DNA of 64,000 nucleotides, from the NCBI GenBank assembly GCA_963706025.1, contig CAVPLM010000008.1, forward strand, positions 32,001 through 96,000, given 5' to 3'. This document shows, one piece after another, positions 1-64,000 of this stretch (the first letter of the stretch is position 1; each line of letters begins with the position of its first letter). Origin of the DNA: an uncultured Actinomycetes bacterium. Lineage in GTDB: Bacteria > Actinomycetota > Thermoleophilia > RBG-16-64-13. The notes under the pieces are model-generated. The model was not told the DNA's origin, did no database searches, and saw nothing but the letters and a program-made list of their open reading frames with translations. The position numbers and the translations under genes are program-made.

Positions 1-1214
1 TAGCTCGCGCGAGGACCAGTTCAACCACTACCACTACCCGGCCGACGGTTGCTCGAGGATCCACATGGTGTGGACCGACTCCCCGTCGTGGATCACCTGC
101 TGGAACGCTGGCAACGACTACGTCAGGGCCATGAAGGATCCCGACATCGAGTTCATGATGGCCCAGCATCCTGGTTGGAGAACGACTGCTCTCCTGGCCG
201 ACCTCATACTGCCGGTCAACACAAGCTGGAAGAGGAGGACATCGGTGCCGAGCACGGCAGCGGCGAGTTCCAGGTACTCCTTCGTGAGCGGAAGTGCATC
301 GAATCCCTGGGCGAGTCGATGAGCGACTACGAGATCGTCTGCAAGATCGCCGAGCGCCTGGGCCTGCTCGAGGAGTACACGGATGGCCGCTCGGTCGAAG
401 ACATCATCAGGATACGGGTATGAGGTCTCTCGCTGTGCCGACCTCGTGAGCTGGGAAGAGTTCAACGAGAAGGACTACTTCGTCGTGCCGCCCGCTCCAG
501 ACTGGGAGAATGTGCCAGCCGGCCTGATCGAGCTTCTACGAGGATCCAAAGAAGAACCACCTCTCTACCCCGACCGGTCTGCTCGAGTACTTCTCCACCG
601 GCCTCGCCGAGCACTTCCCCGACGATCTAGAGCGGCCGCCCGTAGCCAAGTGGGTCCCGAAGGCATCTACCACGAGGAGACCATCGGGACCGAGCGTTCC
701 AAGAAATATCCCTTGCTCGTCATGTCGAAACCACCCACGCTGGGGCGTGCACTCCGAGCCTGAAGACATGACCTGGCTCCGGGAGATCGAGACCTGCAAA
801 GTCAAGGGCCCTGACGGATATCAGTACCACCGCTGTGGATCAACCCAGTGGACGCCGCGGCTCGAGGAATCAAACACGGCGATGTGGTCTCGATCATCAA
901 CGATCGCGGGACCGTACTGGCCGGCGCATACGCTGACCGAGCGGATAGTGCCGGGAGCTGTCGGCATCGACCACGGGGCCAAGTGGAGACCCCATCGTCC
1001 CGGGCGAGATCGACCGGGGCAGGGCCATCAACACCATCGTGCCGCGCAACACGACGTCGAAGAACGCGCCGGGGCACGCCGTCAGCGGCTTCCTGGCCGA
1101 AGTGGAGAAGACCGAGCTAGGAGGACCTCGAAACGCAGGTACCCCGACGCCTTCGAGCGCCCGTTCCATCCCTGCGCCGGACCGGGTCTAGAGGCGTGCA
1201 TCGACAGGGGGTGA
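1..1214 (+). pseudogene. Molybdopterin oxidoreductase (DMSO reductase / pyrogallol transhydroxylase large subunit-like), C-terminal part, multiply frameshifted
   Basis: Fragments across frames: [57 protein letters not shown] (molydopterin-binding domain). Frameshifts may be sequencing errors; 5' part lies outside the window. Confidence 0.8.
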
Positions 1215-1520
1215 ATGATGGGCAAGGTCATGATCATCGATCTGGCCATCTGTAATGGCTGTCAGAACTGCCAGATCTCCTGCAAGGACGAGCACGTGGC
1301 GAACGACTGGTCGCCTATCGCCAAGCCCCAGCCGGACACCGGGCAGTTCTGGAACAGGTCATCAGTATGGAGCGGGGCACGGTACCCAGGTGCAGGCCAC
1401 CTATCACCACTCCATCTGCCAGCACTGTGAGGACGCACCCTGCATGGAGGCCTGCCCACAGAACGCCGTCTACCGTCGGGACGACGGCATCGTCATCATC
1501 GATCGAGACAGGTGCCGCGT
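1215..1520 (+). pseudogene. 4Fe-4S dicluster subunit (DmsB-like), frameshifted and truncated
   Basis: [11 protein letters not shown] and [14 protein letters not shown] motifs; the sequence breaks after IIDRDRC where the convergent CocE gene ends. Confidence 0.8.
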
Positions 1521-3229
1521 GTCACCGGCAGGATGAGGTGCGACGGACGCTCCTTGTCGAAGTGGATGGTGTCGCTGCCGACCTTGAGGCCGTAGTAGTG
1601 GCCGCCGAAGTCGAGGGCGTTCGAGTCGCCGTTGGCCAGGTCGAGCCGCAAGCGGTGCCCCTTGAGGAAGCGGTTGGCCGTGCCCCAGATCTCGATCTCG
1701 TACTTGTAGATCTTGCCCGGTTCTATGGGTTGGGGCTTGTCGTGATGGTAGTAGGGACGATAGGGTTTGCTGCACCCCTCGCATTTGGTCACGGCATGCG
1801 ACGCCTTGAGCCAGCCCCGGGTCAGGATGCGGCCGGCCGGCGGCATGCCCGGCGCCTGCATCTCGTCCGGGAACTGGTCCCAGATGCGGACCAGGAACTC
1901 GGTGTCGGGCTGGTCGGACGAGGCGTAGAGAACCAGCACCGTGTTCCCGATGACCTCCGTATCCTCTTCCATGGGAGGCGTGGTGAAGGTGAGGATCTTC
2001 TTGCAGGGGTTAAGAATGCCTTTTTCCATCACCGCCGTACCCACTCCCGAGAACCCGGTCCAGTCCGGATCGGGATAGGAGTACGTGACGGAATCCTCGG
2101 CGGCTGCGGGTTCCTCCCAGCTGAGGCCTCCGTCGTTGAGAGAGACAACAGCACCAGATTTCGCCCCGGAAAGGTACAACTTGGTGTACTCGGTACGGGC
2201 GAGCGGCCACTCGTTCTCGCGCCGGTAGCGTTCCAGCCCGCGGACGAAGATGTTGGCGGCCGGCTCGTCCATGATGCCGGTATCGTTGCCCTTGAGCCAG
2301 TGGTCGTACCAGCGCAGGAGCCAGTTCCGCACCTCGATGGACTCGAAGATGGCCACCTCGTCGCCCTCGAAGTCTCCGTGGCAGAGCATGAGCTTCTTGG
2401 GGGTGCGGACTTCTTCGTAGCCGCGCAGGTTGCCGCGCAGGTGGATACCGACCTTGTGCAGGATGCCGATGCTGAACACCGGGCAGGCGATCTTGTGGAA
2501 GTCGGGGTTGCGTTCCCTCCAGAAGTCGTCGCAGGTCTGATGGTTGATGACGTTCCAGCCCAGGTCCCAGTCCCCCTGGGTGGGATCCTCACCCACGCGC
2601 CCCACCCGGTAGTGGCCCCGGAGCTCGGTGATATGCCACCCCGCCGGGAAACCGGCGGCCATGATCCCGCCGTGGTACGCCACATCGCGGTACATGTCGG
2701 CCCCACCGTCGAAGGGCACGATGCAGGCCAGGTGCGGCGGCGCCTGGGCCGCCGCCATCCACTGGGTCCAGGCGTAGTAGGATTCGCCGATCATCCCCAC
2801 TTTGCCGGTGCACCAGGGTTGGGCGGCGATCCACTCGATGACGTCGTAGTGGTCGTGCTGCTCCTCCAAACTGTGCCAGCGCCACTGGCCTTCCACCGAT
2901 TTGCCGCTGCCGCGGATGTCGTGGTTGATGTAGCAGTAGCCGCGCTCCACGAACCACTCGATCTTGTTGGTCTCACGCATGTGGAACGTGGGCACGGCCG
3001 GCAGCCAGTACAGGTCCTTCTGATAGGGAGAGGACGCGTAGAGAGCCGGGAACTCGCCCGGGGCGTCCGGCCGGTAGACGTCCACCGCCACCCTCACCCC
3101 GTCGCGCATCTCGATGAAGACGTCCTTCTCCACTTTGACCTTGTACTCGGGCTTGCTCAGCTTGTCGACGGGAAAGCCCTCAGGGACCATCGAGGCCATC
3201 ACCTCGGGGATGAGGATCTCGGTGAACAT
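1496..3229 (-). CDS. CocE/NonD family hydrolase
   Basis: 577 aa; [32 protein letters not shown] nucleophile motif, WYDHWLKG, C-terminal PepX_C-like domain. Confidence 0.92.
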
Positions 3230-3488
3230 GCGTCGCCTCCTCGTGTGGTGGGCGTTACCCTCCCGGCGCGGCGCCTGGGCGCCGAACCGCGGTCTCGCGA
3301 CGGCGCTCCGGCCGGAACAGAGCCGAAGCGGGCCCGAGTGAGTGGCCGCCCGCTGATCGTTACCTGCCTAGGTGACCACTCACTACCGCGGTCTGTCAAG
3401 CCCCTGGGGGCGTCCCTCCATCCTCCTCCGCTCGCTTACGCGGGTACGCGAAGGCTCGCTCCGGAGGACGGAGGGACGCTGCAAGCGG

Positions 3489-3791
3489 ATGGGGAATGGG
3501 GGGCGCGTTTTCCTGTCCGACCTGCTCGCTATGCTTTTCCGGACCGCAATCCCTGGAGACCGGAGGGGCCTGATGCTGGTACCTGCCATCGTCGCCGTGG
3601 TGATCCTCATGGCGCCCATTGCCTACGTGATCTTTCGGAAGTTCTCCTTCACCCGCCAGGAGATAGAGTTCGGGACTCCGCAGAACGGGGTGGCCGCGAT
3701 CTGCCTGCACATCCAGGAAGATTCGGTCCGCAGTCTCCGCATCGTCTACCAGGACGGGACGGTCAGTGAAGTGCGCCAGATACGCGCCTAA
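3489..3791 (+). CDS. Small hypothetical membrane protein
   Basis: ORF with one hydrophobic helix; start uncertain. Confidence 0.45.
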   Translation: MGNGGRVFLSDLLAMLFRTAIPGDRRGLMLVPAIVAVVILMAPIAYVIFRKFSFTRQEIEFGTPQNGVAAICLHIQEDSVRSLRIVYQDGTVSEVRQIRA

Positions 3792-3891
3792 TACCGGCCG
3801 GCGTCGAACCCCGGCCGGCGTAGCCCGCGCCGCCCCTTGCTCAGCCCGCGCCGCAGGCGGCGTCCGTTGCGCCGCTGCAAAGGGCCAGCCG

Positions 3892-4356
3892 CTACGAAGC
3901 GACGCTGGCCGTCGTAAGCGCCGCCGTCAGTTCGGCAAGAACCGCCTCACTGTAGGCGCCGCGACCCTGCCAACGGACGCTTCCGGTCTGGTCGAGCAGG
4001 AACAGGTAGATGTGGTCGAGATCAGGGAGGTCGAGGGCGCGCTGCAGACCGCGAAGGTCCACGTACGCGGTCAGCGTGTGGCGCCGGACCTTCGGGTCGG
4101 GGATACCCCTGCGCATGCCGCCGTCGATCGCGCCTCGCCAGATACGGTAGCTCCGGGAGAGAGCAGGCACCTCCCATGCCTCCAAACCCGGGAAATCCCC
4201 CTCCAAGCGGGCGAGATGAGGCAGCCAGGTCTCGATGGGGTACTGGTGGTCTCGCCGGAAGGCCAGAACGACGAGGTTGATACTGCCGGTCAGGCCGGCG
4301 GGTATCTCGACCGTTCGACCCTCGAGATCTCGTGCACTCAATCGGGGAAACTGCAT
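3892..4356 (-). CDS. ATP10-like thioredoxin-fold protein
   Basis: MQFPRLSARDLEG..., IDGGMRRGIP, YLFLLDQTGSVRWQGRG; GGAGG RBS. Confidence 0.7.
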   Translation of the reverse strand: MQFPRLSARDLEGRTVEIPAGLTGSINLVVLAFRRDHQYPIETWLPHLARLEGDFPGLEAWEVPALSRSYRIWRGAIDGGMRRGIPDPKVRRHTLTAYVDLRGLQRALDLPDLDHIYLFLLDQTGSVRWQGRGAYSEAVLAELTAALTTASVAS

Positions 4357-4508
4357 CAGCGCACCTCCGTCGCGCGCAGAGTATCGGTGCTCTAGTACCA
4401 CCGACGGAGGAAAAGGGCAAGCCCCGCGCAGCCCGGCGGCCGGGACACGCTCCAATCCCGAGCGGTATGATGGAATGGATCCTAACAAAGAGCAGGACGG
4501 GAGGCTCC

Positions 4509-4802
4509 ATGACCAAGAGAAGTTGGGCCGATCTGTCGACCGGCCAAAAGATGGCGGTGATCGTCTTGGGGACGATCCAAGTGGGCCTGCTCGTGGCGGC
4601 CCTGTGGGACCTTGCCCACCGGACCCCGGATGAAGTGCGGGGCGACCGGCGCATGTGGGCCGGGATCGTGTTCATCAACTGGTTCGGGCCCCTGGCGTAC
4701 TTCACGATCGGGCGTAGGGAAAGCCTCTGCTGCCCGTCGTGCTGCAAGCCCAGTTCCGCCTCAGATCCGTCTGAGATCGAGTCGGAACCGTTCTCGTTTT
4801 GA
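4509..4802 (+). CDS. PLDc_N-domain small membrane protein
   Basis: ALWDL...VRGDRRMWAGIVFINWFGPLAYFTIGR; GGGAGG RBS. Confidence 0.8.
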   Translation: MTKRSWADLSTGQKMAVIVLGTIQVGLLVAALWDLAHRTPDEVRGDRRMWAGIVFINWFGPLAYFTIGRRESLCCPSCCKPSSASDPSEIESEPFSF

Positions 4803-5263
4803 CCGAGCCCTTCCTACCCGACGACTACCTCTACATGGCCCTGGCTATGGAGGAGGCACGGCGCGCAGGCGCCGAAGGTGAGGTGCCGGTGGGCGCAGCC
4901 CTCGTCGTAGACGGCGAGGTGCTGGCTGCCCGGGGCAACGAGCGCGAGCGTCGCAAAGACCCCACCGCCCACGCCGAGATGCTGGTGATACGCGATGCGG
5001 CAGCCATATCCGGGGGTTGGAGGCTGGAGGAAGCCACTCTCTACGTGACGCTGGAGCCCTGCGCCATGTGCGCAGGCGCGATCATCCTGGCGCGCATCAA
5101 GAGGCTGGTCTACGGGGCCGACGACCCCAAAGCGGGAGCCGCCGGCACCATCTTGAACGTGGTGGACCACCCAGCCCTGAATCACCATCCCCAGGTGAGA
5201 GCCGGGGTCATGGCTGTGGACGCCTCCAGGCTCCTGCGGGAGTTCTTCGAAAGCCGCCGCTAG
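4799..5263 (+). CDS. tadA: tRNA adenosine(34) deaminase
   Basis: EVPVGA, DPTAHAE, LYVTLEPCAMCAGA, DPKAGAAG motifs. Confidence 0.95.
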   Translation: MTEPFLPDDYLYMALAMEEARRAGAEGEVPVGAALVVDGEVLAARGNERERRKDPTAHAEMLVIRDAAAISGGWRLEEATLYVTLEPCAMCAGAIILARIKRLVYGADDPKAGAAGTILNVVDHPALNHHPQVRAGVMAVDASRLLREFFESRR

Positions 5264-5316
5264 CCCCGGCGCGGCGCCGGCCGCTCGGGGCCGTACAGGG
5301 CTACAATCACACTCCA

Positions 5317-6378
5317 ATGGATGACCCGGCAAACACCCCGGCGCGAGGCAGCGGCCAAGAAACCCCTCTCGGGAAGAATGGGGTGCCCGGCGCGCACGTC
5401 GATGCCGCTTCTCATCAGCACGGTCTGACGCGCAGCCCGGCTCTGGGAGCGGCCCCGGACAAGCGGCTGATACTCGCCCTCGGTCTCAACCTGGTCATCA
5501 CGCTGCTGCAGATCGCCGGTGGGATCGTCGCCAACAGCCTGGGTCTGCTTTCCGACGCCGCTCACAACCTGAGCGACGTGGTCGCCCTGGGCTTGAGTCT
5601 CTGGGCGGTCCGCCTCGGCCGGCGGCCCGCCACCCCCCGCCGCACCTTCGCCTACAAACGGGCCGAGATCCTGGTGGCCATGTTCAACTCGGCGGTGCTC
5701 ATCGCCATCTCGGTGTACATCATCGTCGAGGCGGTCCGCCGCCTGCTCGATCCGCAACCCGTCGAGGGTCTAGTGGTCGTCGTCTTCGCGGCCGCCGGCT
5801 TGGTGATCAACGGACTGGCCGCGTTCCTGCTCCGCGCGCACCACCACGATCTCAACCTGCGCAGCGCGTTCCTTCATCTGATCGGGGATGCCGCCACGAG
5901 TTTCGGGGTGATGCTGAGCGGCCTGATCATCTACTTCGCCGACTGGTACTACGCCGACGCCATCGTGTCCATCCTGGTCTCGCTCTGGATCGGCCGCGAG
6001 GCCTTCACCATCGTGAGAAGCACCGTGAACGTGCTCATGGAGGGAACGCCAGAGGGACTGGAGCTCGCCGAGGTGGAGCACGCGATGCTGGCCGTGCCCG
6101 GGGTGAGGGGGATCCACGACCTCCACATCTGGTCCATCTCCTCGAGCGACCAGGCTCTTTCGGCACACGTCGAGGCCGAGGACACCGCCCTATCCGAGAC
6201 CGGAGCTCTGCTCACGGCCGTCAAGGATATGCTTGCGCGAGACTTCGCCGTGGGACACGTGACCCTCGAGTTGGAGACAGTGGGGGGCGAGTGCGCCGGA
6301 AGCAGCTGCGACATCCCCCCGGAGAACCTGGCTGAGCGACCAGCGGCATCTGGGGCACCAGCACTGACCAGGACGTAG
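5317..6378 (+). CDS. Cation diffusion facilitator (CzcD/ZitB-like)
   Basis: SLGLLSDAAHNLSD, NLRSAFLHLIGD, IHDLHIW motifs; six TM segments. Confidence 0.92.
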   Translation: MDDPANTPARGSGQETPLGKNGVPGAHVDAASHQHGLTRSPALGAAPDKRLILALGLNLVITLLQIAGGIVANSLGLLSDAAHNLSDVVALGLSLWAVRLGRRPATPRRTFAYKRAEILVAMFNSAVLIAISVYIIVEAVRRLLDPQPVEGLVVVVFAAAGLVINGLAAFLLRAHHHDLNLRSAFLHLIGDAATSFGVMLSGLIIYFADWYYADAIVSILVSLWIGREAFTIVRSTVNVLMEGTPEGLELAEVEHAMLAVPGVRGIHDLHIWSISSSDQALSAHVEAEDTALSETGALLTAVKDMLARDFAVGHVTLELETVGGECAGSSCDIPPENLAERPAASGAPALTRT

Positions 6379-6426
6379 AATACCGGTAAGGGGTATTCGC
6401 GCACCGGGATCAAGGAGGTTGTAGTA

Positions 6427-6819
6427 GTGGACAAGCTGATCCGTTCAGAAGATGAATGGCGGCGCATCCTGCCGCCCGAGCGCTACAAGGTGCTGCGGAA
6501 GAAGGGCACCGAGCCCGCGTTCGCGAACGAGTACGACGACCATTGGGAACCCGGCACTTATCTCTGCTACGCGTGCGATCTCCCGCTTTTCAGCTCGGAG
6601 GACAAGTTCCACTCCGGTTCCGGGTGGCCCAGCTTCTGGCAGCCCCTCACCGCCGACGCCGTCGAGGAGCGCACCGACCGTTCCTTATGGATGACACGGA
6701 CCGAGGTCGTTTGCGGCCGCTGCGACAGCCACCTGGGACACGTGTTCGACGACGGTCCCCCGCCCACGGGCCTGCGGTACTGCATGAACTCCGCATCGCT
6801 GAAGTTCGAACCCAAATAG
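6427..6819 (+). CDS. msrB: Peptide-methionine (R)-S-oxide reductase
   Basis: [35 protein letters not shown]. Confidence 0.97.
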
Positions 6820-6860
6820 CGGCCACCGGCGGGTGCCGGCAGATGCCGGCGAGAGTCAGG

Positions 6861-7061
6861 TCAAGTCAGTTCGAACTCCATGTGCTTCAGCTCGGCCGTG
6901 GGCAGGCGCTGGCTCACACGGAGCATCTCTAGACCGATCACCTCGCCCCGCTCGTCGAGGTCGAGCACCACTCCCGGGCGGATCTCCTCGGATTCGAACA
7001 CCGGAGACTTATCGAGACGAATATGAAGCGCGTCGGCCTCTTGGTCGAAGCGTACTCTCAT
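6861..7061 (-). CDS. DUF2283 domain protein
   Basis: RFDQEADALHIRL...ESEEIRPGVVLDLDERGEVIGLEML. Confidence 0.85.
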   Translation of the reverse strand: MRVRFDQEADALHIRLDKSPVFESEEIRPGVVLDLDERGEVIGLEMLRVSQRLPTAELKHMEFELT

Positions 7062-7108
7062 AGCTTCCCTTTCATGGACCGATGGATTCAGATTCGAGAG
7101 GTTTCATC

Positions 7109-8287
7109 TTACGCTTCCGACTGCTCAGGCGCGGGATCTGCCCCCAGCATGCGCAGGATGCGCTCGCGATCGCCGTCCAATTCCGGGGCCGGGGGGCGAG
7201 AAGACGGATCGGGAAAAGCCGAGAGCTTGATGGGATTACCCGCAAGAGCCACAGGCCCTGCGACCGGATCATTCGTCGACACGACCATGTTCCGGTAGAC
7301 GACCTGCGGGTCGGCGAGCACTTTGTCGATGCTGTTGATCGGGCCAGAAGGCACCCCCGCGTGTTCGAAAGCGCGCAGCCAGTGCCCGATGGGACGGAGG
7401 CGAAGGACCGACTCCAATTCGTCTTTGAGAGCCGCGTGGTGCAGGGTGCGGAGGTCATTCGTTCTGAACAGCGGATTCTCCGCGAGATCCGCTCGGTCCA
7501 GCGCAGCGCACAGCCGCTGGAAGAGGAGATCGTTGCCGGCCGCGATCACCAGATGGCCATCCGCGGCCCCGAAGACGTCGAACGGGGTGATCGACGGATG
7601 GCGGGCCCCCAGAGGCCCGGGGACCGAACCGGTGGTCGTGTAGCGGGCGATGGCGTTCTCGAGGATCGCAACCTGCCCGTCGAGCATGGCGACATCGATC
7701 ATCATGCCGCTTCCGGTAAGGGCGCGGTGATACAGGGCGGCGCTGACGCCTACAGCAAGAAAGAGGGCCGCAGCGATATCACCCAGGGAAGTGCCCACCC
7801 GGGCCGGGGACTCATCGGGGTAGCCGGTCAGGCTCATCACTCCTCCCATGGCCTGCACGATGATGTCGTAGGCCGCTCGTGGCGAGTAGGGGCCCGTCTG
7901 GCCGAAACCGGAGACGGCTGCGTAGATCAGCCGGGGATGCCGCTTTTGGAGTGACCCCCAGCCAAAGCCAAGCCGGTCCATCGTCCCGGGGCGGAAGTTC
8001 TCCACCAGCACGTCCGCTTGGCCAAGGAGGGAGTGCAAGACCGACCGATCCTCCTCGGCCTTGAGGTCCAGCGCGATGCTTTCCTTGCCCCGATTGAGAG
8101 ACATGAAGTAGGCGGACTTCCCGCCGACGAACGGCCCGAAGTGACGGGAGTCGTCCCCGCCACCCGGTGCCTCCACCTTGATGACCCGGGCTCCCAAGTC
8201 GGCCAGCACGAGCGTGCAGAAGGGGCCGGCGAGAACCCGGGACAGGTCGACAACGGTGACGCCGGAGAGGGGGCCTTGTGTGGTCAT
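7109..8287 (-). CDS. CoA transferase family III (CaiB/BaiF)
   Basis: PLSGVTVVDLSRVLAGP, LADLGARVIKVE, NRGKESIALDLK, ENFRPG. Confidence 0.95.
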   Translation of the reverse strand: MTTQGPLSGVTVVDLSRVLAGPFCTLVLADLGARVIKVEAPGGGDDSRHFGPFVGGKSAYFMSLNRGKESIALDLKAEEDRSVLHSLLGQADVLVENFRPGTMDRLGFGWGSLQKRHPRLIYAAVSGFGQTGPYSPRAAYDIIVQAMGGVMSLTGYPDESPARVGTSLGDIAAALFLAVGVSAALYHRALTGSGMMIDVAMLDGQVAILENAIARYTTTGSVPGPLGARHPSITPFDVFGAADGHLVIAAGNDLLFQRLCAALDRADLAENPLFRTNDLRTLHHAALKDELESVLRLRPIGHWLRAFEHAGVPSGPINSIDKVLADPQVVYRNMVVSTNDPVAGPVALAGNPIKLSAFPDPSSRPPAPELDGDRERILRMLGADPAPEQSEA

Positions 8288-8392
8288 TGCGTCTACTCCT
8301 CGAGTCGGGTCGAAACCGGATAGCGTGAGCATAGCAACGTCAGCCCGCATCGGATGGCAATGATTGCGTTTCGGGTGATGGGGGGAGGCCCC

Positions 8393-8650
8393 ATGGCCAG
8401 CTTGACCATCCGCGGCCTCGACGAGGCTGTCAAAAGCAGATTGCGACTGGAGGCGGCTCGGCAGGGATACTCGATGGAGGAGGCCGCCCGCCAGATCCTT
8501 CGCCGCGCCCTCATGAGCCCGGAGTTCGACGCCGGTGGCCTGGGCAGTCGCGTGCATGGGTACTTCGTCGAAGCCGACTCCTTCGATCTCGAGATACCGG
8601 CTCGTTCCGCGCCCCGATCGGCCCCCGACCTCTCGGATCGCCGGCCATGA
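8393..8650 (+). CDS. FitA-like RHH antitoxin
   Basis: MASLTIRGLDEAVKSRLRLEAARQGYSMEEAARQIL; overlaps the PIN gene by ATGA. Confidence 0.9.
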   Translation: MASLTIRGLDEAVKSRLRLEAARQGYSMEEAARQILRRALMSPEFDAGGLGSRVHGYFVEADSFDLEIPARSAPRSAPDLSDRRP

Positions 8651-9066
8651 TTATGCTGGACACAAACGTGCTCTCCGAGCTCATGCGGCGAGAGCCGGAT
8701 CCGGCGGCGATGGCTTGGATCGACGCCCATCCCCCGCACCTTCTGCACATCTCAGCAGTTACACGTGCCGAGATCGAGCTGGGTATCGCCCTTCTGCCCG
8801 AAGGCCGGCGCAAGCAGGGTCTGCAGGCGGCGGCGATACGAATGTTCGCGGAGTTCCATACCCGCTGCCTGGCCTTCGACGAGCGGGCCGCTTCGCATTA
8901 CGCGGAGCTTGTGGCCGACCGCGTTCGGGCTGGGCGCCCCATCAGCATCGAGGATGCGCAAATCGCGGCTGTGGCCTTGGCGGGGGGACTTGTTTTGGCC
9001 ACGCGCAACGTCGGCGACTTTGCCGGTATCGACGGCCTGTCGCTGGTGAATCCGTTCAGGGCATAA
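8647..9066 (+). CDS. vapC: Type II TA VapC/FitB PIN-domain toxin
   Basis: MIMLDTNVLSE, DAQIAAVA, LATRNVGDF. Confidence 0.93.
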   Translation: MIMLDTNVLSELMRREPDPAAMAWIDAHPPHLLHISAVTRAEIELGIALLPEGRRKQGLQAAAIRMFAEFHTRCLAFDERAASHYAELVADRVRAGRPISIEDAQIAAVALAGGLVLATRNVGDFAGIDGLSLVNPFRA

Positions 9067-9132
9067 GGCATCCGCCGGGCAGCCGACCATGAGCGTCCGG
9101 TCGCTGTGGCCCGCCTTCTGACCGTCTCCTGA

Positions 9133-9161
9133 TTGTCCCTCCTTAAGCCCGTCGCTATACT
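9133..9161 (+). promoter_or_regulatory. Sigma70-type promoter of tRNA-Ser
   Basis: TTGTCC-N17-TATACT ending 36 nt upstream of the tRNA. Confidence 0.7.
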
Positions 9162-9197
9162 CGCTACTCGCGTTCGTATCTGAGGACGCGTGCCCGT

Positions 9198-9287
<90 letters not shown>

Positions 9288-9476
9288 TATAGTCTTCCGC
9301 AAGAAACCACGAAGTGGCTCCCACCAAGATCTGGGGGGATTCCGAACCCGCGAGGGCGCGAGCGTCAGCGAGACAGTCCCTTTGGACTGTCGAACAGCGA
9401 GCGGTCCGAGCCGAGCCGGACGGCGAGGCAAGGACGGCAGCTTGCGCAGCAAGATGCGCGAATCCCCCCCTCTCCG
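9288..9476 (+). mobile_element. ~190 bp tRNA-linked non-coding element, copy 1
   Basis: Ends with a duplicate of the tRNA 3' 18 nt (9459-9476); contains an inverted T-arm copy (9333-9349); near-identical to 43660-43847. Confidence 0.75.
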
Positions 9477-9481
9477 CTTAG

Positions 9482-9644
9482 GAACTCGTTTCAGAACGGG
9501 GTTACGCCGACTGGGGCGTGATGGGCCAGTGCGAGGCAAGGACTAGAGGGAGCAGGCGTAGCAGCGCTACGGATGCGACCGAGGACGACGCATCGTGCCG
9601 TCCAGCGAGACCTAGGCGGCCGCAACTTCGGTCTGAACGAGTTC
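9482..9644. mobile_element. MITE-like element with terminal inverted repeats
   Basis: GAACTCGTTTCAGA (9482-9495) ... TCTGAACGAGTTC (9632-9644); interrupts CTCCGCTTAG|AAAGCCAAG, which is contiguous at 22921. Confidence 0.65.
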
Positions 9645-9647
9645 ATG

Positions 9648-9739
9648 GAAAGCCAAGAACGGCACATCGGAGCCCGGCTGATGAGGCCCGACTCTCCCGT
9701 ATTTCGGCCGAGTTCGGTGGCAAGTCGGGGGCAAACTCG
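9648..9739 (+). repeat. Post-tRNA module (spacer, degenerate hairpin, GGGGGCAA direct repeats)
   Basis: GAAAGCCAAGAACGGCA...GGCCGAGTTCGGTGGCAAGTCGGGGGCAAACTCG, matching the copies at 15461, 22931 and 31165. Confidence 0.85.
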
Positions 9740-9906
9740 TCGAGACTCATGGTAGGCAAGGGACCGAGACGGACGAGATAGCCGGAGACAGTGCACGCTC
9801 TCTCCCCGGCAGACATACTGCCGAGTGAAGGCTTAGAATGAAAGGTGGAGTGCGTGGCCTGGGGAAGCATGAGATGACAAAGCCGGCTAGAGCAAGAGGA
9901 CCTTGA

Positions 9907-10119
9907 ATGAGTCGGTCGCGACGCGCCAAGGATGATCGGATCGGTGAGTGGGCCGATCGAGTATTGACAGGCGAGGAGCCAGAGTTCCCCGACACTGACA
10001 AACAGGGCTATATGCATCGGGGCAGCTTTCTCACTGGGATGTTCGTCGGGCCCTCAGTGTTCTTTGCCGACCTGCTCTTCGGCAGTTGGTGGAAGAGACG
10101 CAGGAAGGTTGACCTCTAG
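9907..10119 (+). CDS. Small hypothetical membrane protein
   Basis: 70 aa, AGAGGA RBS, C-terminal hydrophobic stretch and basic tail. Confidence 0.5.
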   Translation: MSRSRRAKDDRIGEWADRVLTGEEPEFPDTDKQGYMHRGSFLTGMFVGPSVFFADLLFGSWWKRRRKVDL

Positions 10120-10293
10120 GTCAGGGCATCGCCGCAGCCTTTCCACGCACAGACACACTCTCGCCCCTGCCGGACATATGATGGAGTGAGCTTGACGGGA
10201 AACACTCGGCACCGGTGAGAAGGGCCGCCAGTCATGTAACGCTAGAAGGTCACTGCCAGGGTGTTACTAGTGGACCCTTGCGAGCGAGGGGGC

Positions 10294-10852
10294 ATGGTTC
10301 AAGAATCGGCCAGCCTATCGGGTGACGGACCGAGCACGGCTGCTAGCGCGGGCGTACTTGAGCGTGCCCAAGCGGAAAGCTTCGAAGAAGTAGTGGACCG
10401 ACAGGCAGAGCGCTTGGTACGCAGCCTCACCGCCATGTTTCTTGACCGTGAACTGGCAGCGGATGGAGCCCAAGATGCGTTCGTCCAACTCTACAAACAC
10501 TGGGATGACGGTTACCAAGACAGGAAGTCCAGACGCCTGGCTCTACCGAGTAGCGGTGAACTGCTGCAAGGACTACAAGTCGGCTACAGCCCGGGCTTCT
10601 CGCCTTTTCCAAAGGCTGGTCGGCGCTGGTCCGGAGCACCCAGACTATGTGGACTGGGAACCCCGGGCGGAGTTCCTGAGCGTTCTTTCCCAGCTTCCCA
10701 CCCGCCAACGCATCGCTGCCGCTCTCTACTACGACGCCGATCTCTCGGTGGCAGAGATTGCCCGGGTCATGGGGATCTCGGAAGGTTCCGTGAGCAGCCA
10801 TCTTCATCGGGCCCGCCTGGCCCTCAAAGATATTCTGGAGACGACGCGGTGA
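10294..10852 (+). CDS. ECF RNA polymerase sigma factor (one frameshift near 10510)
   Basis: ELAADGAQDAFVQLYKHW in one frame, then PDAWLYRVAVN...LPTRQR...SVAEIARVMGISEGSVSSHLHRAR in the next. Confidence 0.88.
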
Positions 10853-13545
10853 TGAACGCCGATCAGACTGACGAACAGATACGCACTTTCTACGAAGAGA
10901 ACGCCGCCCGGCTGGATGTTGATTCGTTCAAGGACGAGCTTGCCAAGCAGGCTGCCTTCGGGCGGTAGAAAGAAGACACCCAGGTACCAAACGAGTGGTC
11001 ACCTTCGCCCTTGTTGGAGTCGTTCTCCTAGCAGCGGTAGGTGTGGGCGTGAATGCCCTTGTAAGGTGGGTGGGGCACGACCAGGGAGTGATTGTCATCA
11101 CGGACGAGGGGATGAGGCTAGGACCGGCGTCCTCGGAGGCTTCGACCGCGGGAAGGGAACAACGCTCGGTCATTACCATACATGGTCCGGCAACCATCTC
11201 CCGTCCCGCCCCCACCAGTGTCGTTCTTTCGGCCTCTTGGGGCAGCGGCCCCGAGCAGTTCGGACTGGATGAGAGCGGGGCGGGCTACGGGCCCAGCGTG
11301 ATGGCAGTCTCTGAGTGGGGGGTGAATGGTCTGGAGGGTCGGATACTGGCGGTTGCAGACCAGGTCAACTCCCGCGTGCAGCTGTTCCTGCTTAAGGACG
11401 ACGGGAGCGCCGATCTTCTCAGAAGTGTCCCCCTCCCCAGCGTCGCCGGTGGACTCTCGGACATGGTCATAGACCCCGATGGCCACATCTATGTGCTTTC
11501 AGGAGGTCAAAGCCAGGTCATCTATGCGCTATCGGCCGCAAGTGATGATGTCCACCTCCTCTACAACCCGACTCCCATGGCCGTCAGGCTCCATCTGAAC
11601 GGCTTCAACCTCTTCGCAGAAGGGGCGGACGGTAAGTCCTATGGCGTGACCGCAATCTTCGACTACGAGGGCGGCCCCGGAGACAAGCTGCGCGAGCGCG
11701 GCCTCGACACTTCCGCGACCGCCTGGGCGGCCCCCGTTGATGGAGTGCCTGTGCCCGGGTCCAATGAAGGCCGGGTGGCGAAGGTACAGCTCCGCGATGG
11801 AAACGCGGAAGTAAGGGTGGTGAACACTGCGGGGGAGCTGCGGCAGGCGTTCGTTGTCACGTCGCCAGACCTTCCTATCGACTCAGCTGGACTGCTCGGG
11901 CAAGACGCCGCTCAGAACCTGTGGGTGCTCATGCGCATCTACGCCGACGGCTGGGAAGGAACCGAGTCGTTTCTGATGGTTGGGGTCTCTCCGGAAGGGA
12001 CAAAGGTGGGTGAGCTCCGCCTGCCTCTGGATGCCTATGCGACGTGGGACGTCTTCCTCGACCCCGTGTTTCCCTTCGGCGTCTACGAGATGCGCGGGAC
12101 CGAAGAGGGACTTGAGATCAATCGCTACTCCAAGTTGGTCGAGCCGGTCACCACGACGACTGTCTTCTCCCCCGAAGAGACCGCTCAGCAATGGTACGAG
12201 CGCGGGTACTTCATGGGCTACTGGGCCGGCAACGTGGAGACCATACCGGTCCAGCCTGCGAGCTCTTCCCGAGTTCTTCTTCAATGGGCCCACCCCTTCA
12301 GCGCCCCTGGTCACGGATCTCCAGGGGAATCCGATACGGAAGGACCCTTCGGAAATCAAGAAGCCCCTATGGGTCTTTGGTAACGAAGTAGACGTAGCCG
12401 ACTACACGGAGCGGATCCGCCAGGCCAAGAACGGTGGACGCCCCGTTCTTCTTTACGCGACTGACGTCGGCGATGCCTGCGAGGTCCTGGAGCTTCAGCA
12501 ACACACTTGGAGTGACACGCCGCTTGAGCGCCTCATCGCCATATGGCCCGGAGAAGGTGCCACCACTGCCTCAGTCGGCACTTACGAATGGACTGAATCG
12601 CCTAGTTCTTCAGTCCTGCGGGCAGCCGTCGTCTTCCACAGCCTGGTGGAGGCAACTCTCCTGATCCCGGGGCCCACTGCGTCCCCGACCACGACCGAAG
12701 TCATACAGGGGCGCGTCGTCTTTGAGGCTACATGGGGCGACCAGGCCGACCAGGCTGGACTGACGAGAGGGGAGGGCGAACTACGTGGTCCGGCCTCGTT
12801 CGCAGTCGAGAACGGACTCCTGTATGTATTGGACGGCATCAATAAGCGAATCCTTGTTGTGGACGAGGGTCAGGTCATGCGGGCCATAGCCATAGAGCAG
12901 GCCACCGATCCAACCGACATCGCGGTCGCCAGTGATGGGACCCTCGTTGTGGACGACTGTCGCGGTACTGGACAGATACTCGCGTATGCAACGAATGGAT
13001 CGGTCTCAAGGGCAGTCGTTCCGGAAGGGTTGACTCCGGCCATCTTGTGGAGGGACGGCAACACGGTCTACTCGTTGATGGGTCTTGACGAAGATACGCG
13101 ACGATCCGGTTATGTGCCGGTCTTTGAGGGGGGAACGCTAAGGGACATCAGTGAACAGGTCAAGCTTGCGCTTGCCGACTGCCCCGTTTCCGACGGAGCA
13201 ATTCGTATCGAGGCAAAGGACGATCAATACTCAGTTGCCAATATCAGGAACGGTGAGACGGTGTTCAATGTCACTCTGGATCCCACCATCTCCTCTCCTG
13301 TGGAATTCCAGAAACAAGCAAATGGCGGAGTTGTCCTATCCTTTCTGACGGAGTCCAGAGAAGAGGAATTCCGTAGAACGGCCTGGCTCGTTGGTTCGTC
13401 CGGGTTCAAAAAGGCGTTCGACCTGGGTCCCGAGAGTATATGGAGCTATATGCATGTTCACTCACGGGTGACTGCTGGTGGGTCTGTCTACGTCATGACC
13501 AGTGACGTGGACGGACTGACGATCACGCAGTTCGATCTGAAGTGA
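10852..13545 (+). CDS. Large membrane-anchored putative anti-sigma/sensor with two NHL/beta-propeller-like domains (frameshifts near 10965 and 12260)
   Basis: Coupled to the sigma stop; TM helix; repeated domain VVLSASWGSGPEQFGL..VADQVNSRV and VVFEATWGDQADQAGL..VLDGINKRI. Could be two genes. Confidence 0.6.
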
Positions 13546-13907
13546 GGCTCACTCGACTTGCAGGCCAGTGCTCGGCACGTAGGCAACGGCTCCCCCAACA
13601 ACCCGCGAAGGCGTTGACACTCCGGTCCCCACCGCGACAGATGACAGAGCGCACCAGGTGAATCCGATCAACTCTGAGGCGCACGTGTCAGGTACGTTTC
13701 CTCGCCTCTTTGCGCCATCTTCACGTCCTCGTTGCCCTTCAGCGCTCGCCGCACCATGTCTGGATTCCCAGGCATCAACTTTGTGAGAGCCCCGATTGGC
13801 CGCTCCCAGGCTCGGCCGGCGGGGGCATCTGTTTGCGGACTGACTGAGTAGGGGATAGTGGAGTTGTACGGGGAGTAAGTGATACTCGCTATCTGCTGGA
13901 AGGGGCG

Positions 13908-14228
13908 ATGGCCATGGTTCTCCATATCATGAAATGGGACATCCACCCGGACAAACTGGACGCCTACTTGAAGTGGACAGAGGGCGCGATCAAGCGCAGC
14001 TTGGCAGTCCCAGGTGTCGTTGAGTTTCGGGCGTACCGAGGAGCCACTGGTTCTTCCCAAGTTGTGACGACCTGGGAGTTAGCCGACATGGCGGCCTGGG
14101 CGGCCTGGCAGGGCAGCGAGGACATGCAGAAGGTGCGGGCTGAACTGGGCACACTGGCCCTCAATGTGGAGATTGAGGTCTGGGGGCCGTCGCCAGTCGT
14201 ACCTGCGCCTATCAGACCGGGCAAGTAA
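13908..14228 (+). CDS. Dimeric alpha/beta-barrel (ABM/EthD-like) protein
   Basis: 106 aa; AVPGVVEFRAY, TTWELADMAAWAAW pattern; RBS and downstream hairpin. Confidence 0.7.
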   Translation: MAMVLHIMKWDIHPDKLDAYLKWTEGAIKRSLAVPGVVEFRAYRGATGSSQVVTTWELADMAAWAAWQGSEDMQKVRAELGTLALNVEIEVWGPSPVVPAPIRPGK

Positions 14229-14261
14229 GCAACGTCATTCCTGATATCCGACTCCACGGTG

Positions 14262-14290
14262 ACGGAGGTCCTTCGGGGCCTCCGTTCTTG
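14262..14290 (+). terminator. Putative intrinsic terminator
   Basis: ACGGAGGTCC-TTCG-GGGCCTCCGT followed by TCTTG. Confidence 0.6.
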
Positions 14291-14323
14291 TTCGTGGCTT
14301 CCGCAGGGAGTTCACCGCTAGAG

Positions 14324-14390
14324 TCCGGTCGGCTGAGGCCGGGTTTTCGCGTCTTTGGGGCGAGTTCGGGGGCAAGTCGGTGGGAAACTC
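14324..14390 (+). repeat. Orphan hairpin + GGGGGCAA module
   Basis: TCCGGTC..GGCCGGGTTTTCGCG..GGCGAGTTCGGGGGCAAGTCGGTGGGAAACTC. Confidence 0.85.
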
Positions 14391-14507
14391 TTCAGCAACA
14401 GACGGCACAGAACGGAACGAGACGAGCAAACGCTTCTCGCTGGTTCTAACCGCTGCGTCAGGGTAGAAAAGCGACCAGACAGGTGCTCAAATCCACTGGG
14501 GCTAGCA

Positions 14508-14990
14508 CTACGCCGGGTTGGGAATCGCTTCACCCCCCTGGGCGGGCGGCTCAGACTCGACCACACGTTTCAGGTTCTGCATTCCTCGTTCGCAGATCTC
14601 GTTCCACCGAGGTTTGAATACAAACACGTTCACTACAGGGCCGATGACCGGCGGTTTGGGTTGGTACTCCAGAACAAAGTTGACTCGGGTGGAAGCCCCT
14701 ACCGGCTCGAAGCGCCACTGCTTGCGCGCATCTACCCCCATGAGCGGCGTCAGGAAGGTCCAGCCTTTGTCCCCTTCGTATTCCACCGTCTCCCAATCGG
14801 ACGTCCGGGCCTTGCCAAGAAAGGTCAGGTCCACATGCAGGCGTGCTCCCAGCCCTGCCTCCTTGTCTCCAATCGGCTGCACCTTCTGGATGTAGTCGAA
14901 ATAGCGCGGGATGTTGCGCCAATCTCGAACGAAGCCGATAACCTGGGTGGCTGGTCTATCGATGACAGCCTGCTTCTCGATCCTTGTCAT
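14508..14990 (-). CDS. SRPBCC/polyketide cyclase family protein
   Basis: IDRPATQVIGFVRDWRNIPRY, WRFEPVGASTRVNF, MQNLKRVVES. Confidence 0.85.
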   Translation of the reverse strand: MTRIEKQAVIDRPATQVIGFVRDWRNIPRYFDYIQKVQPIGDKEAGLGARLHVDLTFLGKARTSDWETVEYEGDKGWTFLTPLMGVDARKQWRFEPVGASTRVNFVLEYQPKPPVIGPVVNVFVFKPRWNEICERGMQNLKRVVESEPPAQGGEAIPNPA

Positions 14991-15415
14991 GGCGCGGGCC
15001 TCCTTCCATGAAGCGACCGTAGGTGAGACGGGACCGCCGACCTTTCTCTAACGCCGTGAATCCCTAATGCAAGTATCTGGCTATCCGAGAGTGTAGTCAA
15101 GCCCTTCGCGAGGCGGTGGCCTGGGGCCTGGTGTGTCCTGTGTCCTGCAGGAGCGGACCTATCGATCATATACGCGAACGCACCTCTCCAGCCCGGTGCG
15201 CCACAGCAGATACAGATTCCAATCGGGGTGCCGGTTCGGCAGTTCACGAAGCCAGCTAGCGAAAGCTACAGCGCGCCCGACTCCATGAGCCACGGCACTT
15301 CTCCAGAAGATGGCGTCGGCACCGGCGGGGAGCTAGGTCCGCCGCACAAGACGGTGTTCGTCCACACCCTACAGCCACCTGAGGCCGGGTAGAGGAGTCC
15401 CCGAACGCATCCTGG

Positions 15416-15553
<138 letters not shown>

Positions 15554-15939
15554 CCACCACAGAACAGGCGTGGATGGACGCGAGCAGTCCGCACATAACG
15601 GATGGGTTGCGCCGGGTCCGATCATCCCGCCCGAGCTCAAGCTCGCCATAGGCATCGGGCAGAAGGTCACCGAGGTTCGCCCCTAGGGGCAGGGGCAGAC
15701 GCCCGTCGAAGACCAGGAGCGCGACTGCCACACTCCCTTGCGTCGATTGCCCGGCTTGTCGCAGCCGCTCTTGGCAGCCCGTCTTTTGAGGCTCTCCTGT
15801 CCCTCGGGCCAGGTCAAAGACCAGCCTACCGCCCAGGCAACAATCCCGACAGCTGGCTGGTTCCTTCGAGGGACCGTGTTTGTATTCTACGTTGTAGAGT
15901 GTTCGACACCGTAGAAACGACAGAGCGGGAGAAGAGGCA

Positions 15940-16131
15940 ATGGGTACAGCAACTTCATTAGCCGAACTGAACCAGTCCCAGACGGCTCTGTCCGACGAGG
16001 AACGTCTTCATCTTCTAGACGAGTTTCTGGTGGCCACGTCCTTGGGATGGGAGCAGGTCGTGAGTGTTCTTCAATCCTACGTACGGGACCCAGAGACGCG
16101 GGAGACGCTGGAAGAGCTGCTGGCGGCCTGA
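15940..16131 (+). CDS. Small hypothetical protein
   Basis: 63 aa, GAGG RBS, acidic helical sequence. Confidence 0.5.
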   Translation: MGTATSLAELNQSQTALSDEERLHLLDEFLVATSLGWEQVVSVLQSYVRDPETRETLEELLAA

Positions 16132-16185
16132 GGGCTTGGTCATCGGCATAGCGAGAGAAACGCAACAGCACCGAGGAGGCGCGAC

Positions 16186-16350
16186 ATGATCGAGAACGTA
16201 ATGAAACTGCACAAGTGCGAGAACTGCAGCATTCGCTGCAGGGGGGCGGCAAAGCCCGGTTCGGTCTCCGCTCGCATCCATCGCTGGCATATGACCTGGT
16301 GGCCGGGCTGGAAGATCTACCAAGCGGAGCTTCGCGAGCGCACCGCGTGA
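16186..16350 (+). CDS. 54-aa CxxC / Trp-rich small protein
   Basis: GAGGAGG RBS; MIENVMKLHKCENCSIRCRGAAKPGSVSARIHRWHMTWWPGWKIYQAELRERTA; below the ORF-track cutoff. Confidence 0.7.
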   Translation: MIENVMKLHKCENCSIRCRGAAKPGSVSARIHRWHMTWWPGWKIYQAELRERTA

Positions 16351-16378
16351 CCAACAACAGGCACGAGAGAGGAAGATT

Positions 16379-17092
16379 GTGACTCCAAAGACCAGAAGAT
16401 CGGTAAGTGAGCGGGGGTCAACCGGGCGTCGCTATCCGGAGGAGCCGCTGAGTCGCGAACGGATCGTGAGCACTGCGCTGGCCCTGGTCGACGAGGAGGG
16501 GCTGCCGGCTCTCTCCATGCGCCGTCTGGCCGCTGCCCTGGGCGTCGATCCCATGGCCATCTACTACTACCTGCCCAACAGGGCCGCTCTTGAGGATGCC
16601 ATAGTCGAAGCGGTGAATGTCGACATGTACGCGGACGAGTTCTCGTTCGACTTCTCACTTCCCCTGTACGATTTCGTGGTGGCGGCAGGGCGGTTCTATC
16701 GGACGGCCCTGCTGCGCCATCCCCACGCCGTCTACCTCATGGTGGTGCGGGCCGCGCCCACGCCGACCGCCTCGAGACCGGGTGACGCGATGATGGGCAG
16801 GCTCATCGAACGGGGTCTCACTCCTGCCGAGAGTGTTACGGCCGTAGACGTCTTTTCCACGTATGTCACTGCCTCCGTCCTCCGGCAGGTCCAACTGCCG
16901 ATGGGACCGGAGCATGACCCGCACGTCCAACTACGGAAGATGAAGGACGCGCTGGACCCGGCGGAGTCGCCCAACCTCGTTCGGGCCATCGCCGAGGGAA
17001 ACCTCATGGATTTCGACGCTGAGTTCGAGTTCGGACTTCAGGCCCTCGCCCGGGGGTTCGCCGAAGTCGCAGCCAAACGAGCGGCCGGGTAG
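16379..17092 (+). CDS. TetR family regulator (TetR_C type)
   Basis: LSRERIVSTALALVDEEGLPALSMRRLAAALGVDPMAIYYY; FEFGLQALARG. Confidence 0.93.
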   Translation: MTPKTRRSVSERGSTGRRYPEEPLSRERIVSTALALVDEEGLPALSMRRLAAALGVDPMAIYYYLPNRAALEDAIVEAVNVDMYADEFSFDFSLPLYDFVVAAGRFYRTALLRHPHAVYLMVVRAAPTPTASRPGDAMMGRLIERGLTPAESVTAVDVFSTYVTASVLRQVQLPMGPEHDPHVQLRKMKDALDPAESPNLVRAIAEGNLMDFDAEFEFGLQALARGFAEVAAKRAAG

Positions 17093-17130
17093 GGCCGACT
17101 CGATCGTTCAATCGCAAAGGAGGATCAGCC

Positions 17131-17490
17131 ATGACAACCATCGGAGCGACAAGCACAGGGGAGTCTCAGAAGCGCACGTTGGAGCTTCAGCTCGAGCGGA
17201 GCGGCTGGGCCCTCTTTCTCATCATGATTGGTGGGCTCGCCCTCCTGCCCGCAGGCTGGGTTCCCGCAGGGGTCTGGCTCGTGGGCGTGGGGCTCATCAT
17301 GGTGGGGATGAACATCATTCGGCATCGCAAAGGCATCCGGATCAGCGGCTTCACCACAGTCCTCGGAGTCGCCGCGATGGCCGCGGGGTTCTTCTCGATG
17401 GCTGGAATCGATTTCCCGGTGTTCCCCGTTCTCCTGATAGCCGTCGGGGCTCAGATCCTCTACGGCGTAAGCAGAGGACAGCGCGACTAG
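17131..17490 (+). CDS. Four-TM membrane protein
   Basis: AGGAGG RBS, four hydrophobic helices. Confidence 0.75.
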   Translation: MTTIGATSTGESQKRTLELQLERSGWALFLIMIGGLALLPAGWVPAGVWLVGVGLIMVGMNIIRHRKGIRISGFTTVLGVAAMAAGFFSMAGIDFPVFPVLLIAVGAQILYGVSRGQRD

Positions 17491-17519
17491 TCACGCCCCG
17501 GTCACCGAAGGGAGCGTCC

Positions 17520-18263
17520 ATGAGAGTCTTGACCGTCTATGCCCATCCCGATCCTAGGTCGTTCTGCCACGCCATCCTCGAGCAGTTCACCAAGGGACTC
17601 CAGGATGCCGGCCACACGAGCGAAGTAGTCGATTTGTACGCCATTCGTTTCGACCCGGTCTTTCGCATGCAGGACTTCCCCAGCTACGTGCACCCAAGCA
17701 TGCCGCTCGACATACTCGAGCAGATGGACCTAAAGAAGCGCGTGGTGGACTCCGCCGGGAATCCGGTGACGAAGCTCATCGCCAAGCGTTGGCTTCGGAA
17801 CAAGGACACACTGGAAGTGGCCCGGATTATCCATGAGCACAGGCCCAAGGACGTTGCGGCCCAGTGGGACAAGGTCAAGAGCGCCCAAGGCTTGGCCTTC
17901 ATCTCGCCCGTGTACTGGCTGCATTTCCCGGCGATCATGAAGGGCTGGTTCGAACGGGTTTTCGCCTACGGCGACGCCTACGCCTTGACGCCCGAGGGAT
18001 GGCGCGGAGAAATGGCCGGTCGAGTGCCGCTGCTTCAGCATGAGAAGGCCCTGGTCATCAACACGACTCTCTTCCGGGAAGAGGACTATGAGACCTATCT
18101 CAAGGAACCGATGACCCGGATCATCGACGACTGGGGACTGCGCTACCCAGGGGTCAAGAAGGTCGAACACGTCTACTTCTATCGCGTGCCGGTAACGGAC
18201 GACGAGTCCAGGCGGGGCTATCTAGACCAAGCCTACCGGCTGGGCAAAGACTTCACCGATTAG
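17520..18263 (+). CDS. NAD(P)H-dependent oxidoreductase (Flavodoxin_2)
   Basis: VYAHPDPRSFCHAI, PVYWLHFPAIMKGWFERVF. Confidence 0.92.
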   Translation: MRVLTVYAHPDPRSFCHAILEQFTKGLQDAGHTSEVVDLYAIRFDPVFRMQDFPSYVHPSMPLDILEQMDLKKRVVDSAGNPVTKLIAKRWLRNKDTLEVARIIHEHRPKDVAAQWDKVKSAQGLAFISPVYWLHFPAIMKGWFERVFAYGDAYALTPEGWRGEMAGRVPLLQHEKALVINTTLFREEDYETYLKEPMTRIIDDWGLRYPGVKKVEHVYFYRVPVTDDESRRGYLDQAYRLGKDFTD

Positions 18264-18321
18264 CGGCTCGATTCGTGCGCGGATTGAAAAAGGAAAGGCA
18301 TCGACATTGAGGGGGTGCGTC

Positions 18322-19191
18322 ATGCGTGACACAGAGCAAGCGGAGCGGCTCGTCGAACGTCTCGATCCAAGCGAGGACTTCAACTTCGAGCACTTCCGGA
18401 TGCGACACATGCTCGCGGAACTTCTGCGCCCCGGCCTTCGCCCCGGCCGCGAAGCGCCGGACTTCAAACTGCCCTCCACCGACGGTCCGCCCCTGCAGTT
18501 GAGCGACCTCCGCGGAGCGCCGGTGCTCCTCCACTTCGTGAGCTACACGTGCCCAGTCACGCGCGGGGGCGTGGCAACGATGGAGGAACTGTATCGGCTC
18601 TACGGCGAACAGGTGCGGTTCGTCGAAGTGCTTATGCGCCAAGCGCACCCCGGGGAGCGACACGGCGCGTACCGCTCCAACGAGCAGAAGCTTCAGGACG
18701 GCCGCGACTACCAGCGCGAAGAGAACGTACCGTGGCCGGTACTGGTCGATGATCTCGCCTGCAGCGTGCAGCGCGCATACGGTGGTTTGGCCGCCGCCGC
18801 CTACCTCATCGACAGCCGCGGAATGGTCGCCTTCTGCGGCACCTGGGGCCAGTCCCCTGCCCTACGAGAGGCCCTCAACGACCTCCTCGCCCGTGGCGGC
18901 ACCGGCACCCCGGCCGGAAAAGGCACCGACCGCCGACCGCACCTCGCCGCCGGCATCGTCGCCGGCCGCAGCGGCCCGGCGCGCGGCGGACGCCAAGCCC
19001 TGATCGACCTCGAACTCGGCTTTCCCAGCGGGAACATCCTCATGCTTGTCGGGGGAGTGCTGCGGCCGCTGCTCGCGCCGCTCGCGCTTCGCACGACGCC
19101 GATCCCACCGAAGGAACGTGCCGCTCTCCTCGCCGGGCTTGTCGCTGCAGGCGCCGCTCTTGGTCTCGGCGTGAGACACATCCGGCGCTAG
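18322..19191 (+). CDS. Peroxiredoxin-like / deiodinase-like thioredoxin-fold protein
   Basis: PGREAPDFKLP, LHFVSYTCP, RQAHPGE, VLVDDL, AYLIDSRGMV. Confidence 0.8.
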   Translation: MRDTEQAERLVERLDPSEDFNFEHFRMRHMLAELLRPGLRPGREAPDFKLPSTDGPPLQLSDLRGAPVLLHFVSYTCPVTRGGVATMEELYRLYGEQVRFVEVLMRQAHPGERHGAYRSNEQKLQDGRDYQREENVPWPVLVDDLACSVQRAYGGLAAAAYLIDSRGMVAFCGTWGQSPALREALNDLLARGGTGTPAGKGTDRRPHLAAGIVAGRSGPARGGRQALIDLELGFPSGNILMLVGGVLRPLLAPLALRTTPIPPKERAALLAGLVAAGAALGLGVRHIRR

Positions 19192-19208
19192 GGGTTTCTC
19201 AGCATGAA

Positions 19209-19275
19209 GCCCGGTCCGTGAGGCCGGGTCCTCGCATATTCGGGCCGAGTTCGGGGGCAAGTCGGGGCAGACTCG
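19209..19275 (+). repeat. Orphan hairpin + GGGGGCAA module
   Basis: GCCCGGTC..GGCCGGGT..GCCGAGTTCGGGGGCAAGTCGGGGCAGACTCG. Confidence 0.82.
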
Positions 19276-19518
19276 ACGGCAGGGAAGACGGCAGTGAAGG
19301 GACCGGAGGAACGCCAGTCCTTTCGCCTCACTTGTGTCCGTGAGCGCCCGCTCGATGACGGGTGACCCCTTCGTCCGACGGGCGCGATTTCTCTTTGCCC
19401 CATGTCAACAATTCGACCCTCTCGTGCGTGTATACGCCGAAAGCAGGACAATGGGGAAGCGGAGACGGGACTGGTTAAGGTGGAGGCGGACGGCAAAACG
19501 TTCTTGAAGACCGGGAGC

Positions 19519-20049
19519 GTGACCGGTTTGAGCGACTGGCCGCTGAGTGATGGCAGAGTCCGGGAGCACCTGCACTATGGCTGCCCCGAAGACGTCTTCG
19601 AGCACGACTACGACCGTTTGGTCCAGGCGCTGACCATCGTGGCCGGTGACAAGGAAACAGCCGCCGACGCGGTCCAAGAGGCCTTCGTTCGCCTTGTACG
19701 CGACTGGGGCCATTTGGGCGCCTACGAGAATCCAGCTGCTTGGGTACGACGAGTGGCTTTGAACCTGATCCACGATCACCAACGCTCGGTCTGGAGACAG
19801 GCGAGACTCCTGCTCAGAATCGAGCAGCAGCCCCCCGCGCGGGAGGGAGCCTCGGCGATGGCTGAAGAAGTGTGGGAGCAGCTGAGGGCCCTGCCTCTCA
19901 AACAGCGCACCGCTCTCGCTCTCTACTACGTGGGCGACTTGACCGAGCGTGAAGCGGCCGACGTCATGCACGTGTCGGAGGGCACGGTCAAGCAGCACCT
20001 GCACCGCGCTCGGCAGACACTACGAGAAACACTGGAGGGACAGTGGTGA
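19519..20049 (+). CDS. ECF RNA polymerase sigma factor
   Basis: AADAVQEAFVRL, PAAWVRRVALN, LPLKQR, SEGTVKQHLHRAR; start approximate. Confidence 0.92.
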   Translation: MTGLSDWPLSDGRVREHLHYGCPEDVFEHDYDRLVQALTIVAGDKETAADAVQEAFVRLVRDWGHLGAYENPAAWVRRVALNLIHDHQRSVWRQARLLLRIEQQPPAREGASAMAEEVWEQLRALPLKQRTALALYYVGDLTEREAADVMHVSEGTVKQHLHRARQTLRETLEGQW

Positions 20050-22155
20050 ACCTAGACCGGCAACTCGAAGAAACACTGAAGTGGCTCGCGGGGCCGGTGG
20101 ATCGAGGCGGAGTATGGGCCGGCATCGAAGCCCGCGCGCAGAAAGAACAGAGAGCGCCCGAGGAAGGTCTGCCCTTGGCTGGCTGGATCGGTGAGCAGGC
20201 CGGTGATAGCGAGCGGTCGCTCGCACCGAAGGCGTCCGCCCCCAGGCGCAGGAGCGGCCTCCGCGTTGCGGTCTTTGCGTCCATCGCCGTCGTCCTGGTG
20301 GCCTCCATAACCGTCGGGAGCCTAGAGGCCGCCAAACACCTGGGCAATGACCAGCCCGTGCTCGTCATTACCGACGACACCCTCAGTCCCACGGCTACCG
20401 GTCAGACAGACCATACGACGGCAACCGGGGCACAAGGTGGGTACTGGGAGCGGCTGCCGTTGACCAGCTTGGGCGGGGCCGTCAGTATCCTGGTCATGGA
20501 TCCCAGCAACCCGTCGATCCTCTACGCGGCGAGGTCCGATGGTCTGTTCAAATCGAGCAACGGGGCCGGGAGTTGGAAGCGGCTCGCGCCGCTCGAGAGC
20601 GACCTGTTTGCCGTGACGGATGTAACCCTTATCACGATCGATCCGGCCTCCCCATCCACGGTCTACGTGACGGCCTGGGACGGTGGGCCCGCACTGTTTA
20701 GGTCGGATGACGGCGGCGCCAGTTGGGTGGACTTGAACTGGGCGTGGAACGATGTGATCGCCGCTGTGGGGGAGATCATAGATCTGGGCCCCGGGAACAC
20801 ATCCAGGATGTGGTTCGACACAACATCCTCCCCGTCCACGGTGTATGTGGCGGGCGCCTACCCGGTGGTCCTCGCCGCCAAGCCGGTGTTGCGGTCGACG
20901 GACCGGGGCAAGAGCTGGACCATGCTCAGCCCGGAAGAGGCAGCCCAGGCGCTGGCACAGCAACCGGAGGGCGGGCTCGGGACGGACTTCCAGGGCACGG
21001 TCACGGACGCTGACACCGGCGCCGTCCTTGCAGTTTCCATGGGACGTATCGACCCCGGCGATCCGTCGATCCGGTACGCCGGCACCGAAGAGGGCGTCTA
21101 CAAGTCCACGGACGGCGGCACCACCTGGAAGAAGGCAAATGCCAGCTTGCACACTTCCGTGGCCTGGAGGGTGGTTCCCGATCCTAGTTCGCCGGCCATC
21201 CTCTATGCGGCTACGCCTGAGGGGATCTTCAAATCCGACGACGCTGGCATCACGTGGAGCATGATCCTGCCCGGTCAAGGCTCGGTGGTCCTGGCGCCCT
21301 CCTCCCCCTCTACGCTATACGCGTGGACATCGGCGGGGCTGTTCCGCACCGACAACGCCGGGGCCGAGTGGACCCAGCTTGCCGGCGCAGGCCTGGTCGA
21401 GCAGACCGCCCCTAGCGGTGCGGAAGGTGGCCTGGCTCTGGTCGCCGCCGACAACCCCGACACCGTGTTCGCGATGACGGGGATGACGGACACGCCTATG
21501 AAGCGCCTGTTCAGATCCACCGACGGCGGCAACACCTGGAGCCAAGTGCTCGAAGGGGTTGCGTTCGGTACACAGCGGTGGTGGTCTTCTCGTCGCCGAT
21601 CCGCTGAATCCCTCTACCTTGTTCACCGCTACTGAGTCGGGCGAGGCGGGCCAGGTGCTCAAATCGACGGACGCTGGGAGCACGTGGACGGTCGTCGCCC
21701 CCGCCGAGCAGTGGACAAACGGGCTGCAAGACATCGCGGTAGACGCGCACACTCCCTCCAACGTCTACGTGATCCAATGGCAGGGCATCGGTGATGGACC
21801 GAACCCGGTCTTTCGCTCGCCCGATGGCGGAGCCACCTGGGAGAAGGTCGACCTCGCAAACCTCGAAGGCCTTGGGGAGCCCTTCTGGTCTCCACAGCGG
21901 CTGCTGTTCGATCCCCGGTCACCCGACACGCTCTATGTGCCGGTGGTTAGAATGGTGGGATGGGGCATAGGCGCAGGCCTCTACCGCTCGACGGACGGAG
22001 GAGTCACCTGGGAGAGCATCATCGGGGGGCTCGACGCCCATGAAGCGGATAGGGTCAGCCAAGCGCCCAACATCGTGATCGACCCTGCCCCCGGCGGAGG
22101 GCTGTACGCCGCGACGGGGTTCAGCCTCTTCCAGTGGGTGCCCGAGAACGAGTAA
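20046..22155 (+). CDS. Membrane-anchored BNR/Asp-box (sortilin/VPS10-like) repeat protein, putative anti-sigma sensor; frameshift near 21575
   Basis: Overlaps the sigma stop; TM helix; many SxDGGxTW Asp boxes continuing in ORF 21559-22155. Confidence 0.8.
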
Positions 22156-22205
22156 GGCAGTAAGGCGCGTGAGCACAGGTAACGCGAGCCAGAAAGAGGT
22201 GCGCC

Positions 22206-22688
22206 GTGAAAGCCAGATTCCTGCTACGTGGTCGAGTCAACCGGTGGCTGCTGGTCGCGGCGGTGGTGCTGGCCGCGGCCGCGGTGGCCGTGGGTGCATG
22301 CGGCGGTGGGAGTAGCGATACGGCTCTCCTAGACAAGCTGGGGGCGGCCTGGATCTCCAACGATGTCGCCGCGGCCAAGGAAGTCTACGCAGCCGATGCC
22401 GTCATCCAGTGGCCGGAAGGAAGCGAGCCCGCCGTGTCCACCGGCATCGATGCCATCACCAAACTGGTAGCAGACTACCCGGTCGACCCCACGCGGATTG
22501 GGGACGAAACATTCACCTACGTCCCCTCCGCCAAGGACATCGAGGCCCTGAGCGTGGCGTACAAAGGGGCGCAATTCATAGCCTACCCGGTGAGGGTAGG
22601 GCGCGATCTCTACATGTCGGTGATAGAGATCCGTGACGGGAGGGTAGCCAACCAGTGGGTGTCGTACATGTATCGCCCCACCCCGTAG
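22206..22688 (+). CDS. Lipoprotein with NTF2/SnoaL-like domain
   Basis: Signal peptide ending VGAC; DVAAAKEVYAADAVI, IEIRDGRVANQWV. Confidence 0.75.
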   Translation: MKARFLLRGRVNRWLLVAAVVLAAAAVAVGACGGGSSDTALLDKLGAAWISNDVAAAKEVYAADAVIQWPEGSEPAVSTGIDAITKLVADYPVDPTRIGDETFTYVPSAKDIEALSVAYKGAQFIAYPVRVGRDLYMSVIEIRDGRVANQWVSYMYRPTP

Positions 22689-22878
22689 ATCCCCCAGACC
22701 ATGTGCCAAAGACCGACCGAGCTTCCTCCATCGATCCCAACGGCTTGATCACCCGGGAGGAAGTGCTCTACGACGCCGACACAGCCTCCTGGCCTCCGGC
22801 CTCGTATGCTGAGCCTGGGAAGCCCTGGCAGCGCCCGGTGGGCACACCTCGGGCAACGGCAGGCCTTTTGGACAGCAT

Positions 22879-23019
22879 CGTTGTGCCGCGCAAGCGGTAC
22901 CGGGGGTTCGAATCCCACCTCTCCGCTTAGAAAAGCCAAGAACGGCATGTCGGGCCCGGCCCGGGTGGCCGGGTTTTCGCGTCTTCGAGGCGAGTTCGGG
23001 GGCAAGTCGGGGGCAAACT
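22879..23019 (+). repeat. tRNA-Ser 3' fragment plus full module
   Basis: CGTTGTGCCGCGCAAGCGGTACCGGGGGTTCGAATCCCACCTCTCCG, then AAAGCCAAGAACGGCA, hairpin-TTTT and GGCGAGTTCGGGGGCAAGTCGGGGGCAAACT. Confidence 0.92.
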
Positions 23020-23221
23020 AGGGAAAAAACGGGTGCTGGACGGACGCGTACAGTTCTGCTCCCGGGGACTGGCAATCAGTGGCCGCTGCTCTGGCTCAAA
23101 TCCTGGGGCTGCACTTGTCAGAACATAGCGTGATCTGGAGGTCCGGTGAGCATTGCCAAGCAGGACATGGAGATTCCTGCCTTCCGCCGACCGGCGAAGC
23201 CCCGGCGGCAACTCCTGGCGG

Positions 23222-25648
23222 TCAGCTTGACCGGTCTTGCTCCTGCTTGGCGAGGAAACGAGCAAGTGGGCGCTTTGCGAGCTCGGTGAAGAGCAGATAG
23301 AGCAGCGCGAGCCCCAGGATGGTGCCCAGGTGGGCCATCGTCGGCCTGGTGAACTCGAAGAACTCCGCAGTCCAGGGGATGAGAGGCAGAGCTACGGTAA
23401 TGACGAGCGCGGCCGCCGAGAGATACACGACGAGCGGCGCCGGCCAGCCAGCCTTCTCGATCGGCAGCATCGACCGAATCGAAAACAGAAGAAGGAGTTC
23501 GGTGATCACGCTGGCGATGAACCAGTTGGTCTGCAGCACTTCCGGCGAGATCTGGTAGAAGAGACCGAAATAGAGGAAGTCAAAGACTGTGCTTATGAGC
23601 CCCAGAGTTATGAAGATGATGTAGAGCGAACGAAAATCGTAGCGCTGCGGGCGGGCCACTTCCTGCTCCGAGACGCGGTCAAAGGCGATGGCCATCATGG
23701 GAAAATCAGAGAGAAGATTGAGCAGCAGCAACTGCTTGGGTAGCATGGGCAGGAAACTGATAAAAAGCGACCCGATGGCTACCGCATAGAAGTTGCCGAA
23801 GTTGGATATGAGCGTGGCCCGGATGTATTTGAGCGTGTTCGCGTGCGTCTCCCGCCCCACGCGGATGCCGCCGACGATCACGCGCAGGTCGTTCTTCAGA
23901 AGGACGATGTCCGCGGTCTCGCGGGCTACATCCGCCGCTGATTCCACCACCATGGAGGCGTGCGCAGCCTTGAGGGCCGGTGCGTCGTTTATGCCCTCGC
24001 CCAGAAAGCCTACGGTGAACTGCTCCTTGAGAAGTTCTATCAGCTCCAGCTTCTGTTCGGGTCTGGTGCGGGCAAATACGCGGATCGCGCCGACCCGACT
24101 GTGCTGCTCGTGAACGGGTAGGGCCAGGAACGCCGTCGCCTCCATCACTTCGTCGGGGTCGGTCACCAGTCCCGCATCTCGTCCCACGGCTTCGGCAACC
24201 ATCAAGGCATCGCCGGTGATGATGGTTATCGCTACGTTAAGGCGCCTGGCCTCCGCCACCGTCTCAAGAGTGGTGGCCTTGAGCTTATCCTCGAACGAGA
24301 CAAAGCCGCCGAACTGAGTGGCGCCGTCCGCCGAGTAGCTCACGCCCAGCACCCGATGGCCGTGCCGCTCTTCGTCCGCGAGCCAGTCCGCCACCTGCCC
24401 ATGATCGATCAGTCCCTGTTCGAAGAAGTACTCAGGGCTGCCCCGCCGGACACGCAGCTGGAGCCCATCATCGCGGCGCACCACGGCTCCGTTGCTGCGG
24501 AGCGCGGGATCGAAGGCCTCTTCTTCCAGCAACTCGAAACGGCCCACCTCGGCTCGCTGCTCAGAGGAGAGTCCTTCGTCCGCCGCCCGATCGAAAGGTT
24601 CGGGGATGCGTTCTTCCAGATCGTGAGCGGCCAGGCGGGCAAGCACCAGCGGATGGAAGCCTGATGCCGAAACCAGATAGTCGTTCACGTGGACCAGGCG
24701 GTTCTCGGTGATGGTGCCGGTCTTGTCGGTACAGAGCAGATTGACCGATCCGAGATCCTGCACGGCGGAAAGGCGCTTGACGATCACGTCGTTCTGAGCA
24801 AACTGGAGGGCGCCGCGCGAAAGGGAGAAGGTGAGGACCAAGGGTAGGGCCTCGGGGATGACGGAGACCGCCAGGGCGATGGCGAAGATGAGCAGGTGCG
24901 AAATATCCGTATCGCCGCCTTCGATAAGGATGTTCGCGACAACGATGAACACGAGGGTGATGATGGTCATCCGCAGGATGAACTTGCTGATGCGATCGAC
25001 CCCTTTTACGAGTTCGCTCTCGGCCTGGACCGAGGAGGCCTTCGCGGATATGGCGGCAAGTTGCGTGTTCACGCCGATGGCGGTGACTTCCGCCAGCGCG
25101 TTGCCGCGGACTATGACCACTCCCTGCAGGAGGCGATGCTCGTCAGTCACATTTTGAGCTGCAGCGGGGGCAGCCTGTTTGGCCACGGGAATGCTCTCGC
25201 CGGTGAAGGTGGTCTCGTCCACGAGCAGGTCGCGGGCTTCCCGCACGATGGCGTCCGCAGGGACGATGTCGCCCGATTCCAGTTTCAGGATGTCGCCGGG
25301 GACGAGCTCCTCAGTCGGCACTTCCTGTTCTTTACCGTCACGCCGGACGGTGACCGTGCGCACGAGGTATGACTTGAGCTTGTCCGCGGCAGCGTTTGCC
25401 TTGTACTCTTGAAACACGTTGAGTCCGGTCCCAACGAAAACAAAGAACAAGATGAACGAGGCATCGATGGGCTCGCCCAGCGCCAAGGTCACAGCGGCCG
25501 CAGCCAGCAGCAGAAGATTGAAGATGCCTCGGAACTGCCTCAGGATCAGCCGAGCCAGGCGATATCGCGGCTCGGGTAGGGCATTGGGCCCATAGCGAGA
25601 GCGGCGCTCCGTGACTTCAGTTGAAGAGAGTCCTTCTAGCTCGCGCAT
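23222..25648 (-). CDS. P-type ATPase, MgtA-like cation transporter
   Basis: TGES, IPEALP, CTDKTGTIT, ITGD, GEGINDAPAL, SNFGN motifs. Confidence 0.93.
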   Translation of the reverse strand: MRELEGLSSTEVTERRSRYGPNALPEPRYRLARLILRQFRGIFNLLLLAAAAVTLALGEPIDASFILFFVFVGTGLNVFQEYKANAAADKLKSYLVRTVTVRRDGKEQEVPTEELVPGDILKLESGDIVPADAIVREARDLLVDETTFTGESIPVAKQAAPAAAQNVTDEHRLLQGVVIVRGNALAEVTAIGVNTQLAAISAKASSVQAESELVKGVDRISKFILRMTIITLVFIVVANILIEGGDTDISHLLIFAIALAVSVIPEALPLVLTFSLSRGALQFAQNDVIVKRLSAVQDLGSVNLLCTDKTGTITENRLVHVNDYLVSASGFHPLVLARLAAHDLEERIPEPFDRAADEGLSSEQRAEVGRFELLEEEAFDPALRSNGAVVRRDDGLQLRVRRGSPEYFFEQGLIDHGQVADWLADEERHGHRVLGVSYSADGATQFGGFVSFEDKLKATTLETVAEARRLNVAITIITGDALMVAEAVGRDAGLVTDPDEVMEATAFLALPVHEQHSRVGAIRVFARTRPEQKLELIELLKEQFTVGFLGEGINDAPALKAAHASMVVESAADVARETADIVLLKNDLRVIVGGIRVGRETHANTLKYIRATLISNFGNFYAVAIGSLFISFLPMLPKQLLLLNLLSDFPMMAIAFDRVSEQEVARPQRYDFRSLYIIFITLGLISTVFDFLYFGLFYQISPEVLQTNWFIASVITELLLLFSIRSMLPIEKAGWPAPLVVYLSAAALVITVALPLIPWTAEFFEFTRPTMAHLGTILGLALLYLLFTELAKRPLARFLAKQEQDRSS

Positions 25649-25951
25649 GACCCTTCCTTGTTTCGACCCCGGTTCGGGCCGGCTTCGAGAGTTCTCTGTC
25701 CGCAACTTTAGCCCACTCAGACGAGAACGGCGTACTGGGCCGCCTCATACCTCCCCCGCCGGAGAACCGCCGCGTTGCGAAGACGCGGTGAGCGATGGGG
25801 CAGGCAACCAGACAGGCGAAGCGGGCCACTACCATGCCAGGGCGATGGTCCGCCCGGATCTAGACGTGCTGGAGCTCATGCGCGCCTGTCTGCGTGCGTC
25901 GTTGTCGGAGCGTGGTTTCGAACTCCCCGAGGGCTTTTCGACCCAAACCCA

Positions 25952-26100
25952 AAAACCGTTGTGCGCCTTTGGCGGTACCGGGGTTCGAATCCCCCCTTCT
26001 CCGCTTGGGAAAGCTGGGAATCGGGTTTGGGGACCCGGTCCGCATGGCCGGGTTTTCGCGTCTTTCAGGCGAGTTCGGTGGCAGGTCGGGGGCAAACTCG
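25952..26100 (+). repeat. Variant tRNA-Ser 3' fragment plus full module
   Basis: AAAACCGTTGTGCGCCTTTGGCGGTACCGGGGTTCGAATCCCCCCTTCTCCG, ACCCGGTC..GGCCGGGT-TTT hairpin, GGCGAGTTCGGTGGCAGGTCGGGGGCAAACTCG. Confidence 0.9.
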
Positions 26101-26265
26101 TCAACACGCCAGCACGAAACGGACGAAGACGGACTCCCACTCACGAGTCAGCGTGCGGCGCGCCGGTCATCAGCGAGCCTGTCACCAGGCGCCGGCGACG
26201 CTTGTGTGTCCAACACCCCATGCTAGAGTGAGTTCGTCTGGTCTTCGTAACCATTCGCACCAGGG

Positions 26266-27927
26266 GTGATGACGATGGCAGAACGTAGGCAAGCCACCGA
26301 CCTTTCCTATTCATCGTTGATGAGGGAAGGCGGTGCGGCAGACAACGGATCAACATCGAAGACGCTGCGGTTCATGGTAGGGAGGCTATCTATGGCCTCC
26401 TCACCCGGACTGGTCAAGCTCGCCAATAGTCGTGTCGTCCAGGGAGTGGTCGCCCGGGAAGTGCAGAAGTATCTGCTGAGCAAGCTCAAGGCTTCTCGCT
26501 CAGATTCCCGCTATCTGCCGAGCGTTCAAGATGATCGCATAGCCATGGGGATAGCCATCATGGAATCGCTTCGTCGTGGCCTGAGAGGAAAGCATCTCTC
26601 GGACGCCTTTCTACGAGGGATGCTCCAGGTCCTGATCAAGACACTCTTCCTTGATCGGGGGAATCCAGAACAGCAGCAGCAGTTCCAGGAAGCCTTCGGC
26701 AAGCGGGCTCCGAGCTTCCTACTAATGGCCCCCGGGAAAGCCTGCAACCTTCGCTGCCCGGGCTGCTATTCCGACTCGGACGACAACAGGAACAAGCTCG
26801 AATGGAGCCTCGTCGATCGCATCATGGAAGAGGCCAAGAGCCTGTGGGGAGAGCGGTTCTTCGTCATCAGCGGCGGAGAGCCCTTTGTCTACCGTTCCGA
26901 AGGCAAGGACATCATGGAGCTTTTCGAGAAGCACCAGGACTGCTTCTTCATGGTCTATACGAACGGTACCCTCATCGATGATCGAGTCAGCAAGCGACTC
27001 TCCGAAGCCGGCAATGCGCTGTTGTGCCTTTCGGTGGAAGGCTTCAGGGAGCGCACCGACGCACGTCGGGGTGCCGGGGTATTCGACCGGGTCTGCGAGA
27101 CAATGGACCGGCTAAATCGGGACAGGGTGCCCTTCGGCATCTCGTTGACGGCCACGCGCGACAACGTGGAAGAGATCCTGTCAGACGAGTTCATAGACTT
27201 CATGATGAAAAAGGGCGCCTTACTGGGCTTCATTTTCCACTACATGCCCATTGGCCGCTCCTTCTCCCTTGATCTGATGCCGACCCCGGAACAACGGGCC
27301 TGGATGTGGAAACGTTCGTGGGAGATCGTGCGAGAGAAGCAGCTCTTCCTGCCCGACTTCTGGAACCACGGTACGTGTGTCGATGGCTGCATAGCTGCCG
27401 GAGGGCATGGCCAGGGCGGCTATTTCTACATAGACTGGAACGGCGCCGTGACGCCGTGCGTGTTCATGCCTTACTCCCCGGTGAACATCCACGATGTGTA
27501 CGCGCGAGGCAGGACGCTGAACGACGTGTGGCAAGAGCCCTTCTTCCAAGCCGTTCGCCAGTGGCAGTACGAGTACATCGACGACGGGAGGAGCATGTTG
27601 GCCCCATGCCCCAACCGCGACCATCACGATGAGCTGGAACGATTGCTGATTGAGTACGAACCAGAGCCGACCGACACCAACGCTGCCGAGACACTGATAG
27701 ACCGCGAATACACGCGCGGGTTGGTGGCCTACAGCCGGAGACTCGAAGCGATCACGGGTGGCATCTGGGAGAAGCACTACTTGCAGCGCAAGGCTGCCGA
27801 GAACGAGCTCTTTGCTCCGTTGCCAGACATACCGGTCGTCGAGGAAACAGCGCCTCACGAGGAGTGTGGGTATCCCGAAGAACCAGACGGCGTGCCACGG
27901 TCGGAAAGCACGAGCGTCCCCGTCTGA
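26266..27927 (+). CDS. Radical SAM/SPASM-like protein
   Basis: CNLRCPGC, SGGEPF, YTNGTLID, GCIAAG..YFYIDWNGAVTPCVF. Confidence 0.93.
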   Translation: MMTMAERRQATDLSYSSLMREGGAADNGSTSKTLRFMVGRLSMASSPGLVKLANSRVVQGVVAREVQKYLLSKLKASRSDSRYLPSVQDDRIAMGIAIMESLRRGLRGKHLSDAFLRGMLQVLIKTLFLDRGNPEQQQQFQEAFGKRAPSFLLMAPGKACNLRCPGCYSDSDDNRNKLEWSLVDRIMEEAKSLWGERFFVISGGEPFVYRSEGKDIMELFEKHQDCFFMVYTNGTLIDDRVSKRLSEAGNALLCLSVEGFRERTDARRGAGVFDRVCETMDRLNRDRVPFGISLTATRDNVEEILSDEFIDFMMKKGALLGFIFHYMPIGRSFSLDLMPTPEQRAWMWKRSWEIVREKQLFLPDFWNHGTCVDGCIAAGGHGQGGYFYIDWNGAVTPCVFMPYSPVNIHDVYARGRTLNDVWQEPFFQAVRQWQYEYIDDGRSMLAPCPNRDHHDELERLLIEYEPEPTDTNAAETLIDREYTRGLVAYSRRLEAITGGIWEKHYLQRKAAENELFAPLPDIPVVEETAPHEECGYPEEPDGVPRSESTSVPV

Positions 27928-28230
27928 TCCTGTTCCTGGATACATCGTCTCATGTGGCTAGCCCCCCGCGAAGCGGCCGATCGCAAGGGCGCAGTCGATG
28001 TGGCGGCCGGCTTCCATTGGGCAAGAGGACACCGGACCACATAGCGGCACGAGCTTGCGCCCGTCGCTGCGACGAGGCTGGGAATGGCCGCCCTGGACAC
28101 ACGCGGACGCAGAGGCGTAGGATGAATGCGGCAGCGGACCTCGGCGACTGGAATACAGCTGCAGGTTATGCCGGCCGTAGGCGTTATCCGACGAGCCGTC
28201 TTCAGTCCGTTACGCGAAGGGGGGTGGCAC

Positions 28231-28764
28231 GTGGGCAAGCAGAAGCTGATACTCCTGCTCATCAACGTCATTGGGGGGATCGCTGTCATCGGCAGCTACA
28301 TCCTCGGGCTGAGCGGGGATTCGGGCACGGATGTGCTCTGGGGCGGAGTCCCGGAGAGCATCCGGCCCGTCTACGCGGTCTCCATGGTCTTCTCAGCCAT
28401 CGGGTATTTCGCCTTCCTCAACCTGCTCCTCCTGCGCGTGGACCCCAAGGAGGTGACCGTAGGCCGCCGCTTCGGGTACAGCATCTTCTATCCTATCTTC
28501 GTCCTGATTCTTATCCCCTCAGCCTTCTGGATGCCGCTCACCAACCTGTACGTGGACGATCCCAGCAGTGGTACCTGGGCGGGCATCCGCGTCGTGCTGT
28601 TCCTGGTGGGGCTGGCCTCCATCGCGCTGGCGTGGGCCCTGTTTACTCTTCGGCCGGGAAACCGAGGCAAGGCCTACTGGGCGGCCGTAGTGGGTAGCTG
28701 CTATTTCGCCTTCCACACCTTCGTGCTGGACGCGATCCTGTGGGCCGCGCTGTTCCAGAGCTGA
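28231..28764 (+). CDS. Hypothetical multi-TM membrane protein
   Basis: About five hydrophobic helices; GTG start with a G-rich RBS. Confidence 0.75.
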   Translation: MGKQKLILLLINVIGGIAVIGSYILGLSGDSGTDVLWGGVPESIRPVYAVSMVFSAIGYFAFLNLLLLRVDPKEVTVGRRFGYSIFYPIFVLILIPSAFWMPLTNLYVDDPSSGTWAGIRVVLFLVGLASIALAWALFTLRPGNRGKAYWAAVVGSCYFAFHTFVLDAILWAALFQS

Positions 28765-28786
28765 CCAAGCTCCCGACGGTCCATCG

Positions 28787-29542
28787 CTAGTTGCCGGTCG
28801 AGGCGAGCGCGCGTAGCAGGCGCAGGGTGGCGGCTACGGTCTGGCTCTGCTGGTCTTCACGACTGATCGTGGCGACCCCGTCCCCAGGCTGCTCTCCATA
28901 CCAGCCGAACTGAGCGTGGTTGCCGCCGTCGACGATCACGAACTCGGCGCCCCCGGGCAGCAGGGGCGTCGTCCGAACGATGTCATCCGGAGTCGTCAGG
29001 CCGTCTTCGGTCGCAGAGACCGAGGTCACCCGGCCTTCCCAGGGAGAGAGATCGTCGCCGGACGAAGGATAGGCCGCCCACAATACGAGGCCCTCTACCG
29101 CTGGGGGATCCGAGGCCACGAAGGCAGCGGCCATGGCTCCCCCCAGTGAATGCCCGCCCACGGCCCACCGGCGGATCTCGGGGAACTCTGCGATGACATC
29201 CGCAGCCCGATCGGAGTCCAATACGGCCAGGTTGAGGGGCATGGGCGCAATTGCGACCAAGAAGCCCTGCGCAGCCAGGGCGCGCATGGCAGGAGCGTAG
29301 GAAACCGGGTCGATGCGGGCCCCGGGATAGAAGACGAGACCTATGGTCGGGGTCGTCTCGTTCGGCCGGAACAGGATCACATCGTCCTGGATGACCGTCA
29401 CCTGCTCGTCCGTCACCATGGCCGCGACCGCCTCGGGCATCGGTCCCAAGGGGGTCTCCGCCCAAATCACGAAACCTAGCACGGCTGCGAGCACCACCGC
29501 GCCAAGCGCGACCAGCGCCCACACCCACCATCTGCGCTTCAC
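28787..29542 (-). CDS. Alpha/beta hydrolase (Abhydrolase_5)
   Basis: FYPGARIDP, GGHSLGG, GGNHAQFGWYG; N-terminal TM anchor. Confidence 0.92.
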   Translation of the reverse strand: MKRRWWVWALVALGAVVLAAVLGFVIWAETPLGPMPEAVAAMVTDEQVTVIQDDVILFRPNETTPTIGLVFYPGARIDPVSYAPAMRALAAQGFLVAIAPMPLNLAVLDSDRAADVIAEFPEIRRWAVGGHSLGGAMAAAFVASDPPAVEGLVLWAAYPSSGDDLSPWEGRVTSVSATEDGLTTPDDIVRTTPLLPGGAEFVIVDGGNHAQFGWYGEQPGDGVATISREDQQSQTVAATLRLLRALASTGN

Positions 29543-29564
29543 CGTGATGCCCCCAGCACGGCTG

Positions 29565-30562
29565 CGCGCTACCGCTGCCTACGTCCGAGGAAGGGGACCA
29601 GGACCGGTGTCCGCCGTTTGTAGGCCTCGTACGCTTCCTGGCCGCCCCAGGTCGTGTCGGCCTTCTTCTCAAGGAGCGGCACGCCGCTCACCCGGGTGAT
29701 GAGCAGATAGACGAAGACCGGCGAGATGAGCGTCACGAACTGCCAGCCCCGCAGCACCGGCAGGGCGATGAGGGCGATGCCGATCCAGAGGGTGATCTCC
29801 CCGAAGTAGTTGGGGTGCCGGGAGATGGCCCACACACCCGAGGTGATGAACGAGCCCTGGTGGGCAGGGTCGGCCCGGAAACGGCTCTTCTCGAGGTCGG
29901 CGACGGCTTCGAGCCCGAAACCGATCGCCCACACCCCCAGGCCTACGAACGCGAAGCAGGTCGAGTCCCTGGGGCTCGGTCGAGGTCACGGCCGCCAGCG
30001 CGGCGGCCAGGGTCAGGCTCACCCACAGCCCTTGCAGCGTCCAGGTCATAAAGAGGCGGGGAGCGGAGCGCTTGATCTCATCGAAGCGGTCGTCCTTGCC
30101 CGCTCGGCGCACCCGGCGAAAGAGGAAGGGTCCCAAACGTCCGGCCCACACGAGTACCAGCACCAGCAGCAGGATGGAGCGGGCGTCGCTGGCCCCGCTC
30201 AAAACGACGGCAAGCACGATGCCCGAGATGTAGGTGAAGCTGCCGGTAAGATCGTAGAAGCGCTCGGTCTGCCCGAGGTAGGAGGGTACGAAGGCCAGCC
30301 ACTGCACGAGGAAGGCGTAGCCGACGATAAGCGCGAAGACCGGCATGACCCCAACAGTGACCCCACCCTGGGAGCCGGCCCAGGCGACCAGGCCGGCGAC
30401 CAGAACGACCACGAGCGAAGCGGCGATCGACGAGGCGCTCTTTTTGCCGGCCATCTGCTGCTCCTCGGGGACGGTATTCGGTGCGCGCGAACTCGAAAGC
30501 CATGGTAGCAGGACGCGTCGGGCGAGTTCGGGGGCAACTCGGGGGCAGACTCGCAGGCACTC
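29565..30562. repeat. ~1 kb duplication (partner 57707-58704) ending in the GGGGGCAA motif at 30520-30553
   Basis: Near-identical by eye, about 10 substitutions. Confidence 0.95.
29569..30454 (-). CDS. DUF1295 (steroid 5-alpha-reductase-like) membrane protein, copy 1, frameshift near 29957
   Basis: ERFYDLTGS, GKDDRFDEIK, WTLQGLWV, then in the +1 frame SRHPNYFGEI, SGVPLLEK. Confidence 0.85.
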
Positions 30563-30656
30563 AGTTCGTTCATGTGTGAAGTACGTCCGCTCGGCGGGTG
30601 CAGAGGTATACTCATTAGTAGGAAGTCAGCTCCTGCATCTCACGGGGGAGCGGGAA

Positions 30657-31001
30657 ATGAGGAAAGCAGCAGCGGCTCTGGGACTGTTCGGTGGCTGGTG
30701 GGGTCTGATCTTCGCCGTCGTAGCCGCCACGGAGACAAGGGACTTTTCGACACCAACCCCATGGTTGCCCCTGGTCGCCATCGTAATGTGCGTGGCGGGT
30801 CTTGTGGCTACGGCTCTGGCGCTAAGCCGTCCACAACCTTCCTGGATCATCATGGGGGCCGCCGGTGTGCTGCTTGTCGTGGCTACTTTGGTCTCCTATA
30901 CGTCCTACTCAGATCAGTCGGATCTCTGGCGCTGGCTACTCCCCGGAATCCTTCTCATCGCGGGGTCAGCCCTCGAGTTTGCGGTCGGACGAGCAAGGTG
31001 A
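30657..31001 (+). CDS. Four-TM membrane protein
   Basis: GGGAG RBS; hydrophobic helices. Confidence 0.7.
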   Translation: MRKAAAALGLFGGWWGLIFAVVAATETRDFSTPTPWLPLVAIVMCVAGLVATALALSRPQPSWIIMGAAGVLLVVATLVSYTSYSDQSDLWRWLLPGILLIAGSALEFAVGRAR

Positions 31002-31113
31002 AAGGTGTTGCCCAAAGCTCACCGTGAACCGTAGGAAGCGCCCTATGGATTTCAGCGAACCCGCGCCAAAGGCGAAGGAATAGCGACCGGGTTAGGGAGA
31101 CAGTTGAAGCTCC

Positions 31114-31253
31114 TGCGCCCTCGGCGTACCGGGGGTTCGAATCCCCCCCTTTCCGCTTCCGCAGGCCAAGAACGGCACGGCAGCGCCTGGCCCATGAGGT
31201 CGAGCTTCTCGCTTCATTCGGGCGAGTTCGGGGGCAACTCGGGGGAAACTCGA
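31114..31253 (+). repeat. Variant tRNA-Ser 3' fragment plus module
   Basis: GCGCCCTCGGCGTACCGGGGGTTCGAATCCCCCCCTTTCCG, GCCAAGAACGGCA, GGCGAGTTCGGGGGCAACTCGGGGGAAACTCG. Confidence 0.88.
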
Positions 31254-31500
31254 CGGCACGCAAAACGGGTACCGGGACTTGACACTCGACAGCACGGAAA
31301 GAGACGAGACGGACGAGGACACCGAATGGCAGCCATGCTTCTCCCACCATGCGGGTATAGAATCAGATTGGACCTGTGGCAAATGTTCCAGGGCCGAGAT
31401 AGGCCCTCCGAATAGGCAGCATAACGGAGTACGATTCTCGGATGGTTTATTCATTGGCCGTATATCGGGTGGGAACGCCAACTCGGATCTTAGTAATACC

Positions 31501-31890
31501 TTGCTAAACTCAAAGGTGCTTCTCAGATATGCTGTCCTTCACCTCGCAGAGCTGGCACTACTAGTCGGCGCGCTGGTTGTGGTCAAGCGCTTCATAGGTA
31601 TCTCCACCTGGCTAATCATTACTATTCTGGCACTATGGATAATCAAGGATATGGTCATGTTCACCAAAGTTTGGAGGGCCTATTCCTCTGAGGATAATGA
31701 TCCTATGAGGCAGCTCATAGGTTTAGAGGCGACCGTAATGGTTAGCCTTAACCCGATTGGATATGTGAGAGCAAGAGGCGAGCTGTGGAAAGCGGAGGTC
31801 AGAAATCCTCTTTATCCTGCGAAAAGGGGCGAGAGAACGAGAGTGATTGATATCAAAGGAATGACACTGATAGTAGAGAGGTGCAACGAT
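31501..31890 (+). CDS. NfeD-like C-terminal domain protein, low GC, native stop apparently lost
   Basis: Two TM helices, then LIGLEATVMVSLNPIGYVRARGELWKAE...VIDIKGMTLIVE; the ORF runs on into the convergent gene. Confidence 0.7.
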
Positions 31891-32028
31891 GATCCAGCGC
31901 CGCTCGTCCAAGACCGCGATGTGTCCCTGGCAGTGCCCGGGAACCTCGTAGATCCGGAGTGTCACCCCACCGAGGTCGATCGTGTCTCTCTCACCGACCG
32001 ACCGGGGCCGCGCGCACCGGAGTCGCCG

Positions 32029-33564
32029 TCACGACGAGGAGGCCCGGAAGTGTCTCCCGTCTTTGTGACACATCAGTTGCACGACCTGGCGTCCGGTCAT
32101 CACGCCCGAGGGCAGGCCCCCTCCGGGCGAGACCCACTGGCCGGCCATGTAGAAGGCATCCAGTCCGGGCAGCGTCTTGCGCAACTCAGCGGTGAGGTTG
32201 GCCGGGGTGGGCAGCCACCCCTCGAAGCTGGCGCGCCAGTTGCCGGTGAACCGCTCCCAGGTGGCGGGGGTGGCGACGTCCACCATCTCCACCAGCTCTG
32301 CCAACCCTGGGAATCGTCGGTCGAGGGTCTTCACCAAAGCATCGGCGATGGCCTTCTTCTCCTGTTCATAGCGCCCGCGATCTTGCGATAGCTCTCTCCA
32401 GTAATCGTAGTCGGCGGTGATCAGGCAGGTGATGGCGGTCTTGCCCGCGGGAGCCAGCGTGGGATCGTAGTTATGGAGATGGTAGGTCAGACGGTCGACG
32501 GTGGTGTTCCCGATCTGGATGGACTCGGTCAGGCCCAGAGTACACCCGCTCGCCAGCCGAGGCTCCTCAGGGAAGGTCCGGTTCACCCCGATGCCTACGA
32601 ACACCAGGGGCGGGAAAGGTATGAACTCCTTGAACCACCCGCGCACGGTGTCGTCCACGTAGCGACCCTGCAGCATGTCGAAGATGGTGGCGTGACCGTC
32701 AGCTGCGGATACCACCACGTCTGCTCGTTCCTCGCGTCCGTTGGCGAGACGGAGACCAACGGCGCGATCATTCTCCACCAGGATCTCAGTCACTCGGGCC
32801 CGATAGTCAATCTCTCCGCCCAATGCCCTGAACCTCCTCTCCACCGCCTCCGCCAGCGGCATGGATCCCCCGATGGGGTAGCCGGCCTGCCGGCCGTGAA
32901 ACCACGCCAGGGTCTGGAGGAGCGCGAAGGCCGACATCTCGGGGATCATGAGATCCCGGAAGGCTGCACGAAGACGCGGGTTTCGGACCCGTTCCACGAA
33001 TTGGGCCATGGTCAGGCTGTTCCACCTACGAAGCGGCCTCATGACGCGGAGCAGCCGGGGCATCAGACGCAGCGTGGTGCCAAGGCCCATCAGCTCTCGA
33101 GGCGGCAGGTCGGAGGGCAGCTCGGTACGGGCCATGCGCTTGGCGTCGCCCAGGAATCTCTTGAGCAGTTCGGCGTCTTCCGGAGCCACCTCGATCAGGT
33201 GCGTCAGGAGACGGTCGAGATCGGCGTAGAAGATGATGCTGGGGCCATCAGGGAACTCCGCCCTGGTGAACTCATCGAGGTCGATGATCTCTAGGCCTTG
33301 GATCAGGCCGACCTCCTGCCACAGCTTGTAGAAGTCGCTTCCCGGCCGAGAACCGGTGAGCCAATGGATGCAGGCGTCAATGGTGTAGCCATTGCGAGTC
33401 CAAGCGGTGCAAAGGCCGCCGGGCTTCGTGTGCATCTCGTAGATGTGGGCCCGGTATCCGTTCATCTGGGCGTAGCAGCCGGTGCACAGGCCGGCGATGC
33501 CCGCCCCGATGACCGCTACGCTTGGGCCGGTCGTGCCGTTTGTCGAGCCGGTTTTATCGGTCAT
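32029..33564 (-). CDS. Phytoene desaturase-family FAD oxidoreductase
   Basis: VIGAGIAGL, PGGLCTAWTRNGY, DVATPATWERFT, YMAGQWVSPGGG. Confidence 0.92.
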   Translation of the reverse strand: MTDKTGSTNGTTGPSVAVIGAGIAGLCTGCYAQMNGYRAHIYEMHTKPGGLCTAWTRNGYTIDACIHWLTGSRPGSDFYKLWQEVGLIQGLEIIDLDEFTRAEFPDGPSIIFYADLDRLLTHLIEVAPEDAELLKRFLGDAKRMARTELPSDLPPRELMGLGTTLRLMPRLLRVMRPLRRWNSLTMAQFVERVRNPRLRAAFRDLMIPEMSAFALLQTLAWFHGRQAGYPIGGSMPLAEAVERRFRALGGEIDYRARVTEILVENDRAVGLRLANGREERADVVVSAADGHATIFDMLQGRYVDDTVRGWFKEFIPFPPLVFVGIGVNRTFPEEPRLASGCTLGLTESIQIGNTTVDRLTYHLHNYDPTLAPAGKTAITCLITADYDYWRELSQDRGRYEQEKKAIADALVKTLDRRFPGLAELVEMVDVATPATWERFTGNWRASFEGWLPTPANLTAELRKTLPGLDAFYMAGQWVSPGGGLPSGVMTGRQVVQLMCHKDGRHFRASSS

Positions 33565-33612
33565 CGCGTCCCCCTGAGGTCGGCGTGGCCCCGTGCGGTT
33601 CTCCAGCAGTGG

Positions 33613-33957
33613 TCAGTCCGTCTCCTCTTCCACGATGGCGGCGAGCCACCATCTTTGCGCCTTCTGTTTTGATCGCGGCTGCCGGTCGAAGTAGATGTCC
33701 ATCTGGGTTCCGTCGGTGACCTCTACTCGGAACCAGTGCCTACGGACGTACTGTTCCCCGCTCCCATGCCGGCACGGCCCGGCCGTCTTCCACTTGTCGA
33801 TCACCCTCGTCACGTCGTACTGGGTGCCACGCCATACAAAACGTGTGGGTAATCCCGGCTCGCCGGTGCACATGGATGAGGTGTCAAACGAAGCCTCAAC
33901 CGGGGTTATAGCCTCGGATATGAAGTGCTTGCGATTCAGAGCAGCCGAGTCTGTCAC
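33613..33957 (-). CDS. DUF6504-like protein
   Basis: FISEAITP, GEPGLPTRFVWRG, YVRRHWFRV, IYFDRQ. Confidence 0.75.
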   Translation of the reverse strand: MTDSAALNRKHFISEAITPVEASFDTSSMCTGEPGLPTRFVWRGTQYDVTRVIDKWKTAGPCRHGSGEQYVRRHWFRVEVTDGTQMDIYFDRQPRSKQKAQRWWLAAIVEEETD

Positions 33958-34014
33958 TCACCCTCCCAGGTTACGGCTTCACGCAATGACTTCTTTGATC
34001 ATACCTCCCTGTTG

Positions 34015-34270
34015 CGCGATCTTCCGAGAGGCTTTCGGAATGAGCGCAAGCGACTGGCTGCGCACCGGCAGCAAGTCACGCAGCAAAGATAGGAAAGGCG
34101 AAAGCAACGGAAGCCAAGGGGTCCGCAAACAACGAGAAGCAACTGCTCCTGCCTTGCGTATCCTTGATCCTGTCTCTAAAAACTGGTCGTGGAGGTTGGC
34201 GATGGAAGCGGGTCAGGTAAAGATCGAGGTCAGAGACGTTCCCGAGATGCATGTGGCCTACCTGCGCCAC
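34015..34270 (+). pseudogene. Internal remnant of an AraC + GyrI-like regulator
   Basis: FREAFGMSASDW (end of AraC HTH), linker, IEVRDVPEMHVAYLRH (start of GyrI domain); both ends missing. Confidence 0.65.
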
Positions 34271-34555
34271 AGATTGGGACGCGCAAGCGCCGGCGCAAAG
34301 ATGCACCGACACGCATGTGCGAACGATCGGGGGATCCGTGAACGTCCGCAGGCTGATCGTCATCCCTGCTACCGCGCTTCTCTGTGGCTGCGTATTCGTG
34401 GTAGCCGGGTGCATGACTCCCGAGAACCTAGCTGAGCTGACCACGACCACCGCGGCACCAAGTGTGTCCGGAACGCCCCCTATCGGGCCCCGCAGCATTT
34501 CTGGGCCCGTGGGTGTAGCGTTGGCCTTGTATCTCACTCAAAGGAGGGGACGGCA

Positions 34556-34909
34556 ATGGAACTGATAGATGCCCTGCTGGGAGACGTTCCCATGCTCGTG
34601 GCCACTGGGACCATAGACCACAGCACGTGCGGTGTTCTGCAGGCGGCCCTTCACCGAAGACTCGAGTCCCGCCATAACATCGTCTTCCTGGATCTCAGCA
34701 ACGTCACCCATATGGACGACGCCGGTCTCTCGGTCCTCCTCGCCTGGGTGCAGGCCTTGCACGGGAGAGGATGGCTGGGGGTGATCGGGCCAAACGTCGA
34801 CGTCCGCCGCCTTCTGGAAGGCGAGGGGTTCCTCGTCCATCCGAACGTGCGCGTCTTCGAAACCAGGCAGGCGGCTCTCGTTGCCACGGGGGAGAGGCAA
34901 AGCACGTAA
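34556..34909 (+). CDS. STAS domain / anti-sigma antagonist, copy 1
   Basis: ATGTIDHST, VFLDLSNVTHMDDAGLSVL; AAGGAGG RBS. Confidence 0.85.
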   Translation: MELIDALLGDVPMLVATGTIDHSTCGVLQAALHRRLESRHNIVFLDLSNVTHMDDAGLSVLLAWVQALHGRGWLGVIGPNVDVRRLLEGEGFLVHPNVRVFETRQAALVATGERQST

Positions 34910-34990
34910 CCAAGCGGGATCAGCGAAGCTTGGCATGGACCGTCCGCGTCGACACCCGGGACAGAATGAACGGAATGAGACGGACGCCAA

Positions 34991-35023
34991 GGCCGGGTTT
35001 CCGCGTCTTCGGGGCGAGTTCGG
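34991..35023 (+). repeat. Truncated module
   Basis: GGCCGGGTTTCCGCGTCTTCGGGGCGAGTTCGG. Confidence 0.75.
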
Positions 35024-35103
35024 CCCCACCCGTCCCTTTCCCTGCGCCGCCTCCCAGTGACCGCCAAAGCGCGCTATCTTTCGTGGTTGAAAGGAGATCG
35101 CTG

Positions 35104-35712
35104 ATGAATGCGGACGGTAGACCGACGGTCAGACCGGCTCGAAGCGAGGACGTGTACGGGTACGTGGAAGTCCTCGTCCGGGCTTTCCCTGACAAGTTCA
35201 AGGCCATATTCGGAGACGACGCCAACGGGGCGACGGAGTCAATCGTCGACCACTACAGACCCCTCGACCGATACCCGGGGCACTATGTCGCCGCGCATGG
35301 CGCCGAAATACACGGCGTCCTTCATCTCGCCACCACGGAGGGCGGCGGGCCGGGATGGAAGGGGATGCTGCCGTTTGTGCGGAGGCTGGGGATCCTGCGG
35401 GGCCTCCGGGCCGTCATCGCGCTGTCGATTCTTGGCAGCAGAGTGAAACCGGACGAGGCCTACGTCGCCCATCTTGCCGTCGACCCGGGTCTGCATCGGC
35501 AAGGACTCGGGGCGATGCTGCTGGAATGCGCCGAGCAAAGAGCGCGTACCTTGGGCAAGGCGAGACTCACCCTCTACGTAGCCGGTGGCAACGATGCGGC
35601 CAGAGAACTCTATCTCGCCCGGGGCTTCCGCCTGGTGAAGACGGACAAGAGCGAGATCACCAGGCGGCTGGTAGGAATCGGACTCTGGGAGTACATGATC
35701 AAAGACCTATAG
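35104..35712 (+). CDS. GNAT family N-acetyltransferase
   Basis: YVAHLAVDPGLHRQGLGAMLL, NDAARELYLARGF. Confidence 0.9.
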   Translation: MNADGRPTVRPARSEDVYGYVEVLVRAFPDKFKAIFGDDANGATESIVDHYRPLDRYPGHYVAAHGAEIHGVLHLATTEGGGPGWKGMLPFVRRLGILRGLRAVIALSILGSRVKPDEAYVAHLAVDPGLHRQGLGAMLLECAEQRARTLGKARLTLYVAGGNDAARELYLARGFRLVKTDKSEITRRLVGIGLWEYMIKDL

Positions 35713-35766
35713 AAGACGCCGAGGATAGCGTCCCCAGAGAGGTGAACCGGTACCGGCCTATTTGAA

Positions 35767-35840
35767 GGGGTTTCTTCAGATAGAGCCCAGTCGTAAAGGC
35801 CGGGTTTTCGCGTCTTTGGGGCAAGTCGGTGGCAAACTCG
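35767..35840 (+). repeat. Orphan module lacking the first repeat
   Basis: GCCCAGTC..GGCCGGGTTTTCGCGTCTTTGGGGCAAGTCGGTGGCAAACTCG. Confidence 0.82.
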
Positions 35841-35995
35841 GTAGCAGGGAAGGGAAAGAGACGGACGTGAAGGCACCGGACGATACAGCCCCCTCTCTCC
35901 GGTAGGCCGCCAGACAACCATGAACCTTTGCTCGGTTCCGCGCAATGGAGGACGCGCCTGCGTGGCCCCATCAGAGGCCGCGAGATGGGGGTCCC

Positions 35996-36592
35996 CTACC
36001 GCCCCTGCTGCTCTCGACCGCCCCTCTTCCTGACGAGAAGCCAGGGAAGCGCGAGCAGGATGACAGCCGCCGCACAGCCGACGAGGGTTCCCGCAAGAAC
36101 GCCGGGGACCCGAAAGCTAGTGGCGGCCAGGGCGATGAGCCCGAGCAGGGCGCCGGCGAGAGCGGTCAACCCCAGGTTCCGCAGCCACACTCCGACGACA
36201 CGGGTATCGACGAAGGCTGAGGATGGCAGTTGCCCCAGCCAGAGAAGGACTTCTGTCAAGACCACCAGACCGGCGGCGTACGCGATTATCGAGAAGGTGC
36301 CCGCCCGGCCGGTCGCTTCGACCACCACATATTCGGCCGCCAGGCTGAAGAGGGCGGGGCCTGCGAAGTGGATGCGGGAGAACAGAGCGAGCAGCGTGAA
36401 AAGCACGCCAACGGCTCCGAGCGCCGTCACAGCCGGGACTAGGCTGCCGGCGCGCACGATGGGATAGGCGACGAGGGCGCCGGCCATGACGACCGCCACT
36501 GCCCCCAGCCCTATGCGAATACGTATCGCGCGAAGCGACGGAATGCTGTCACCTCCTCCACTACAGCCGCGAGAGGGGCTCGGCCGTCCCAC
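35996..36592 (-). CDS. Membrane protein, last gene of the MoxR operon (start uncertain)
   Basis: Multiple hydrophobic helices; abuts or overlaps the DUF58 gene. Confidence 0.65.
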   Translation of the reverse strand: MGRPSPSRGCSGGGDSIPSLRAIRIRIGLGAVAVVMAGALVAYPIVRAGSLVPAVTALGAVGVLFTLLALFSRIHFAGPALFSLAAEYVVVEATGRAGTFSIIAYAAGLVVLTEVLLWLGQLPSSAFVDTRVVGVWLRNLGLTALAGALLGLIALAATSFRVPGVLAGTLVGCAAAVILLALPWLLVRKRGGREQQGR

Positions 36593-37779
36593 TCGAGGAC
36601 CGCGACCCCCGACTGCTCGAAGCGAAAGCGCATGGCATCTCGCCAGAGACGCCAGAACCGGGCAGCGAGAGCATCCAGAGAGTCTGTACTGTCGCCGACA
36701 TATGCCAGCGGCGAGATCTCGATGACCACCAGGTCGAACCCCCGCCGGCGCAGGTTGAGCAGCGCGTGCAGGCCCCGCTCGTCCAGCAAGGGGGTGAGGG
36801 CGATGACCAGAGCCTGCGGCGTCAGGCAGCGGGACGGCAGCGCATCGATGTCCTTCCAGGCGAACGAGAAGGCGATCTCTGTCTCAAGCAGAGCCTCGAT
36901 GATCCGATAGTGCTGGACGCTGCCGCTGCTCGGGGTGAGCCAGCGCACCAGGCCGCCGAAGCTGACGAATCCGACACGGTCGCGTACCGACAGGTAGTGG
37001 CTTGCCAGCGAGGCAGCGGCCCGGACGGCGACATCAAGGGTGCTCTCATCGTGGCCTCTAGCCTCCGCAAAGCTGTCGACGAAGATGATGACGTCGCTGT
37101 TGCGCTCGGGATGCTGCTCGTTCACATACAGGGTCTGATGCAGGGACGAGGCCCGCCAGTTGACGCGACGCGGGCGGTCACCGGGCGCGTAGGACCTGAT
37201 GTCGGCGAACTCAATGCCCTCGCCGCGGGCTCGGGCCACCCGGTTGCCGGCAAAGGGCTGCGTGTCGAAGGGCTTCACCAGGGACCGGAGCCGCTCGGTC
37301 CGCGGGTAGACCTGGAGTAGCGAGTGGCCGCGCACGCGGGCGTCCATGAAACGGAGGCCGGCCGCGTCACTCACGCGCCAGATGGCGTCGCCGAGCTTAT
37401 AGGCCCCCCAGCGGTCGCACGTCAGGCGAAGGGGTACCCGCCGCTCCTCCTCCGCGTCCAGCGCGAGCAAGAACGCAGCCTCTCCCACGGCGAGCCTCAC
37501 ACCGTCGGGAAGGGAGAAAGAAAGGTAGAGGGCCGGGGTCCTGGACGATGCGTGGGCAACCAGTTCTGCCTCTACCTCGTCACCTTCCAGCACCCGCTCC
37601 TTCTTGGCCTCGAGCGTCGCCCTGACGATGCCCGGCCGGGGCGACGCAAGGCCGAGGACGAGAACGAGGGCGAACGGCGCGCCCAGCGCCGCTAACTCGG
37701 GGCGGCCGAGCGCGAGTGCCAGAAGAAAGACGACCGCGGCAAAGGCGCCATAGATGACCAGCTTGGGGGAGCGCTTCAT
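36511..37779 (-). CDS. DUF58 domain protein
   Basis: GEGIEFADIRSYAPGDRPRRVNWRAS; DRVGFVSFG. Confidence 0.92.
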   Translation of the reverse strand: MKRSPKLVIYGAFAAVVFLLALALGRPELAALGAPFALVLVLGLASPRPGIVRATLEAKKERVLEGDEVEAELVAHASSRTPALYLSFSLPDGVRLAVGEAAFLLALDAEEERRVPLRLTCDRWGAYKLGDAIWRVSDAAGLRFMDARVRGHSLLQVYPRTERLRSLVKPFDTQPFAGNRVARARGEGIEFADIRSYAPGDRPRRVNWRASSLHQTLYVNEQHPERNSDVIIFVDSFAEARGHDESTLDVAVRAAASLASHYLSVRDRVGFVSFGGLVRWLTPSSGSVQHYRIIEALLETEIAFSFAWKDIDALPSRCLTPQALVIALTPLLDERGLHALLNLRRRGFDLVVIEISPLAYVGDSTDSLDALAARFWRLWRDAMRFRFEQSGVAVLEWDGRAPLAAVVEEVTAFRRFARYVFA

Positions 37780-38759
37780 CCGCGCGCCGGTTCTGCTTCT
37801 CTGGGTGACGGGGCGGGAACGGTGTCGAGCACTTCCCGGACGATCTCTTCCGTCGACACGCGCTGCACCCACTGCTCCGGCCGCAGGGTCAGACGGTGGA
37901 CCAACGCCGGCACGGCAACGTCCTTCACATCCTCGGGAGTGACGAAGTCACGCCCCTGAAGAACAGCTCGGGCCCGCGCAAGGGTGTACAGGGCCAGGGA
38001 GCCCCGAGGGCTCGATCCCACCTGGACGCGGCGGTTCTCCCGTGTCTGCCGGACGAGGTCGACCATATAGAGCCGGATGCTCTCCGAGACGTAGACTTTC
38101 TCGATGGTGCGCTGCATAGCCAGCATCGTGGCCGCGTCGATCACCGGGTCGAGCTCGATGTACTCCTGCCGACGCTCGCCGCGCCTCGCCAGAACAAGCG
38201 CTTCGTCTGCGCGCTCCGGATAACCGACGGATAGGCGGAGCAGGAAGCGATCGAGCTGTGCCTCGGGCAGCGGATAGGTGCCTTCGTATTCAATGGGGTT
38301 CTGCGTGGCGAGCACCAGGAAGGGCCGGTCCAGCCGGTGAGTGGTGCCCTCGATGGTGACCTGCCGCTCCTGCATCGCCTCCAGCAAGGCGGCCTGGGTC
38401 TTCGCCGGGGCGCGGTTGATCTCGTCGGCAAGGAGCAGGTTGGCGAACACAGGTCCGGGATGGAACTCGAACTCGCCCCGTTTCTGGCTGAAGATGGAGG
38501 CGCCAGTCACATCGGAGGGCATGAGGTCGGGGGTGAACTGGATGCGCCGGAACACCAGTGAGGTCGCCTGGGCGAATGAGCGGGCGATAAGCGTCTTGGC
38601 TAGCCCCGGAAGATCCTCGATCAACACGTGCCCATCAGCGAGCAGGCCGAGCAGGACCAGCTCGAGTACGGCTCGCTTGCCCACGACTGCGCGCTCGACC
38701 TCACGCAGGATCGCCGCCCCCAGCAAGGCGACTCGCTCGAACGCCAGGTCTTCCATCAC
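37776..38759 (-). CDS. moxR: MoxR family AAA+ ATPase
   Basis: GHVLIEDLPGLAKT, RIQFTPDLMPSD, LADEINRAPAKTQAALLEAM, YPLPEAQLDRF. Confidence 0.96.
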   Translation of the reverse strand: MMEDLAFERVALLGAAILREVERAVVGKRAVLELVLLGLLADGHVLIEDLPGLAKTLIARSFAQATSLVFRRIQFTPDLMPSDVTGASIFSQKRGEFEFHPGPVFANLLLADEINRAPAKTQAALLEAMQERQVTIEGTTHRLDRPFLVLATQNPIEYEGTYPLPEAQLDRFLLRLSVGYPERADEALVLARRGERRQEYIELDPVIDAATMLAMQRTIEKVYVSESIRLYMVDLVRQTRENRRVQVGSSPRGSLALYTLARARAVLQGRDFVTPEDVKDVAVPALVHRLTLRPEQWVQRVSTEEIVREVLDTVPAPSPREAEPARG

Positions 38760-39265
38760 AGGTTCTCCAGTTCCTCGACGAGTTGCTCGACTTCGTGCTC
38801 CGACCAGCCCGGGGCGGACCGGTCTGAGTCCGAGCGGTAGTCCGGCCGCACGAGTTCCCAGGCGCGCCCCTCCCCGAGGATGCCCGCCGCTCGGTCGGGC
38901 TCACGCTCCAGATCGACGCCGTAGCTCCGGGAGAGACGGGCTGCGACGATGTCGCGCACAGGGGTCCGCAGCCGGAAGTAGAGGTCCGACCGGCTGTAGC
39001 GGGCGATCGCGACCCAGAGCTTCACCGTCTCGAACTGCTCCGCGTGCGCCTCCGGCAGGGCGGGCGGGGGCAGCATCCTACGAAACTCCACGGCCAGGGG
39101 CAACACGCGCCGGAGCCGGCCGATGAGCATGGCGAACAGCAGCGCCACCAGGAAGATCACGTATGCGAGCAAGACCAAGCCCTGCGCCACCCCGGTGAGC
39201 ATGAGGGCGATGACGAGGGCAACCGTTGCAGCCAGTCCAAGCAAGGCTGCCTTCCAGATCTTCAT
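38756..39265 (-). CDS. Membrane protein of the MoxR operon
   Basis: Two TM helices; 4-nt overlaps with both neighbours. Confidence 0.8.
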   Translation of the reverse strand: MKIWKAALLGLAATVALVIALMLTGVAQGLVLLAYVIFLVALLFAMLIGRLRRVLPLAVEFRRMLPPPALPEAHAEQFETVKLWVAIARYSRSDLYFRLRTPVRDIVAARLSRSYGVDLEREPDRAAGILGEGRAWELVRPDYRSDSDRSAPGWSEHEVEQLVEELENL

Positions 39266-40173
39266 CCCACCTCTTCCCCCAGCTCATGCCGAAGCGTGAG
39301 GAGAGCTGCGGTCGCCTCTTGCTTCATGTCCTCATCGACCAGGTGGAGACTGAACCGGGCCCGCTCGTACAGTCGGGTGAGAGCCTCGGCCGGCGAGCGG
39401 CTGACACGGACCGCGCTCGACCAGCGGGCCAGATACTCAAGGGGAGCCTCAGACGGTCTCCGTGCCAGCCCGTGCCGCGACAATGCCTGTTCCATGCTCG
39501 CATAAGCGCCGATGACGGCTTTCCGCGGGTCGGGATCTTCTTCCAGCTCCTCCAGCGATGCTTCGACCGCAGCCAACAACTCTTCGCGTTCTGACGGTGC
39601 GCTCTCAGCCTCGACCTCAAGGCGACGGCGACGCAGCAGGACTGTCAGCAGCAGGCCGGCCAATCCGAACAGCGCCAGTCCCAAGAGGATCCACCAATGG
39701 ATGACGAAGGTCTGGGCCGCGGACTGATCGCTTCCCAAAGGGGGCAGGCCGACCGGCGGAGCGAAGCCGAGCGGAGTCGTGGAGCCATCACCTCCGTTCC
39801 GAGCGGCGACCCCGATGAACACCGCAAACAGCATCAGCGCTACGAGGCTGGCAAGAAGCCTCTGACCCCAGGAAGTGGGAGCACGCGCCTCGCCTCCGTC
39901 AATCCCTGATCTCCGCTTGCGGAGATGCGATACCCATATGTAGACCAGCAGGCAGAACTCCGCGACGAGGATGGCGCCCAGGATCACGAAGAGATCACCG
40001 AGAACGACGCGGGCATCGAGCAAAGTGCGCGAGGGAGAAACGTTGGCGAACGACCTGCGACTGCCGAGCGCGACCAGGAAGACCAGGGCGGCAGTGAGGG
40101 CTGTCAGCCACGCCTGTCTCGAAAGAGAGGATCGACTCGGTCCCGGCTGAGCGGTCCGTGACACTGCCTGCAA
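39262..40173 (-). CDS. DUF4129 domain membrane protein
   Basis: DPRKAVIGAYASME..RRPSEAPLEY..LTRLYERARFS. Confidence 0.88.
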   Translation of the reverse strand: MQAVSRTAQPGPSRSSLSRQAWLTALTAALVFLVALGSRRSFANVSPSRTLLDARVVLGDLFVILGAILVAEFCLLVYIWVSHLRKRRSGIDGGEARAPTSWGQRLLASLVALMLFAVFIGVAARNGGDGSTTPLGFAPPVGLPPLGSDQSAAQTFVIHWWILLGLALFGLAGLLLTVLLRRRRLEVEAESAPSEREELLAAVEASLEELEEDPDPRKAVIGAYASMEQALSRHGLARRPSEAPLEYLARWSSAVRVSRSPAEALTRLYERARFSLHLVDEDMKQEATAALLTLRHELGEEVG

Positions 40174-40325
40174 ACCTCCTGGTCCGGCGTACGTTGTCTA
40201 CGCCCCTACTTAGCGGCCCCGAGAGACCACCACCACAATGGGACAAAACGGTGCCTCTGTCCAGAGGGTTGCCCCTGTCACGGGGGTACCTGGCACTAAG
40301 CCTGGGACAAGGGGGCGCCAGCGCC

Positions 40326-40379
40326 CGAAAACCGTTGTGCCGCGCAAGCGGTACCGGGGGTTCGAATCCCCCCTCTCCG
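40326..40379 (+). repeat. tRNA-Ser 3' fragment starting exactly at the anticodon
   Basis: CGAAAACCGTTGTGCCGCGCAAGCGGTACCGGGGGTTCGAATCCCCCCTCTCCG. Confidence 0.93.
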
Positions 40380-40513
40380 CTTGGGCGCAGGTATTCTTCG
40401 AAACGAGCCGGTCCACCTCGGGCTTAGGGCGGCCGATTCTCGAAAGCCGAGGCGGTCCCCTGTTGAGCCCGACACGGCTTGAGCAAGAACTCGCTGCCGC
40501 CTAGTCCTGCCGC

Positions 40514-41707
40514 CTATTCCTCGGGCGGCAGATCGATCACGTTCGTCGGAGTGCCGTGCGCCGCCATCAGGTCGAGGAACGGTCTGGGGTCGATCCGCTC
40601 CGGGGGGAACACACCCCTATTCGTGATGAGACCACGGATCAACATGATGGCTGCACAGGCTGCGGGAATGCCGGTTTGGAACCCCGTCCCCTGGACTCCG
40701 TACCGCTCGAAGGCCTCGTCGTGTGAAGTCGCCTGGTACATGAACCGGCGCACCGGCCTGCCCGCGACGGTGCCTTCGGCCAACGTGCCCACGCAGGCCG
40801 TGCCGTGCATCTTGCCGATCAGGTCCACTGAGCGCGGCAGGCGTGAGACCAGTAGGTCCAAGGGCCGGAACCGGGCCCCTTCAAACTCGATGGACTTGTT
40901 ATGGGCGAACCCGAGCTTGCTCCACACCTGTAGCAGGTTCACCCATTCATCCGCCAGGGCGATGAAGAAGTCGGCGTTTCTCAGGCCTTTCCCCGACAGG
41001 TAGAGCGGCATCAGTTGCGATTCCTCGTGGTCGACATTCCACACCTTCAGCCGGCCCACAGGCTCCGGGAATTCGAAGTGTCGCCAAACGGTCATGGGGT
41101 CCCGCCGGACAAGGCGCCCGTCCTCGAAGGCGTGCGGTGGCAGGATAAGACATTCCTCCACCATGGTACTGGGGGAGAAGCTGGGCGCGAACTCCACTCC
41201 CTCGACCGTGCTGTTGTCGCCGTCGAAGACCGTCAGCGCCTCCAGCGTGTCGAACTGGTCGTAGAGCGCCCGCGCGAATACGTCGGATGCTCCCGGGTCC
41301 ATGCCGAAGAACACTAGACCGGTCAGTCCCCGGCGCTTGAAGTCGCCGTTAAGCGCCAACTCCTCGTCCACATCCGCCGTACCGACAATGTCTCGGGGCC
41401 CAGCCGCGGCCATGTCCAGGTAGTGGGTCCCGGTTTCCAGACAGGCGTTCATGACGTCCAGGTTGTACTCAGGTATCAACGCGTTTATCACCAGGTCCAC
41501 ATCGGCCAGAGCGGCCACGAGAGCTTCGGCATCCTCCACATCCAGAGGCCGTAGCTCTACCTTGCCCGCAGCAAGCCGGGGCGCCACCTCGGCCAGCCTC
41601 TGCTCGTCGATATCGACGAGCACGACCCCGCTCACCTCGGGGATCGAGGCCAGGGTACGCGCGGTGACTTCGCCGACCGAGCCGACGCCGAGCTGCAGCA
41701 CTTTCAT
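40514..41707 (-). CDS. Saccharopine dehydrogenase / carboxynorspermidine synthase-like protein
   Basis: LGVGSVG, VMNACLETGTHYLDMA, GMDPG, FPEPVG..DHEE, QTGIPA. Confidence 0.88.
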   Translation of the reverse strand: MKVLQLGVGSVGEVTARTLASIPEVSGVVLVDIDEQRLAEVAPRLAAGKVELRPLDVEDAEALVAALADVDLVINALIPEYNLDVMNACLETGTHYLDMAAAGPRDIVGTADVDEELALNGDFKRRGLTGLVFFGMDPGASDVFARALYDQFDTLEALTVFDGDNSTVEGVEFAPSFSPSTMVEECLILPPHAFEDGRLVRRDPMTVWRHFEFPEPVGRLKVWNVDHEESQLMPLYLSGKGLRNADFFIALADEWVNLLQVWSKLGFAHNKSIEFEGARFRPLDLLVSRLPRSVDLIGKMHGTACVGTLAEGTVAGRPVRRFMYQATSHDEAFERYGVQGTGFQTGIPAACAAIMLIRGLITNRGVFPPERIDPRPFLDLMAAHGTPTNVIDLPPEE

Positions 41708-41899
41708 GGTTCACCTCCGTGGACGGAACGATCCTGCGCCCTAACAATACGCCTGCGCACTTGCTAACGTCGGCGCGATGGTGTCTGATGGGGATGCTCA
41801 GATCCGCTTACCAACGGGCGGTGTTCTCCGCGCCACATGTGGCCTGGAGAGCTTCATCTGCCGCACGTATGCAAGCGCTCCAACTGATGGGAGGCGACC

Positions 41900-43459
41900 A
41901 TGGCGAACGAACCTGTCCCGTCCGTGGCGAGTGAGATCAGCGCCGAACGCAAGATGCTCAAGCGTTCGCTGACGTTGCTGCCGCTTTTCGGGATCATCTA
42001 CTTCACCGTCAGCGGGGGGACGTTCGGGATCGAGCCCCTCTTCAGCTACTCGGGGGCCGGCATGGCCCTCCTTCTCATCTGCATCATCCCCTTCATCTAC
42101 AGCCTCCCCTACATCCTGATGGTGCGGGAACTACAGTCCATGATGCCCGTAGAGGGCAGCTACTACTACTGGACCAAGGAGGCCTTTGGGCCGTTCCCCG
42201 GCTTTCTGATCGCCTGGATGGACTGGGTGCTGACGTTGGTCGACGTGGCCATCTACCCGGTGCTGGCGGTGACCTATCTGAGCTTCTGGGTCCCCCAACT
42301 GACTGAAGGCGGCTGGGGTATGCCAGGCTGGGTGGTGCAGTGGCTGGCGGCTATCGCCATCATCTTGATCATCTCGCTCCTGCAGATACGGGGAGTGCGT
42401 TTGGCCGGAATGACCAGCGTCTGGATCGGGGTCATCCTGTTGATACCGATCGCAATCATGACCGTGCTCGGCTTCTACAACTGGGGAGCGCACGGGAGCA
42501 CCTTCGACATGATCTTCCTGCCCCAGGACACGTCGGTGTGGGGTGCCTTCAGCATCGGCTTATTCGTGGTCATGTGGAACTACATGGGCTGGGAGTCGCC
42601 GACCACCGCTGGTGACGAGATCGTCAAGCCCAGACGCACCTATCCCTTGGCCATGGCCCTGGTGCTCATCGCGGTAATCGCGACCTACGCCCTTCCGACG
42701 GTCGCCGCCCTCTACGGAGGCGCCGGTGAGGACAACAAGGTGCTGCTCTGGGGTCTCGAAGAAGAGGATGGCATCGGACAGGTGCTGCTCGAGGGGGGAA
42801 TGACGCAGGAACAGATGGACGCGGCGGGGGTCGACCCCACCGCCACGGAAGGTTGGTGGCTGCCGGACATCGCTCAGGCGGTAGGTGACGAGACGGCCGG
42901 CGAGGGAAGTTGGTTCGGGTCGTTCTTAGGCAACTTCATGATGGCGGCAGCCTTCCTCAGTATGGTCGGTCTGCTCATCGGTTGTAGCATCTCGGGTACG
43001 CGAATGCCGTTCGCTGTGGCGCAGGACGGGATGGCGCCCCTGTGGCTGGTCCGCGTTCACCACAAGTGGGGGACGCCGTGGGTCGCCATTGCGGTGACCG
43101 GCTTCTTCTTTGCCATCTTCTCGGTCAATGCCTTCGCGGCGTTGGTCGTCCTCGACGTGCTGCTCAACTCGTTCACGGTGCTCCTTGACTTCGCGGCCCT
43201 CTGGTGGCTGCGCCGAAAGAGACCCGACATCCCGCGGAGCAAGATACCGGGGGGTCTGGTCGGGCTGATCATCGCGACCATCCTGCCCGCGGCGGTCATC
43301 GTTTTCGCCATCGTGAGCCAGGTGAAGGAAGAGGGGTGGCGGGCCATCTGGCTGGCCGCGATCGCCATTGCGATCGCGCCTATCCTTTACTTTCCGTTCC
43401 GCAAGTATCTCAAGAAGGATCGTGGCGTTCCCGACGTGAATCCTTATGTCGAGGCGTGA
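41900..43459 (+). CDS. APC family amino acid/polyamine permease
   Basis: YFTVSGGTFGIE, MPVEGSYYYW, WNYMGWE, RMPFAVAQDG; about 12 TM. Confidence 0.92.
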   Translation: MANEPVPSVASEISAERKMLKRSLTLLPLFGIIYFTVSGGTFGIEPLFSYSGAGMALLLICIIPFIYSLPYILMVRELQSMMPVEGSYYYWTKEAFGPFPGFLIAWMDWVLTLVDVAIYPVLAVTYLSFWVPQLTEGGWGMPGWVVQWLAAIAIILIISLLQIRGVRLAGMTSVWIGVILLIPIAIMTVLGFYNWGAHGSTFDMIFLPQDTSVWGAFSIGLFVVMWNYMGWESPTTAGDEIVKPRRTYPLAMALVLIAVIATYALPTVAALYGGAGEDNKVLLWGLEEEDGIGQVLLEGGMTQEQMDAAGVDPTATEGWWLPDIAQAVGDETAGEGSWFGSFLGNFMMAAAFLSMVGLLIGCSISGTRMPFAVAQDGMAPLWLVRVHHKWGTPWVAIAVTGFFFAIFSVNAFAALVVLDVLLNSFTVLLDFAALWWLRRKRPDIPRSKIPGGLVGLIIATILPAAVIVFAIVSQVKEEGWRAIWLAAIAIAIAPILYFPFRKYLKKDRGVPDVNPYVEA

Positions 43460-43542
43460 CATGAAGGCGCTCTTGGTAGGCCAGGAACTGCGACGTATGA
43501 CCGCGGGGCTAGATGAAATACGCGGCCACGTGGTTGCTCTAC

Positions 43543-43590
43543 GCCTTCATGGCCTTCACCGGGCTGGTACCCTCGGAACACTCGAGCGGG
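43543..43590 (+). pseudogene. Short IS110-family transposase remnant
   Basis: Encodes AFMAFTGLVPSEHSSG, matching the IS110 GLxPxxxSSG motif. Confidence 0.55.
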
Positions 43591-43623
43591 TTGTCTCCCC
43601 ACCACGCTACGATGGGGGAGAGC

Positions 43624-43659
<36 letters not shown>

Positions 43660-43847
43660 TATGGTCTTCCGCAAGAAACCACGAAGTGGCTCCCACCAAG
43701 GTATGGGGGGATTCCGAACCCGCGAGGGCGCGAGCGTCAGCGAGACAGTCCCTTTGGACTGTCGAACAGCGAGCGGTCTGAGCCGAGCCGGACGGCGAGG
43801 CAAGGACGGCAGCTTGCGCGGCAAGATGCGCGAATCCCCCCTCTCCG
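43660..43847 (+). mobile_element. ~190 bp tRNA-linked element, copy 2
   Basis: Near-identical to 9288-9476; followed by the module hairpin at 43876-43900. Confidence 0.75.
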
Positions 43848-43946
43848 CTCGTTCGGAGGACAAACTTGATCTGAAGCCCGGTCAATGGGGCCGGGTTTCG
43901 AGCGCTGCTCGCGCAACGACTGCTATGATTCGCGAAGCGATCGAGA

Positions 43947-44750
43947 TCAGGTCCCCAGGAGGACCACCGCGTCGACGAACAACTCGTACTCGTCGTCCTC
44001 GTCCAGATCGCGGATGAGCACCTTTTCGACCTCGCCCTCGCCACGCACGGCAAGCAGGCGGGAGCGGAGGAGCACCTTGACGTCCGAGCGCTTGACGCCG
44101 GTCGCCACTTCCTCGGGGAGGCCGAGTGTCTCGAGCTCGGTGACGAAGATGACTCGGGGGGTGACGCCCGTGAGCGCGAGGGCAAGCCGGGCCGAAGGGA
44201 TTCCCTTGTCGACCACGAGCACGCGTTTGTCGGCGAGCACCGAGACATCGTCGAGGGAGACGTAGACGCCCTTGCCGGCATACTCTGCGACTCCCTGGAC
44301 CACCGTCGCCTCGCGGGCGCCGCAGCCCGCTCCCGCGGCGGCGATCTCTTCCGCGCCGAGGGGAGTGAGGCGCTTACCCGAGCGCCAGTTCTTGATGGCG
44401 TCGTGCAGCGCGTCGGCCGCAAGGTTCGAACAATGCATCTTGACCGGCGGCAGGCCGTCGAGGGCGTCCGCCACGTCGGCCCGGGTGACCTCCACAGCCT
44501 CGTCGAGGGTCTTTCCCATGACAAGCTCGGTGATCATGCTGGACGTGGCGACGGCCGAGCCGCAACCGAATGTCTGGAACTTGATGTCGTCGATACGGTC
44601 GTCCTTGACGCGAACGTACATCTCCATGAGGTCGCCACAGACAGGGTTACCGACGCGACCCACGGCCACGTCGTCGCCTTCGAGAATGCCTACGTTGCGG
44701 GGGTTGCGAAAGTGGTCGAGCGTCTTTTCGGAGTATTGAGTGGATTTCAT
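43947..44750 (-). CDS. iscU: IscU/NifU scaffold with C-terminal thioredoxin-reductase-like extension
   Basis: YSEKTLDHFRNPRNVG, GNPVCGD, FGCGSAVA, LPPVKMHCSNL; extension EYAGKGV..DKRVLVV..LFVDAV. Confidence 0.88.
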   Translation of the reverse strand: MKSTQYSEKTLDHFRNPRNVGILEGDDVAVGRVGNPVCGDLMEMYVRVKDDRIDDIKFQTFGCGSAVATSSMITELVMGKTLDEAVEVTRADVADALDGLPPVKMHCSNLAADALHDAIKNWRSGKRLTPLGAEEIAAAGAGCGAREATVVQGVAEYAGKGVYVSLDDVSVLADKRVLVVDKGIPSARLALALTGVTPRVIFVTELETLGLPEEVATGVKRSDVKVLLRSRLLAVRGEGEVEKVLIRDLDEDDEYELFVDAVVLLGT

Positions 44751-44759
44751 AGAAACTCC

Positions 44760-45938
44760 TCAGGCTTTGTCGTAGAGCGGTGACATGTCCCGCAGGCGTT
44801 TGACGATCCCGGGCAGGACGCTCATCACGCGGTCGATGTCCGACTCGCGGCTGTACCGGCCGAACGTGAATTCGAGCGACCCGTGAGCCTCTTCGTGGAG
44901 CAGCCCGCAGGAGATGAGGGTGCGTGAGGGCTCCAGGGTCTTGGAGGAACAAGCCGAGCCGGTGGACACCGCTATCCCTTGATCCCTCATGGACAACAAC
45001 AGCGATTCGCCTTCGACCCCGTCGAAGCGGAAGTGGGCGTTGTTGGGCAGGCGGTCGACCGGATGGCCGTTGAGGTGCGAGTCGGGGATGGTGGAGAGCA
45101 CCTCGCTGATGAGCCGGTCGCGCATCGCGGCGAGCCTCGGCGCCTCGGTGGCGAGTTCGGCTGCGGCGATCCGAGCGGCGGCAGCCATACCCACGATGCC
45201 CGGGAGATTCTCTGTGCCCGACCGCAGCCCACGCTCTTGTCCACCGCCCATGGTGATCGGCGCCAGCCGTACCCCCGAGCGCACGTACAGCGCTCCGAGC
45301 CCGGGAGGACCGTAGATGTCGTTGCTCGAGATCGTCAACAGGTCGACGGGCACGGTGGCCATGTCGATGGGCACCTGGCCTTCGGCAGCCACGGCGTCCA
45401 CGTGCAGCGCCACGCCGGTGCCCTTGAGCATCTCGGCGATGGCGGGGATGGGTTGCAGGGTCCCGATCTCATTGCTGGCCCAGCATACGGAGACAAGGAT
45501 CGTGTCGTCGGTGATCCGGGTGCGGAGCTTGTCGGGATTGATCCGGCCGAACTGGTCCGGAGGCACCTTGGTGACCCGGAAGCCTTCCTTCTCCAGGTAC
45601 TTGCCGATGTTGTGCAGGGAGATGTGCTCGACCTCGGAGATCACCAGGTGGTCGCCGGATCGCTTGTTTCGGCTCGCATAGCCGATCAGCGCCAGGTTGT
45701 TCGACTCGGTGGCGCCTGACGTGAAGACGATCTCTTCGGGCGACGCGCCGAGGAAGCCGGCGACGGCGGCCCGGCTCTGCTCGAACGTCTCCGTCGCCCG
45801 GTCACCCGGGGCGTGCAAGGAGGCTGGGTTGCCGAAGCGCTCCGTGAAGTAGGGCAGCATGGCCTCGACAACCCGGGGGTCCACCGGTCGGGCCGACTGA
45901 TAGTCTAGGTACACCTCATCTTCCGGCGGGAGCGCCAT
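44760..45938 (-). CDS. iscS: Cysteine desulfurase (IscS/NifS group I)
   Basis: YLDY, FGNPASLH, FTSGATESNN, GGGQERGLRSGTEN, STGSACSS. The PLP-lysine motif reads SSNDIYGP instead of SxHKxxGP. Confidence 0.88.
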   Translation of the reverse strand: MALPPEDEVYLDYQSARPVDPRVVEAMLPYFTERFGNPASLHAPGDRATETFEQSRAAVAGFLGASPEEIVFTSGATESNNLALIGYASRNKRSGDHLVISEVEHISLHNIGKYLEKEGFRVTKVPPDQFGRINPDKLRTRITDDTILVSVCWASNEIGTLQPIPAIAEMLKGTGVALHVDAVAAEGQVPIDMATVPVDLLTISSNDIYGPPGLGALYVRSGVRLAPITMGGGQERGLRSGTENLPGIVGMAAAARIAAAELATEAPRLAAMRDRLISEVLSTIPDSHLNGHPVDRLPNNAHFRFDGVEGESLLLSMRDQGIAVSTGSACSSKTLEPSRTLISCGLLHEEAHGSLEFTFGRYSRESDIDRVMSVLPGIVKRLRDMSPLYDKA

Positions 45939-45950
45939 CGGAGAGTCTGC

Positions 45951-46313
45951 CTAGAACCACATGGTGGCGCCGGCATCGAGAGCGAGATCATTCAGGGTCG
46001 CCGCGCCCACAATCTTCACCCCCTCGATGAGCTCGACCGCATCCCATCCGAGCATCTGCTTGGACGCTTCGCACACCAGAATGGGGATGCCCATTTCCAT
46101 GGTCTTGTCGAGCATCTCACGCACGCTCGGGAACGTACCGAGCTTGATCTTCTCGGCCTCTCCGGGTCGCAAGATGAGCAGGCCCATGCCGAGGTAGTAG
46201 ACCGTGGGCTTCAGATCCATCGCCTTCGCCGACTGGGCGAGTACGAGCGGAGAGTACTGTCGTGGAGGAGCGTCGCTGGTTTGCACATACAGGATGGCAT
46301 TCTCGTCTTTCAT
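45951..46313 (-). CDS. DsrE family protein
   Basis: VYYLGMG, GIPILVCEAS, ELIEGVKIVGAAT. Confidence 0.82.
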   Translation of the reverse strand: MKDENAILYVQTSDAPPRQYSPLVLAQSAKAMDLKPTVYYLGMGLLILRPGEAEKIKLGTFPSVREMLDKTMEMGIPILVCEASKQMLGWDAVELIEGVKIVGAATLNDLALDAGATMWF

Positions 46314-46325
46314 GGTGCTCGCCTC

Positions 46326-46568
46326 CTAGCGGCCTTTGCGTATCAAGAACCGTTTGTAGTCACCCCGATCCTCTATCAGAGCGACCTCGTGGCCCGCCCG
46401 CTTGGCGAACCTTGTAAGGTCTTCTTCCGCAGCCGGGTCGTCCGCAAGTATTTCGAGGATGTCGCCGACACGCAGACCGTCCATAGCCTCGCGCGTCTGA
46501 AACAGAGGCTCGGGGCAGAACAGGCCGATGCAATCGAGGGACTTCTCGGCTGGCTCTTCGTCGTGCAT
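46326..46568 (-). CDS. tusA: TusA/SirA sulfur carrier
   Basis: LDCIGLFCPEP, GDILEILADDPAAEED. Confidence 0.9.
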   Translation of the reverse strand: MHDEEPAEKSLDCIGLFCPEPLFQTREAMDGLRVGDILEILADDPAAEEDLTRFAKRAGHEVALIEDRGDYKRFLIRKGR

Positions 46569-46687
46569 GTGAACTCTCCCGGGGGAATCTGACCTTACTT
46601 TGCCCTGATGTTCCCCATTGTCGAGATATCTAAGCGCGGCGAGCCCAGCCGCAAGAAAAGGCGTCTTGAAGGCGCCCGCGGCTCTTG

Positions 46688-47227
46688 CTACTCGCTAGGC
46701 TTCCGGCAGACAATCTGGGCCATGGCTCTTCGAGGGTCTTCTAACAGGCCTTCAAAATAGTGGATGATGTGCCAGTCCTGAAACCAGTCAGCCAGCTCTC
46801 CGGGTTGCAGCAGATAGTCCGGATTATGAGGGTGGCCGTACTTGGGCTGTTCGCTGGTGAAGGTCTCATAGATGAGGATTCCCCCTTGGCGGATTCCTTT
46901 TCGGATACGGGGGATAAGCGGCCGATGGAGGTAGTGGAAGACCAGAATCGCCCGGTAGTAGTCCTCTTGAAGAGGATCCCTGCCGGTCTCCAGATCAACC
47001 TCCCAGAATTGCACCTTGAGTCCCCGGTCTTCTGCCGACCTTCGGGCCACTGCCAGCGCCTCTGGGGATCCATCTGCAAGAATGACCGGCAGGTTCCCGG
47101 CCAGGAATAGCCCATTTTCCCCCCTGCCACAAGCCAGATCCAGGACGGGACCTTCCAGGTTCTTGTCCTCCAGGAGAGAGCTGAATTCCGTTAGCAAAGG
47201 ATTCGGGGCCACCTGCGTACCTACCAA
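46688..47227 (-). CDS. Class I SAM methyltransferase (TehB-like)
   Basis: VLDLACGRGENGLFLA, FHYLHR, GGILIYETF, YLLQPGEL; N-terminus possibly truncated. Confidence 0.82.
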   Translation of the reverse strand: MVGTQVAPNPLLTEFSSLLEDKNLEGPVLDLACGRGENGLFLAGNLPVILADGSPEALAVARRSAEDRGLKVQFWEVDLETGRDPLQEDYYRAILVFHYLHRPLIPRIRKGIRQGGILIYETFTSEQPKYGHPHNPDYLLQPGELADWFQDWHIIHYFEGLLEDPRRAMAQIVCRKPSE

Positions 47228-47318
47228 GCTCGACCGTCAAGGCCCGTGTCTGCCTTGAGAACGGATTGTGGCTTTCGATAATATGACAGATTCCCACGTC
47301 TGGGGAGGGCTGGACCGA

Positions 47319-47343
47319 TACCGGAGGTTCGAATCCCCCACCG
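47319..47343 (+). repeat. Degenerate tRNA T-arm fragment
   Basis: TACCGGAGGTTCGAATCCCCCACCG. Confidence 0.65.
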
Positions 47344-47731
47344 CCTGGCCCAGCCCGCCATTTCAGCCACAACCCCGCGGCTCCCGCTACTTCCTCGCGC
47401 GGCACCAAACTGATCGCCCCCAGCGGCGCTCTAGGCAGTGTTCACCGCCACTATCACAAAAGGCGTGCCAACTCGGTAGTGTGATACAGCTCGAGCTTGG
47501 CTATCCGGGGCCGGACTTCTTCTCCGGAGCGGACCCTAGGGCCGACCCGGCGATACTCGAATCACTGAAGCAGCCGGGCAAGCTGCGCTGAAACGCGGGA
47601 GCAAGCATCATGCAGAGTGCGGCCGTTGTTGTTGAAAGGGGCCTCACGGCCCGGCAAACGCGTGTAAATACGGTCGTCCCCGGCGAGACTCCCCTCGAAG
47701 TCCGGGCGTGGAATAAGCGTTCGGCCGGACG

Positions 47732-49909
47732 TCAGCCTTCGTGGTCGCTTTGGAGGCTCTCCCCGCTGCCGGCGATCGTGATCCGTCGGCTCCGAGCAGC
47801 GAGTTTCGAGGGCCACCAGACCCTGTCGCCGACGTCGTACACCAGTGCGGGGACGAAAAGGGCGCGCACGACAAGCGCATCGAGCAGCACCCCGAAGGCG
47901 ACTATGAAAGCAAGTTGCACCAGGAACATTATCGGAATCACCGCCAGGGCCGCAAAAGTCGCGGCCAGTACGACTCCTGCCGAGGTGATCACACCACCGG
48001 TGGCGATCAGTCCGCGCAATACGCCCTCCCTGGTTCCGTGCACCAGCGACTCCTCGCGGACGCGTGTCATCAGGAATATGTTGTAGTCGATGCCGAGGGC
48101 GACCAAGAACACGAACGCATACAGTGGGACCGACGGGTCGGAGCCGGGGAATCCGAGCACGTTGTTGAAGACCACACTGGAGACGCCCAGGGCCGTGCCG
48201 AAACTCAGCACCGTCGTAAGCGTGAGCAGGAGCGGAGCCACGACGCTGCGGAGTAGCACCATCAGGATCAGCGTGATGACCACGAGCACCACCGGGATTA
48301 TGAGGTTGCGGTCGCGGGCGCCGGTCAGGTTCGTGTCGAGTGCCGTGGCCGTCGTACCGCCGACCATGATCGACGGGTCGACCGAGCGGAGCTCGGTGCG
48401 CAACTCCTTGACCGCCTGCTCGGCCTCCAGCGAGTCCGCCTTGTCCTCGAGGGTGAGTTGCAGCATCACGTCGCCATCGGCGACGGTGGGTGTCGCCTGC
48501 GCCAGTGGTCCGCCCTTCGGGAAGGGAACCGGGATCATACCGCTCGGTGAGTCCGCCGAGACTACGGAAGCGCTGCTCACTCCAGCAACGGCGAGAGCGA
48601 CCGCGGCAGCCTCGCCGAGCTTCTCCTCCGGAACGATCACCTGCGCGGGCTGACCCGAGCCACCGGGGAAGTGGGCGGCAAGAACGTTCTGCCCGTCACG
48701 CGCTTGCGACGGTCCCAACACCAGGTCGCTGGCCGACACCCCACCGGCCTGCAGACCGAGGAGCCCCAAGCAACCGAGCACCAGCACGATCCCAACGACG
48801 ATCCACATAGGCCGCGCTCGAGTCCGGACCGCCCCGGCTATCCTGACCCAACTGCTCTTCGGGTTCTGCTCGCCGTGCACGCTGCCGTACTCGACGTGGC
48901 GAGGCCAGAAGGCGGCCCGCCCGGCCAGGAGCAGCATGGCCGGAACGAACGTGAGAGCGGCCAGTACCGCGAACACGATGCCGACGGCGGCGACCGGACC
49001 CAGCGCCTTGTTGGAAGCCAGGTCGGAAAGGAGCAGGCACAAGAGCCCGGCGATGACAGTGCTGCCGGAGGCGACGATCGGTTCGACCGATCCCTTCCAC
49101 GCAGCCTTGGTGGCGTCCCAGACCGACCGGTGGTCGCGCAGGGCCTCGCGGAAGCGCGACACGTACAGAAGCGAGTAGTCGGTCGCCGCTCCGATGACGA
49201 GGATGAAGAGGATACCCTGCACCTGGGCGTTGATCTTTAGGAGATCGGCCTTCGCCAGATAGAAGCTCAGCGCGATCGCTGCGCACAGCGCGCTCATCGA
49301 CGCCAGAAGTACCATGATCGGCAGCAGCGGCGAGCGGTAGACGACCACCAAGATGATGAAGACGGCCGTCACCGCCACTACGAGCAACAGCCAGTCCACG
49401 CCGGCGAACCCGTTGCCCAAGTCCGCGCTCAGTCCCGCCGCGCCGGTGACGTACACAGCGAGGCCTTCCGGGGCCCCCTCGAGGCTCTTGCGAAGCTCCG
49501 CGACCGCCGCCCTGACGTCGGCCCCCGTGGACAGGGGCACGAAGATCTGCGCAGCCTCGCCGTCTGCGGACGGGATGGACGGAGACACTCCTCCCGAGAT
49601 GGCGGAGACCTGCTCGGGCAGGCGTGCAGACCGCGCCTGGAGCCAGGTCTTGTCCTCCAGACTCATCCCGCCGGCGCGCTCGGCCACCACCACGGCGGGG
49701 ATCGTAGAGTCCCCGAAGAAGTCGGTGAAGCGCTTCTGCACCTGAGTGGATTCGGCGCTGCTGGGAAGATAGGACGCCTGGTCGTTGACCGAGACCTCAC
49801 TGATGCGGCCGAAATAGGGGCCGCCGATACCGGCCACGGCTATCCACGCGATGGTCAGCGCAAGTCCGATCACAGGTCGAACCCAGCGTCGTGAAGGTTG
49901 TGCCGTCAC
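47732..49909 (-). CDS. MMPL family transporter
   Basis: GAATDYSLLYVSRFRE, LVALGIDYNIFL, TGGVITSAG. Confidence 0.95.
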   Translation of the reverse strand: MTAQPSRRWVRPVIGLALTIAWIAVAGIGGPYFGRISEVSVNDQASYLPSSAESTQVQKRFTDFFGDSTIPAVVVAERAGGMSLEDKTWLQARSARLPEQVSAISGGVSPSIPSADGEAAQIFVPLSTGADVRAAVAELRKSLEGAPEGLAVYVTGAAGLSADLGNGFAGVDWLLLVVAVTAVFIILVVVYRSPLLPIMVLLASMSALCAAIALSFYLAKADLLKINAQVQGILFILVIGAATDYSLLYVSRFREALRDHRSVWDATKAAWKGSVEPIVASGSTVIAGLLCLLLSDLASNKALGPVAAVGIVFAVLAALTFVPAMLLLAGRAAFWPRHVEYGSVHGEQNPKSSWVRIAGAVRTRARPMWIVVGIVLVLGCLGLLGLQAGGVSASDLVLGPSQARDGQNVLAAHFPGGSGQPAQVIVPEEKLGEAAAVALAVAGVSSASVVSADSPSGMIPVPFPKGGPLAQATPTVADGDVMLQLTLEDKADSLEAEQAVKELRTELRSVDPSIMVGGTTATALDTNLTGARDRNLIIPVVLVVITLILMVLLRSVVAPLLLTLTTVLSFGTALGVSSVVFNNVLGFPGSDPSVPLYAFVFLVALGIDYNIFLMTRVREESLVHGTREGVLRGLIATGGVITSAGVVLAATFAALAVIPIMFLVQLAFIVAFGVLLDALVVRALFVPALVYDVGDRVWWPSKLAARSRRITIAGSGESLQSDHEG

Positions 49910-50071
49910 CCTCTCCCCTACCGGTGGTTGCTCATGAATCCCGGGCCGCCTACGGAACCGTGGCGCCTCGAGCCTATGATGATATAGCTTCGGACACCTC
50001 GAGACCGGAAATCTGGTCGAGAGAGGAAGCTTGCCGTATTCGAGATCAACTCCCGCACCGCCGGATCAGAA

Positions 50072-51364
50072 TCACTCGTCTGGGGCCACGCGCGCGATCG
50101 GATGGTCGGATGCCGCCGATCCCGGCACCGGGTCTGCATCCAGCAACCTCCACGCGCGCAAGGGCAGCGCCGCCACGACCACGGCAAGCAGGCCGATGGC
50201 CAGGCCGATGAAGGCGGGACGCGTGCCGACCCCCTCGACCAAGAAGCCCACCGCCACGAAACCCGCCGGCCCCGCGGCCATCGCTGCCGAGTTGGTGGTC
50301 CCCACCACCCGCCCGCGCAGACGATGTGGCGTCCGGAGCTGCATCGCGTGGTTGAATAGCGGACCCACCGGTCCCCAAAAGATCCCGGACAGAGCCCCGG
50401 CAGCCAGCAGCTGGCCAAACCCAGGCAGGAAGGCCATCCAGACCAGGGAAAGAGTCGCTCCGATCATGCAGATGGACCACAGGCGCCGTCTCGACGTCCA
50501 ACGGACGAGTCGCTCGTAGGCGAGCGTACCCACCACGATACCCCCGCTCATCACCATCAGCACTGTGCCCAAGCGTTCCGGAGCTCCCAAGCTTGTGAAG
50601 TGTACGGGGAGTATCACGCCCTCCACCGGATAGTAGAGCGCCACGATGAGGGCCACGAACACGGTGAGGGGAAGGAGCAGGGGGTCGCGAACGATGAAGC
50701 GAAGTCCCTCGGTGGTCCCACGCCACAATCCCGCCGGGCGGGTCTCGTGCGGCGGCCGCCCGCTTCCGGGCAGGGCCCGAAGCGGAACGATGCTAACCGC
50801 GGCGAGCAGGAAGGCCACACCCGTGCCGATCAGTGCGCTGCTTGCTCCCCACAGTGCTATCAGCAATCCCCCGACGCCCGGCCCCACCAGATAGGCGAGT
50901 CCGAACACCGTCTCGTGGATGCCGTTAGCCCTGTCGAGCGTCCATCGCGCCCTACCGGCTGCCTCGGGGAGCATGGCCTCACGGGCGGAGGACCCGGCCG
51001 GGTCGAAGAGGGCGCCCAGGACTGCGAGCACGACCAGGACGCCGACGGAGAGGCCACCCAACACATCGAAGAGCGGTATGAGCAGTACGGAAACCGCCGA
51101 GAGAAGATCGGACACGATCGCGGAGAGTCGTCGACCCACCAGGTCGACCACAGTGCCTGAGACCAGGGCTACCAGCACCAGAGGCACCGCGGTTGCAGCC
51201 GCGACCACGCCCGCCATGGCCGCGCTGCCGGTGCGCTCCAGCACCAACCAGGGCAGGGCGACGCTCGTGATCCCGTTCCCGACCCCGCTCAGGAAGGTGG
51301 CGGACTCGAGCAGGAGCACATCACCCCGGTGCCGAGCAACCCCTTCCGGTCGATCCCGCGTCAT
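50072..51364 (-). CDS. MFS transporter (DHA3/Tap-like)
   Basis: VALPWLVLERTGS, GTVVDLVGRR, RTPHRLRGRV; about 12 TM. Confidence 0.92.
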   Translation of the reverse strand: MTRDRPEGVARHRGDVLLLESATFLSGVGNGITSVALPWLVLERTGSAAMAGVVAAATAVPLVLVALVSGTVVDLVGRRLSAIVSDLLSAVSVLLIPLFDVLGGLSVGVLVVLAVLGALFDPAGSSAREAMLPEAAGRARWTLDRANGIHETVFGLAYLVGPGVGGLLIALWGASSALIGTGVAFLLAAVSIVPLRALPGSGRPPHETRPAGLWRGTTEGLRFIVRDPLLLPLTVFVALIVALYYPVEGVILPVHFTSLGAPERLGTVLMVMSGGIVVGTLAYERLVRWTSRRRLWSICMIGATLSLVWMAFLPGFGQLLAAGALSGIFWGPVGPLFNHAMQLRTPHRLRGRVVGTTNSAAMAAGPAGFVAVGFLVEGVGTRPAFIGLAIGLLAVVVAALPLRAWRLLDADPVPGSAASDHPIARVAPDE

Positions 51365-51658
51365 CCGAGAGAGCGCCGCGGTTCTCGCCCAAGGCCCAGG
51401 GCCCCCACCTCCCGCCCGATTGTCCGAACGCTATCAGGACGGATGCACGGAAGCACCGGCGCCGGGCAAGGTCGGACGAGCCGAACTCGTTCAGGCCGAA
51501 GAGGTAGTCCACAAGGGCTTCGCGCAGGCGGGTGAGCAGTGGTGCTCGTCTCGACCGGCTTCATCGGCCGACTGTAACATACCCGGCGGCGCCGCGGCCT
51601 GCACGCCGGCCGCGGCGGCTGTCTTGCTTCGCCTGGGCTGAATCCCTATTGTTAGGCA

Positions 51659-53032
51659 ATGTTTTGGCGCCGCCCGCATAAGAGTGCGAAGCAAGCCCCG
51701 GTCACCTTACCCCCTGCGGATACGGCGCTTGCAGTCAAGTTCGTCGCGGAGGCAGGGAAGCAGATGCTCGAGGCGAGCCCATCGGTCAGCGAGGTCCTGG
51801 ACCGTTTGCGCAGATTCCTGCCTGCGATCGGACTCGAAGGCTGCATGATCGACGCCAACCTCAGCACCCTGACTCTGAGCTACTGGGGGCCGGGGATGCC
51901 TTTGCCCGTGACCATGATGCAGGACGTGAGAGCGCCCGAACCACGGTTGGAGAGGATGGCGGAGACCGTGTCGCTGCTCCAGAGGGTCGAACGGAGGGAG
52001 ATCGATCTTGCGGCGGCTTTCGAGCAACTCCAGGCGCTCGCCCGGGCTCCCAGCATGCGGCGGCGCTATGCGCGCACCGCCATCCTGGTCTCCGTGGTTG
52101 GATGGGTGCTGTTCCTAAACGGTCTGGACATCGTCTCAGTACTCGTCGCACTTCTGGCGACGGCGCTCACCCTCCCGGTCAACTCCGTCGTCAGCCGGCT
52201 GCGCCTTCCGCTCATATCAGGGACATTCGTTGCCGCGATCATCCTGGCTGCTGTTCCCAACCTGTTGGCGGCTGCTGGATTGTCGTTCTCGGTAGCCGCC
52301 GCCGTGGTCGGCGGGCTCTTCATCTATCTGCCGGGGCGCGCCTTCGTCACGGCCGTCATCGACGGTCTTGGCAACGCGCCTGTCTCGGCCATCACCCGCG
52401 CTTTCGAAGCCCTGGTCACCGCGGGCGCCCTGGCGCTCGGCGTGGTGGTCGGCGGCGAGATCGGGGCCGGGCTCGGGGTGGGACTCCAAGCCGACGTTAC
52501 TTCAGCACCCTTGTGGATCTCGGTCCTTGCGGCGGGAGTCGGCGTGCTGGGTATCGCAGTGGCCTGGGGAATGCCGCGCACCCGGGTGATACCAACGGTG
52601 GCGATAGCCGCAATCGGCTGGCTGATCGTCGCACTGCCGGCTCGGGAGGAGGGCGGGGCGGGCTGGGTCGCCTATCTTCTCGCAGCCATGTTTGTAGGCT
52701 TCGCCGGGGTCATCGGGGCTTCCCTCCAGGGCGGGACCGCTAGTGTGTACTCCGGGGTGGCGATACTGCCTCTGGTCCCGGGGTTCAGCATCTACCAGGG
52801 GATGTTGGCTCTCACTCTGGGGACAGGGGACGCTGCGGATCCGTTGAAGAACGCAGCCGTCATCTCGCTTGCCATTGCAGGCGGTGTGGCCGTGGGCCTG
52901 GCACTGGGCCGGAATGCCTTCTCGCTCGCTAGGTGGCTAGGGAGCCACACGCGATCTGCCGGGTCCGACCGCGAGGCCGTCACCCCTACCGAGGCTGCCG
53001 ACTCCTCCGGGGGCGCCGGTCCCCCCGGCTAG
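51659..53032 (+). CDS. Threonine/serine exporter ThrE family
   Basis: N-terminal soluble part, IYLPG, ILPLVPGFSIY, LAIAGGV. Confidence 0.82.
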   Translation: MFWRRPHKSAKQAPVTLPPADTALAVKFVAEAGKQMLEASPSVSEVLDRLRRFLPAIGLEGCMIDANLSTLTLSYWGPGMPLPVTMMQDVRAPEPRLERMAETVSLLQRVERREIDLAAAFEQLQALARAPSMRRRYARTAILVSVVGWVLFLNGLDIVSVLVALLATALTLPVNSVVSRLRLPLISGTFVAAIILAAVPNLLAAAGLSFSVAAAVVGGLFIYLPGRAFVTAVIDGLGNAPVSAITRAFEALVTAGALALGVVVGGEIGAGLGVGLQADVTSAPLWISVLAAGVGVLGIAVAWGMPRTRVIPTVAIAAIGWLIVALPAREEGGAGWVAYLLAAMFVGFAGVIGASLQGGTASVYSGVAILPLVPGFSIYQGMLALTLGTGDAADPLKNAAVISLAIAGGVAVGLALGRNAFSLARWLGSHTRSAGSDREAVTPTEAADSSGGAGPPG

Positions 53033-53150
53033 CTCGAAGAGAACAGCACTCACGAGTGCCGCACGGACGGGTATACATTGGGCGGGACGATCATTCCGGG
53101 CCCGTGGGTGTAGCGTCCGCCTTGTATCTCACTCAAAGGAGGGGACGGCA

Positions 53151-53504
53151 ATGGAACTGATAGATGCCCTGCTGGGAGACGTTCCCATGCTCGTGGCCAC
53201 TGGGACCATAGACCACAGCACGTGCGGTGTTCTGCAGGCGGCCCTTCACCGAAGACTCGAGTCCCGCCATAACATCGTCTTCCTGGATCTCAGCAACGTC
53301 ACCCATATGGACGACGCCGGTCTCTCGGTCCTCCTCGCCTGGGTGCAGGCCTTGCACGGGAGAGGATGGCTGGGGGTGATCGGGCCAAACGTCGACGTCC
53401 GCCGCCTTCTGGAAGGCGAGGGGTTCCTCGTCCATCCGAACGTGCGCGTCTTCGAAACCAGGCAGGCGGCTCTCGTTGCCACGGGGGAGAGGCAAAGCAC
53501 GTAA
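53151..53504 (+). CDS. STAS domain protein, copy 2
   Basis: Protein identical to 34556-34909; duplicated span about 53091-53537. Confidence 0.85.
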   Translation: MELIDALLGDVPMLVATGTIDHSTCGVLQAALHRRLESRHNIVFLDLSNVTHMDDAGLSVLLAWVQALHGRGWLGVIGPNVDVRRLLEGEGFLVHPNVRVFETRQAALVATGERQST

Positions 53505-53552
53505 CCAAGCGGGATCAGCGAAGCTTGGCATGGACCGACAATCGGATCATCC

Positions 53553-53823
53553 GAGCGGGGATACGATCTCTCGGGGCAGCGGGCGAAAGGCATCGACGAG
53601 TACCTGGGCAAGGTTCTCTTTCAATACCTCATTATCGTGTGTGCCGAGGCCGAGAAGAACTGTCCCACCGTCTGGCCGGGAGTAGGCAAGCGCCTATCGT
53701 GGTCCGTCGATGATCCCAGCTCGTCCGAGGGCTCGGTAGAGAAGCGACTGGCCGGGTTCGGTGCAGCTCGGAACCCAGATCGACGGACTGGTCAGGACCT
53801 GGGTGGGTAAGGCTGACCTCTAG
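53553..53823 (+). pseudogene. arsC: C-terminal remnant of LMW-PTP-type arsenate reductase
   Basis: GYDLSGQRAKGIDEYLGKVLFQYLIIVCAEAEKNCPTVWPGVGKRLSWSVDDPS; no N-terminal CxxNSxRS. Confidence 0.75.
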
Positions 53824-53856
53824 CCTCCGGTCGCCCTTCCCACCAGGAACGTGTCC

Positions 53857-54075
53857 TCACCCCTTTGCGCCATCGAGCAACTGCCGACCTACTCCAGCTT
53901 GCTCAAGAGGTTTCCACAGCATCTGGGCCACCTCGCCTCGGGTGGCGTGGCTGCCGGTGAGCCAGCCGTCCAGGGTGCCGGCCGGTCCCTGGATGCCGGC
54001 CAGCAGTCCGTTGAACTCGGCTCTTCTGATGTTGCTTCCGTGAGTGGGGTCGGCATAGCTGAGCACCCCCGTCCA
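53857..54075 (-). pseudogene. C-terminal remnant of an S-layer homology domain protein
   Basis: DPTHGSNIRRAEFNGLLAGI...ATRGEVAQMLW; cut at the degenerate module. Confidence 0.65.
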
Positions 54076-54084
54076 GGAGACTCC

Positions 54085-54115
54085 GGGCGAGTTCGGGGGC
54101 ACTTCTTGGGCACAG
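54085..54115 (+). repeat. Degenerate GGGGGCA module
   Basis: GGGCGAGTTCGGGGGCACTTCTTGGGCACA. Confidence 0.65.
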
Positions 54116-54287
54116 TTCCGGTACCTTTGCGACACCTGTTGCGGTAGGTGGACGACACCAGTTCCGGTACTGTGACACATGGACGAGGCTTGAACCGGCA
54201 CCGAATCGGGATGATAGGATGTCCGGGCATTGACCGATCACGGTCGGCAAGAGTGATTCTCGTTAAGACAAGACGGAGGTTCGCGTA

Positions 54288-54761
54288 ATGAGGCTGCGTA
54301 GCGTGCTGGTCCTGCTTATCATCTCGTTGCTTGTCATACCGCTTGTTGCCTGCGGTGGAGATGGCGAGTCGACGGATACGACGGCTGCGGCGACGCAAAC
54401 GACCGGGGCGATGAGCGCTCCGGCAGGGGAGAAGGTCGCCAAGATGTCGTCTCAGGCTGTCCTGGACGCTATCGGTGCGGGCGCAAAGGACGGTGAAGTG
54501 GTCAGGCCGTTGACCGCTTGGGTGATCAGCAGCGCGAACGCGGCGAACCTATATTTCGTAGCCATGGAGTTCTCGAGCAGCACGGAGAACCACGTAGGAC
54601 TGTGGGCGACCGATGATCCAGAAGGCGCCGGCCAGTTCTGGGCGATCGACGATGTAGCTCAGGACGTGACGACGTTTCCTAAGGGTGATGACGCCGAGCC
54701 GGAGATCACCATGGATGACGCCGCCGCGAAGGAGGCACTGGCCAAGTACAACGTCCAGTAA
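54288..54761 (+). CDS. Lipoprotein, hypothetical
   Basis: GGAGG RBS, signal peptide with LVAC lipobox, Thr/Ala linker. Confidence 0.82.
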   Translation: MRLRSVLVLLIISLLVIPLVACGGDGESTDTTAAATQTTGAMSAPAGEKVAKMSSQAVLDAIGAGAKDGEVVRPLTAWVISSANAANLYFVAMEFSSSTENHVGLWATDDPEGAGQFWAIDDVAQDVTTFPKGDDAEPEITMDDAAAKEALAKYNVQ

Positions 54762-54786
54762 GTGATGCCCGGACGACCCGAGAAAG

Positions 54787-54820
54787 GAAAGCCCTGGGAG
54801 TCTCCGGGGCTTTCTGCTTT
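54787..54820 (+). terminator. Putative intrinsic terminator
   Basis: GAAAGCCCTGG..CCGGGGCTTTC followed by TGCTTT. Confidence 0.6.
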
Positions 54821-54851
54821 GTGCGCCCGATGGGGTTCGGATGAGATACGG

Positions 54852-55679
54852 GTGGCCAAATCCCTGCGTGTCGCCCTCATGTTCGCCGCAGAAGTTGCGC
54901 TCGTGCTCTCCGTGCTTATGCTGACCAGTTGTGGTGGCTCAAGTTCGTCATCCAACGCTTCGGCAGCATTCGACCGGACGTTCACACGCGACAATTGGGC
55001 TGAACTCGACGCCGATCCCGACGCCTTTGAGGGCGCGTGGGTGGACATTGTAGGCGAAGTGCTGGGCGAGCCCGTGAAGGACGGGGACTCCACCTACTGG
55101 CAGATGTGGCCCCACCCCACCAACGTAGACTGGCTCGCCGTGGTCGAGTTCGAGGACCCGTCGTTCACCATCGCCGATGGCGACTGCGTCCGTGTGCTGG
55201 GCACTGTGCGAGGTACGGCCGAGGGCAAGATCCCTTTCCTGGCGACGCTCGATGCCGTGGCCGTGCACGCCGAGACGGCGGAGGTAGTCGACCGAGACGC
55301 CCTTGCGCCGCCGGCACTGCGCACCGTCGAAGTGGCACAGAGCGTCGACCAGCACCGCTTGGTCGTTACCGTGGACAAGGTGGAGTTCGCCGCCAACGAG
55401 ACCCGCGTCTACGTCACAGTAAGCAACCAGTCAACCGCTACCGCCATGTTCAACGGCTACAAGGCCAGAGCAATGCAGGGGCAGACTCAGTATGCACCCG
55501 AGGACCTCACCTACTACCCGTGGGTGGAGCCGGAACTGCCGCCGGCCGCCTCATCCTCCGGGGTGATTCTCTTCAAAGCGCTAGACCCCTTGCAGGCCAC
55601 AAAACTATCACTAGAGCCTCGTACCGACGATTATCAACTGAAGTTCACCCCGTATGTCTTTGCGATAGCAGGGAACTAG
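54852..55679 (+). CDS. Lipoprotein with OB-fold-like and Ig-like (DUF4352-like) parts
   Basis: LTSC lipobox; DPDAFEGAWVDIVGEV; VTVDKVEF..VYVTVSN..SSGVILF. Confidence 0.7.
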   Translation: MAKSLRVALMFAAEVALVLSVLMLTSCGGSSSSSNASAAFDRTFTRDNWAELDADPDAFEGAWVDIVGEVLGEPVKDGDSTYWQMWPHPTNVDWLAVVEFEDPSFTIADGDCVRVLGTVRGTAEGKIPFLATLDAVAVHAETAEVVDRDALAPPALRTVEVAQSVDQHRLVVTVDKVEFAANETRVYVTVSNQSTATAMFNGYKARAMQGQTQYAPEDLTYYPWVEPELPPAASSSGVILFKALDPLQATKLSLEPRTDDYQLKFTPYVFAIAGN

Positions 55680-55699
55680 GCCGTCCTTCAAGAGACCCG

Positions 55700-55740
55700 G
55701 CCGCGCAACCGGTACCGGGGGATCGAATCCCCCCCTCTCC
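55700..55740 (+). repeat. tRNA-Ser 3' fragment with two mismatches
   Basis: GCCGCGCAACCGGTACCGGGGGATCGAATCCCCCCCTCTCC. Confidence 0.88.
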
Positions 55741-55769
55741 AACGGCGACCGAGGATCTCCCCCGACTTG

Positions 55770-56492
55770 TCAGGCAAGCGCAATGACCCTGGCCGGGCCG
55801 GAGTCGGCCTTCAGTCTGATGGGAAGGGCCATGATATAGCAGCGCTTCCCGGTCACCTCGTCGATCTCGCCCCCCAGATTCTCTATGAGCAGTATCTCGT
55901 TCTCTATGAGGCACACTCGATGCAAGGGATGGTCCCAGTGGTCTTGCTCGCTGCCCGGTTCCACACAGATCGTATCCATGCCGATCATCTTGATCTTTTT
56001 TTCCAGTAAGAACCTCTCTACGGCAACCCCGTCCAGTCCGGGGTGCAGGGTGCCATACTCCTTGGTCCCGAATTGCTTGTGCCGGCCCGTATTGATGATG
56101 AGGATGTCGCCTTCCTCGATCGTGGGCTCCGCCTTCTCAAGGTCCTCCCCCGTGATGGGCGCGCTGTCCCCCAGATGCCTGAAATCGAGCACGACGCCGG
56201 GTCCCATGAAGGCGTCGAGCGGGAACTGGTAGATCGCCTTTCCTTCTTTGCTGAAATGCCAGGTTCCATCGACATGCGTTCCCGTGTGGGTTGTGATCTG
56301 CACGTCGTGGTAGATAGGCCATCCCGGCGCGGGTCCGCTACCCCCGCCACACATGGGAGGCACGTCCTCGGGCATGTCGTGCCGTTCGACCAATGTCCTC
56401 GCGCCTGCCGCCTCCTCCGCGGGATGCATCTGCATGTCGGAATATGTCAGAACGCTTAGATCGTAAGCTTTCTCAAACTGAATGATGTTCAC
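55770..56492 (-). CDS. Cyclase family (kynurenine formamidase-like) protein
   Basis: HTGTHVDG, GDILIINTG, IENL, DSGPARVIA. Confidence 0.92.
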   Translation of the reverse strand: MNIIQFEKAYDLSVLTYSDMQMHPAEEAAGARTLVERHDMPEDVPPMCGGGSGPAPGWPIYHDVQITTHTGTHVDGTWHFSKEGKAIYQFPLDAFMGPGVVLDFRHLGDSAPITGEDLEKAEPTIEEGDILIINTGRHKQFGTKEYGTLHPGLDGVAVERFLLEKKIKMIGMDTICVEPGSEQDHWDHPLHRVCLIENEILLIENLGGEIDEVTGKRCYIMALPIRLKADSGPARVIALA

Positions 56493-56791
56493 CTTGTTTT
56501 CCTATCTCTTTCCTATAGTCTACGATTTAACTTCGCTTTCAAACCACGATAAAACTGCATCAGTACATTCGCATAATCTCACTAAACAATATCGTTGTTT
56601 TCATTCTTCTGGAGGGCAAACTCGCCGCCCCACAGTATCCCCCGTCGTGTGAGATGCCACAAGGCAAACCCTCGACCACAACGACAACCCTCTATTTCAG
56701 GCTCGGCGAGACCTGGACCTCGGTCGTGACTCCTTGACATGAGCAGGCCCATCTGCGTTGGTCCATTCGTCGGCCAAGCGGTTGCGGGGGA

Positions 56792-57580
56792 CTAGTTCGG
56801 CCGCCGCAGCAGGAAGAACACGTTGCCGTAGTACCCCGGGTACTTGCGGCGTATGTCGATCTCCGCTTGGATCCGCTCCAGCAGCTCCAGCCTCTCCGGA
56901 TCGGCGGCGAGACTGTTGCGATACCGGGCGAGACGAGCTTCGAGTGGGCGGTAGTAGAAGTCCCACCACGATGAATCGGGGAGCACGAACTCGCCCACGA
57001 GCTCGAACCCGCAGTCGGCGATGAGCCTTTCATTGGCTATCACGTCGAGCATCGCGGGATACTCGGCGGCGAAGAACTGCGCGCACTCCGCCGGCGGGTC
57101 GGGAAGCAGCCAGGCGAGTTCGGAAACCGCCGCCAGCCCACCGGGCACCAGCCGGGCGAAGCAGGCCTCGAGTCCGGCCTGAAAGCCCATGACGAAGAGA
57201 GACCCCTCGGCCCAGACAAGGTCGAAGACTCCCTCCTCCTCGCTCAGGGCGTGCATGTCTTTCAGGCAAGAGCGGATCTTCTCCCCCAGACCCTCGGCGC
57301 GGGCGCGGCTCTCCAGCTCGTCCAAGTACGGCTGGTGGTTGTCTACGGCCAAGACGGTGCCGTCCAGATGACGGGCCAGTTGCAGCGTCTGCGCGCCGGT
57401 GCCGCAGCCGATGTCTAGGACCCGCATGCGCTTGGGCTGTGGCCTGTCCGAGCCTCGACCCCCGGCAACCAGCAGACTACTCAGAGCGCGCAGGGTCGAA
57501 GCGTCATCTCCCGGGCCTAGCCGCGGCATCGTGGGGTCGAATATCTCGTAGAAGAGACGCCATTGTTCTTGTTCGTCCAT
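56792..57580 (-). CDS. Class I SAM methyltransferase
   Basis: PRLGPGD, VLDIGCGTGAQT, FDLVWAEGS, YYGNVFF. Confidence 0.92.
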   Translation of the reverse strand: MDEQEQWRLFYEIFDPTMPRLGPGDDASTLRALSSLLVAGGRGSDRPQPKRMRVLDIGCGTGAQTLQLARHLDGTVLAVDNHQPYLDELESRARAEGLGEKIRSCLKDMHALSEEEGVFDLVWAEGSLFVMGFQAGLEACFARLVPGGLAAVSELAWLLPDPPAECAQFFAAEYPAMLDVIANERLIADCGFELVGEFVLPDSSWWDFYYRPLEARLARYRNSLAADPERLELLERIQAEIDIRRKYPGYYGNVFFLLRRPN

Positions 57581-57710
57581 GGTGGTGTTCTTCACCCTTC
57601 CTGACGTAGGCGGCCAAATCGGCGTGGACAGGCTACCTAGATTCGCGTGCCTCACAACCGGTCACACGGTCTGTAGACGCCCTAGCTCCGTCTGCAGGCG
57701 GGTGCTCGCG

Positions 57711-58596
57711 CTACCGCTGCCTACGTCCGAGGAAGGGGACCAGGACCGGTGTCCGCCGTTTGTAGGCCTCGTACGCTTCCTGGCCGCCCCAGGTCGTGTC
57801 GGCCTTCTTCTCAAGGAGCGGCACGCCGCTCACCCGGGTGATGAGCAGATAGACGAAGACCGGCGAGATGAGGGTCACGAACTGCCAGCCCCGCAGCACC
57901 GGCAGGGCGATGAGGGCGATGCCGATCCACAGGGTGATCTCCCCGAAGTAGTTGGGGTGCCGGGAGATGGCCCACACACCCGAGGTGATGAACGAGCCCT
58001 GGTGGGCAGGGTCGGCCCGGAAACGGCTCTTCTGGAGGTCGGCAATGGCTTCGAGCCCGAAACCGATCGCCCACACGCCCAGGCCTACGTACGCGAAGCA
58101 GGTCGAGTCCCTGGGGCTCGGTCGAGGTCACGGCCGCCAGCGCGGCGGCCAGGGTCAGGCTCACCCACAGCCCTTGCAGCGTCCAGGTCATAAAGAGGCG
58201 GGGAGCAGAGCGCTTGATCTCATCGAAGCGGTCGTCCTTGCCCGCTCGGCGCACCCGGCGAAAGAGGAAGGGTCCCAAACGTCCGGCCCACACGAGTACC
58301 AGCACCAGCAGCAGGATGGAGCGGGCGTCGCTGGCCCCGCTCAAAACGACGGCAAGCACGATGCCCGAGATGTAGGTGAAGCTGCCGGTGAGATCGTAGA
58401 AGCGCTCGGTCTGCCCGAGGTAGGAGGGTACGAAGGCCAGCCACTGCACGAGGAAGGCGTAGCCGACGATAAGCGCGAAGACCGGCATGACCCCAACAGT
58501 GACCCCACCCTGGGAGCCGGCCCAGGCGACCAGGCCGGCGACCAGAACGACCACGAGCGAAGCGGCGATCGACGAGGCGCTCTTTTTGCCGGCCAT
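57711..58596 (-). CDS. DUF1295 membrane protein, copy 2, same frameshift (near 58099)
   Basis: Near-identical to 29569-30454. Confidence 0.85.
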
Positions 58597-58661
58597 CTGC
58601 TGCTCCTCGGGGACGGTATTCGGTGCGCGCGAACTCGAAAGCCATGGTAGCAGGACGCGTC

Positions 58662-58695
58662 GGGCGAGTTCGGGGGCAACTCGGGGGCAAACTCG
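58662..58695 (+). repeat. GGGGGCAA module at the end of the duplicated unit
   Basis: GGGCGAGTTCGGGGGCAACTCGGGGGCAAACTCG, followed by GGACCGGGAC x2. Confidence 0.85.
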
Positions 58696-58771
58696 ACGGC
58701 ACTCGATGGCAGTGAACGGACCGGGACGGACCGGGACGGACGCGAAGACGCGGGATCACAGATTCGAGGCG

Positions 58772-59389
58772 CTATCTCATGTCCATCTTCTTCTCGTATC
58801 GTCTCTTGACCATGAGGCAGATCGGCGCGGGTATCGCGGGCCTGATGAAGTAGTCAACTCGTGGTGCCGAACCACCACTATTCAAGTCCGAAGCTATCGC
58901 GGCAAAGGCCCTCTTCAGCTTCAGGTCCAGGAAGGGCACCCGTTTGGTCGTCACCACGACCGGCCCGCTGGAGATGCAGACCGCGAATCTCCAGTCGAGA
59001 GAGAGCCGGCGGCAGAAATTCATCAAGACCCGGACGCATTCGCCGAATATCACCGGTCTGGGGAAACCGCAGTTCACGATCGCGTAGACCTTGGCCTCTC
59101 GCGTGTATTGTTTACCCGATCTGGTGTACGAGTAGTAGTCCTCGAGGAGCCGCATGAGCGCTCCGGGAATCGCGTATGCGTAGAGAGGGAAGACCAGGAT
59201 CAGAGCGTCGGCGGCGGCCAGTTGTCCTAGTACCTCCGACGGATAGCTCCCGTTAAGGCGTGCCTTGACAGTGACTATCGTCTTGGCGTATTCGGCGTCG
59301 GGGAGCCGACTCTCGACATCCCTTAGGAACTCGAGGGATGACGCCTTCTTGCCCCGGAGACTACCGTTTATCAGACAGATGCGTCTCAT
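58772..59389 (-). CDS. Flavodoxin-like NAD(P)H-dependent oxidoreductase
   Basis: LINGSLRGKKASS, VFPLYAYAIPG, IVNCGFP. Confidence 0.85.
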   Translation of the reverse strand: MRRICLINGSLRGKKASSLEFLRDVESRLPDAEYAKTIVTVKARLNGSYPSEVLGQLAAADALILVFPLYAYAIPGALMRLLEDYYSYTRSGKQYTREAKVYAIVNCGFPRPVIFGECVRVLMNFCRRLSLDWRFAVCISSGPVVVTTKRVPFLDLKLKRAFAAIASDLNSGGSAPRVDYFIRPAIPAPICLMVKRRYEKKMDMR

Positions 59390-59916
59390 GCCTGACCCGC
59401 GGCCAGCAGGTCTCGTCTCAGACTCTCACAGATCGCGGCGTTCTCTTCGAGGGACTGCGTGACATGGACATCGACCCTGCTATCCATCCCGGGGTGAACG
59501 ATATCTGCGCTACCACAGTGCTTGGCAGTCAGATCGATGAAGGTGCTCTTCTCCTCAGCGTCGATATCGCTGCTGCACCCGATGACTATCTGCCACGCAT
59601 GACTGCCGGTACCTCTGTCGAGGGCGTTCTTGACGGTCGAGGAGAAGTGTCCGAAGACGACCGGAGTCACAAAGACCGTCAGGCCCAACTGCTTCACGTC
59701 CCTTCTGATCTCACCCACGGCATCCTTGTTGACGCACTCCCCTCGGTGTCTTGTCGCGCAAAGGAAACAGCCAAGGCAGGGGGCCACGCGGTCTCTCTGG
59801 AGTCCGATCGCTTGAACCTGGGCGCCGTTATCCGCGAGCACCCGGGCCAAACCGGCCGTCAGGTTCTCCGACAGCTCGGTTTTGCAGTCGCTGTCTGAAA
59901 AGATGACGGCTCTCAT
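59386..59916 (-). CDS. Iron-sulfur flavoprotein-like flavodoxin
   Basis: PCLGCFLCATRHRGECVNKD, TPVVFGHFSSTVKNALDR. Confidence 0.85.
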   Translation of the reverse strand: MRAVIFSDSDCKTELSENLTAGLARVLADNGAQVQAIGLQRDRVAPCLGCFLCATRHRGECVNKDAVGEIRRDVKQLGLTVFVTPVVFGHFSSTVKNALDRGTGSHAWQIVIGCSSDIDAEEKSTFIDLTAKHCGSADIVHPGMDSRVDVHVTQSLEENAAICESLRRDLLAAGQA

Positions 59917-59960
59917 CACGACCCTCCGCGGTTCCGCTACTCCTTTGTGCACAGTCGCGG

Positions 59961-60503
59961 CTATGACCCGGCCACCAGCCGGGGCATCGCGTCCAGCGCG
60001 GCCTCCGGGGCGCGGCTGGACGGATCGTCGCGCATCATGCGGATGGCCTCTGTTCCAATTGCCATCGCGAAGACAGCCGTCATCTCGGGATCTTCCACGT
60101 GCAGTTCGCCGGCCTCGTTTCCTTGGACGATGAGGCCCTGCACCATCGGGCCGAAGACGCGCGCGTTCACCTCGGCCACGATCTCGGGCGGCTCACCGGC
60201 ATCTCGGTAGGGGTTCGCCTCGAACCCACGACGGGCGTCGGCGAAGGCGATCCTGGTCACTTCGACGATGCGGCCGAGCGCGCTCGTCTCCGTAAGCAAC
60301 GACTCCACACGCTGCCGTTGCTGCATCGCCCAGAGCTCCACCGAGGCCCGATAAATGCTTTCCTTGGTCCCGAAGTGCTCGTAGATCGTCTGCTTCGAGA
60401 TGTGCAGCGCTCGTGCCAGGTCATCCACCGATGCACGGCGGTAACCGTAGCGCAGGGCTAGTTCGCCGAACGCTGCGGCTATTTCGTCTTTCGTGGCCGG
60501 CAT
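59961..60503 (-). CDS. TetR family regulator
   Basis: GYRRASVDDLARALHISKQTIYEHFGTKE. Confidence 0.92.
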   Translation of the reverse strand: MPATKDEIAAAFGELALRYGYRRASVDDLARALHISKQTIYEHFGTKESIYRASVELWAMQQRQRVESLLTETSALGRIVEVTRIAFADARRGFEANPYRDAGEPPEIVAEVNARVFGPMVQGLIVQGNEAGELHVEDPEMTAVFAMAIGTEAIRMMRDDPSSRAPEAALDAMPRLVAGS

Positions 60504-60525
60504 ATGCCTCTCCGCTTGGCTGTAC

Positions 60526-60556
60526 TGCTGTACTCATAGAGTTCGAAAGTACAGCA
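60526..60556. promoter_or_regulatory. Putative TetR operator
   Basis: TGCTGTACT-N13-AGTACAGCA inverted repeat just upstream of tetR. Confidence 0.55.
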
Positions 60557-60641
60557 TAGTCTCCTTCACGAGGTAAGTCAAGGGATTACTGGCCTCCCGT
60601 CGGAGAGGCACTCAGCGCCTCGCGGCCACGGCGTTGAGAAC

Positions 60642-60681
60642 CCGCGCAATCGGTACCGGGGGTTCGAATCCCCCCGCTTCG
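60642..60681 (+). repeat. Degenerate tRNA-Ser 3' fragment
   Basis: CCGCGCAATCGGTACCGGGGGTTCGAATCCCCCCGCTTCG. Confidence 0.85.
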
Positions 60682-60831
60682 TTTGGAGATCGAAATCGTC
60701 TCTTTCGTGGGATTCTTCACTCAGTCTGCACGATGGCTTGCCGATCCTCAGGGCGCAGCTCGACGATGCCGATACCGTGACTAGTTGCATGATGGTCGGC
60801 CGGCCCATTATCCTACAGCAGCCGGTCGTGG

Positions 60832-61731
60832 ATGACCGCAAACAGCCACCGCACAGGAATGACACGCCGAAGGAACATCGCCAGAGCATCGATCTGCGGA
60901 GCAACGGCGCTGATGACGATAGCGCTGGTTTCCCTCCTCACCTGGGGATGTGGAGAGAACGCGTCTCCGCCGCTGAGCCTCTCCGCGGGGCCCACGGTCT
61001 CCGACGCCCCCGTGTGGCCCAGCGCGACCGCGCCCAGCGGTCAGGGGAGAGGCTCGGTCTCCCTGCACGAGAGGGTGATGGCCGAGCAGGGCCGTCGGAC
61101 CGGCGCGGCGGCCGCGGACCGCCCGACCACGACCACTTCGACGGACGCGCCTCAGTCGACCACAACCGCCTCCAGCGCCCCAGCGGGCGCGGCGGGCGAG
61201 ACGACCGCTGTCGTACTCACCGCAGGACAGACACCGCTCGTAGGGGTATGGAGCGGAGCGGCCGAGCGGCTGGCCTCATTCCTTCTTCAGGCCTCTCCTT
61301 CCCCTCGCTTCACGGTCCCGGTCCCGGTCCTGGCCGAGTACTACATCCGCTACTGTCGCGAAGCGGGACTGCGGGCCGATCTGCTCTGGGCGCAGATGAT
61401 CCACGAAACCGGCTACGGCATGTACGGCGGGGCCTTGGTGCCGGAGCAGAACAACTACGCGGGCATCGGAGCCACCGGCGGCGGCGAACCAGGTGCGTGG
61501 TTCCCCACAGCCGAGGCGGGAGTCGTCGCCCACGTGGCCCACATGGTGGCTTATGTCTACGACTCGAGCCCGGTACCGTGGGCCGATGCGACCACCGATC
61601 CGCGGTTCGACTTCGTCTACCCTCGGGGCGCGGCCTCCGTCCTGGCCGACCTGAATGGACGCTGGGCCGTTCCCGGTACCGAGTACGGCCAGCATGTCGA
61701 AGCAATCGTCCGGGCGATAAACCCGGAGTAG
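60832..61731 (+). CDS. Secreted/lipoprotein glucosaminidase-domain (GH73-like) protein
   Basis: Signal with WGC, Thr-rich linker, AQMIHETGY, QNNYAGIGATGG, LNGRWA..YG. Confidence 0.85.
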   Translation: MTANSHRTGMTRRRNIARASICGATALMTIALVSLLTWGCGENASPPLSLSAGPTVSDAPVWPSATAPSGQGRGSVSLHERVMAEQGRRTGAAAADRPTTTTSTDAPQSTTTASSAPAGAAGETTAVVLTAGQTPLVGVWSGAAERLASFLLQASPSPRFTVPVPVLAEYYIRYCREAGLRADLLWAQMIHETGYGMYGGALVPEQNNYAGIGATGGGEPGAWFPTAEAGVVAHVAHMVAYVYDSSPVPWADATTDPRFDFVYPRGAASVLADLNGRWAVPGTEYGQHVEAIVRAINPE

Positions 61732-61814
61732 GGGACAACACCCTGAATCGAAACGCATCGTCGATCTGTACGTTCCGGTGAAGCCTTCTACTCCGGCGCC
61801 GCGTGCGTTCGTTA

Positions 61815-62129
61815 CTACTGGGCCGACATCCGCCCGACCTCGGTGGCCAGATCAAACGTGCGAATGCTCATTTCTTCCAGCAACTCGCGAATCTTGGCGA
61901 GACGCTGCTTGAAACCGTCGCTCGCCCGCCACTCCTCTACTGCGCGCTCGTCGGGCCAAGCTCCAACGCTTCTGAAACGGGCCGGGTCTTCCTTGTCCCT
62001 GAACAGCTTGCCCCACCCGTTGGGGCCGTATTCATTGGTGCTCCACTCGGCGAGCTCCCGCCAGGCATCCACGAACTCCTGCTCGCGGCCTGGCTTCACC
62101 TGCCAATCCCCAGATGTATAGACGGCCAC
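61815..62129 (-). CDS. Antibiotic biosynthesis monooxygenase-like protein
   Basis: WQVKPGREQEFVDAW, LFRDKEDPARFRSVGAW; GGAGGAGG RBS. Confidence 0.85.
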   Translation of the reverse strand: MAVYTSGDWQVKPGREQEFVDAWRELAEWSTNEYGPNGWGKLFRDKEDPARFRSVGAWPDERAVEEWRASDGFKQRLAKIRELLEEMSIRTFDLATEVGRMSAQ

Positions 62130-62300
62130 GATGCGCCTCCTCCCGTGGGTAGTATGTGTCCTCCTACTTCCCGCAATCGGGACCAGCTAACCGTCGATCA
62201 GGGCATCCGGGCACGCGAGTCCGTTTCGATCCTGCCTCTGTTGGCAGCGGTCTGTCGTGGTCCCCAGTTTCAAAGATAGGAGCCCGAACCTGAGGCTCGG

Positions 62301-63101
62301 CTACAGCCGCGCGGCCAGCGCCTGCCTCATCTCCTCGGCCGACGGGTATCGGGCGGCCGGGTCCTTCTGCAGCGCCCGCAGGACCACCTTGTCGATCCAC
62401 CCGGGCACACCGGCCCGGCGCTGGCTCGGAGGGGTGGGCGGCGTGGTCAGGTGCTTCTGGGCCACCTCGGCGGCCGAGGTGCCGTCGAACGGGACCGCTC
62501 CGGTTACCAGCTCGTACAGGATCACTCCCAGCGCGTAGACGTCGGACTGAGGGATCACCCGGTCGCTCTGGATCTGCTCCGGGCTGAGGTAGTAGGCTGT
62601 CGCCGCCGCCCGGCTCTCCCCCTCGGGCAGGATGCTGGCGATCGCCATGCCCCACCCCAGCACCTTCACCTCGTCGGACTCGGCCGAGACCAGCAGGTTG
62701 GAGGTCTTCAGGTTGCCGTGGGACACGCCCTGGGACTCGATGGCGGTCACCGCCGCGGCGGCCTGCAGGAGGTAGCGGACCGCGAGCGAAGGCTCCAGCG
62801 GTCCTCCCGCCTGGATCATGCTCTCGAGGTCGATACCCGGGATGTAGTCGCGCACCACGTAGAAGTTATCCCCGTCGCGGCCCCACGCGCTCGGGGTGAT
62901 CAGGCCGGGATGTCCGGCCACGGCCTCCAGGCGCGCGGACATGTCGGCGGCAAGCTCCGGCGACACGTCCCGCAGCACCTTCAGAACCACGACCTCCCCG
63001 CCCGGCCCCGTCGCCTGGTGCGTCTCCGCCGACCCGGCCGCATCCAGCCGCCGTCCCAGCCGGTACCCACCGACCACCACCGGCTCCCTCACTCTGCCCA
63101 T
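62301..63101 (-). CDS. Hanks-type Ser/Thr kinase domain, degenerate (possible pseudokinase)
   Basis: VVLKVL, HGNLKTSNLL, YLSPEQ, SDVYALG, RYPSAEEM. HRD reads HGN and DFG reads GWG. Confidence 0.8.
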   Translation of the reverse strand: MGRVREPVVVGGYRLGRRLDAAGSAETHQATGPGGEVVVLKVLRDVSPELAADMSARLEAVAGHPGLITPSAWGRDGDNFYVVRDYIPGIDLESMIQAGGPLEPSLAVRYLLQAAAAVTAIESQGVSHGNLKTSNLLVSAESDEVKVLGWGMAIASILPEGESRAAATAYYLSPEQIQSDRVIPQSDVYALGVILYELVTGAVPFDGTSAAEVAQKHLTTPPTPPSQRRAGVPGWIDKVVLRALQKDPAARYPSAEEMRQALAARL

Positions 63102-63498
63102 CTCGACCCCCATCCTCGAAGTTGACCTGCACGCGTCGCGAGAGACGCCGGTGCTGTCGCTCCTCCTCAGTGTAGAGGAAGACGAGACCGTCCGCCGCCT
63201 CGTCGAGCAAGCGCGGGACCTCCGTTCTCTACCCGTAATACCATCTTGCTGCCCGCCCAAGGAGGCGTCACCTTCGATCGGCCCGCCGAACCCACGCCTC
63301 TGCAACGGCGGGCCTTCGAGCTCTTGGGTGCCCCAATCCCCCCGCGCTTCACGTAGTCAGAAACCCCTCCTGGGCTTGGGCACCTTTCCCCTGCAGTTGG
63401 GCGGGTTCGGTGCGGGCGAGCGGGGGTAACTTGGGGCTAGTACGCCGGCGGCCGCTCCCAATGTGATGCAAGGGCCGTCGGGCGGCACAGGAATCGGC

Positions 63499-63930
63499 TC
63501 AGTGGCAACTACCTCCTCCGCACACTTGCCTCGCCGACATCACCGGGACACGGTCTTGGAGGAGGGCATCCACCACTTCTTTCACCGTGGGCAACTCCTG
63601 GTCGGCGTAGACCGTGATACCCATGTCGCCGAAAAACGCCAGAGGACGGGCGCCCATGCCACCCACCACGATCTCGGTTGCGCCCAGGGAGGCAAGAAGC
63701 TTCACTGGGTCGAGACACCCGCCCTCCTGATGGGGGGTATTTGCGACCACGCTCACCTTCGTCCCGCTGTCTCCGCCCACTTCGACCAGCGTGAAGAAGT
63801 CACAATGGCCGAAGTGCCCAGAGCGCTCTGCCTCAAGGCCTCCTGGGGCCAGGGAGGGCACCGCGATGGTTCTCTTTGGTTTGTTGAACGGCTCTGACAC
63901 GTGAGATTCCTTCCTGTACATGGCTGGCAT
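63499..63930 (-). CDS. NifB/NifX family (dinitrogenase FeMo-cofactor domain) protein
   Basis: SGHFGHCDFF, HQEGGC, VVGGMGARP. Confidence 0.88.
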   Translation of the reverse strand: MPAMYRKESHVSEPFNKPKRTIAVPSLAPGGLEAERSGHFGHCDFFTLVEVGGDSGTKVSVVANTPHQEGGCLDPVKLLASLGATEIVVGGMGARPLAFFGDMGITVYADQELPTVKEVVDALLQDRVPVMSARQVCGGGSCH

Positions 63931-64000
63931 ATAAGTGTTGTTAGCACTTAGCTTAGCATCTTCTCAAGGACGGTCAGGGTATTGGCTTCCGCGGAAGAAC

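Follow-up and report, generated by a model that had tools for sequence, protein, structure and literature searches.

A conserved hairpin and direct-repeat module in a long tRNA-Ser(CGA) array is probably the attachment-site arm of small integrative elements

An array of genes behind tRNA-Ser(CGA) in an uncultured actinobacterium carries 12 copies of a short module, built of a hairpin and three tandem 11-bp repeats, that is probably the element-side (P'-type) arm of the attachment site of small integrative elements targeting the 3' half of that tRNA gene. We favour this reading, a P'-type arm of attP/attL, because of the order of features in a related genome, G072, and because the same arm plan is found beside related integrases. 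The structure is of a known kind; the array seen here is unusually long and almost without integrase genes.

A tandem array anchored at tRNA-Ser(CGA)

The window, by which we mean the whole 64,000-nucleotide stretch of DNA that was analysed, contains a single intact tRNA-Ser(CGA), and the ~51-kb array behind it comprises at least 16 units, with 10 tRNA-Ser 3' fragments and 12 module copies (7 complete and 5 partial), all on the + strand. The tRNA has a CoA-transferase gene and an ORF without a Pfam hit as its upstream neighbours, and this flank is syntenic with genomes G011 and G007, both of which have arrays at the same tRNA. Arrays occupy the same locus in G007, G011, G019 and G072, and array size ranges from ~50 kb in the window to ~90 kb in G001, with up to 27 modules. 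Cargo consists of ordinary, mutually unrelated genes in both orientations, arranged in short units of 1–5 genes. The locus has the features of a tandem array of integrative islands: an intact tRNA gene borders it on one side, displaced and co-oriented 3' fragments separate the units, and integrase genes or what is left of them occur in such arrays. Some units are duplicated within the window at 98.8–99.3% identity; one 998-bp duplication (98.8% identical) holds the module copies at 30521 and 58663, and the cargo-free type C unit next to the tRNA has a second copy at 43661–43849 (97.4% identity between 9252–9478 and 43624–43849).

The module starts with a linker and a GC-rich hairpin; a T-rich spacer then leads to three tandem 11-bp repeats (GGCGAGTTCGG GGGCAAGTCGG GGGCAAACTCG), which are followed by a GACGGACG-rich tail. 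The seven complete copies have the hairpin, the spacer and all three repeats, with repeat 1 starting at 9707, 14359, 15521, 19244, 22989, 26068 and 31221; the five partial copies lie at 30521, 35013, 35819, 54086 and 58663. These are the 12 positions at which a first-pass annotation had placed the motif, all on the + strand, and there are no copies on the - strand. That annotation had also described the repeats as spaced at about one helical turn, which agrees with the measured period of 11 bp. It had described the module as following several tRNA fragments, and 4 of the 12 copies have a fragment directly upstream (15521, 22989, 26068 and 31221); the copy at 9707 sits 360 nt past the intact tRNA. 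The features of the window are as follows.

9197–9288, + strand: intact tRNA-Ser(CGA) (ARAGORN; Rfam tRNA at 58 bits), the array anchor (attB/attL core)
9289–9478, + strand: type C unit, cargo-free, ~190 nt, directly after the tRNA, without 11-bp repeats
9648–9775, + strand: module copy 1, with linker remnant AAAGCCAAGAACGGC, degraded hairpin, repeats at 9707–9739 and GAGACGGACG tail
13674–13754, - strand: remnant of s79, the gene just downstream of the integrase in intact elements (tblastn, 85% identity, residues 52–78)
14322–14424, + strand: module copy 2, without tRNA fragment; hairpin ~14325–14343, repeats 14359–14391
15413–15590, + strand: module copy 3 after tRNA fragment 15413–15455 (tRNA positions 49–91); hairpin ~15487–15505, repeats 15521–15553
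19207–19300, + strand: module copy 4, without tRNA fragment, after the stop codon of an AhpC-like gene; "GGGGTTTCTCAG"-type linker, repeats 19244–19275
22879–23050, + strand: module copy 5 after tRNA fragment 22879–22925 (tRNA positions 44–91); repeats 22989–23021
25952–26130, + strand: module copy 6 after tRNA fragment 25952–26003 (begins in the anticodon loop, variant variable arm); repeats 26068–26100
30492–30553, + strand: partial module copy 7, three repeats at 30521–30553, hairpin absent; within the 998-bp duplication
31126–31290, + strand: module copy 8 after tRNA fragment 31126–31155; degraded hairpin, repeats 31221–31252
34990–35023, + strand: partial module copy 9, reduced to the hairpin's 3' half, the spacer and repeat 1; GNAT cargo begins immediately after
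35745–35877, + strand: partial module copy 10 after truncated tRNA fragment 35745–35756; hairpin and repeats 2–3 (35819–35840), repeat 1 missing
40326–40379, + strand: tRNA fragment with no module behind it, beginning in the anticodon loop
43624–43911, + strand: tRNA fragment 43624–43660, then type C unit, truncated fragment 43831–43847, and repeat-free linker with hairpin
47316–47339, + strand: diverged fragment resembling the tRNA T-arm
54086–54112, + strand: partial module copy 11, with repeat 1 running into degenerate sequence
55700–55740, + strand: tRNA fragment, module absent behind it
58634–58730, + strand: partial module copy 12, repeats 58663–58695 and GGACCGGGACGGAC-repeat tail, hairpin absent; duplicate of copy 7
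60642–60675, + strand: last tRNA fragment of the window, the approximate distal end of the array

Association of the module with tRNA-Ser fragments

Of 24 further genomes in the family, 10 have the module, compared with none of 16 genomes from other families of the class. The named matches are MAGs labelled Thermoleophilia, Gaiellales or Actinomycetota, labels that the public relatives of the host lineage also bear. A 22-mer pattern with at most one mismatch has 25 matches in the window's own genome, and the reversed pattern has none in 41 genomes; the 15-mer linker alone is weak evidence (5 matches versus 1.4 expected, with 2 of 100 shuffles doing as well). When up to three mismatches are allowed, the window's genome yields 27 matches, 26 of which are module copies; the remaining one (C5:1106459) is without the rest of the module. 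Twenty-five of these 26 copies lie in stretches with tRNA-Ser fragments and share their orientation, and the exception, at C11:95129, is a lone copy on the other strand, with its nearest fragment 23 kb away. This co-oriented association rules out a dispersed repeat of the REP or MITE kind, an outcome that the first-pass annotation had named as fatal to its own reading.

Spacing within these stretches is regular. The module begins right behind the "...CTCTCCG(CTT)" of fragments or intact tRNAs, and repeat 1 begins 93–96 nt past the start of the fragment motif. Homology between shared units stops exactly at the tRNA 3' end, and at copy 5 the homology with contig C7 of the same assembly stops exactly at "...CTCTCCGCTT". 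In G011, G019 and G072 the intact tRNA-Ser(CGA) is followed directly by the module. A scan for tRNA fragments found none upstream of 46 of 99 module copies, many of which keep a 5'-truncated fragment; the others follow a cargo stop codon.

Conservation of the repeats and the hairpin

The window and its relatives together have 126 distinct copies, of which we aligned 113 and left out 13 (7 that matched only the 22-mer and 6 without a hairpin). Across the aligned copies, conservation is 90% or higher in the repeats and in the stem's 3' arm, and the loop varies, which bears out the initial impression of a fixed stem and fixed repeats around a variable loop. In the alignment, 89% of stem cells pair, compared with 25–47% when the partner column is slid, a figure that is raised by the omission of the six hairpin-less copies. 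Covariation in the stem is weak (9 cells with both sides changed, and 14 of 500 shuffles did as well), and thus an RNA role is not separated from plain conservation of the DNA sequence.

Five of the seven complete window copies have a stable hairpin (-15.6 to -26.2 kcal/mol), and those of the other two are degraded. Copy 3 gives the most stable fold (-26.2 kcal/mol, z = -4.8), copy 2 folds at -18.2 kcal/mol, and copy 1 folds poorly as RNA (-10.6 kcal/mol, z = 0.19). The consensus after the stem is GGGTTTTCGCGTCTTTCG, with four T in a row; because the T-run comprises only four T, a simple terminator scan (at least five T in eight bases) flags none of the module hairpins. The hairpin would probably terminate the tRNA transcript.

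Linkage to a tyrosine integrase

A module at the end of an integrase-bearing island, as the element-end reading predicts, is found in G072 (locus L206). There, an intact tRNA-Ser(CGA) (4836–4923) is followed directly by the module (at 4986), 4.7 kb of cargo, s79 (a conserved gene for 79 aa; 9716–9940, - strand) and an intact ORF for a 377-aa tyrosine integrase (10011–11144, - strand). Module and integrase are linked in L206, L030, L032, L131 and G001. Wherever the integrase and s79 or their remnants are present, they lie on the strand opposite the module and 0.7–4.7 kb downstream of it, a rule drawn from L030, L032, L131, G001, G007, L012, L023, L033 and the remnant at 13674–13754 of the window. 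Nearly all integrase copies in or near arrays are truncated or broken. We found no recombinase among ~58 scanned ORFs of the window, no PF00589 match on its 213-kb contig or in the array contigs of G007, G011 and G019, and no cognate intact integrase in its genome, which is 92% complete. In L206, no second tRNA fragment (attR) occurs within 15 kb of the tRNA; Pfam searches identified no phage, replication or transfer genes in L206 or L205, and none of 80 metagenome loci has terminal repeats.

Public data contain full-length integrases of the same clade as the module's: P0002 (381 aa, 84% identical), P0003 and P0004. An AlphaFold model of P0002 (pLDDT 85) has an N-terminal three-stranded sheet and helix (residues 3–53), and its residues 62–350 match the integrases of Tn1549 (Z 23.3) and lambda (Z 18–19) in a search that barely covered the N-terminal domain. 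By this predicted structure, the module's integrase is of the lambda/Tn1549 structural class. The Pfam domain Arm-DNA-bind_4 (PF14657) is on record in 13 of 120 homologues among those listed, scores below the cut-off of 22.3 bits in two distant homologues (20.4 and 17.2 bits), and was not detected in four integrases of the module's clade.

Related integrases have arms of the same plan

Intact homologues of the integrase (45–51% identical, 381–442 aa) are convergent with tRNA-Ser(TGA), Leu, SeC, Cys and Phe genes, and their stop codons lie 100–150 nt from the tRNA. The short arms in between carry the linker ATTTGCAGGnnTTCTT, which is also present in one module subtype, and three of them have a hairpin and a T-run. 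They also contain tandem 11-bp direct repeats whose sequence is specific to each element. The arm plan behind the tRNA end is the same at the intact elements examined with related integrases, both at other tRNAs and at tRNA-Ser(CGA) in G076, with different 11-bp repeats; this fits the first-pass annotation's view of the module as a protein-binding arm. The repeats are as follows.

L188: TTGCCATCCTA / TTGCCGTCCAC / TTGCCGTCCAA
L189: ATTTGGTGTCC, twice
L191: TTTGCCAACGG, twice
L187: GTTTGGCACCA / TTTTGGCACCC
Contig C10 of the window's own genome: CTGACGCGACA / CTGACGCGACG and further units
L205, at tRNA-Ser(CGA): TTTGGTGACAT / CCTGGTGACAT

The integrases of L183 and L185 resemble each other at their N-termini, and both loci have TGCCCTCCGTYTGCAAAC immediately ahead of the integrase stop codon. 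Read as its reverse complement, ACTTGCCCCCG, the module repeat is similar to sense-strand repeats of relatives, TTGCCGTCC; should they be homologous, the module repeats would be inverted relative to the core. On the P side, no copy of the module's 11-mers was found upstream of the 10 tRNA fragments of the window or on the - strand, and in 20 kb of L206 they were found only in the module itself, with none near the integrase. Arm-type sites on both sides of the core are typical of heterobivalent integrases and are not known to be universal.

The association with fragments and arrays, the order in G072, the related arms and the structural class of the integrase together support the view that the module marks an element end, that is, a restored tRNA 3' end followed by the module. 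The three 11-bp repeats most likely serve as arm-type sites, to which the N-terminal domain of the integrase would bind; s79 or another accessory factor is an alternative candidate for the protein that would bind them. We propose that crossover would occur inside the stretch common to element and tRNA, possibly from the anticodon loop to the 3' end, a placement suggested by the fragment boundaries and the known mechanism, and that integration would install the element's own copy of the tRNA 3' end. Behind the restored end would lie a short linker, the GC-rich hairpin and, ~64 nt past the tRNA end, the three tandem repeats. Each new integration at the intact tRNA would displace older elements outward. 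The integrase genes would then break down or disappear, leaving cargo genes, tRNA fragments and arms in place, and deletion, duplication and exchange may later have reshuffled the units.

Alternative explanations

The arrays could instead be working gene-capture platforms, in which integrase-free units, each keeping a tRNA-Ser fragment and the three-repeat module as a working site, would be cut out, passed from one species to another and inserted again behind tRNA-Ser(CGA) through a lambda-class integrase acting in trans. In function, they would then be the counterpart of an integron, anchored at a tRNA gene and, in this uncultured actinobacterial lineage, 50–90 kb long. Intact integrases of the right clade exist in nature, and the modules are well conserved although nearly every array integrase is broken and the window contig and the G007, G011 and G019 array contigs lack PF00589 matches. 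Units are short with unrelated cargo, some are duplicated within the window, and four cargo segments shared with the congener G001 (GNAT, MoxR operon, NifU/NifS and kinase) are 94–96% identical, compared with only 80–89% for core DNA (two 15-kb samples) and 74–87% for the tRNA flank. Cargo identity above that of core DNA, together with the different order of shared units in the window and G001 arrays, hints that integrase-free units still move. However, the flanking module and fragment are not part of the highly similar shared cargo; the modules on the left belong to different subtypes, with homology beginning 12 or 75 nt after repeat 3, a pattern not predicted by a simple fragment-to-fragment circle. 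Moreover, some units are fused with no site between them (the NifU/S and methyltransferase unit), terminal repeats are absent from all 80 metagenome loci, and the window's genome yielded no cognate intact integrase. Short sites also outlast deletion more easily than 1.2-kb genes, and conservation of the module is therefore no proof of present-day function. We regard service in trans as possible but unlikely.

There are two further explanations. The module could be an inert relic, a fragment of a single ancestral element, that binds no protein now and bound none in the past, multiplied by tandem duplication and homogenized by gene conversion or homologous recombination. Unit duplicates at 98.8–99.3% identity, chimeric or truncated modules such as those at 35013 and 35819, and a stem conserved in sequence rather than through covariation are in keeping with this idea, but it is very improbable given that in many MAGs, from several genera, the copies have the same positions conserved at 90% or more, although loop, linker and all cargo differ, and that the module keeps a constant spacing to the tRNA end and directly follows intact tRNA genes. 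Related integrases at other tRNAs have arms of like construction with different repeats, which argues for functional design. Least likely, in our view, is a regulatory module whose hairpin insulates units from read-through and whose repeats form an operator or activator site, for example for a winged-helix regulator, driving downstream cargo. OmpR/PhoB-type sites typically have direct repeats with an 11-bp period, 8 of the 12 window modules have a same-strand gene behind them, three of these genes start within ~25–70 nt of repeat 3 (at 30576, 31279 and 35083), and modules also lie behind cargo stop codons without a tRNA fragment. Yet 4 of the 12 face a convergent gene (14508–14990, 23222–25648, 35996–36499 and 58772–59389, all on the - strand), no sigma-70-like promoter occurs in or just after any module within 9000–28900, and no regulator gene consistently accompanies the module. 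Relatives, furthermore, show the same plan between the tRNA end and the integrase stop codon, with no downstream gene to regulate. An element-side arm of an attachment site is the reading that we prefer.

Comparison with known systems

The P' arm of the phage lambda attP consists of three contiguous direct repeats (P'1–P'3) on the element side that differ from the core and are bound by a heterobivalent integrase. The module likewise has three contiguous element-side repeats with a sequence unlike the core, and the core-binding and catalytic domains of P0002 match those of lambda integrase in the predicted structure (Z 18–19), and P0002 has an extra N-terminal domain. It differs from lambda in its tRNA-gene target, its 11-bp period, its unrelated repeat sequence and the hairpin between core and repeats, and in that its arm sites are putative and no matching sites were found on the other arm.

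Integron arrays are long and one-way, with short recombinase-free units that each carry a conserved recombination site and whose order differs between relatives. The tRNA-Ser arrays are also long and one-way, composed of short recombinase-free units that are each bounded by a conserved site of putative recombination type, and variable in order between relatives. An integron can nevertheless be rejected: the array has no intI/attI platform, the window's contig has no recombinase, and unit boundaries are tRNA fragments plus the arm rather than attC hairpins. Cargo here also lies in both orientations, and the recombinase is of the lambda/Tn1549 class. As a separate observation, an IntI-like fragment is present elsewhere in the genome, on contig C3.

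The attP of Cluster J mycobacteriophages, as the attP description in that report has it, has a core starting from the anticodon loop and flanking pairs of 10-bp direct repeats as putative arm sites, ~100 bp from int (PMC3706429). Our elements resemble that description in a core overlapping the tRNA from anticodon loop to 3' end, in ~10-bp imperfect direct repeats and, in the distant relatives, in an integrase ~100 bp from the core. They depart from it in that the module clade has 0.7–6.6 kb of cargo between arm and integrase, in having three repeats on one side only, and in not being recognisable phages.

Among the ssrA-specific islands of Dehalococcoides, 16 of 31 keep the integration module, and the islands are described as making a major contribution to strain differences (PMC3146451). 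By that account, they share with our array the accumulation of many islands at one small-RNA gene, frequent loss of the integration module and varied cargo; their target is the tmRNA gene and their host belongs to another phylum. The tycheposons and tRNA-anchored islands of Prochlorococcus are described as adjacent integrations at one tRNA with partial tRNA copies between them, in which new arrivals displace earlier elements inward and integrase remnants and partial tRNAs are scattered throughout (bioRxiv 10.1101/2020.12.28.424599). As far as that description goes, the window array is likewise a stack of units at one tRNA with scattered remnants, and it differs in host lineage, in integrase family and in the conserved arm module that marks most of its units.

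The module occupies a fixed place behind tRNA-Ser 3′ ends

The window (contig C8, 32001-96000; ~64% G+C) contains a single intact tRNA gene, tRNA-Ser(CGA) at 9197-9288 (+), and downstream of it lie 10 copies of the tRNA-Ser 3′ part, all on the + strand, beginning between tRNA positions 37 and 62 and in most cases reaching the tRNA 3′ end, together with two smaller tRNA remnants. Searches against Rfam matched tRNA alone in the window, and nothing in 1-1600. The 12 module copies described in the first-pass annotation were all present where it had placed them, on the + strand; seven are complete and five partial, and four lie directly behind a tRNA fragment. Alignment of 113 of 126 distinct copies (seven 22-mer-only matches and six hairpin-less copies were left out) gave the consensus GCCAAGAATnGCnTGTCGnGACCCGGTCCnnGAGGCCGGGTTTTCGCGTCTTTCG GGCGAGTTCGG GGGCAAnTCGG GGGCAAACTCG nCAGCA...AGACGGACG. 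The stem pairs in 89% of cells across these 113 copies, compared with 25-47% when the partner is slid, and shows little covariation.

In two tRNA fragments (25952-26003 and ~31115-31155), the variable arm is unlike that of the resident tRNA with its pairing kept (GCGCCTTTGGCG and GCGCCCTCGGCG vs CCGCGCAAGCGG), and these compensating variants suggest donors with other tRNA-Ser alleles. A cargo-free unit of ~190 nt lies directly behind the tRNA or a fragment at 9289-9478 and 43661-43849, and also at ~4230-4428 of locus L026; in the second of these it is closed by a truncated fragment (43831-43847) whose junction (GCAAGATGCGC joined to GAATCC...) resembles one in other genomes. This unit is possibly a remnant arm from some other family of elements that shares the site. 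A pair of GGCA[AG][GC]TCGG units 12 nt apart at 33104-33127 (+), inside an amine-oxidase gene on the - strand, is probably due to chance.

Across the window's own genome (G000), 27 sites match the module with at most three mismatches, and 26 of them are module copies. All but one of these 26 lie in stretches with tRNA-Ser fragments (contigs C3, C5, C7, C8, C10, C11 and C18), always in the orientation of the fragments, with repeat 1 starting 93-96 nt past the start of the fragment motif; the lone exception, C11:95129, is on the opposite strand and 23 kb from the nearest fragment. A dispersed REP-like repeat away from tRNA loci, the alternative that the first-pass annotation had named to its own reading, does not describe a sequence with 25 of 26 copies in such stretches, and we rejected a REP element as well as an integron attC site and replication iterons, Pfam finding no Rep gene in any unit.

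Of 24 other genomes in the same family, 10 contain the module pattern (seven genera, including the window's own), versus none of 16 in the class's other families, and a reversed control pattern gave no matches. Exact matches among named genomes are to MAGs labelled Thermoleophilia, Gaiellales, Actinomycetota or Actinomycetes; a few 22-mer-only matches in other groups, without the hairpin and third repeat, were set aside after inspection. Viral contigs yielded no match to the pattern and no relative of P0002, a public full-length integrase of the module's clade. Upstream of the tRNA, the flank shares synteny with the related genomes G011 and G007, and arrays lie at the same chromosomal locus in other genera, headed by an intact tRNA-Ser(CGA) in G007, G011 and G019. 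In the congener G001, the array spans at least 90 kb and holds 27 modules (up to four mismatches).

The module is linked to a tyrosine integrase and a small protein

A tyrosine integrase family (PF00589 plus Phage_int_SAM_3) recurs in and near the arrays, with a conserved 79-aa ORF, s79, just downstream of it; in every case the two genes lie 0.7-4.7 kb downstream of a module and run on the other strand from it. Most of these integrase copies are truncated or stop-bearing, and several N-terminal truncations by unrelated sequence are real. The first 1.5 kb of the window (2-1516), which has many paralogous copies (65-79% identical) in related genomes G001-G003, has a reading frame broken by stops into pieces without a Pfam match, and reflects either pseudogenization or indel errors in this assembly. 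Because this broken frame hints at such errors, some of the "broken" integrase genes may be artefacts of the same kind.

Full-length integrases do occur: the public proteins P0002, P0003 and P0004 (381-389 aa) are 77-84% identical to the integrase of locus L030, and among 61 family genomes open frames are present in G072 (387 aa) and G076 (384 aa). The first-pass annotation had suggested scanning for co-location of the module with integrase genes at tRNA-Ser, and this is seen most clearly in G072 (locus L206), which carries tRNA-Ser(CGA), module and integrase in one locus.

Features of locus L206 (G072)
4836-4923: intact tRNA-Ser(CGA)
from 4986, after the tRNA: linker, hairpin, three repeats
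between module and s79: ~4.7 kb of ORFs without a Pfam family
9716-9940, -: s79
10011-11144, -: 377-aa integrase ORF

An element occupies the same tRNA in G076 (locus L205); its integrase is 67% identical to P0002, and behind the tRNA lie a linker of the other type (TTTTGCAGGGAGTTCTTCG), a hairpin and tandem repeats of a different sequence (TTTGGTGACAT / CCTGGTGACAT).

The small protein s79 has no Pfam family. Its predicted structure (pLDDT 84) is helix-strand-helix-strand-strand, and a Foldseek search against the PDB found no clear match (best E-value 0.1; R3H, winged-helix and Smr folds). Paralogues of s79, 36-56% identical, are located away from integrases in 20 of 24 family genomes. Just upstream of the integrase gene in intact elements, and often overlapping it, we observed an ORF of 333-414 aa without a Pfam family, several copies of which have motifs such as "WPG..IPVP" and "EELYLRE" in common.

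Positions of s79 copies and of the ORF upstream of the integrase gene
s79, L030:1000-1236 (+)
s79, L206:9716-9940 (-)
s79, G000:C5:682015-682245 (+)
upstream ORF, L183:155-1282
upstream ORF, L188:158-1282
upstream ORF, L184:2649-3878
upstream ORF, L185:2637-3881
upstream ORF, L187:2609-3817
upstream ORF, L191:2724-3800
upstream ORF, L205:11141-12307
upstream ORF, L206:14245-15246

Other recombinase genes were seen in passing. The first unit of the G001 array encodes a 202-aa tyrosine recombinase consisting of the catalytic domain alone (L066:6412-7020, contig C6; PF00589, 137 bits), and a 237-aa open frame with a strong PF00589 match (112 bits) lies at G000:C3:452227-452940, near no array. The latter resembles an integron-type integrase without its N-terminus, judging by the extra segment characteristic of IntI.

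Distant relatives carry short arms with the same plan

Intact homologues of the integrase (45-51% identical) are convergent with tRNA-Ser(TGA), Leu, SeC, Cys and Phe genes, with a gap of just 100-150 nt between tRNA end and integrase stop codon. These short arms contain the linker ATTTGCAGGnnTTCTT, which is also found in one module subtype, and, from 55-95 nt past the tRNA end, tandem 11-bp direct repeats whose sequence differs per element; in three of the arms a hairpin is followed by a T-run. Loci L183 and L185, whose integrases have similar N-termini, have one motif in common immediately ahead of the integrase stop codon, and contig C10 of the window's own genome retains one such arm with an integrase C-terminus remnant. 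Phage lambda has three contiguous P′ sites. In actinobacteriophages, according to a published account (PMC3706429), attP has a core starting from the anticodon loop and flanking pairs of 10-bp direct-repeat arm sites, ~100 bp from int. The short arms follow this layout, which is that of heterobivalent integrases.

Over residues 62-350, the AlphaFold model of P0002 (pLDDT 85) aligns with the Tn1549 integrase at Z 23.3 (272 residues, rmsd 2.2) and with lambda integrase at Z 18-19; its N-terminal 53 residues form a three-stranded sheet and a helix. An arm-binding domain in the integrase is likely, short of established because the Pfam arm-binding model gives sub-threshold matches only in the distant homologues and is silent in the module's clade.

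Together, the position of the module directly behind the tRNA 3′ end, its linked integrase and the same plan in relatives support the earlier proposal that it is an element end comprising a restored tRNA 3′ end, a terminator and a protein-binding arm. The module is the sequence that elements of this family set directly behind the tRNA 3′ end. To judge by the fragment boundaries and the known mechanism, crossover would take place within the stretch common to element and tRNA; the left ends of fragments fall at various points between the anticodon loop and the variable arm, and the homology of shared units stops exactly at "...CTCTCCGCTT". The hairpin may terminate the tRNA transcript. It is stable in five of the seven complete window copies and its T-run is short; a terminator scan flagged no module hairpin, and no sigma-70-like promoters were found in the modules of 9000-28900. 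The three repeats would bind the N-terminal domain of the integrase, with s79 or another factor as a possible alternative binder; a search of the P side of the attachment site found none of the 11-mers. The array itself probably arose as elements integrated one after another at the intact tRNA and their integrases were later lost.

Cargo units of the window lack mobility genes and show signs of exchange

Units consist of one to five genes on either strand. A Pfam search of ~58 ORFs in the window found no recombinase, transposase, replication protein or transfer protein, and PF00589 had no match on the whole 213-kb contig; the sole trace of a mobility gene in the window is an 81-nt s79 remnant.

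Mobility-gene remnant and examples of cargo in the window
13674-13754, -: s79 remnant
TetR, flavodoxin-like reductase, AhpC-like protein
ECF sigma factor, BNR-repeat protein, SnoaL-like protein
P-type ATPase
radical SAM/SPASM enzyme
hydrolases
GNAT acetyltransferase
MoxR/DUF58 operon
permease
NifU, NifS, DsrE
MMPL and MFS transporters

Several units recur. Contigs C7 and C8 of the same assembly have the GNAT (95% identical) and ECF (81%) units in common, and the window and G001 have units in common in a different order (ECF 88%, GNAT 96%, MoxR 94%, NifU/S 95%, methyltransferase 87%, kinase 95%). In core DNA, identity between these genomes is 80-89% (two random samples of 15 kb each), and in the tRNA flank it is 74-87%. 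Four cargo segments are clearly more alike than the core and therefore point to recent exchange of integrase-less units. Within the window, 29565-30562 and 57707-58704 are duplicates (998 bp, 98.8%) comprising a DUF1295 gene and a hairpin-less module, as are 34499-34942 and 53094-53537 (444 bp, 99.3%), comprising a STAS-domain gene.

Such similarity raises the question of whether integrase-less units are still moved in trans. The scale of the array, the missing integrases and the conserved arm keep this idea in contention. Several results sit badly with an orderly cassette model: the highly similar cargo excludes the neighbouring module and fragment, some units are fused with the site between them absent, no circular contig was seen and terminal repeats were found in none of 80 metagenome loci; we consider movement in trans a real possibility, but less likely than not. 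In contigs from runs X2-X4, 10328-13647 is almost uncovered and 14.3-28.9 kb is covered. X2 and X3, from one study, contain a module-to-module joint (9678 to 14342) that skips 4663 nt; its side is only 29 nt long and it lies in a repeat. The joint weakly hints that some populations lack unit 1, and we did not count it as evidence. Many joints from 9245 to ~22897 in contigs of four runs have sides of at most 26 nt and foreign variable arms, and were set aside as noise from other tRNA-Ser genes. In the region G000:C10:23400-29330, 5.7 kb with an integrase remnant and a tRNA fragment correspond to only 257 nt in a metagenome contig (L088) whose two flanks are 97-99% identical to C10. We rejected this difference as a clean fragment-to-fragment event; its right breakpoint is in a tRNA-Ser(TGA)-type fragment and its left one inside a gene.

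Significance and relation to known systems

The module accounts for a prominent repeat family of a poorly known lineage from soil and sediment, and it shows where units begin and end within 50-90 kb of accessory DNA, an aid to annotation and assembly; the arrays break contigs, and in the window's genome they are spread over at least seven. It also gives a testable system, consisting of a tRNA-Ser(CGA) target and an arm of ~130 bp in which three repeats are defined, along with an intact integrase (G072, P0002) and the small protein linked to it. Should integrase-less units still move, they would represent, besides integrons, a second way for bacteria to build up small gene cassettes at a single site and exchange them; otherwise, the arrays are a well-preserved record of elements that integrated serially at a tRNA gene and then decayed.

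Our literature search found no published account of the lineage or the module. The module is nevertheless the arm of a tRNA-targeting attachment site, a kind already known, and what stands out is the scale of the arrays, their lack of integrases and the conservation of the arm. Prochlorococcus islands and tycheposons are described as likewise containing arrays of partial tRNAs with integrase remnants, and Dehalococcoides is described as having many islands at ssrA, only half of which have an integration module.

Follow-up and report, generated by a model that had tools for sequence, protein, structure and literature searches.

Variant tRNA-Ser(CGA) variable arms in a row of 3' fragments suggest exchange of cassettes among related bacteria

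The window, a stretch of 64,000 nt from contig C8 (CAVPLM010000008.1) of an uncultured Actinomycetota genome, contains an intact tRNA-Ser(CGA) gene (9198..9287, + strand) at the head of a long array. The genome has no WhiB gene, which by itself would speak against the assignment to Actinomycetota. The tRNA gene was called by ARAGORN, matched the Rfam tRNA model with 58 bits and is identical in the relatives G001, G002, G003 and G015; its variable arm reads GTGCCGC-GCAA-GCGGTAC. Behind it, 10 3' fragments of the gene, all on the + strand, are spread over 52 kb. Chance does not explain so many fragments: matches to the T-loop motif number 10 in the window versus 0.76 expected, and none of 100 shuffles gave 10 or more matches. 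Immediately downstream of the gene lies a conserved element of about 170 nt (9288..9476, +), which ends in an 18-nt tRNA 3' fragment (9459-9476) and is also found 3' of tRNA-Ser(CGA) in several other genera. Rfam gave no family for it, the tRNA being the only Rfam match in the window. Three fragments carry the native allele: 15413..15455 (tRNA positions 48-90, followed by a junction module at 15456-15561), 22879..22925 (positions 43-90, module at 22926-23028) and 40326..40379 (positions 36-90, starting in the anticodon loop). The fragment at 43624..43659 (positions 55-90) precedes a second copy of the 170-nt element (43660-43847) with its own short fragment (43831-43847). Three others are degenerate: 47316..47339, whose left flank accompanies a methyltransferase cassette in G001 as well, 55700..55740 (positions 49-89, 39/41 identical) and 60642..60675 (positions 50-83, 33/34 identical); all of these features are on the + strand. 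The cassettes between the fragments are small (0.6-9 kb) and have a junction module of about 100 nt in common. In the first cassette, the unknown ORFs had no NCBIfam match.

The two remaining fragments are of a different kind. The first (25952..26003, +) covers the tRNA from the anticodon loop onward to its 3' end and aligns to tRNA positions 38-90 with 45 of 52 bases matching and one gap. Its arm is GTGCGCC-TTT-GGCGGTAC, and its T stem has four G where five are expected, so that as it stands it would make a poor tRNA part. The junction module behind it (26004..26108, +, an nhmmer profile match) consists of a hairpin with a T-run, likely the tRNA terminator, and two tandem direct repeats of about 12 nt (GTTCGGTGGCAG / GTCGGGGGCAAAC). 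Then come, by Pfam and NCBIfam, a radical SAM/SPASM enzyme (26266-27927, +), a 212-aa ORF, an alpha/beta hydrolase and a DUF1295 fragment (together 26266..30562), with a partial junction module detected by nhmmer at 30518-30562. A small cassette (30529..31120, +) leads to the second variant fragment (31113..31155, +), which has the arm (C)TGCGCC-CTC-GGCGTAC and a normal T arm and is again followed by a junction module (31156..31261, +). Because the arm differs, strict local alignment of this copy to the native gene begins only at 31126. The small cassette is 92% identical to two copies in the congener G003 that continue past the joint. These homologous copies also hold TGCG, the first four letters of the 5' strand of the second arm, and then proceed into non-tRNA sequence; the left junction of the second fragment is therefore a secondary deletion joint, probably formed at microhomology.

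The first-pass annotation had described both fragments as carrying an intact alternative arm and had argued that compensatory differences are not expected from decay, and both statements stood. RNAfold predicted 7 pairs (-12.3 kcal/mol) in the native arm. The first variant also forms 7 pairs, with a single G bulged out (-6.4 kcal/mol), and the second forms 6 (-7.4 kcal/mol). Both variant stems read CGCC/GGCG versus CCGC/GCGG in the native gene: two adjacent pairs were exchanged on both strands (C-G to G-C and G-C to C-G), identically in both fragments, while the loops are different. It had also been noted that the acceptor strands differ. They do, by one C-to-T change each (CTTCTCC in the first copy and CCTTTCC in the second versus native CCTCTCC), but these changes are not evidence for an allele because they are single transitions, one of which is absent from L153, a near-identical relative. 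Both would pair G-U with the host strand, and ARAGORN still recognized tRNA-Ser(CGA) when the host 5' half was combined with either variant 3' part. Fragments in such arrays do drift, as seen from single uncompensated changes at C10:35486 and G001:C6:15915, from the acceptor changes and from the lost G, and a patch of about 110 nt in L153 resembles a replacement by gene conversion. One might thus suppose that the variant arms decayed in place after displacement, that one fragment copied the other by conversion and that the pairing is coincidental. However, four coordinated transversions preserving two pairs are unexpected unless selection acts on the hairpin; differences in loop, bulge and length show that neither copy was recently made from the other; and related arms occur in G008 and in an environmental tRNA (see below) that reaches 5' of the anticodon loop. 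We consider decay very improbable.

The variant fragments are real and not sequencing errors, a point on which the earlier reading was confirmed. An independent metagenome contig, L153, matches 3 kb of the window at 97.5% identity, with the same arm at 25952, and this copy was reproduced in contigs from three studies. Contigs from runs X1 and X4 cover 25952-25997, with no change there among the differences listed, and one X2 contig has the fifth G in the T stem. Although its flanks are 97.5% identical, L153 departs from the window over about 110 nt beginning just past the T loop, and the module at 26004-26108 shares no more than about 70% identity with its counterpart there. For the second copy, a 696-nt X1 contig spans 30562-31242; X1, the only run that spanned it, may be the source sample, and the junction has no independent support because runs X2, X4 and X9 leave 30666-31047 uncovered. 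Loose ends at 31122 in X1, X2 and X4, which come from three studies, carry an anticodon stem and loop, then GTTCGCC-TTC joined to CGGCGTACC and a T arm. This environmental arm, GTTCGCC-TTCC-GGCGTAC, sits in a tRNA reaching 5' of the anticodon loop and is close to the variant arms; it was absent from the 61 family genomes. Joints at 26004-26090 and 31128-31217 were considered as traces of excision and rejected, since they fall in repeated sequence with sides of 20-25 nt. All listed joints came from contigs, not raw reads, and their short sides of 20-52 nt within repeats kept them from counting as evidence. Assembly or binning errors, or a different serine isoacceptor within the genome, are extremely improbable sources of the variant fragments. 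Contamination of the bin is put at 7.3%, and contig C7 has a second tRNA-Ser(CGA) gene of identical sequence with a different array; but the 25952 junction recurs with both flanks in L153 and in runs of other studies, which contradicts an artefact for that copy, and among the tRNA-Ser(TGA, GGA, GCT) and tRNA-Sec genes of the genome none has the variant arm or its T arm.

Comparison across the family places the arms among natural alleles. The 24 tRNA-Ser(CGA) genes from 19 genera differ mainly in the variable arm, with pairing preserved. The stem of the variants (GTGCGCC/GGCGTAC) recurs in G008, where loop and T stem are different, and the loop of G011 is TTT. Some fragment arms in the window genome and its relatives are letter-identical to the resident allele of another genus: the G007 allele is present in fragments at G000:C5, G001:C6 and G003:C13, and the allele of the window genus occurs in G011 and G019. 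Exchange has therefore taken place between chromosomal alleles and fragments. Fragment G001:C6:44878 carries a further foreign arm, fully paired, and G019 has mispaired, chimeric arms. The 60 other genomes of the family contained no tRNA or fragment with exactly either variant arm. The 400 other genomes of the class gave two chance matches that are not tRNA, and the metagenome collection returned only the same locus (the 25952 copy). The expectation that a functional tRNA with one of these exact arms would turn up was thus disappointed in these three sets. In the genome contig collection the arm pattern matched at least 120 loci, none tRNA-like among the 120 matches listed. The proposal that the fragments derive from the tRNA-Ser of another species or from another isoacceptor gained support in its first part, given the foreign alleles elsewhere and the related environmental arm; it failed for an isoacceptor of the window genome, and the 400 class genomes did not supply the exact source. 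The arm comparisons support the view that the variants belong to a distinct tRNA-Ser(CGA) allele family. That they arose in another lineage, or else on the mobile element, is well supported by the covariation within the family, the foreign alleles in fragments and the environmental tRNA with a related arm.

The second of these origins deserves to be weighed. The allele could be owned by the mobile elements: the att segment would evolve on the element, its foldability would be selected while it completes the host tRNA, and the arm would mark an element family rather than a taxon. In keeping with this, neither the 61 genomes of the family nor the 401 of the class yielded a chromosomal source allele, three or four related forms are known only as fragments, and the environmental tRNA with a related arm may be a host gene that an element of this sort had completed. 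On the other hand, the other foreign arms correspond exactly to resident alleles of another genus, and resident alleles are constant within the genus (G000-G003 and G015 have an identical tRNA-Ser(CGA)), which argues for ownership by the host. We regard an element-owned allele as possible but rather unlikely.

The cassettes themselves have been exchanged among close relatives. They are 92-96% identical between congeners with shuffled order, versus 81-89% for the core genes beside the tRNA, so the suggestion of a cassette pool shared across taxa was borne out within the genus. It was not supported for other genera, where homologues of two neighbouring cargo genes are 75-87% identical, inside the core range of 72-88%; 12 stretches around these homologues contained no tRNA-Ser T-loop motif. 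To learn with which side an allele moves, we compared the flanks of fragments that have the same allele. G003:C13 and the 25952 copy gave a left-flank match of 26 nt, and in G001 a left flank matched a right flank over 35 nt. Beyond these, the flanks share only the common junction module, including copies in left flanks. In the window genus, the G007-type arm precedes that genus's own module type, and together with the patch in L153 this indicates that arm and module have had separate histories. The fragments had been taken as donor barcodes; for this reason, a simple reading of one scar as one donor fails.

Regarding the enzymes, none of the 72 ORFs scanned matched a recombinase family. In a six-frame search PF00589 had 8 matches in the genome and none on contig C8; PF00239 (the resolvase family) had none in the genome, and no hidden recombinase was found. 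Decayed integrases do adjoin such fragments: one at C18:15757-16480 is frameshifted, and a match at G001:C6:3362-3820, the only one in about 300 kb of the relatives' arrays, extends beyond its open reading frame. A cognate integrase in intact form was not found. Since the cassette integrases were lost, present-day movement would need a recombinase acting in trans. Both the 25952 and the 40326 copies start in the anticodon loop (tRNA positions 38 and 36), and the hybrid fragment C10:28499 and the L153 patch would suggest the T loop as an exchange point.

Because the arm is different and yet folds well, the variant fragments most likely arrived with mobile DNA from a related bacterium. Our preferred explanation, which we consider probable, is that they are att scars in the cassette row, left by element-borne copies of a different tRNA-Ser(CGA) allele of related, co-occurring bacteria. 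Site-specific recombination would have placed one cassette after another in the 3' half of the tRNA-Ser(CGA) gene; each integrating element would bring its own copy of the tRNA 3' part, which would complete the gene, and the earlier 3' part would be displaced downstream and left as a fragment. Both variants would descend from element copies modelled on a CGCC/GGCG arm family that may circulate among these bacteria. The data imply that chimeric tRNAs were made in the recipient on integration and may have functioned there. As the variable arm is a self-contained hairpin, compensated changes would be harmless to the tRNA and the arm can serve as a lineage mark. Seryl-tRNA synthetase reads the presence and orientation of the variable arm, not its sequence; the arm can therefore drift by compensated changes and differ between genera, and each scar would retain a lineage-specific allele. 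Rows of att scars are usually handled as identical repeats, whereas the scars here, up to 54 nt, are long enough to contain a class II tRNA's variable arm in full. Were it established which cassette belongs to which scar, one could read in what order, and from where, genes were transferred in an uncultured lineage without having the genomes of the donors. More speculatively, and with considerable doubt, there may be a family-wide, integron-like platform behind tRNA-Ser(CGA), with dozens of recombinase-less cassettes sharing one module of about 100 nt and being shuffled within and between genera by a recombinase in trans. Crossovers would then fall at two or more sites of the tRNA, the variable loop perhaps among them, and this would account for the mispaired chimeric arms in G019; the arm alleles in scars would form a ledger of DNA donors and recipients among uncultured bacteria.

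Several known systems resemble this locus. An integron proper was rejected, as the contig has no tyrosine recombinase and the junctions consist of tRNA-derived sequence and a terminator-like module. In the Islander work on genomic islands in tRNA and tmRNA genes, an intact tDNA and same-orientation 3' fragments mark the ends of islands, and both are present here; the identity block of the 25952 copy begins in the anticodon loop, which would be comparable to the anticodon-centred 'A' class (PMC4383910). However, that method calls tandems only with an integrase per island and reported tandems of three or more just 4 times in a set of 3,919 islands from 2,168 genomes, whereas the window has 10 fragments and its islands contain no integrase gene of their own (PMC4383910). 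CIMEs, in the tandem accretion of ICEs and IMEs, likewise keep att sites, lose integration and transfer genes and stack at the end of a target gene (PMC5704250). The window cassettes are att-flanked and lack both gene classes, but they differ from CIMEs in having no identified cognate intact ICE or IME, an uncultured high-GC host, sizes of 0.6-9 kb and a module of about 100 nt (PMC5704250). In Dehalococcoides, over a dozen direct repeats of the ssrA 3' end are reported in 100 kb downstream, with strain-specific islands, some without integration genes, and disagreement between gene and repeat sequences was used to place the crossover (PMC3146451). That row of direct repeats of an RNA gene's 3' end is similar to ours, but its target is ssrA, its repeat is 20 bp and its enzyme is a CcrB-like serine recombinase (DsiB), while the repeats in the window are up to 54 nt of tRNA (PMC3146451). 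An island of this type was rejected here, PF00239 having no match in the genome and the target being tRNA-Ser(CGA). The tycheposon islands of Prochlorococcus are flexible islands beside tRNA genes, with partial tRNAs between cargo and degraded integrases, in which newer arrivals push older ones inward; phylum and tRNA target are different, neither a tycheposon integrase nor a replication module was recognized here, and the match is to the island architecture alone (bioRxiv 10.1101/2020.12.28.424599). A full-text literature search found no paper that used variable-arm alleles in att fragments as donor marks. The locus is therefore a genomic island of a known kind, and what is new is the reading of the arm alleles in its scars as a mark of provenance.

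The tRNA-Ser(CGA) gene at 9198-9287 was the sole tRNA gene in the window. Its T-loop motif recurred ten times on the same strand, whereas 0.76 recurrences were expected, and ten were reached in none of 100 shuffles. Local alignment to the tRNA gave ten further 3' fragments, with starts at 15413, 22879, 25952, 31113/31126, 40326, 43624, 47316, 55700 and 60642, and at 9459 and 43831 for pieces of just 17-18 nt each. The cargo between them consisted of ordinary genes (P-type ATPase, radical SAM/SPASM enzyme, hydrolases, regulators and transporters). Two cargo segments were each present in two copies of 99% identity (29565-30562 and 57707-58704; 34499-34942 and 53094-53537), and these pairs are recent duplications inside the array. 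In the source genome bin (G000), where the window is C8:32001-96000, fragments with the same 3' module were found at many other places (C5:685-691 kb, the whole of C7, C10:28-36 kb, C11:72 kb, C18:7-15 kb and C3:5-6 kb). C7 had a second, identical tRNA-Ser(CGA) with a different cassette row. The C5 row, embedded in a contig of 1.2 Mb, was not headed by an intact tRNA-Ser. Some of these rows may be strain variants, the contamination of the bin being 7.3%.

Two fragments, at 25952-26003 and 31113-31155, carried variable arms different from the native one, and the letters given for all three arms in the first-pass annotation were correct on re-reading. The native arm was GTGCCGC-GCAA-GCGGTAC, that of the 25952 copy GTGCGCC-TTT-GGCGGTAC and that of the 31113 copy (C)TGCGCC-CTC-GGCGTAC. 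Relative to the native arm, the same two adjacent pairs were swapped on both strands in both copies. Hairpin energies were -12.3 kcal/mol for the native arm, -6.4 for the 25952 arm (with one bulged G) and -7.4 for the 31113 arm. The T stem of the 25952 copy had four G, not five. The acceptor-strand differences noted earlier were also present, yet they amounted to one C-to-T change per fragment, each of which would give a G-U pair with the host 5' strand. A chimera of the host 5' half and either variant 3' part was called tRNA-Ser(CGA) by ARAGORN. Left of the 31113 copy, the cassette at 30529-31120 had 92% identity with two copies in the congener G003, whose letters were common up to ...CTCCTGCG and ran on into unrelated sequence; the left edge of the 31113 copy is thus a joint left by a secondary deletion, for which a TGCG microhomology is the simplest site. 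A tRNA origin of its whole TGCGCC strand still agrees with the other letters and with the related alleles.

Contigs of four runs from four studies were aligned to 25700-31400. In the metagenome collection, the pattern of arm plus T loop matched a single contig, the 6.9-kb L153. It was 97.5% identical to the window across 3 kb flanking the 25952 junction on either side, with identical arm and four-G T stem. Runs X1 and X4 also covered the 25952 arm, with no change there among the differences listed (236 further ones stood outside that list), and one X2 contig had a fifth G after 25979. The 31113 junction was spanned by X1 only (30562-31242, three other letters); X1 was the best-matching run and possibly the source sample itself, so that it is perhaps non-independent here. 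Error is thus contradicted for the 25952 arm, which is reproduced in L153 and covered in X1 and X4. The other source proposed at first, another isoacceptor, was not borne out: neither the variant arm nor its T arm was found in the tRNA-Ser (TGA, GGA, GCT) or tRNA-Sec genes of G000.

When the tRNA-Ser(CGA) genes of 24 other family genomes, covering all 19 genera, were compared, the differences were mainly in the variable arm, with a few in the D loop, and arm pairing was kept. Stem alleles included GTGCCGT/ACGGTAC in G007, GTGCCCC/GGGGTAC in G010, GTGCCTC/GAGGTAC in G006, G021 and G023, and GGGCCGC/GCGGTCC in G016, G020 and G024. The exact variant stem GTGCGCC/GGCGTAC was found in G008, but with the loop GCAA and a different T stem, and a TTT loop in G011. 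Fragments bearing non-resident arms were common. The G007 allele appeared in the source genus (G000:C5:687218, G001:C6:13786, G003:C13:21322), and the allele of the source genus appeared in other genera (G011:C1:33896, G019:C8:121370). In the congener G001, a further non-resident arm, fully paired, stood at C6:44878 (GTGCTGT-GTC-ACAGCAC), and C6:18837 held a worn relative of the variant arm (..TTCGC-TTT-GGCGTAT..). Contigs of X1, X2 and X4 that matched the window from 31122 on had an anticodon stem and loop, then GTTCGCC-TTC, upstream. This environmental tRNA-Ser(CGA), seen in three studies, reaches 5' beyond the anticodon loop and is therefore not a displaced fragment; its arm, GTTCGCC-TTCC-GGCGTAC, is a further member of the CGCC/GGCG family. 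The environmental allele was absent from the 61 family genomes. The exact variant arms were likewise absent from the rest of these 61 and from 400 other sampled genomes of the class, where two matches were chance matches in protein-coding sequence. A pattern search of genome contigs gave none that was tRNA-like among the 120 matches listed (at least 120 in all) and was uninformative either way. The comparison proposed earlier, with tRNAs of this genome and its relatives, thus recovered related alleles and no exact arm. A foreign allele is the best reading for both variant fragments. The proposed origin in another species' tRNA-Ser is partly supported: as no exact source tRNA was found in the genomes searched, the donor would be an unsampled lineage or the allele would reside on the elements themselves. 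In addition, G001 had a second full-length gene (G001:C9:445415-445503, minus strand), 91% identical to tRNA-Ser(CGA), with the G007 arm allele and the anticodon loop CTCAAAA, called tRNA-Leu(CAA) by ARAGORN, and the junction module came after it. Either this copy is decaying or it is a tRNA of serine type with an anticodon for leucine.

In the standard scheme (Islander, PMC4383910; IME review, PMC5704250), an element enters a tDNA in its 3' part and makes the gene whole again with the copy that it brings, the old 3' part being left as a direct repeat; repeated integration with integrase loss gives stacked att-flanked elements without recombinase (CIMEs). The row at tRNA-Ser(CGA) would have been built the same way, by successive integrations, displaced 3' parts and lost integrases. 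Many fragments start exactly in the anticodon loop (25952, 40326, C5:685676 and C3:200323 in G000; at least eight more in relatives), which counts for a crossover there. The entire 3' part, with the arm, would then have arrived with the right-hand cassette and once completed the host gene. In a hybrid fragment at the far end of an array behind tRNA-Ser(TGA) (G000:C10:28455-28499), the arm and 5' T stem were of Ser(CGA) type, whereas beyond a joint at the T loop the 3' T stem, the acceptor strand and the flank were of Ser(TGA) type, and so the same element family also used a second serine tRNA. This hybrid counts for a T-loop crossover, as does the divergence of L153 from the window just past the T loop; the G007-type arms in the source genus, followed by a module of that genus's type, were counted likewise. 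The resident tRNA-Ser(CGA) of G019 (G019:C8:109032-109119) had a mispaired arm, GTGCCGC/GAGGTAC, and a nearby fragment (~115184) had GTGCCGC/ACGGTAC; both look like products of two alleles that met inside the variable loop. The left border ggt|CGCGCAAGCGG was common to three fragments of G001 and G019, and a crossover site may lie in that loop. The suggestion that the fragments act as donor barcodes holds in that the arm marks foreign att DNA; it is not yet the label of one cassette or donor.

The ~100-nt module consisted of a hairpin with a T-run and then two tandem direct repeats of ~12 nt, for example GTTCGGGGGCAA / GTCGGGGGCAAAC at 15520-15561. It followed the junctions 15456, 22926, 26004 and 31156, stood at 9601-9748 without a tRNA piece, and was partial at other cassette borders. 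In G007, G010 and G021 a different pair, TTTGGTGAC-type repeats, occupied the same module position; such replacement is as expected if the repeats were bound by recombination proteins whose specificity had changed. The module resembles a P' arm, with the probable tRNA terminator followed by two repeats as putative arm-type binding sites. Between window 26004-26108 and L153:1546-1650, ~110 nt had ~70% identity with both flanks at 97.5%; this patch stops at the module end and looks replaced, or like gene conversion between module copies. A conserved sequence of ~170 nt directly 3' of tRNA-Ser(CGA) (9288-9476) closed with an 18-nt copy of the tRNA 3' end. It had a second copy at 43660-43847, after fragment 43624, recurred 3' of this tRNA in six or more further genera (G004, G005, G009, G017, G018, G024) and matched no Rfam family. 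It could be a new small RNA, or else a miniature element flanked by att sites. Among the 72 ORFs scanned in the window, none matched a recombinase or transposase family. The eight PF00589 matches of G000 were all on other contigs. Intact tyrosine recombinases lay at C5:446714 and C3:452353, one adjoining a fragment on C18 was frameshifted, and partial matches stood near the arrays on C10 and C5; no resolvase-family gene was found in the genome. In ~300 kb of relatives' arrays, matches were found in G001:C6 only, the stronger one overrunning its open frame. Any present-day mobility would need an enzyme in trans.

Cassettes were common to the window and the congeners G001 and G003 in a different order, one inverted, with most pieces at 92-96% identity (35917-40327, 94.4%; 43912-46670, 95.1%; 40488-43465, 93.9%). 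Window 16357-19207 had 89% identity with G003:C8, in an orientation opposite to that of the other cassettes in common. For the core genes immediately before the tRNA, identity was 81-89% with the same congeners and 72-88% with other genera (PIN-gene region, 76%). Cassette identity above that of the core speaks for exchange later than the divergence of the species. To the left of the 25952 copy, the P-type ATPase had no match listed in the three congeners, the best being 87% in another genus, and the radical SAM gene to the right had 75-83% in other genera, both inside the core range. A 535-nt piece (~28236-28770) had 93% identity with a genome of another genus, above that range. In 12 stretches around cargo homologues (~0.4-2.6 kb of flank on each side), no tRNA-Ser T-loop motif was found. 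The proposed shared cassette pool was therefore supported among congeners and more weakly across genera, the ATPase and radical SAM genes staying within the core range. In G043, G045 and G060 the cargo homologues shared a contig with the syntenic core block, and the flexible region behind tRNA-Ser(CGA) would be old and family-wide.

The full-text literature searched, with subscription journals outside its scope, held no paper that reads provenance from the variable arm of att fragments. The new finding is modest yet of use: the scars have the length to take in a covarying arm, and they hold several alleles, some of them those of other genera. The tRNA-Ser(CGA) locus resembles the ssrA islands of Dehalococcoides (PMC3146451) and the islands built by tycheposons (bioRxiv 10.1101/2020.12.28.424599), but the integrase that marks each of these families was not found at it. 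By analogy, the locus behaves as though CIMEs had accreted in tandem at a tRNA gene.
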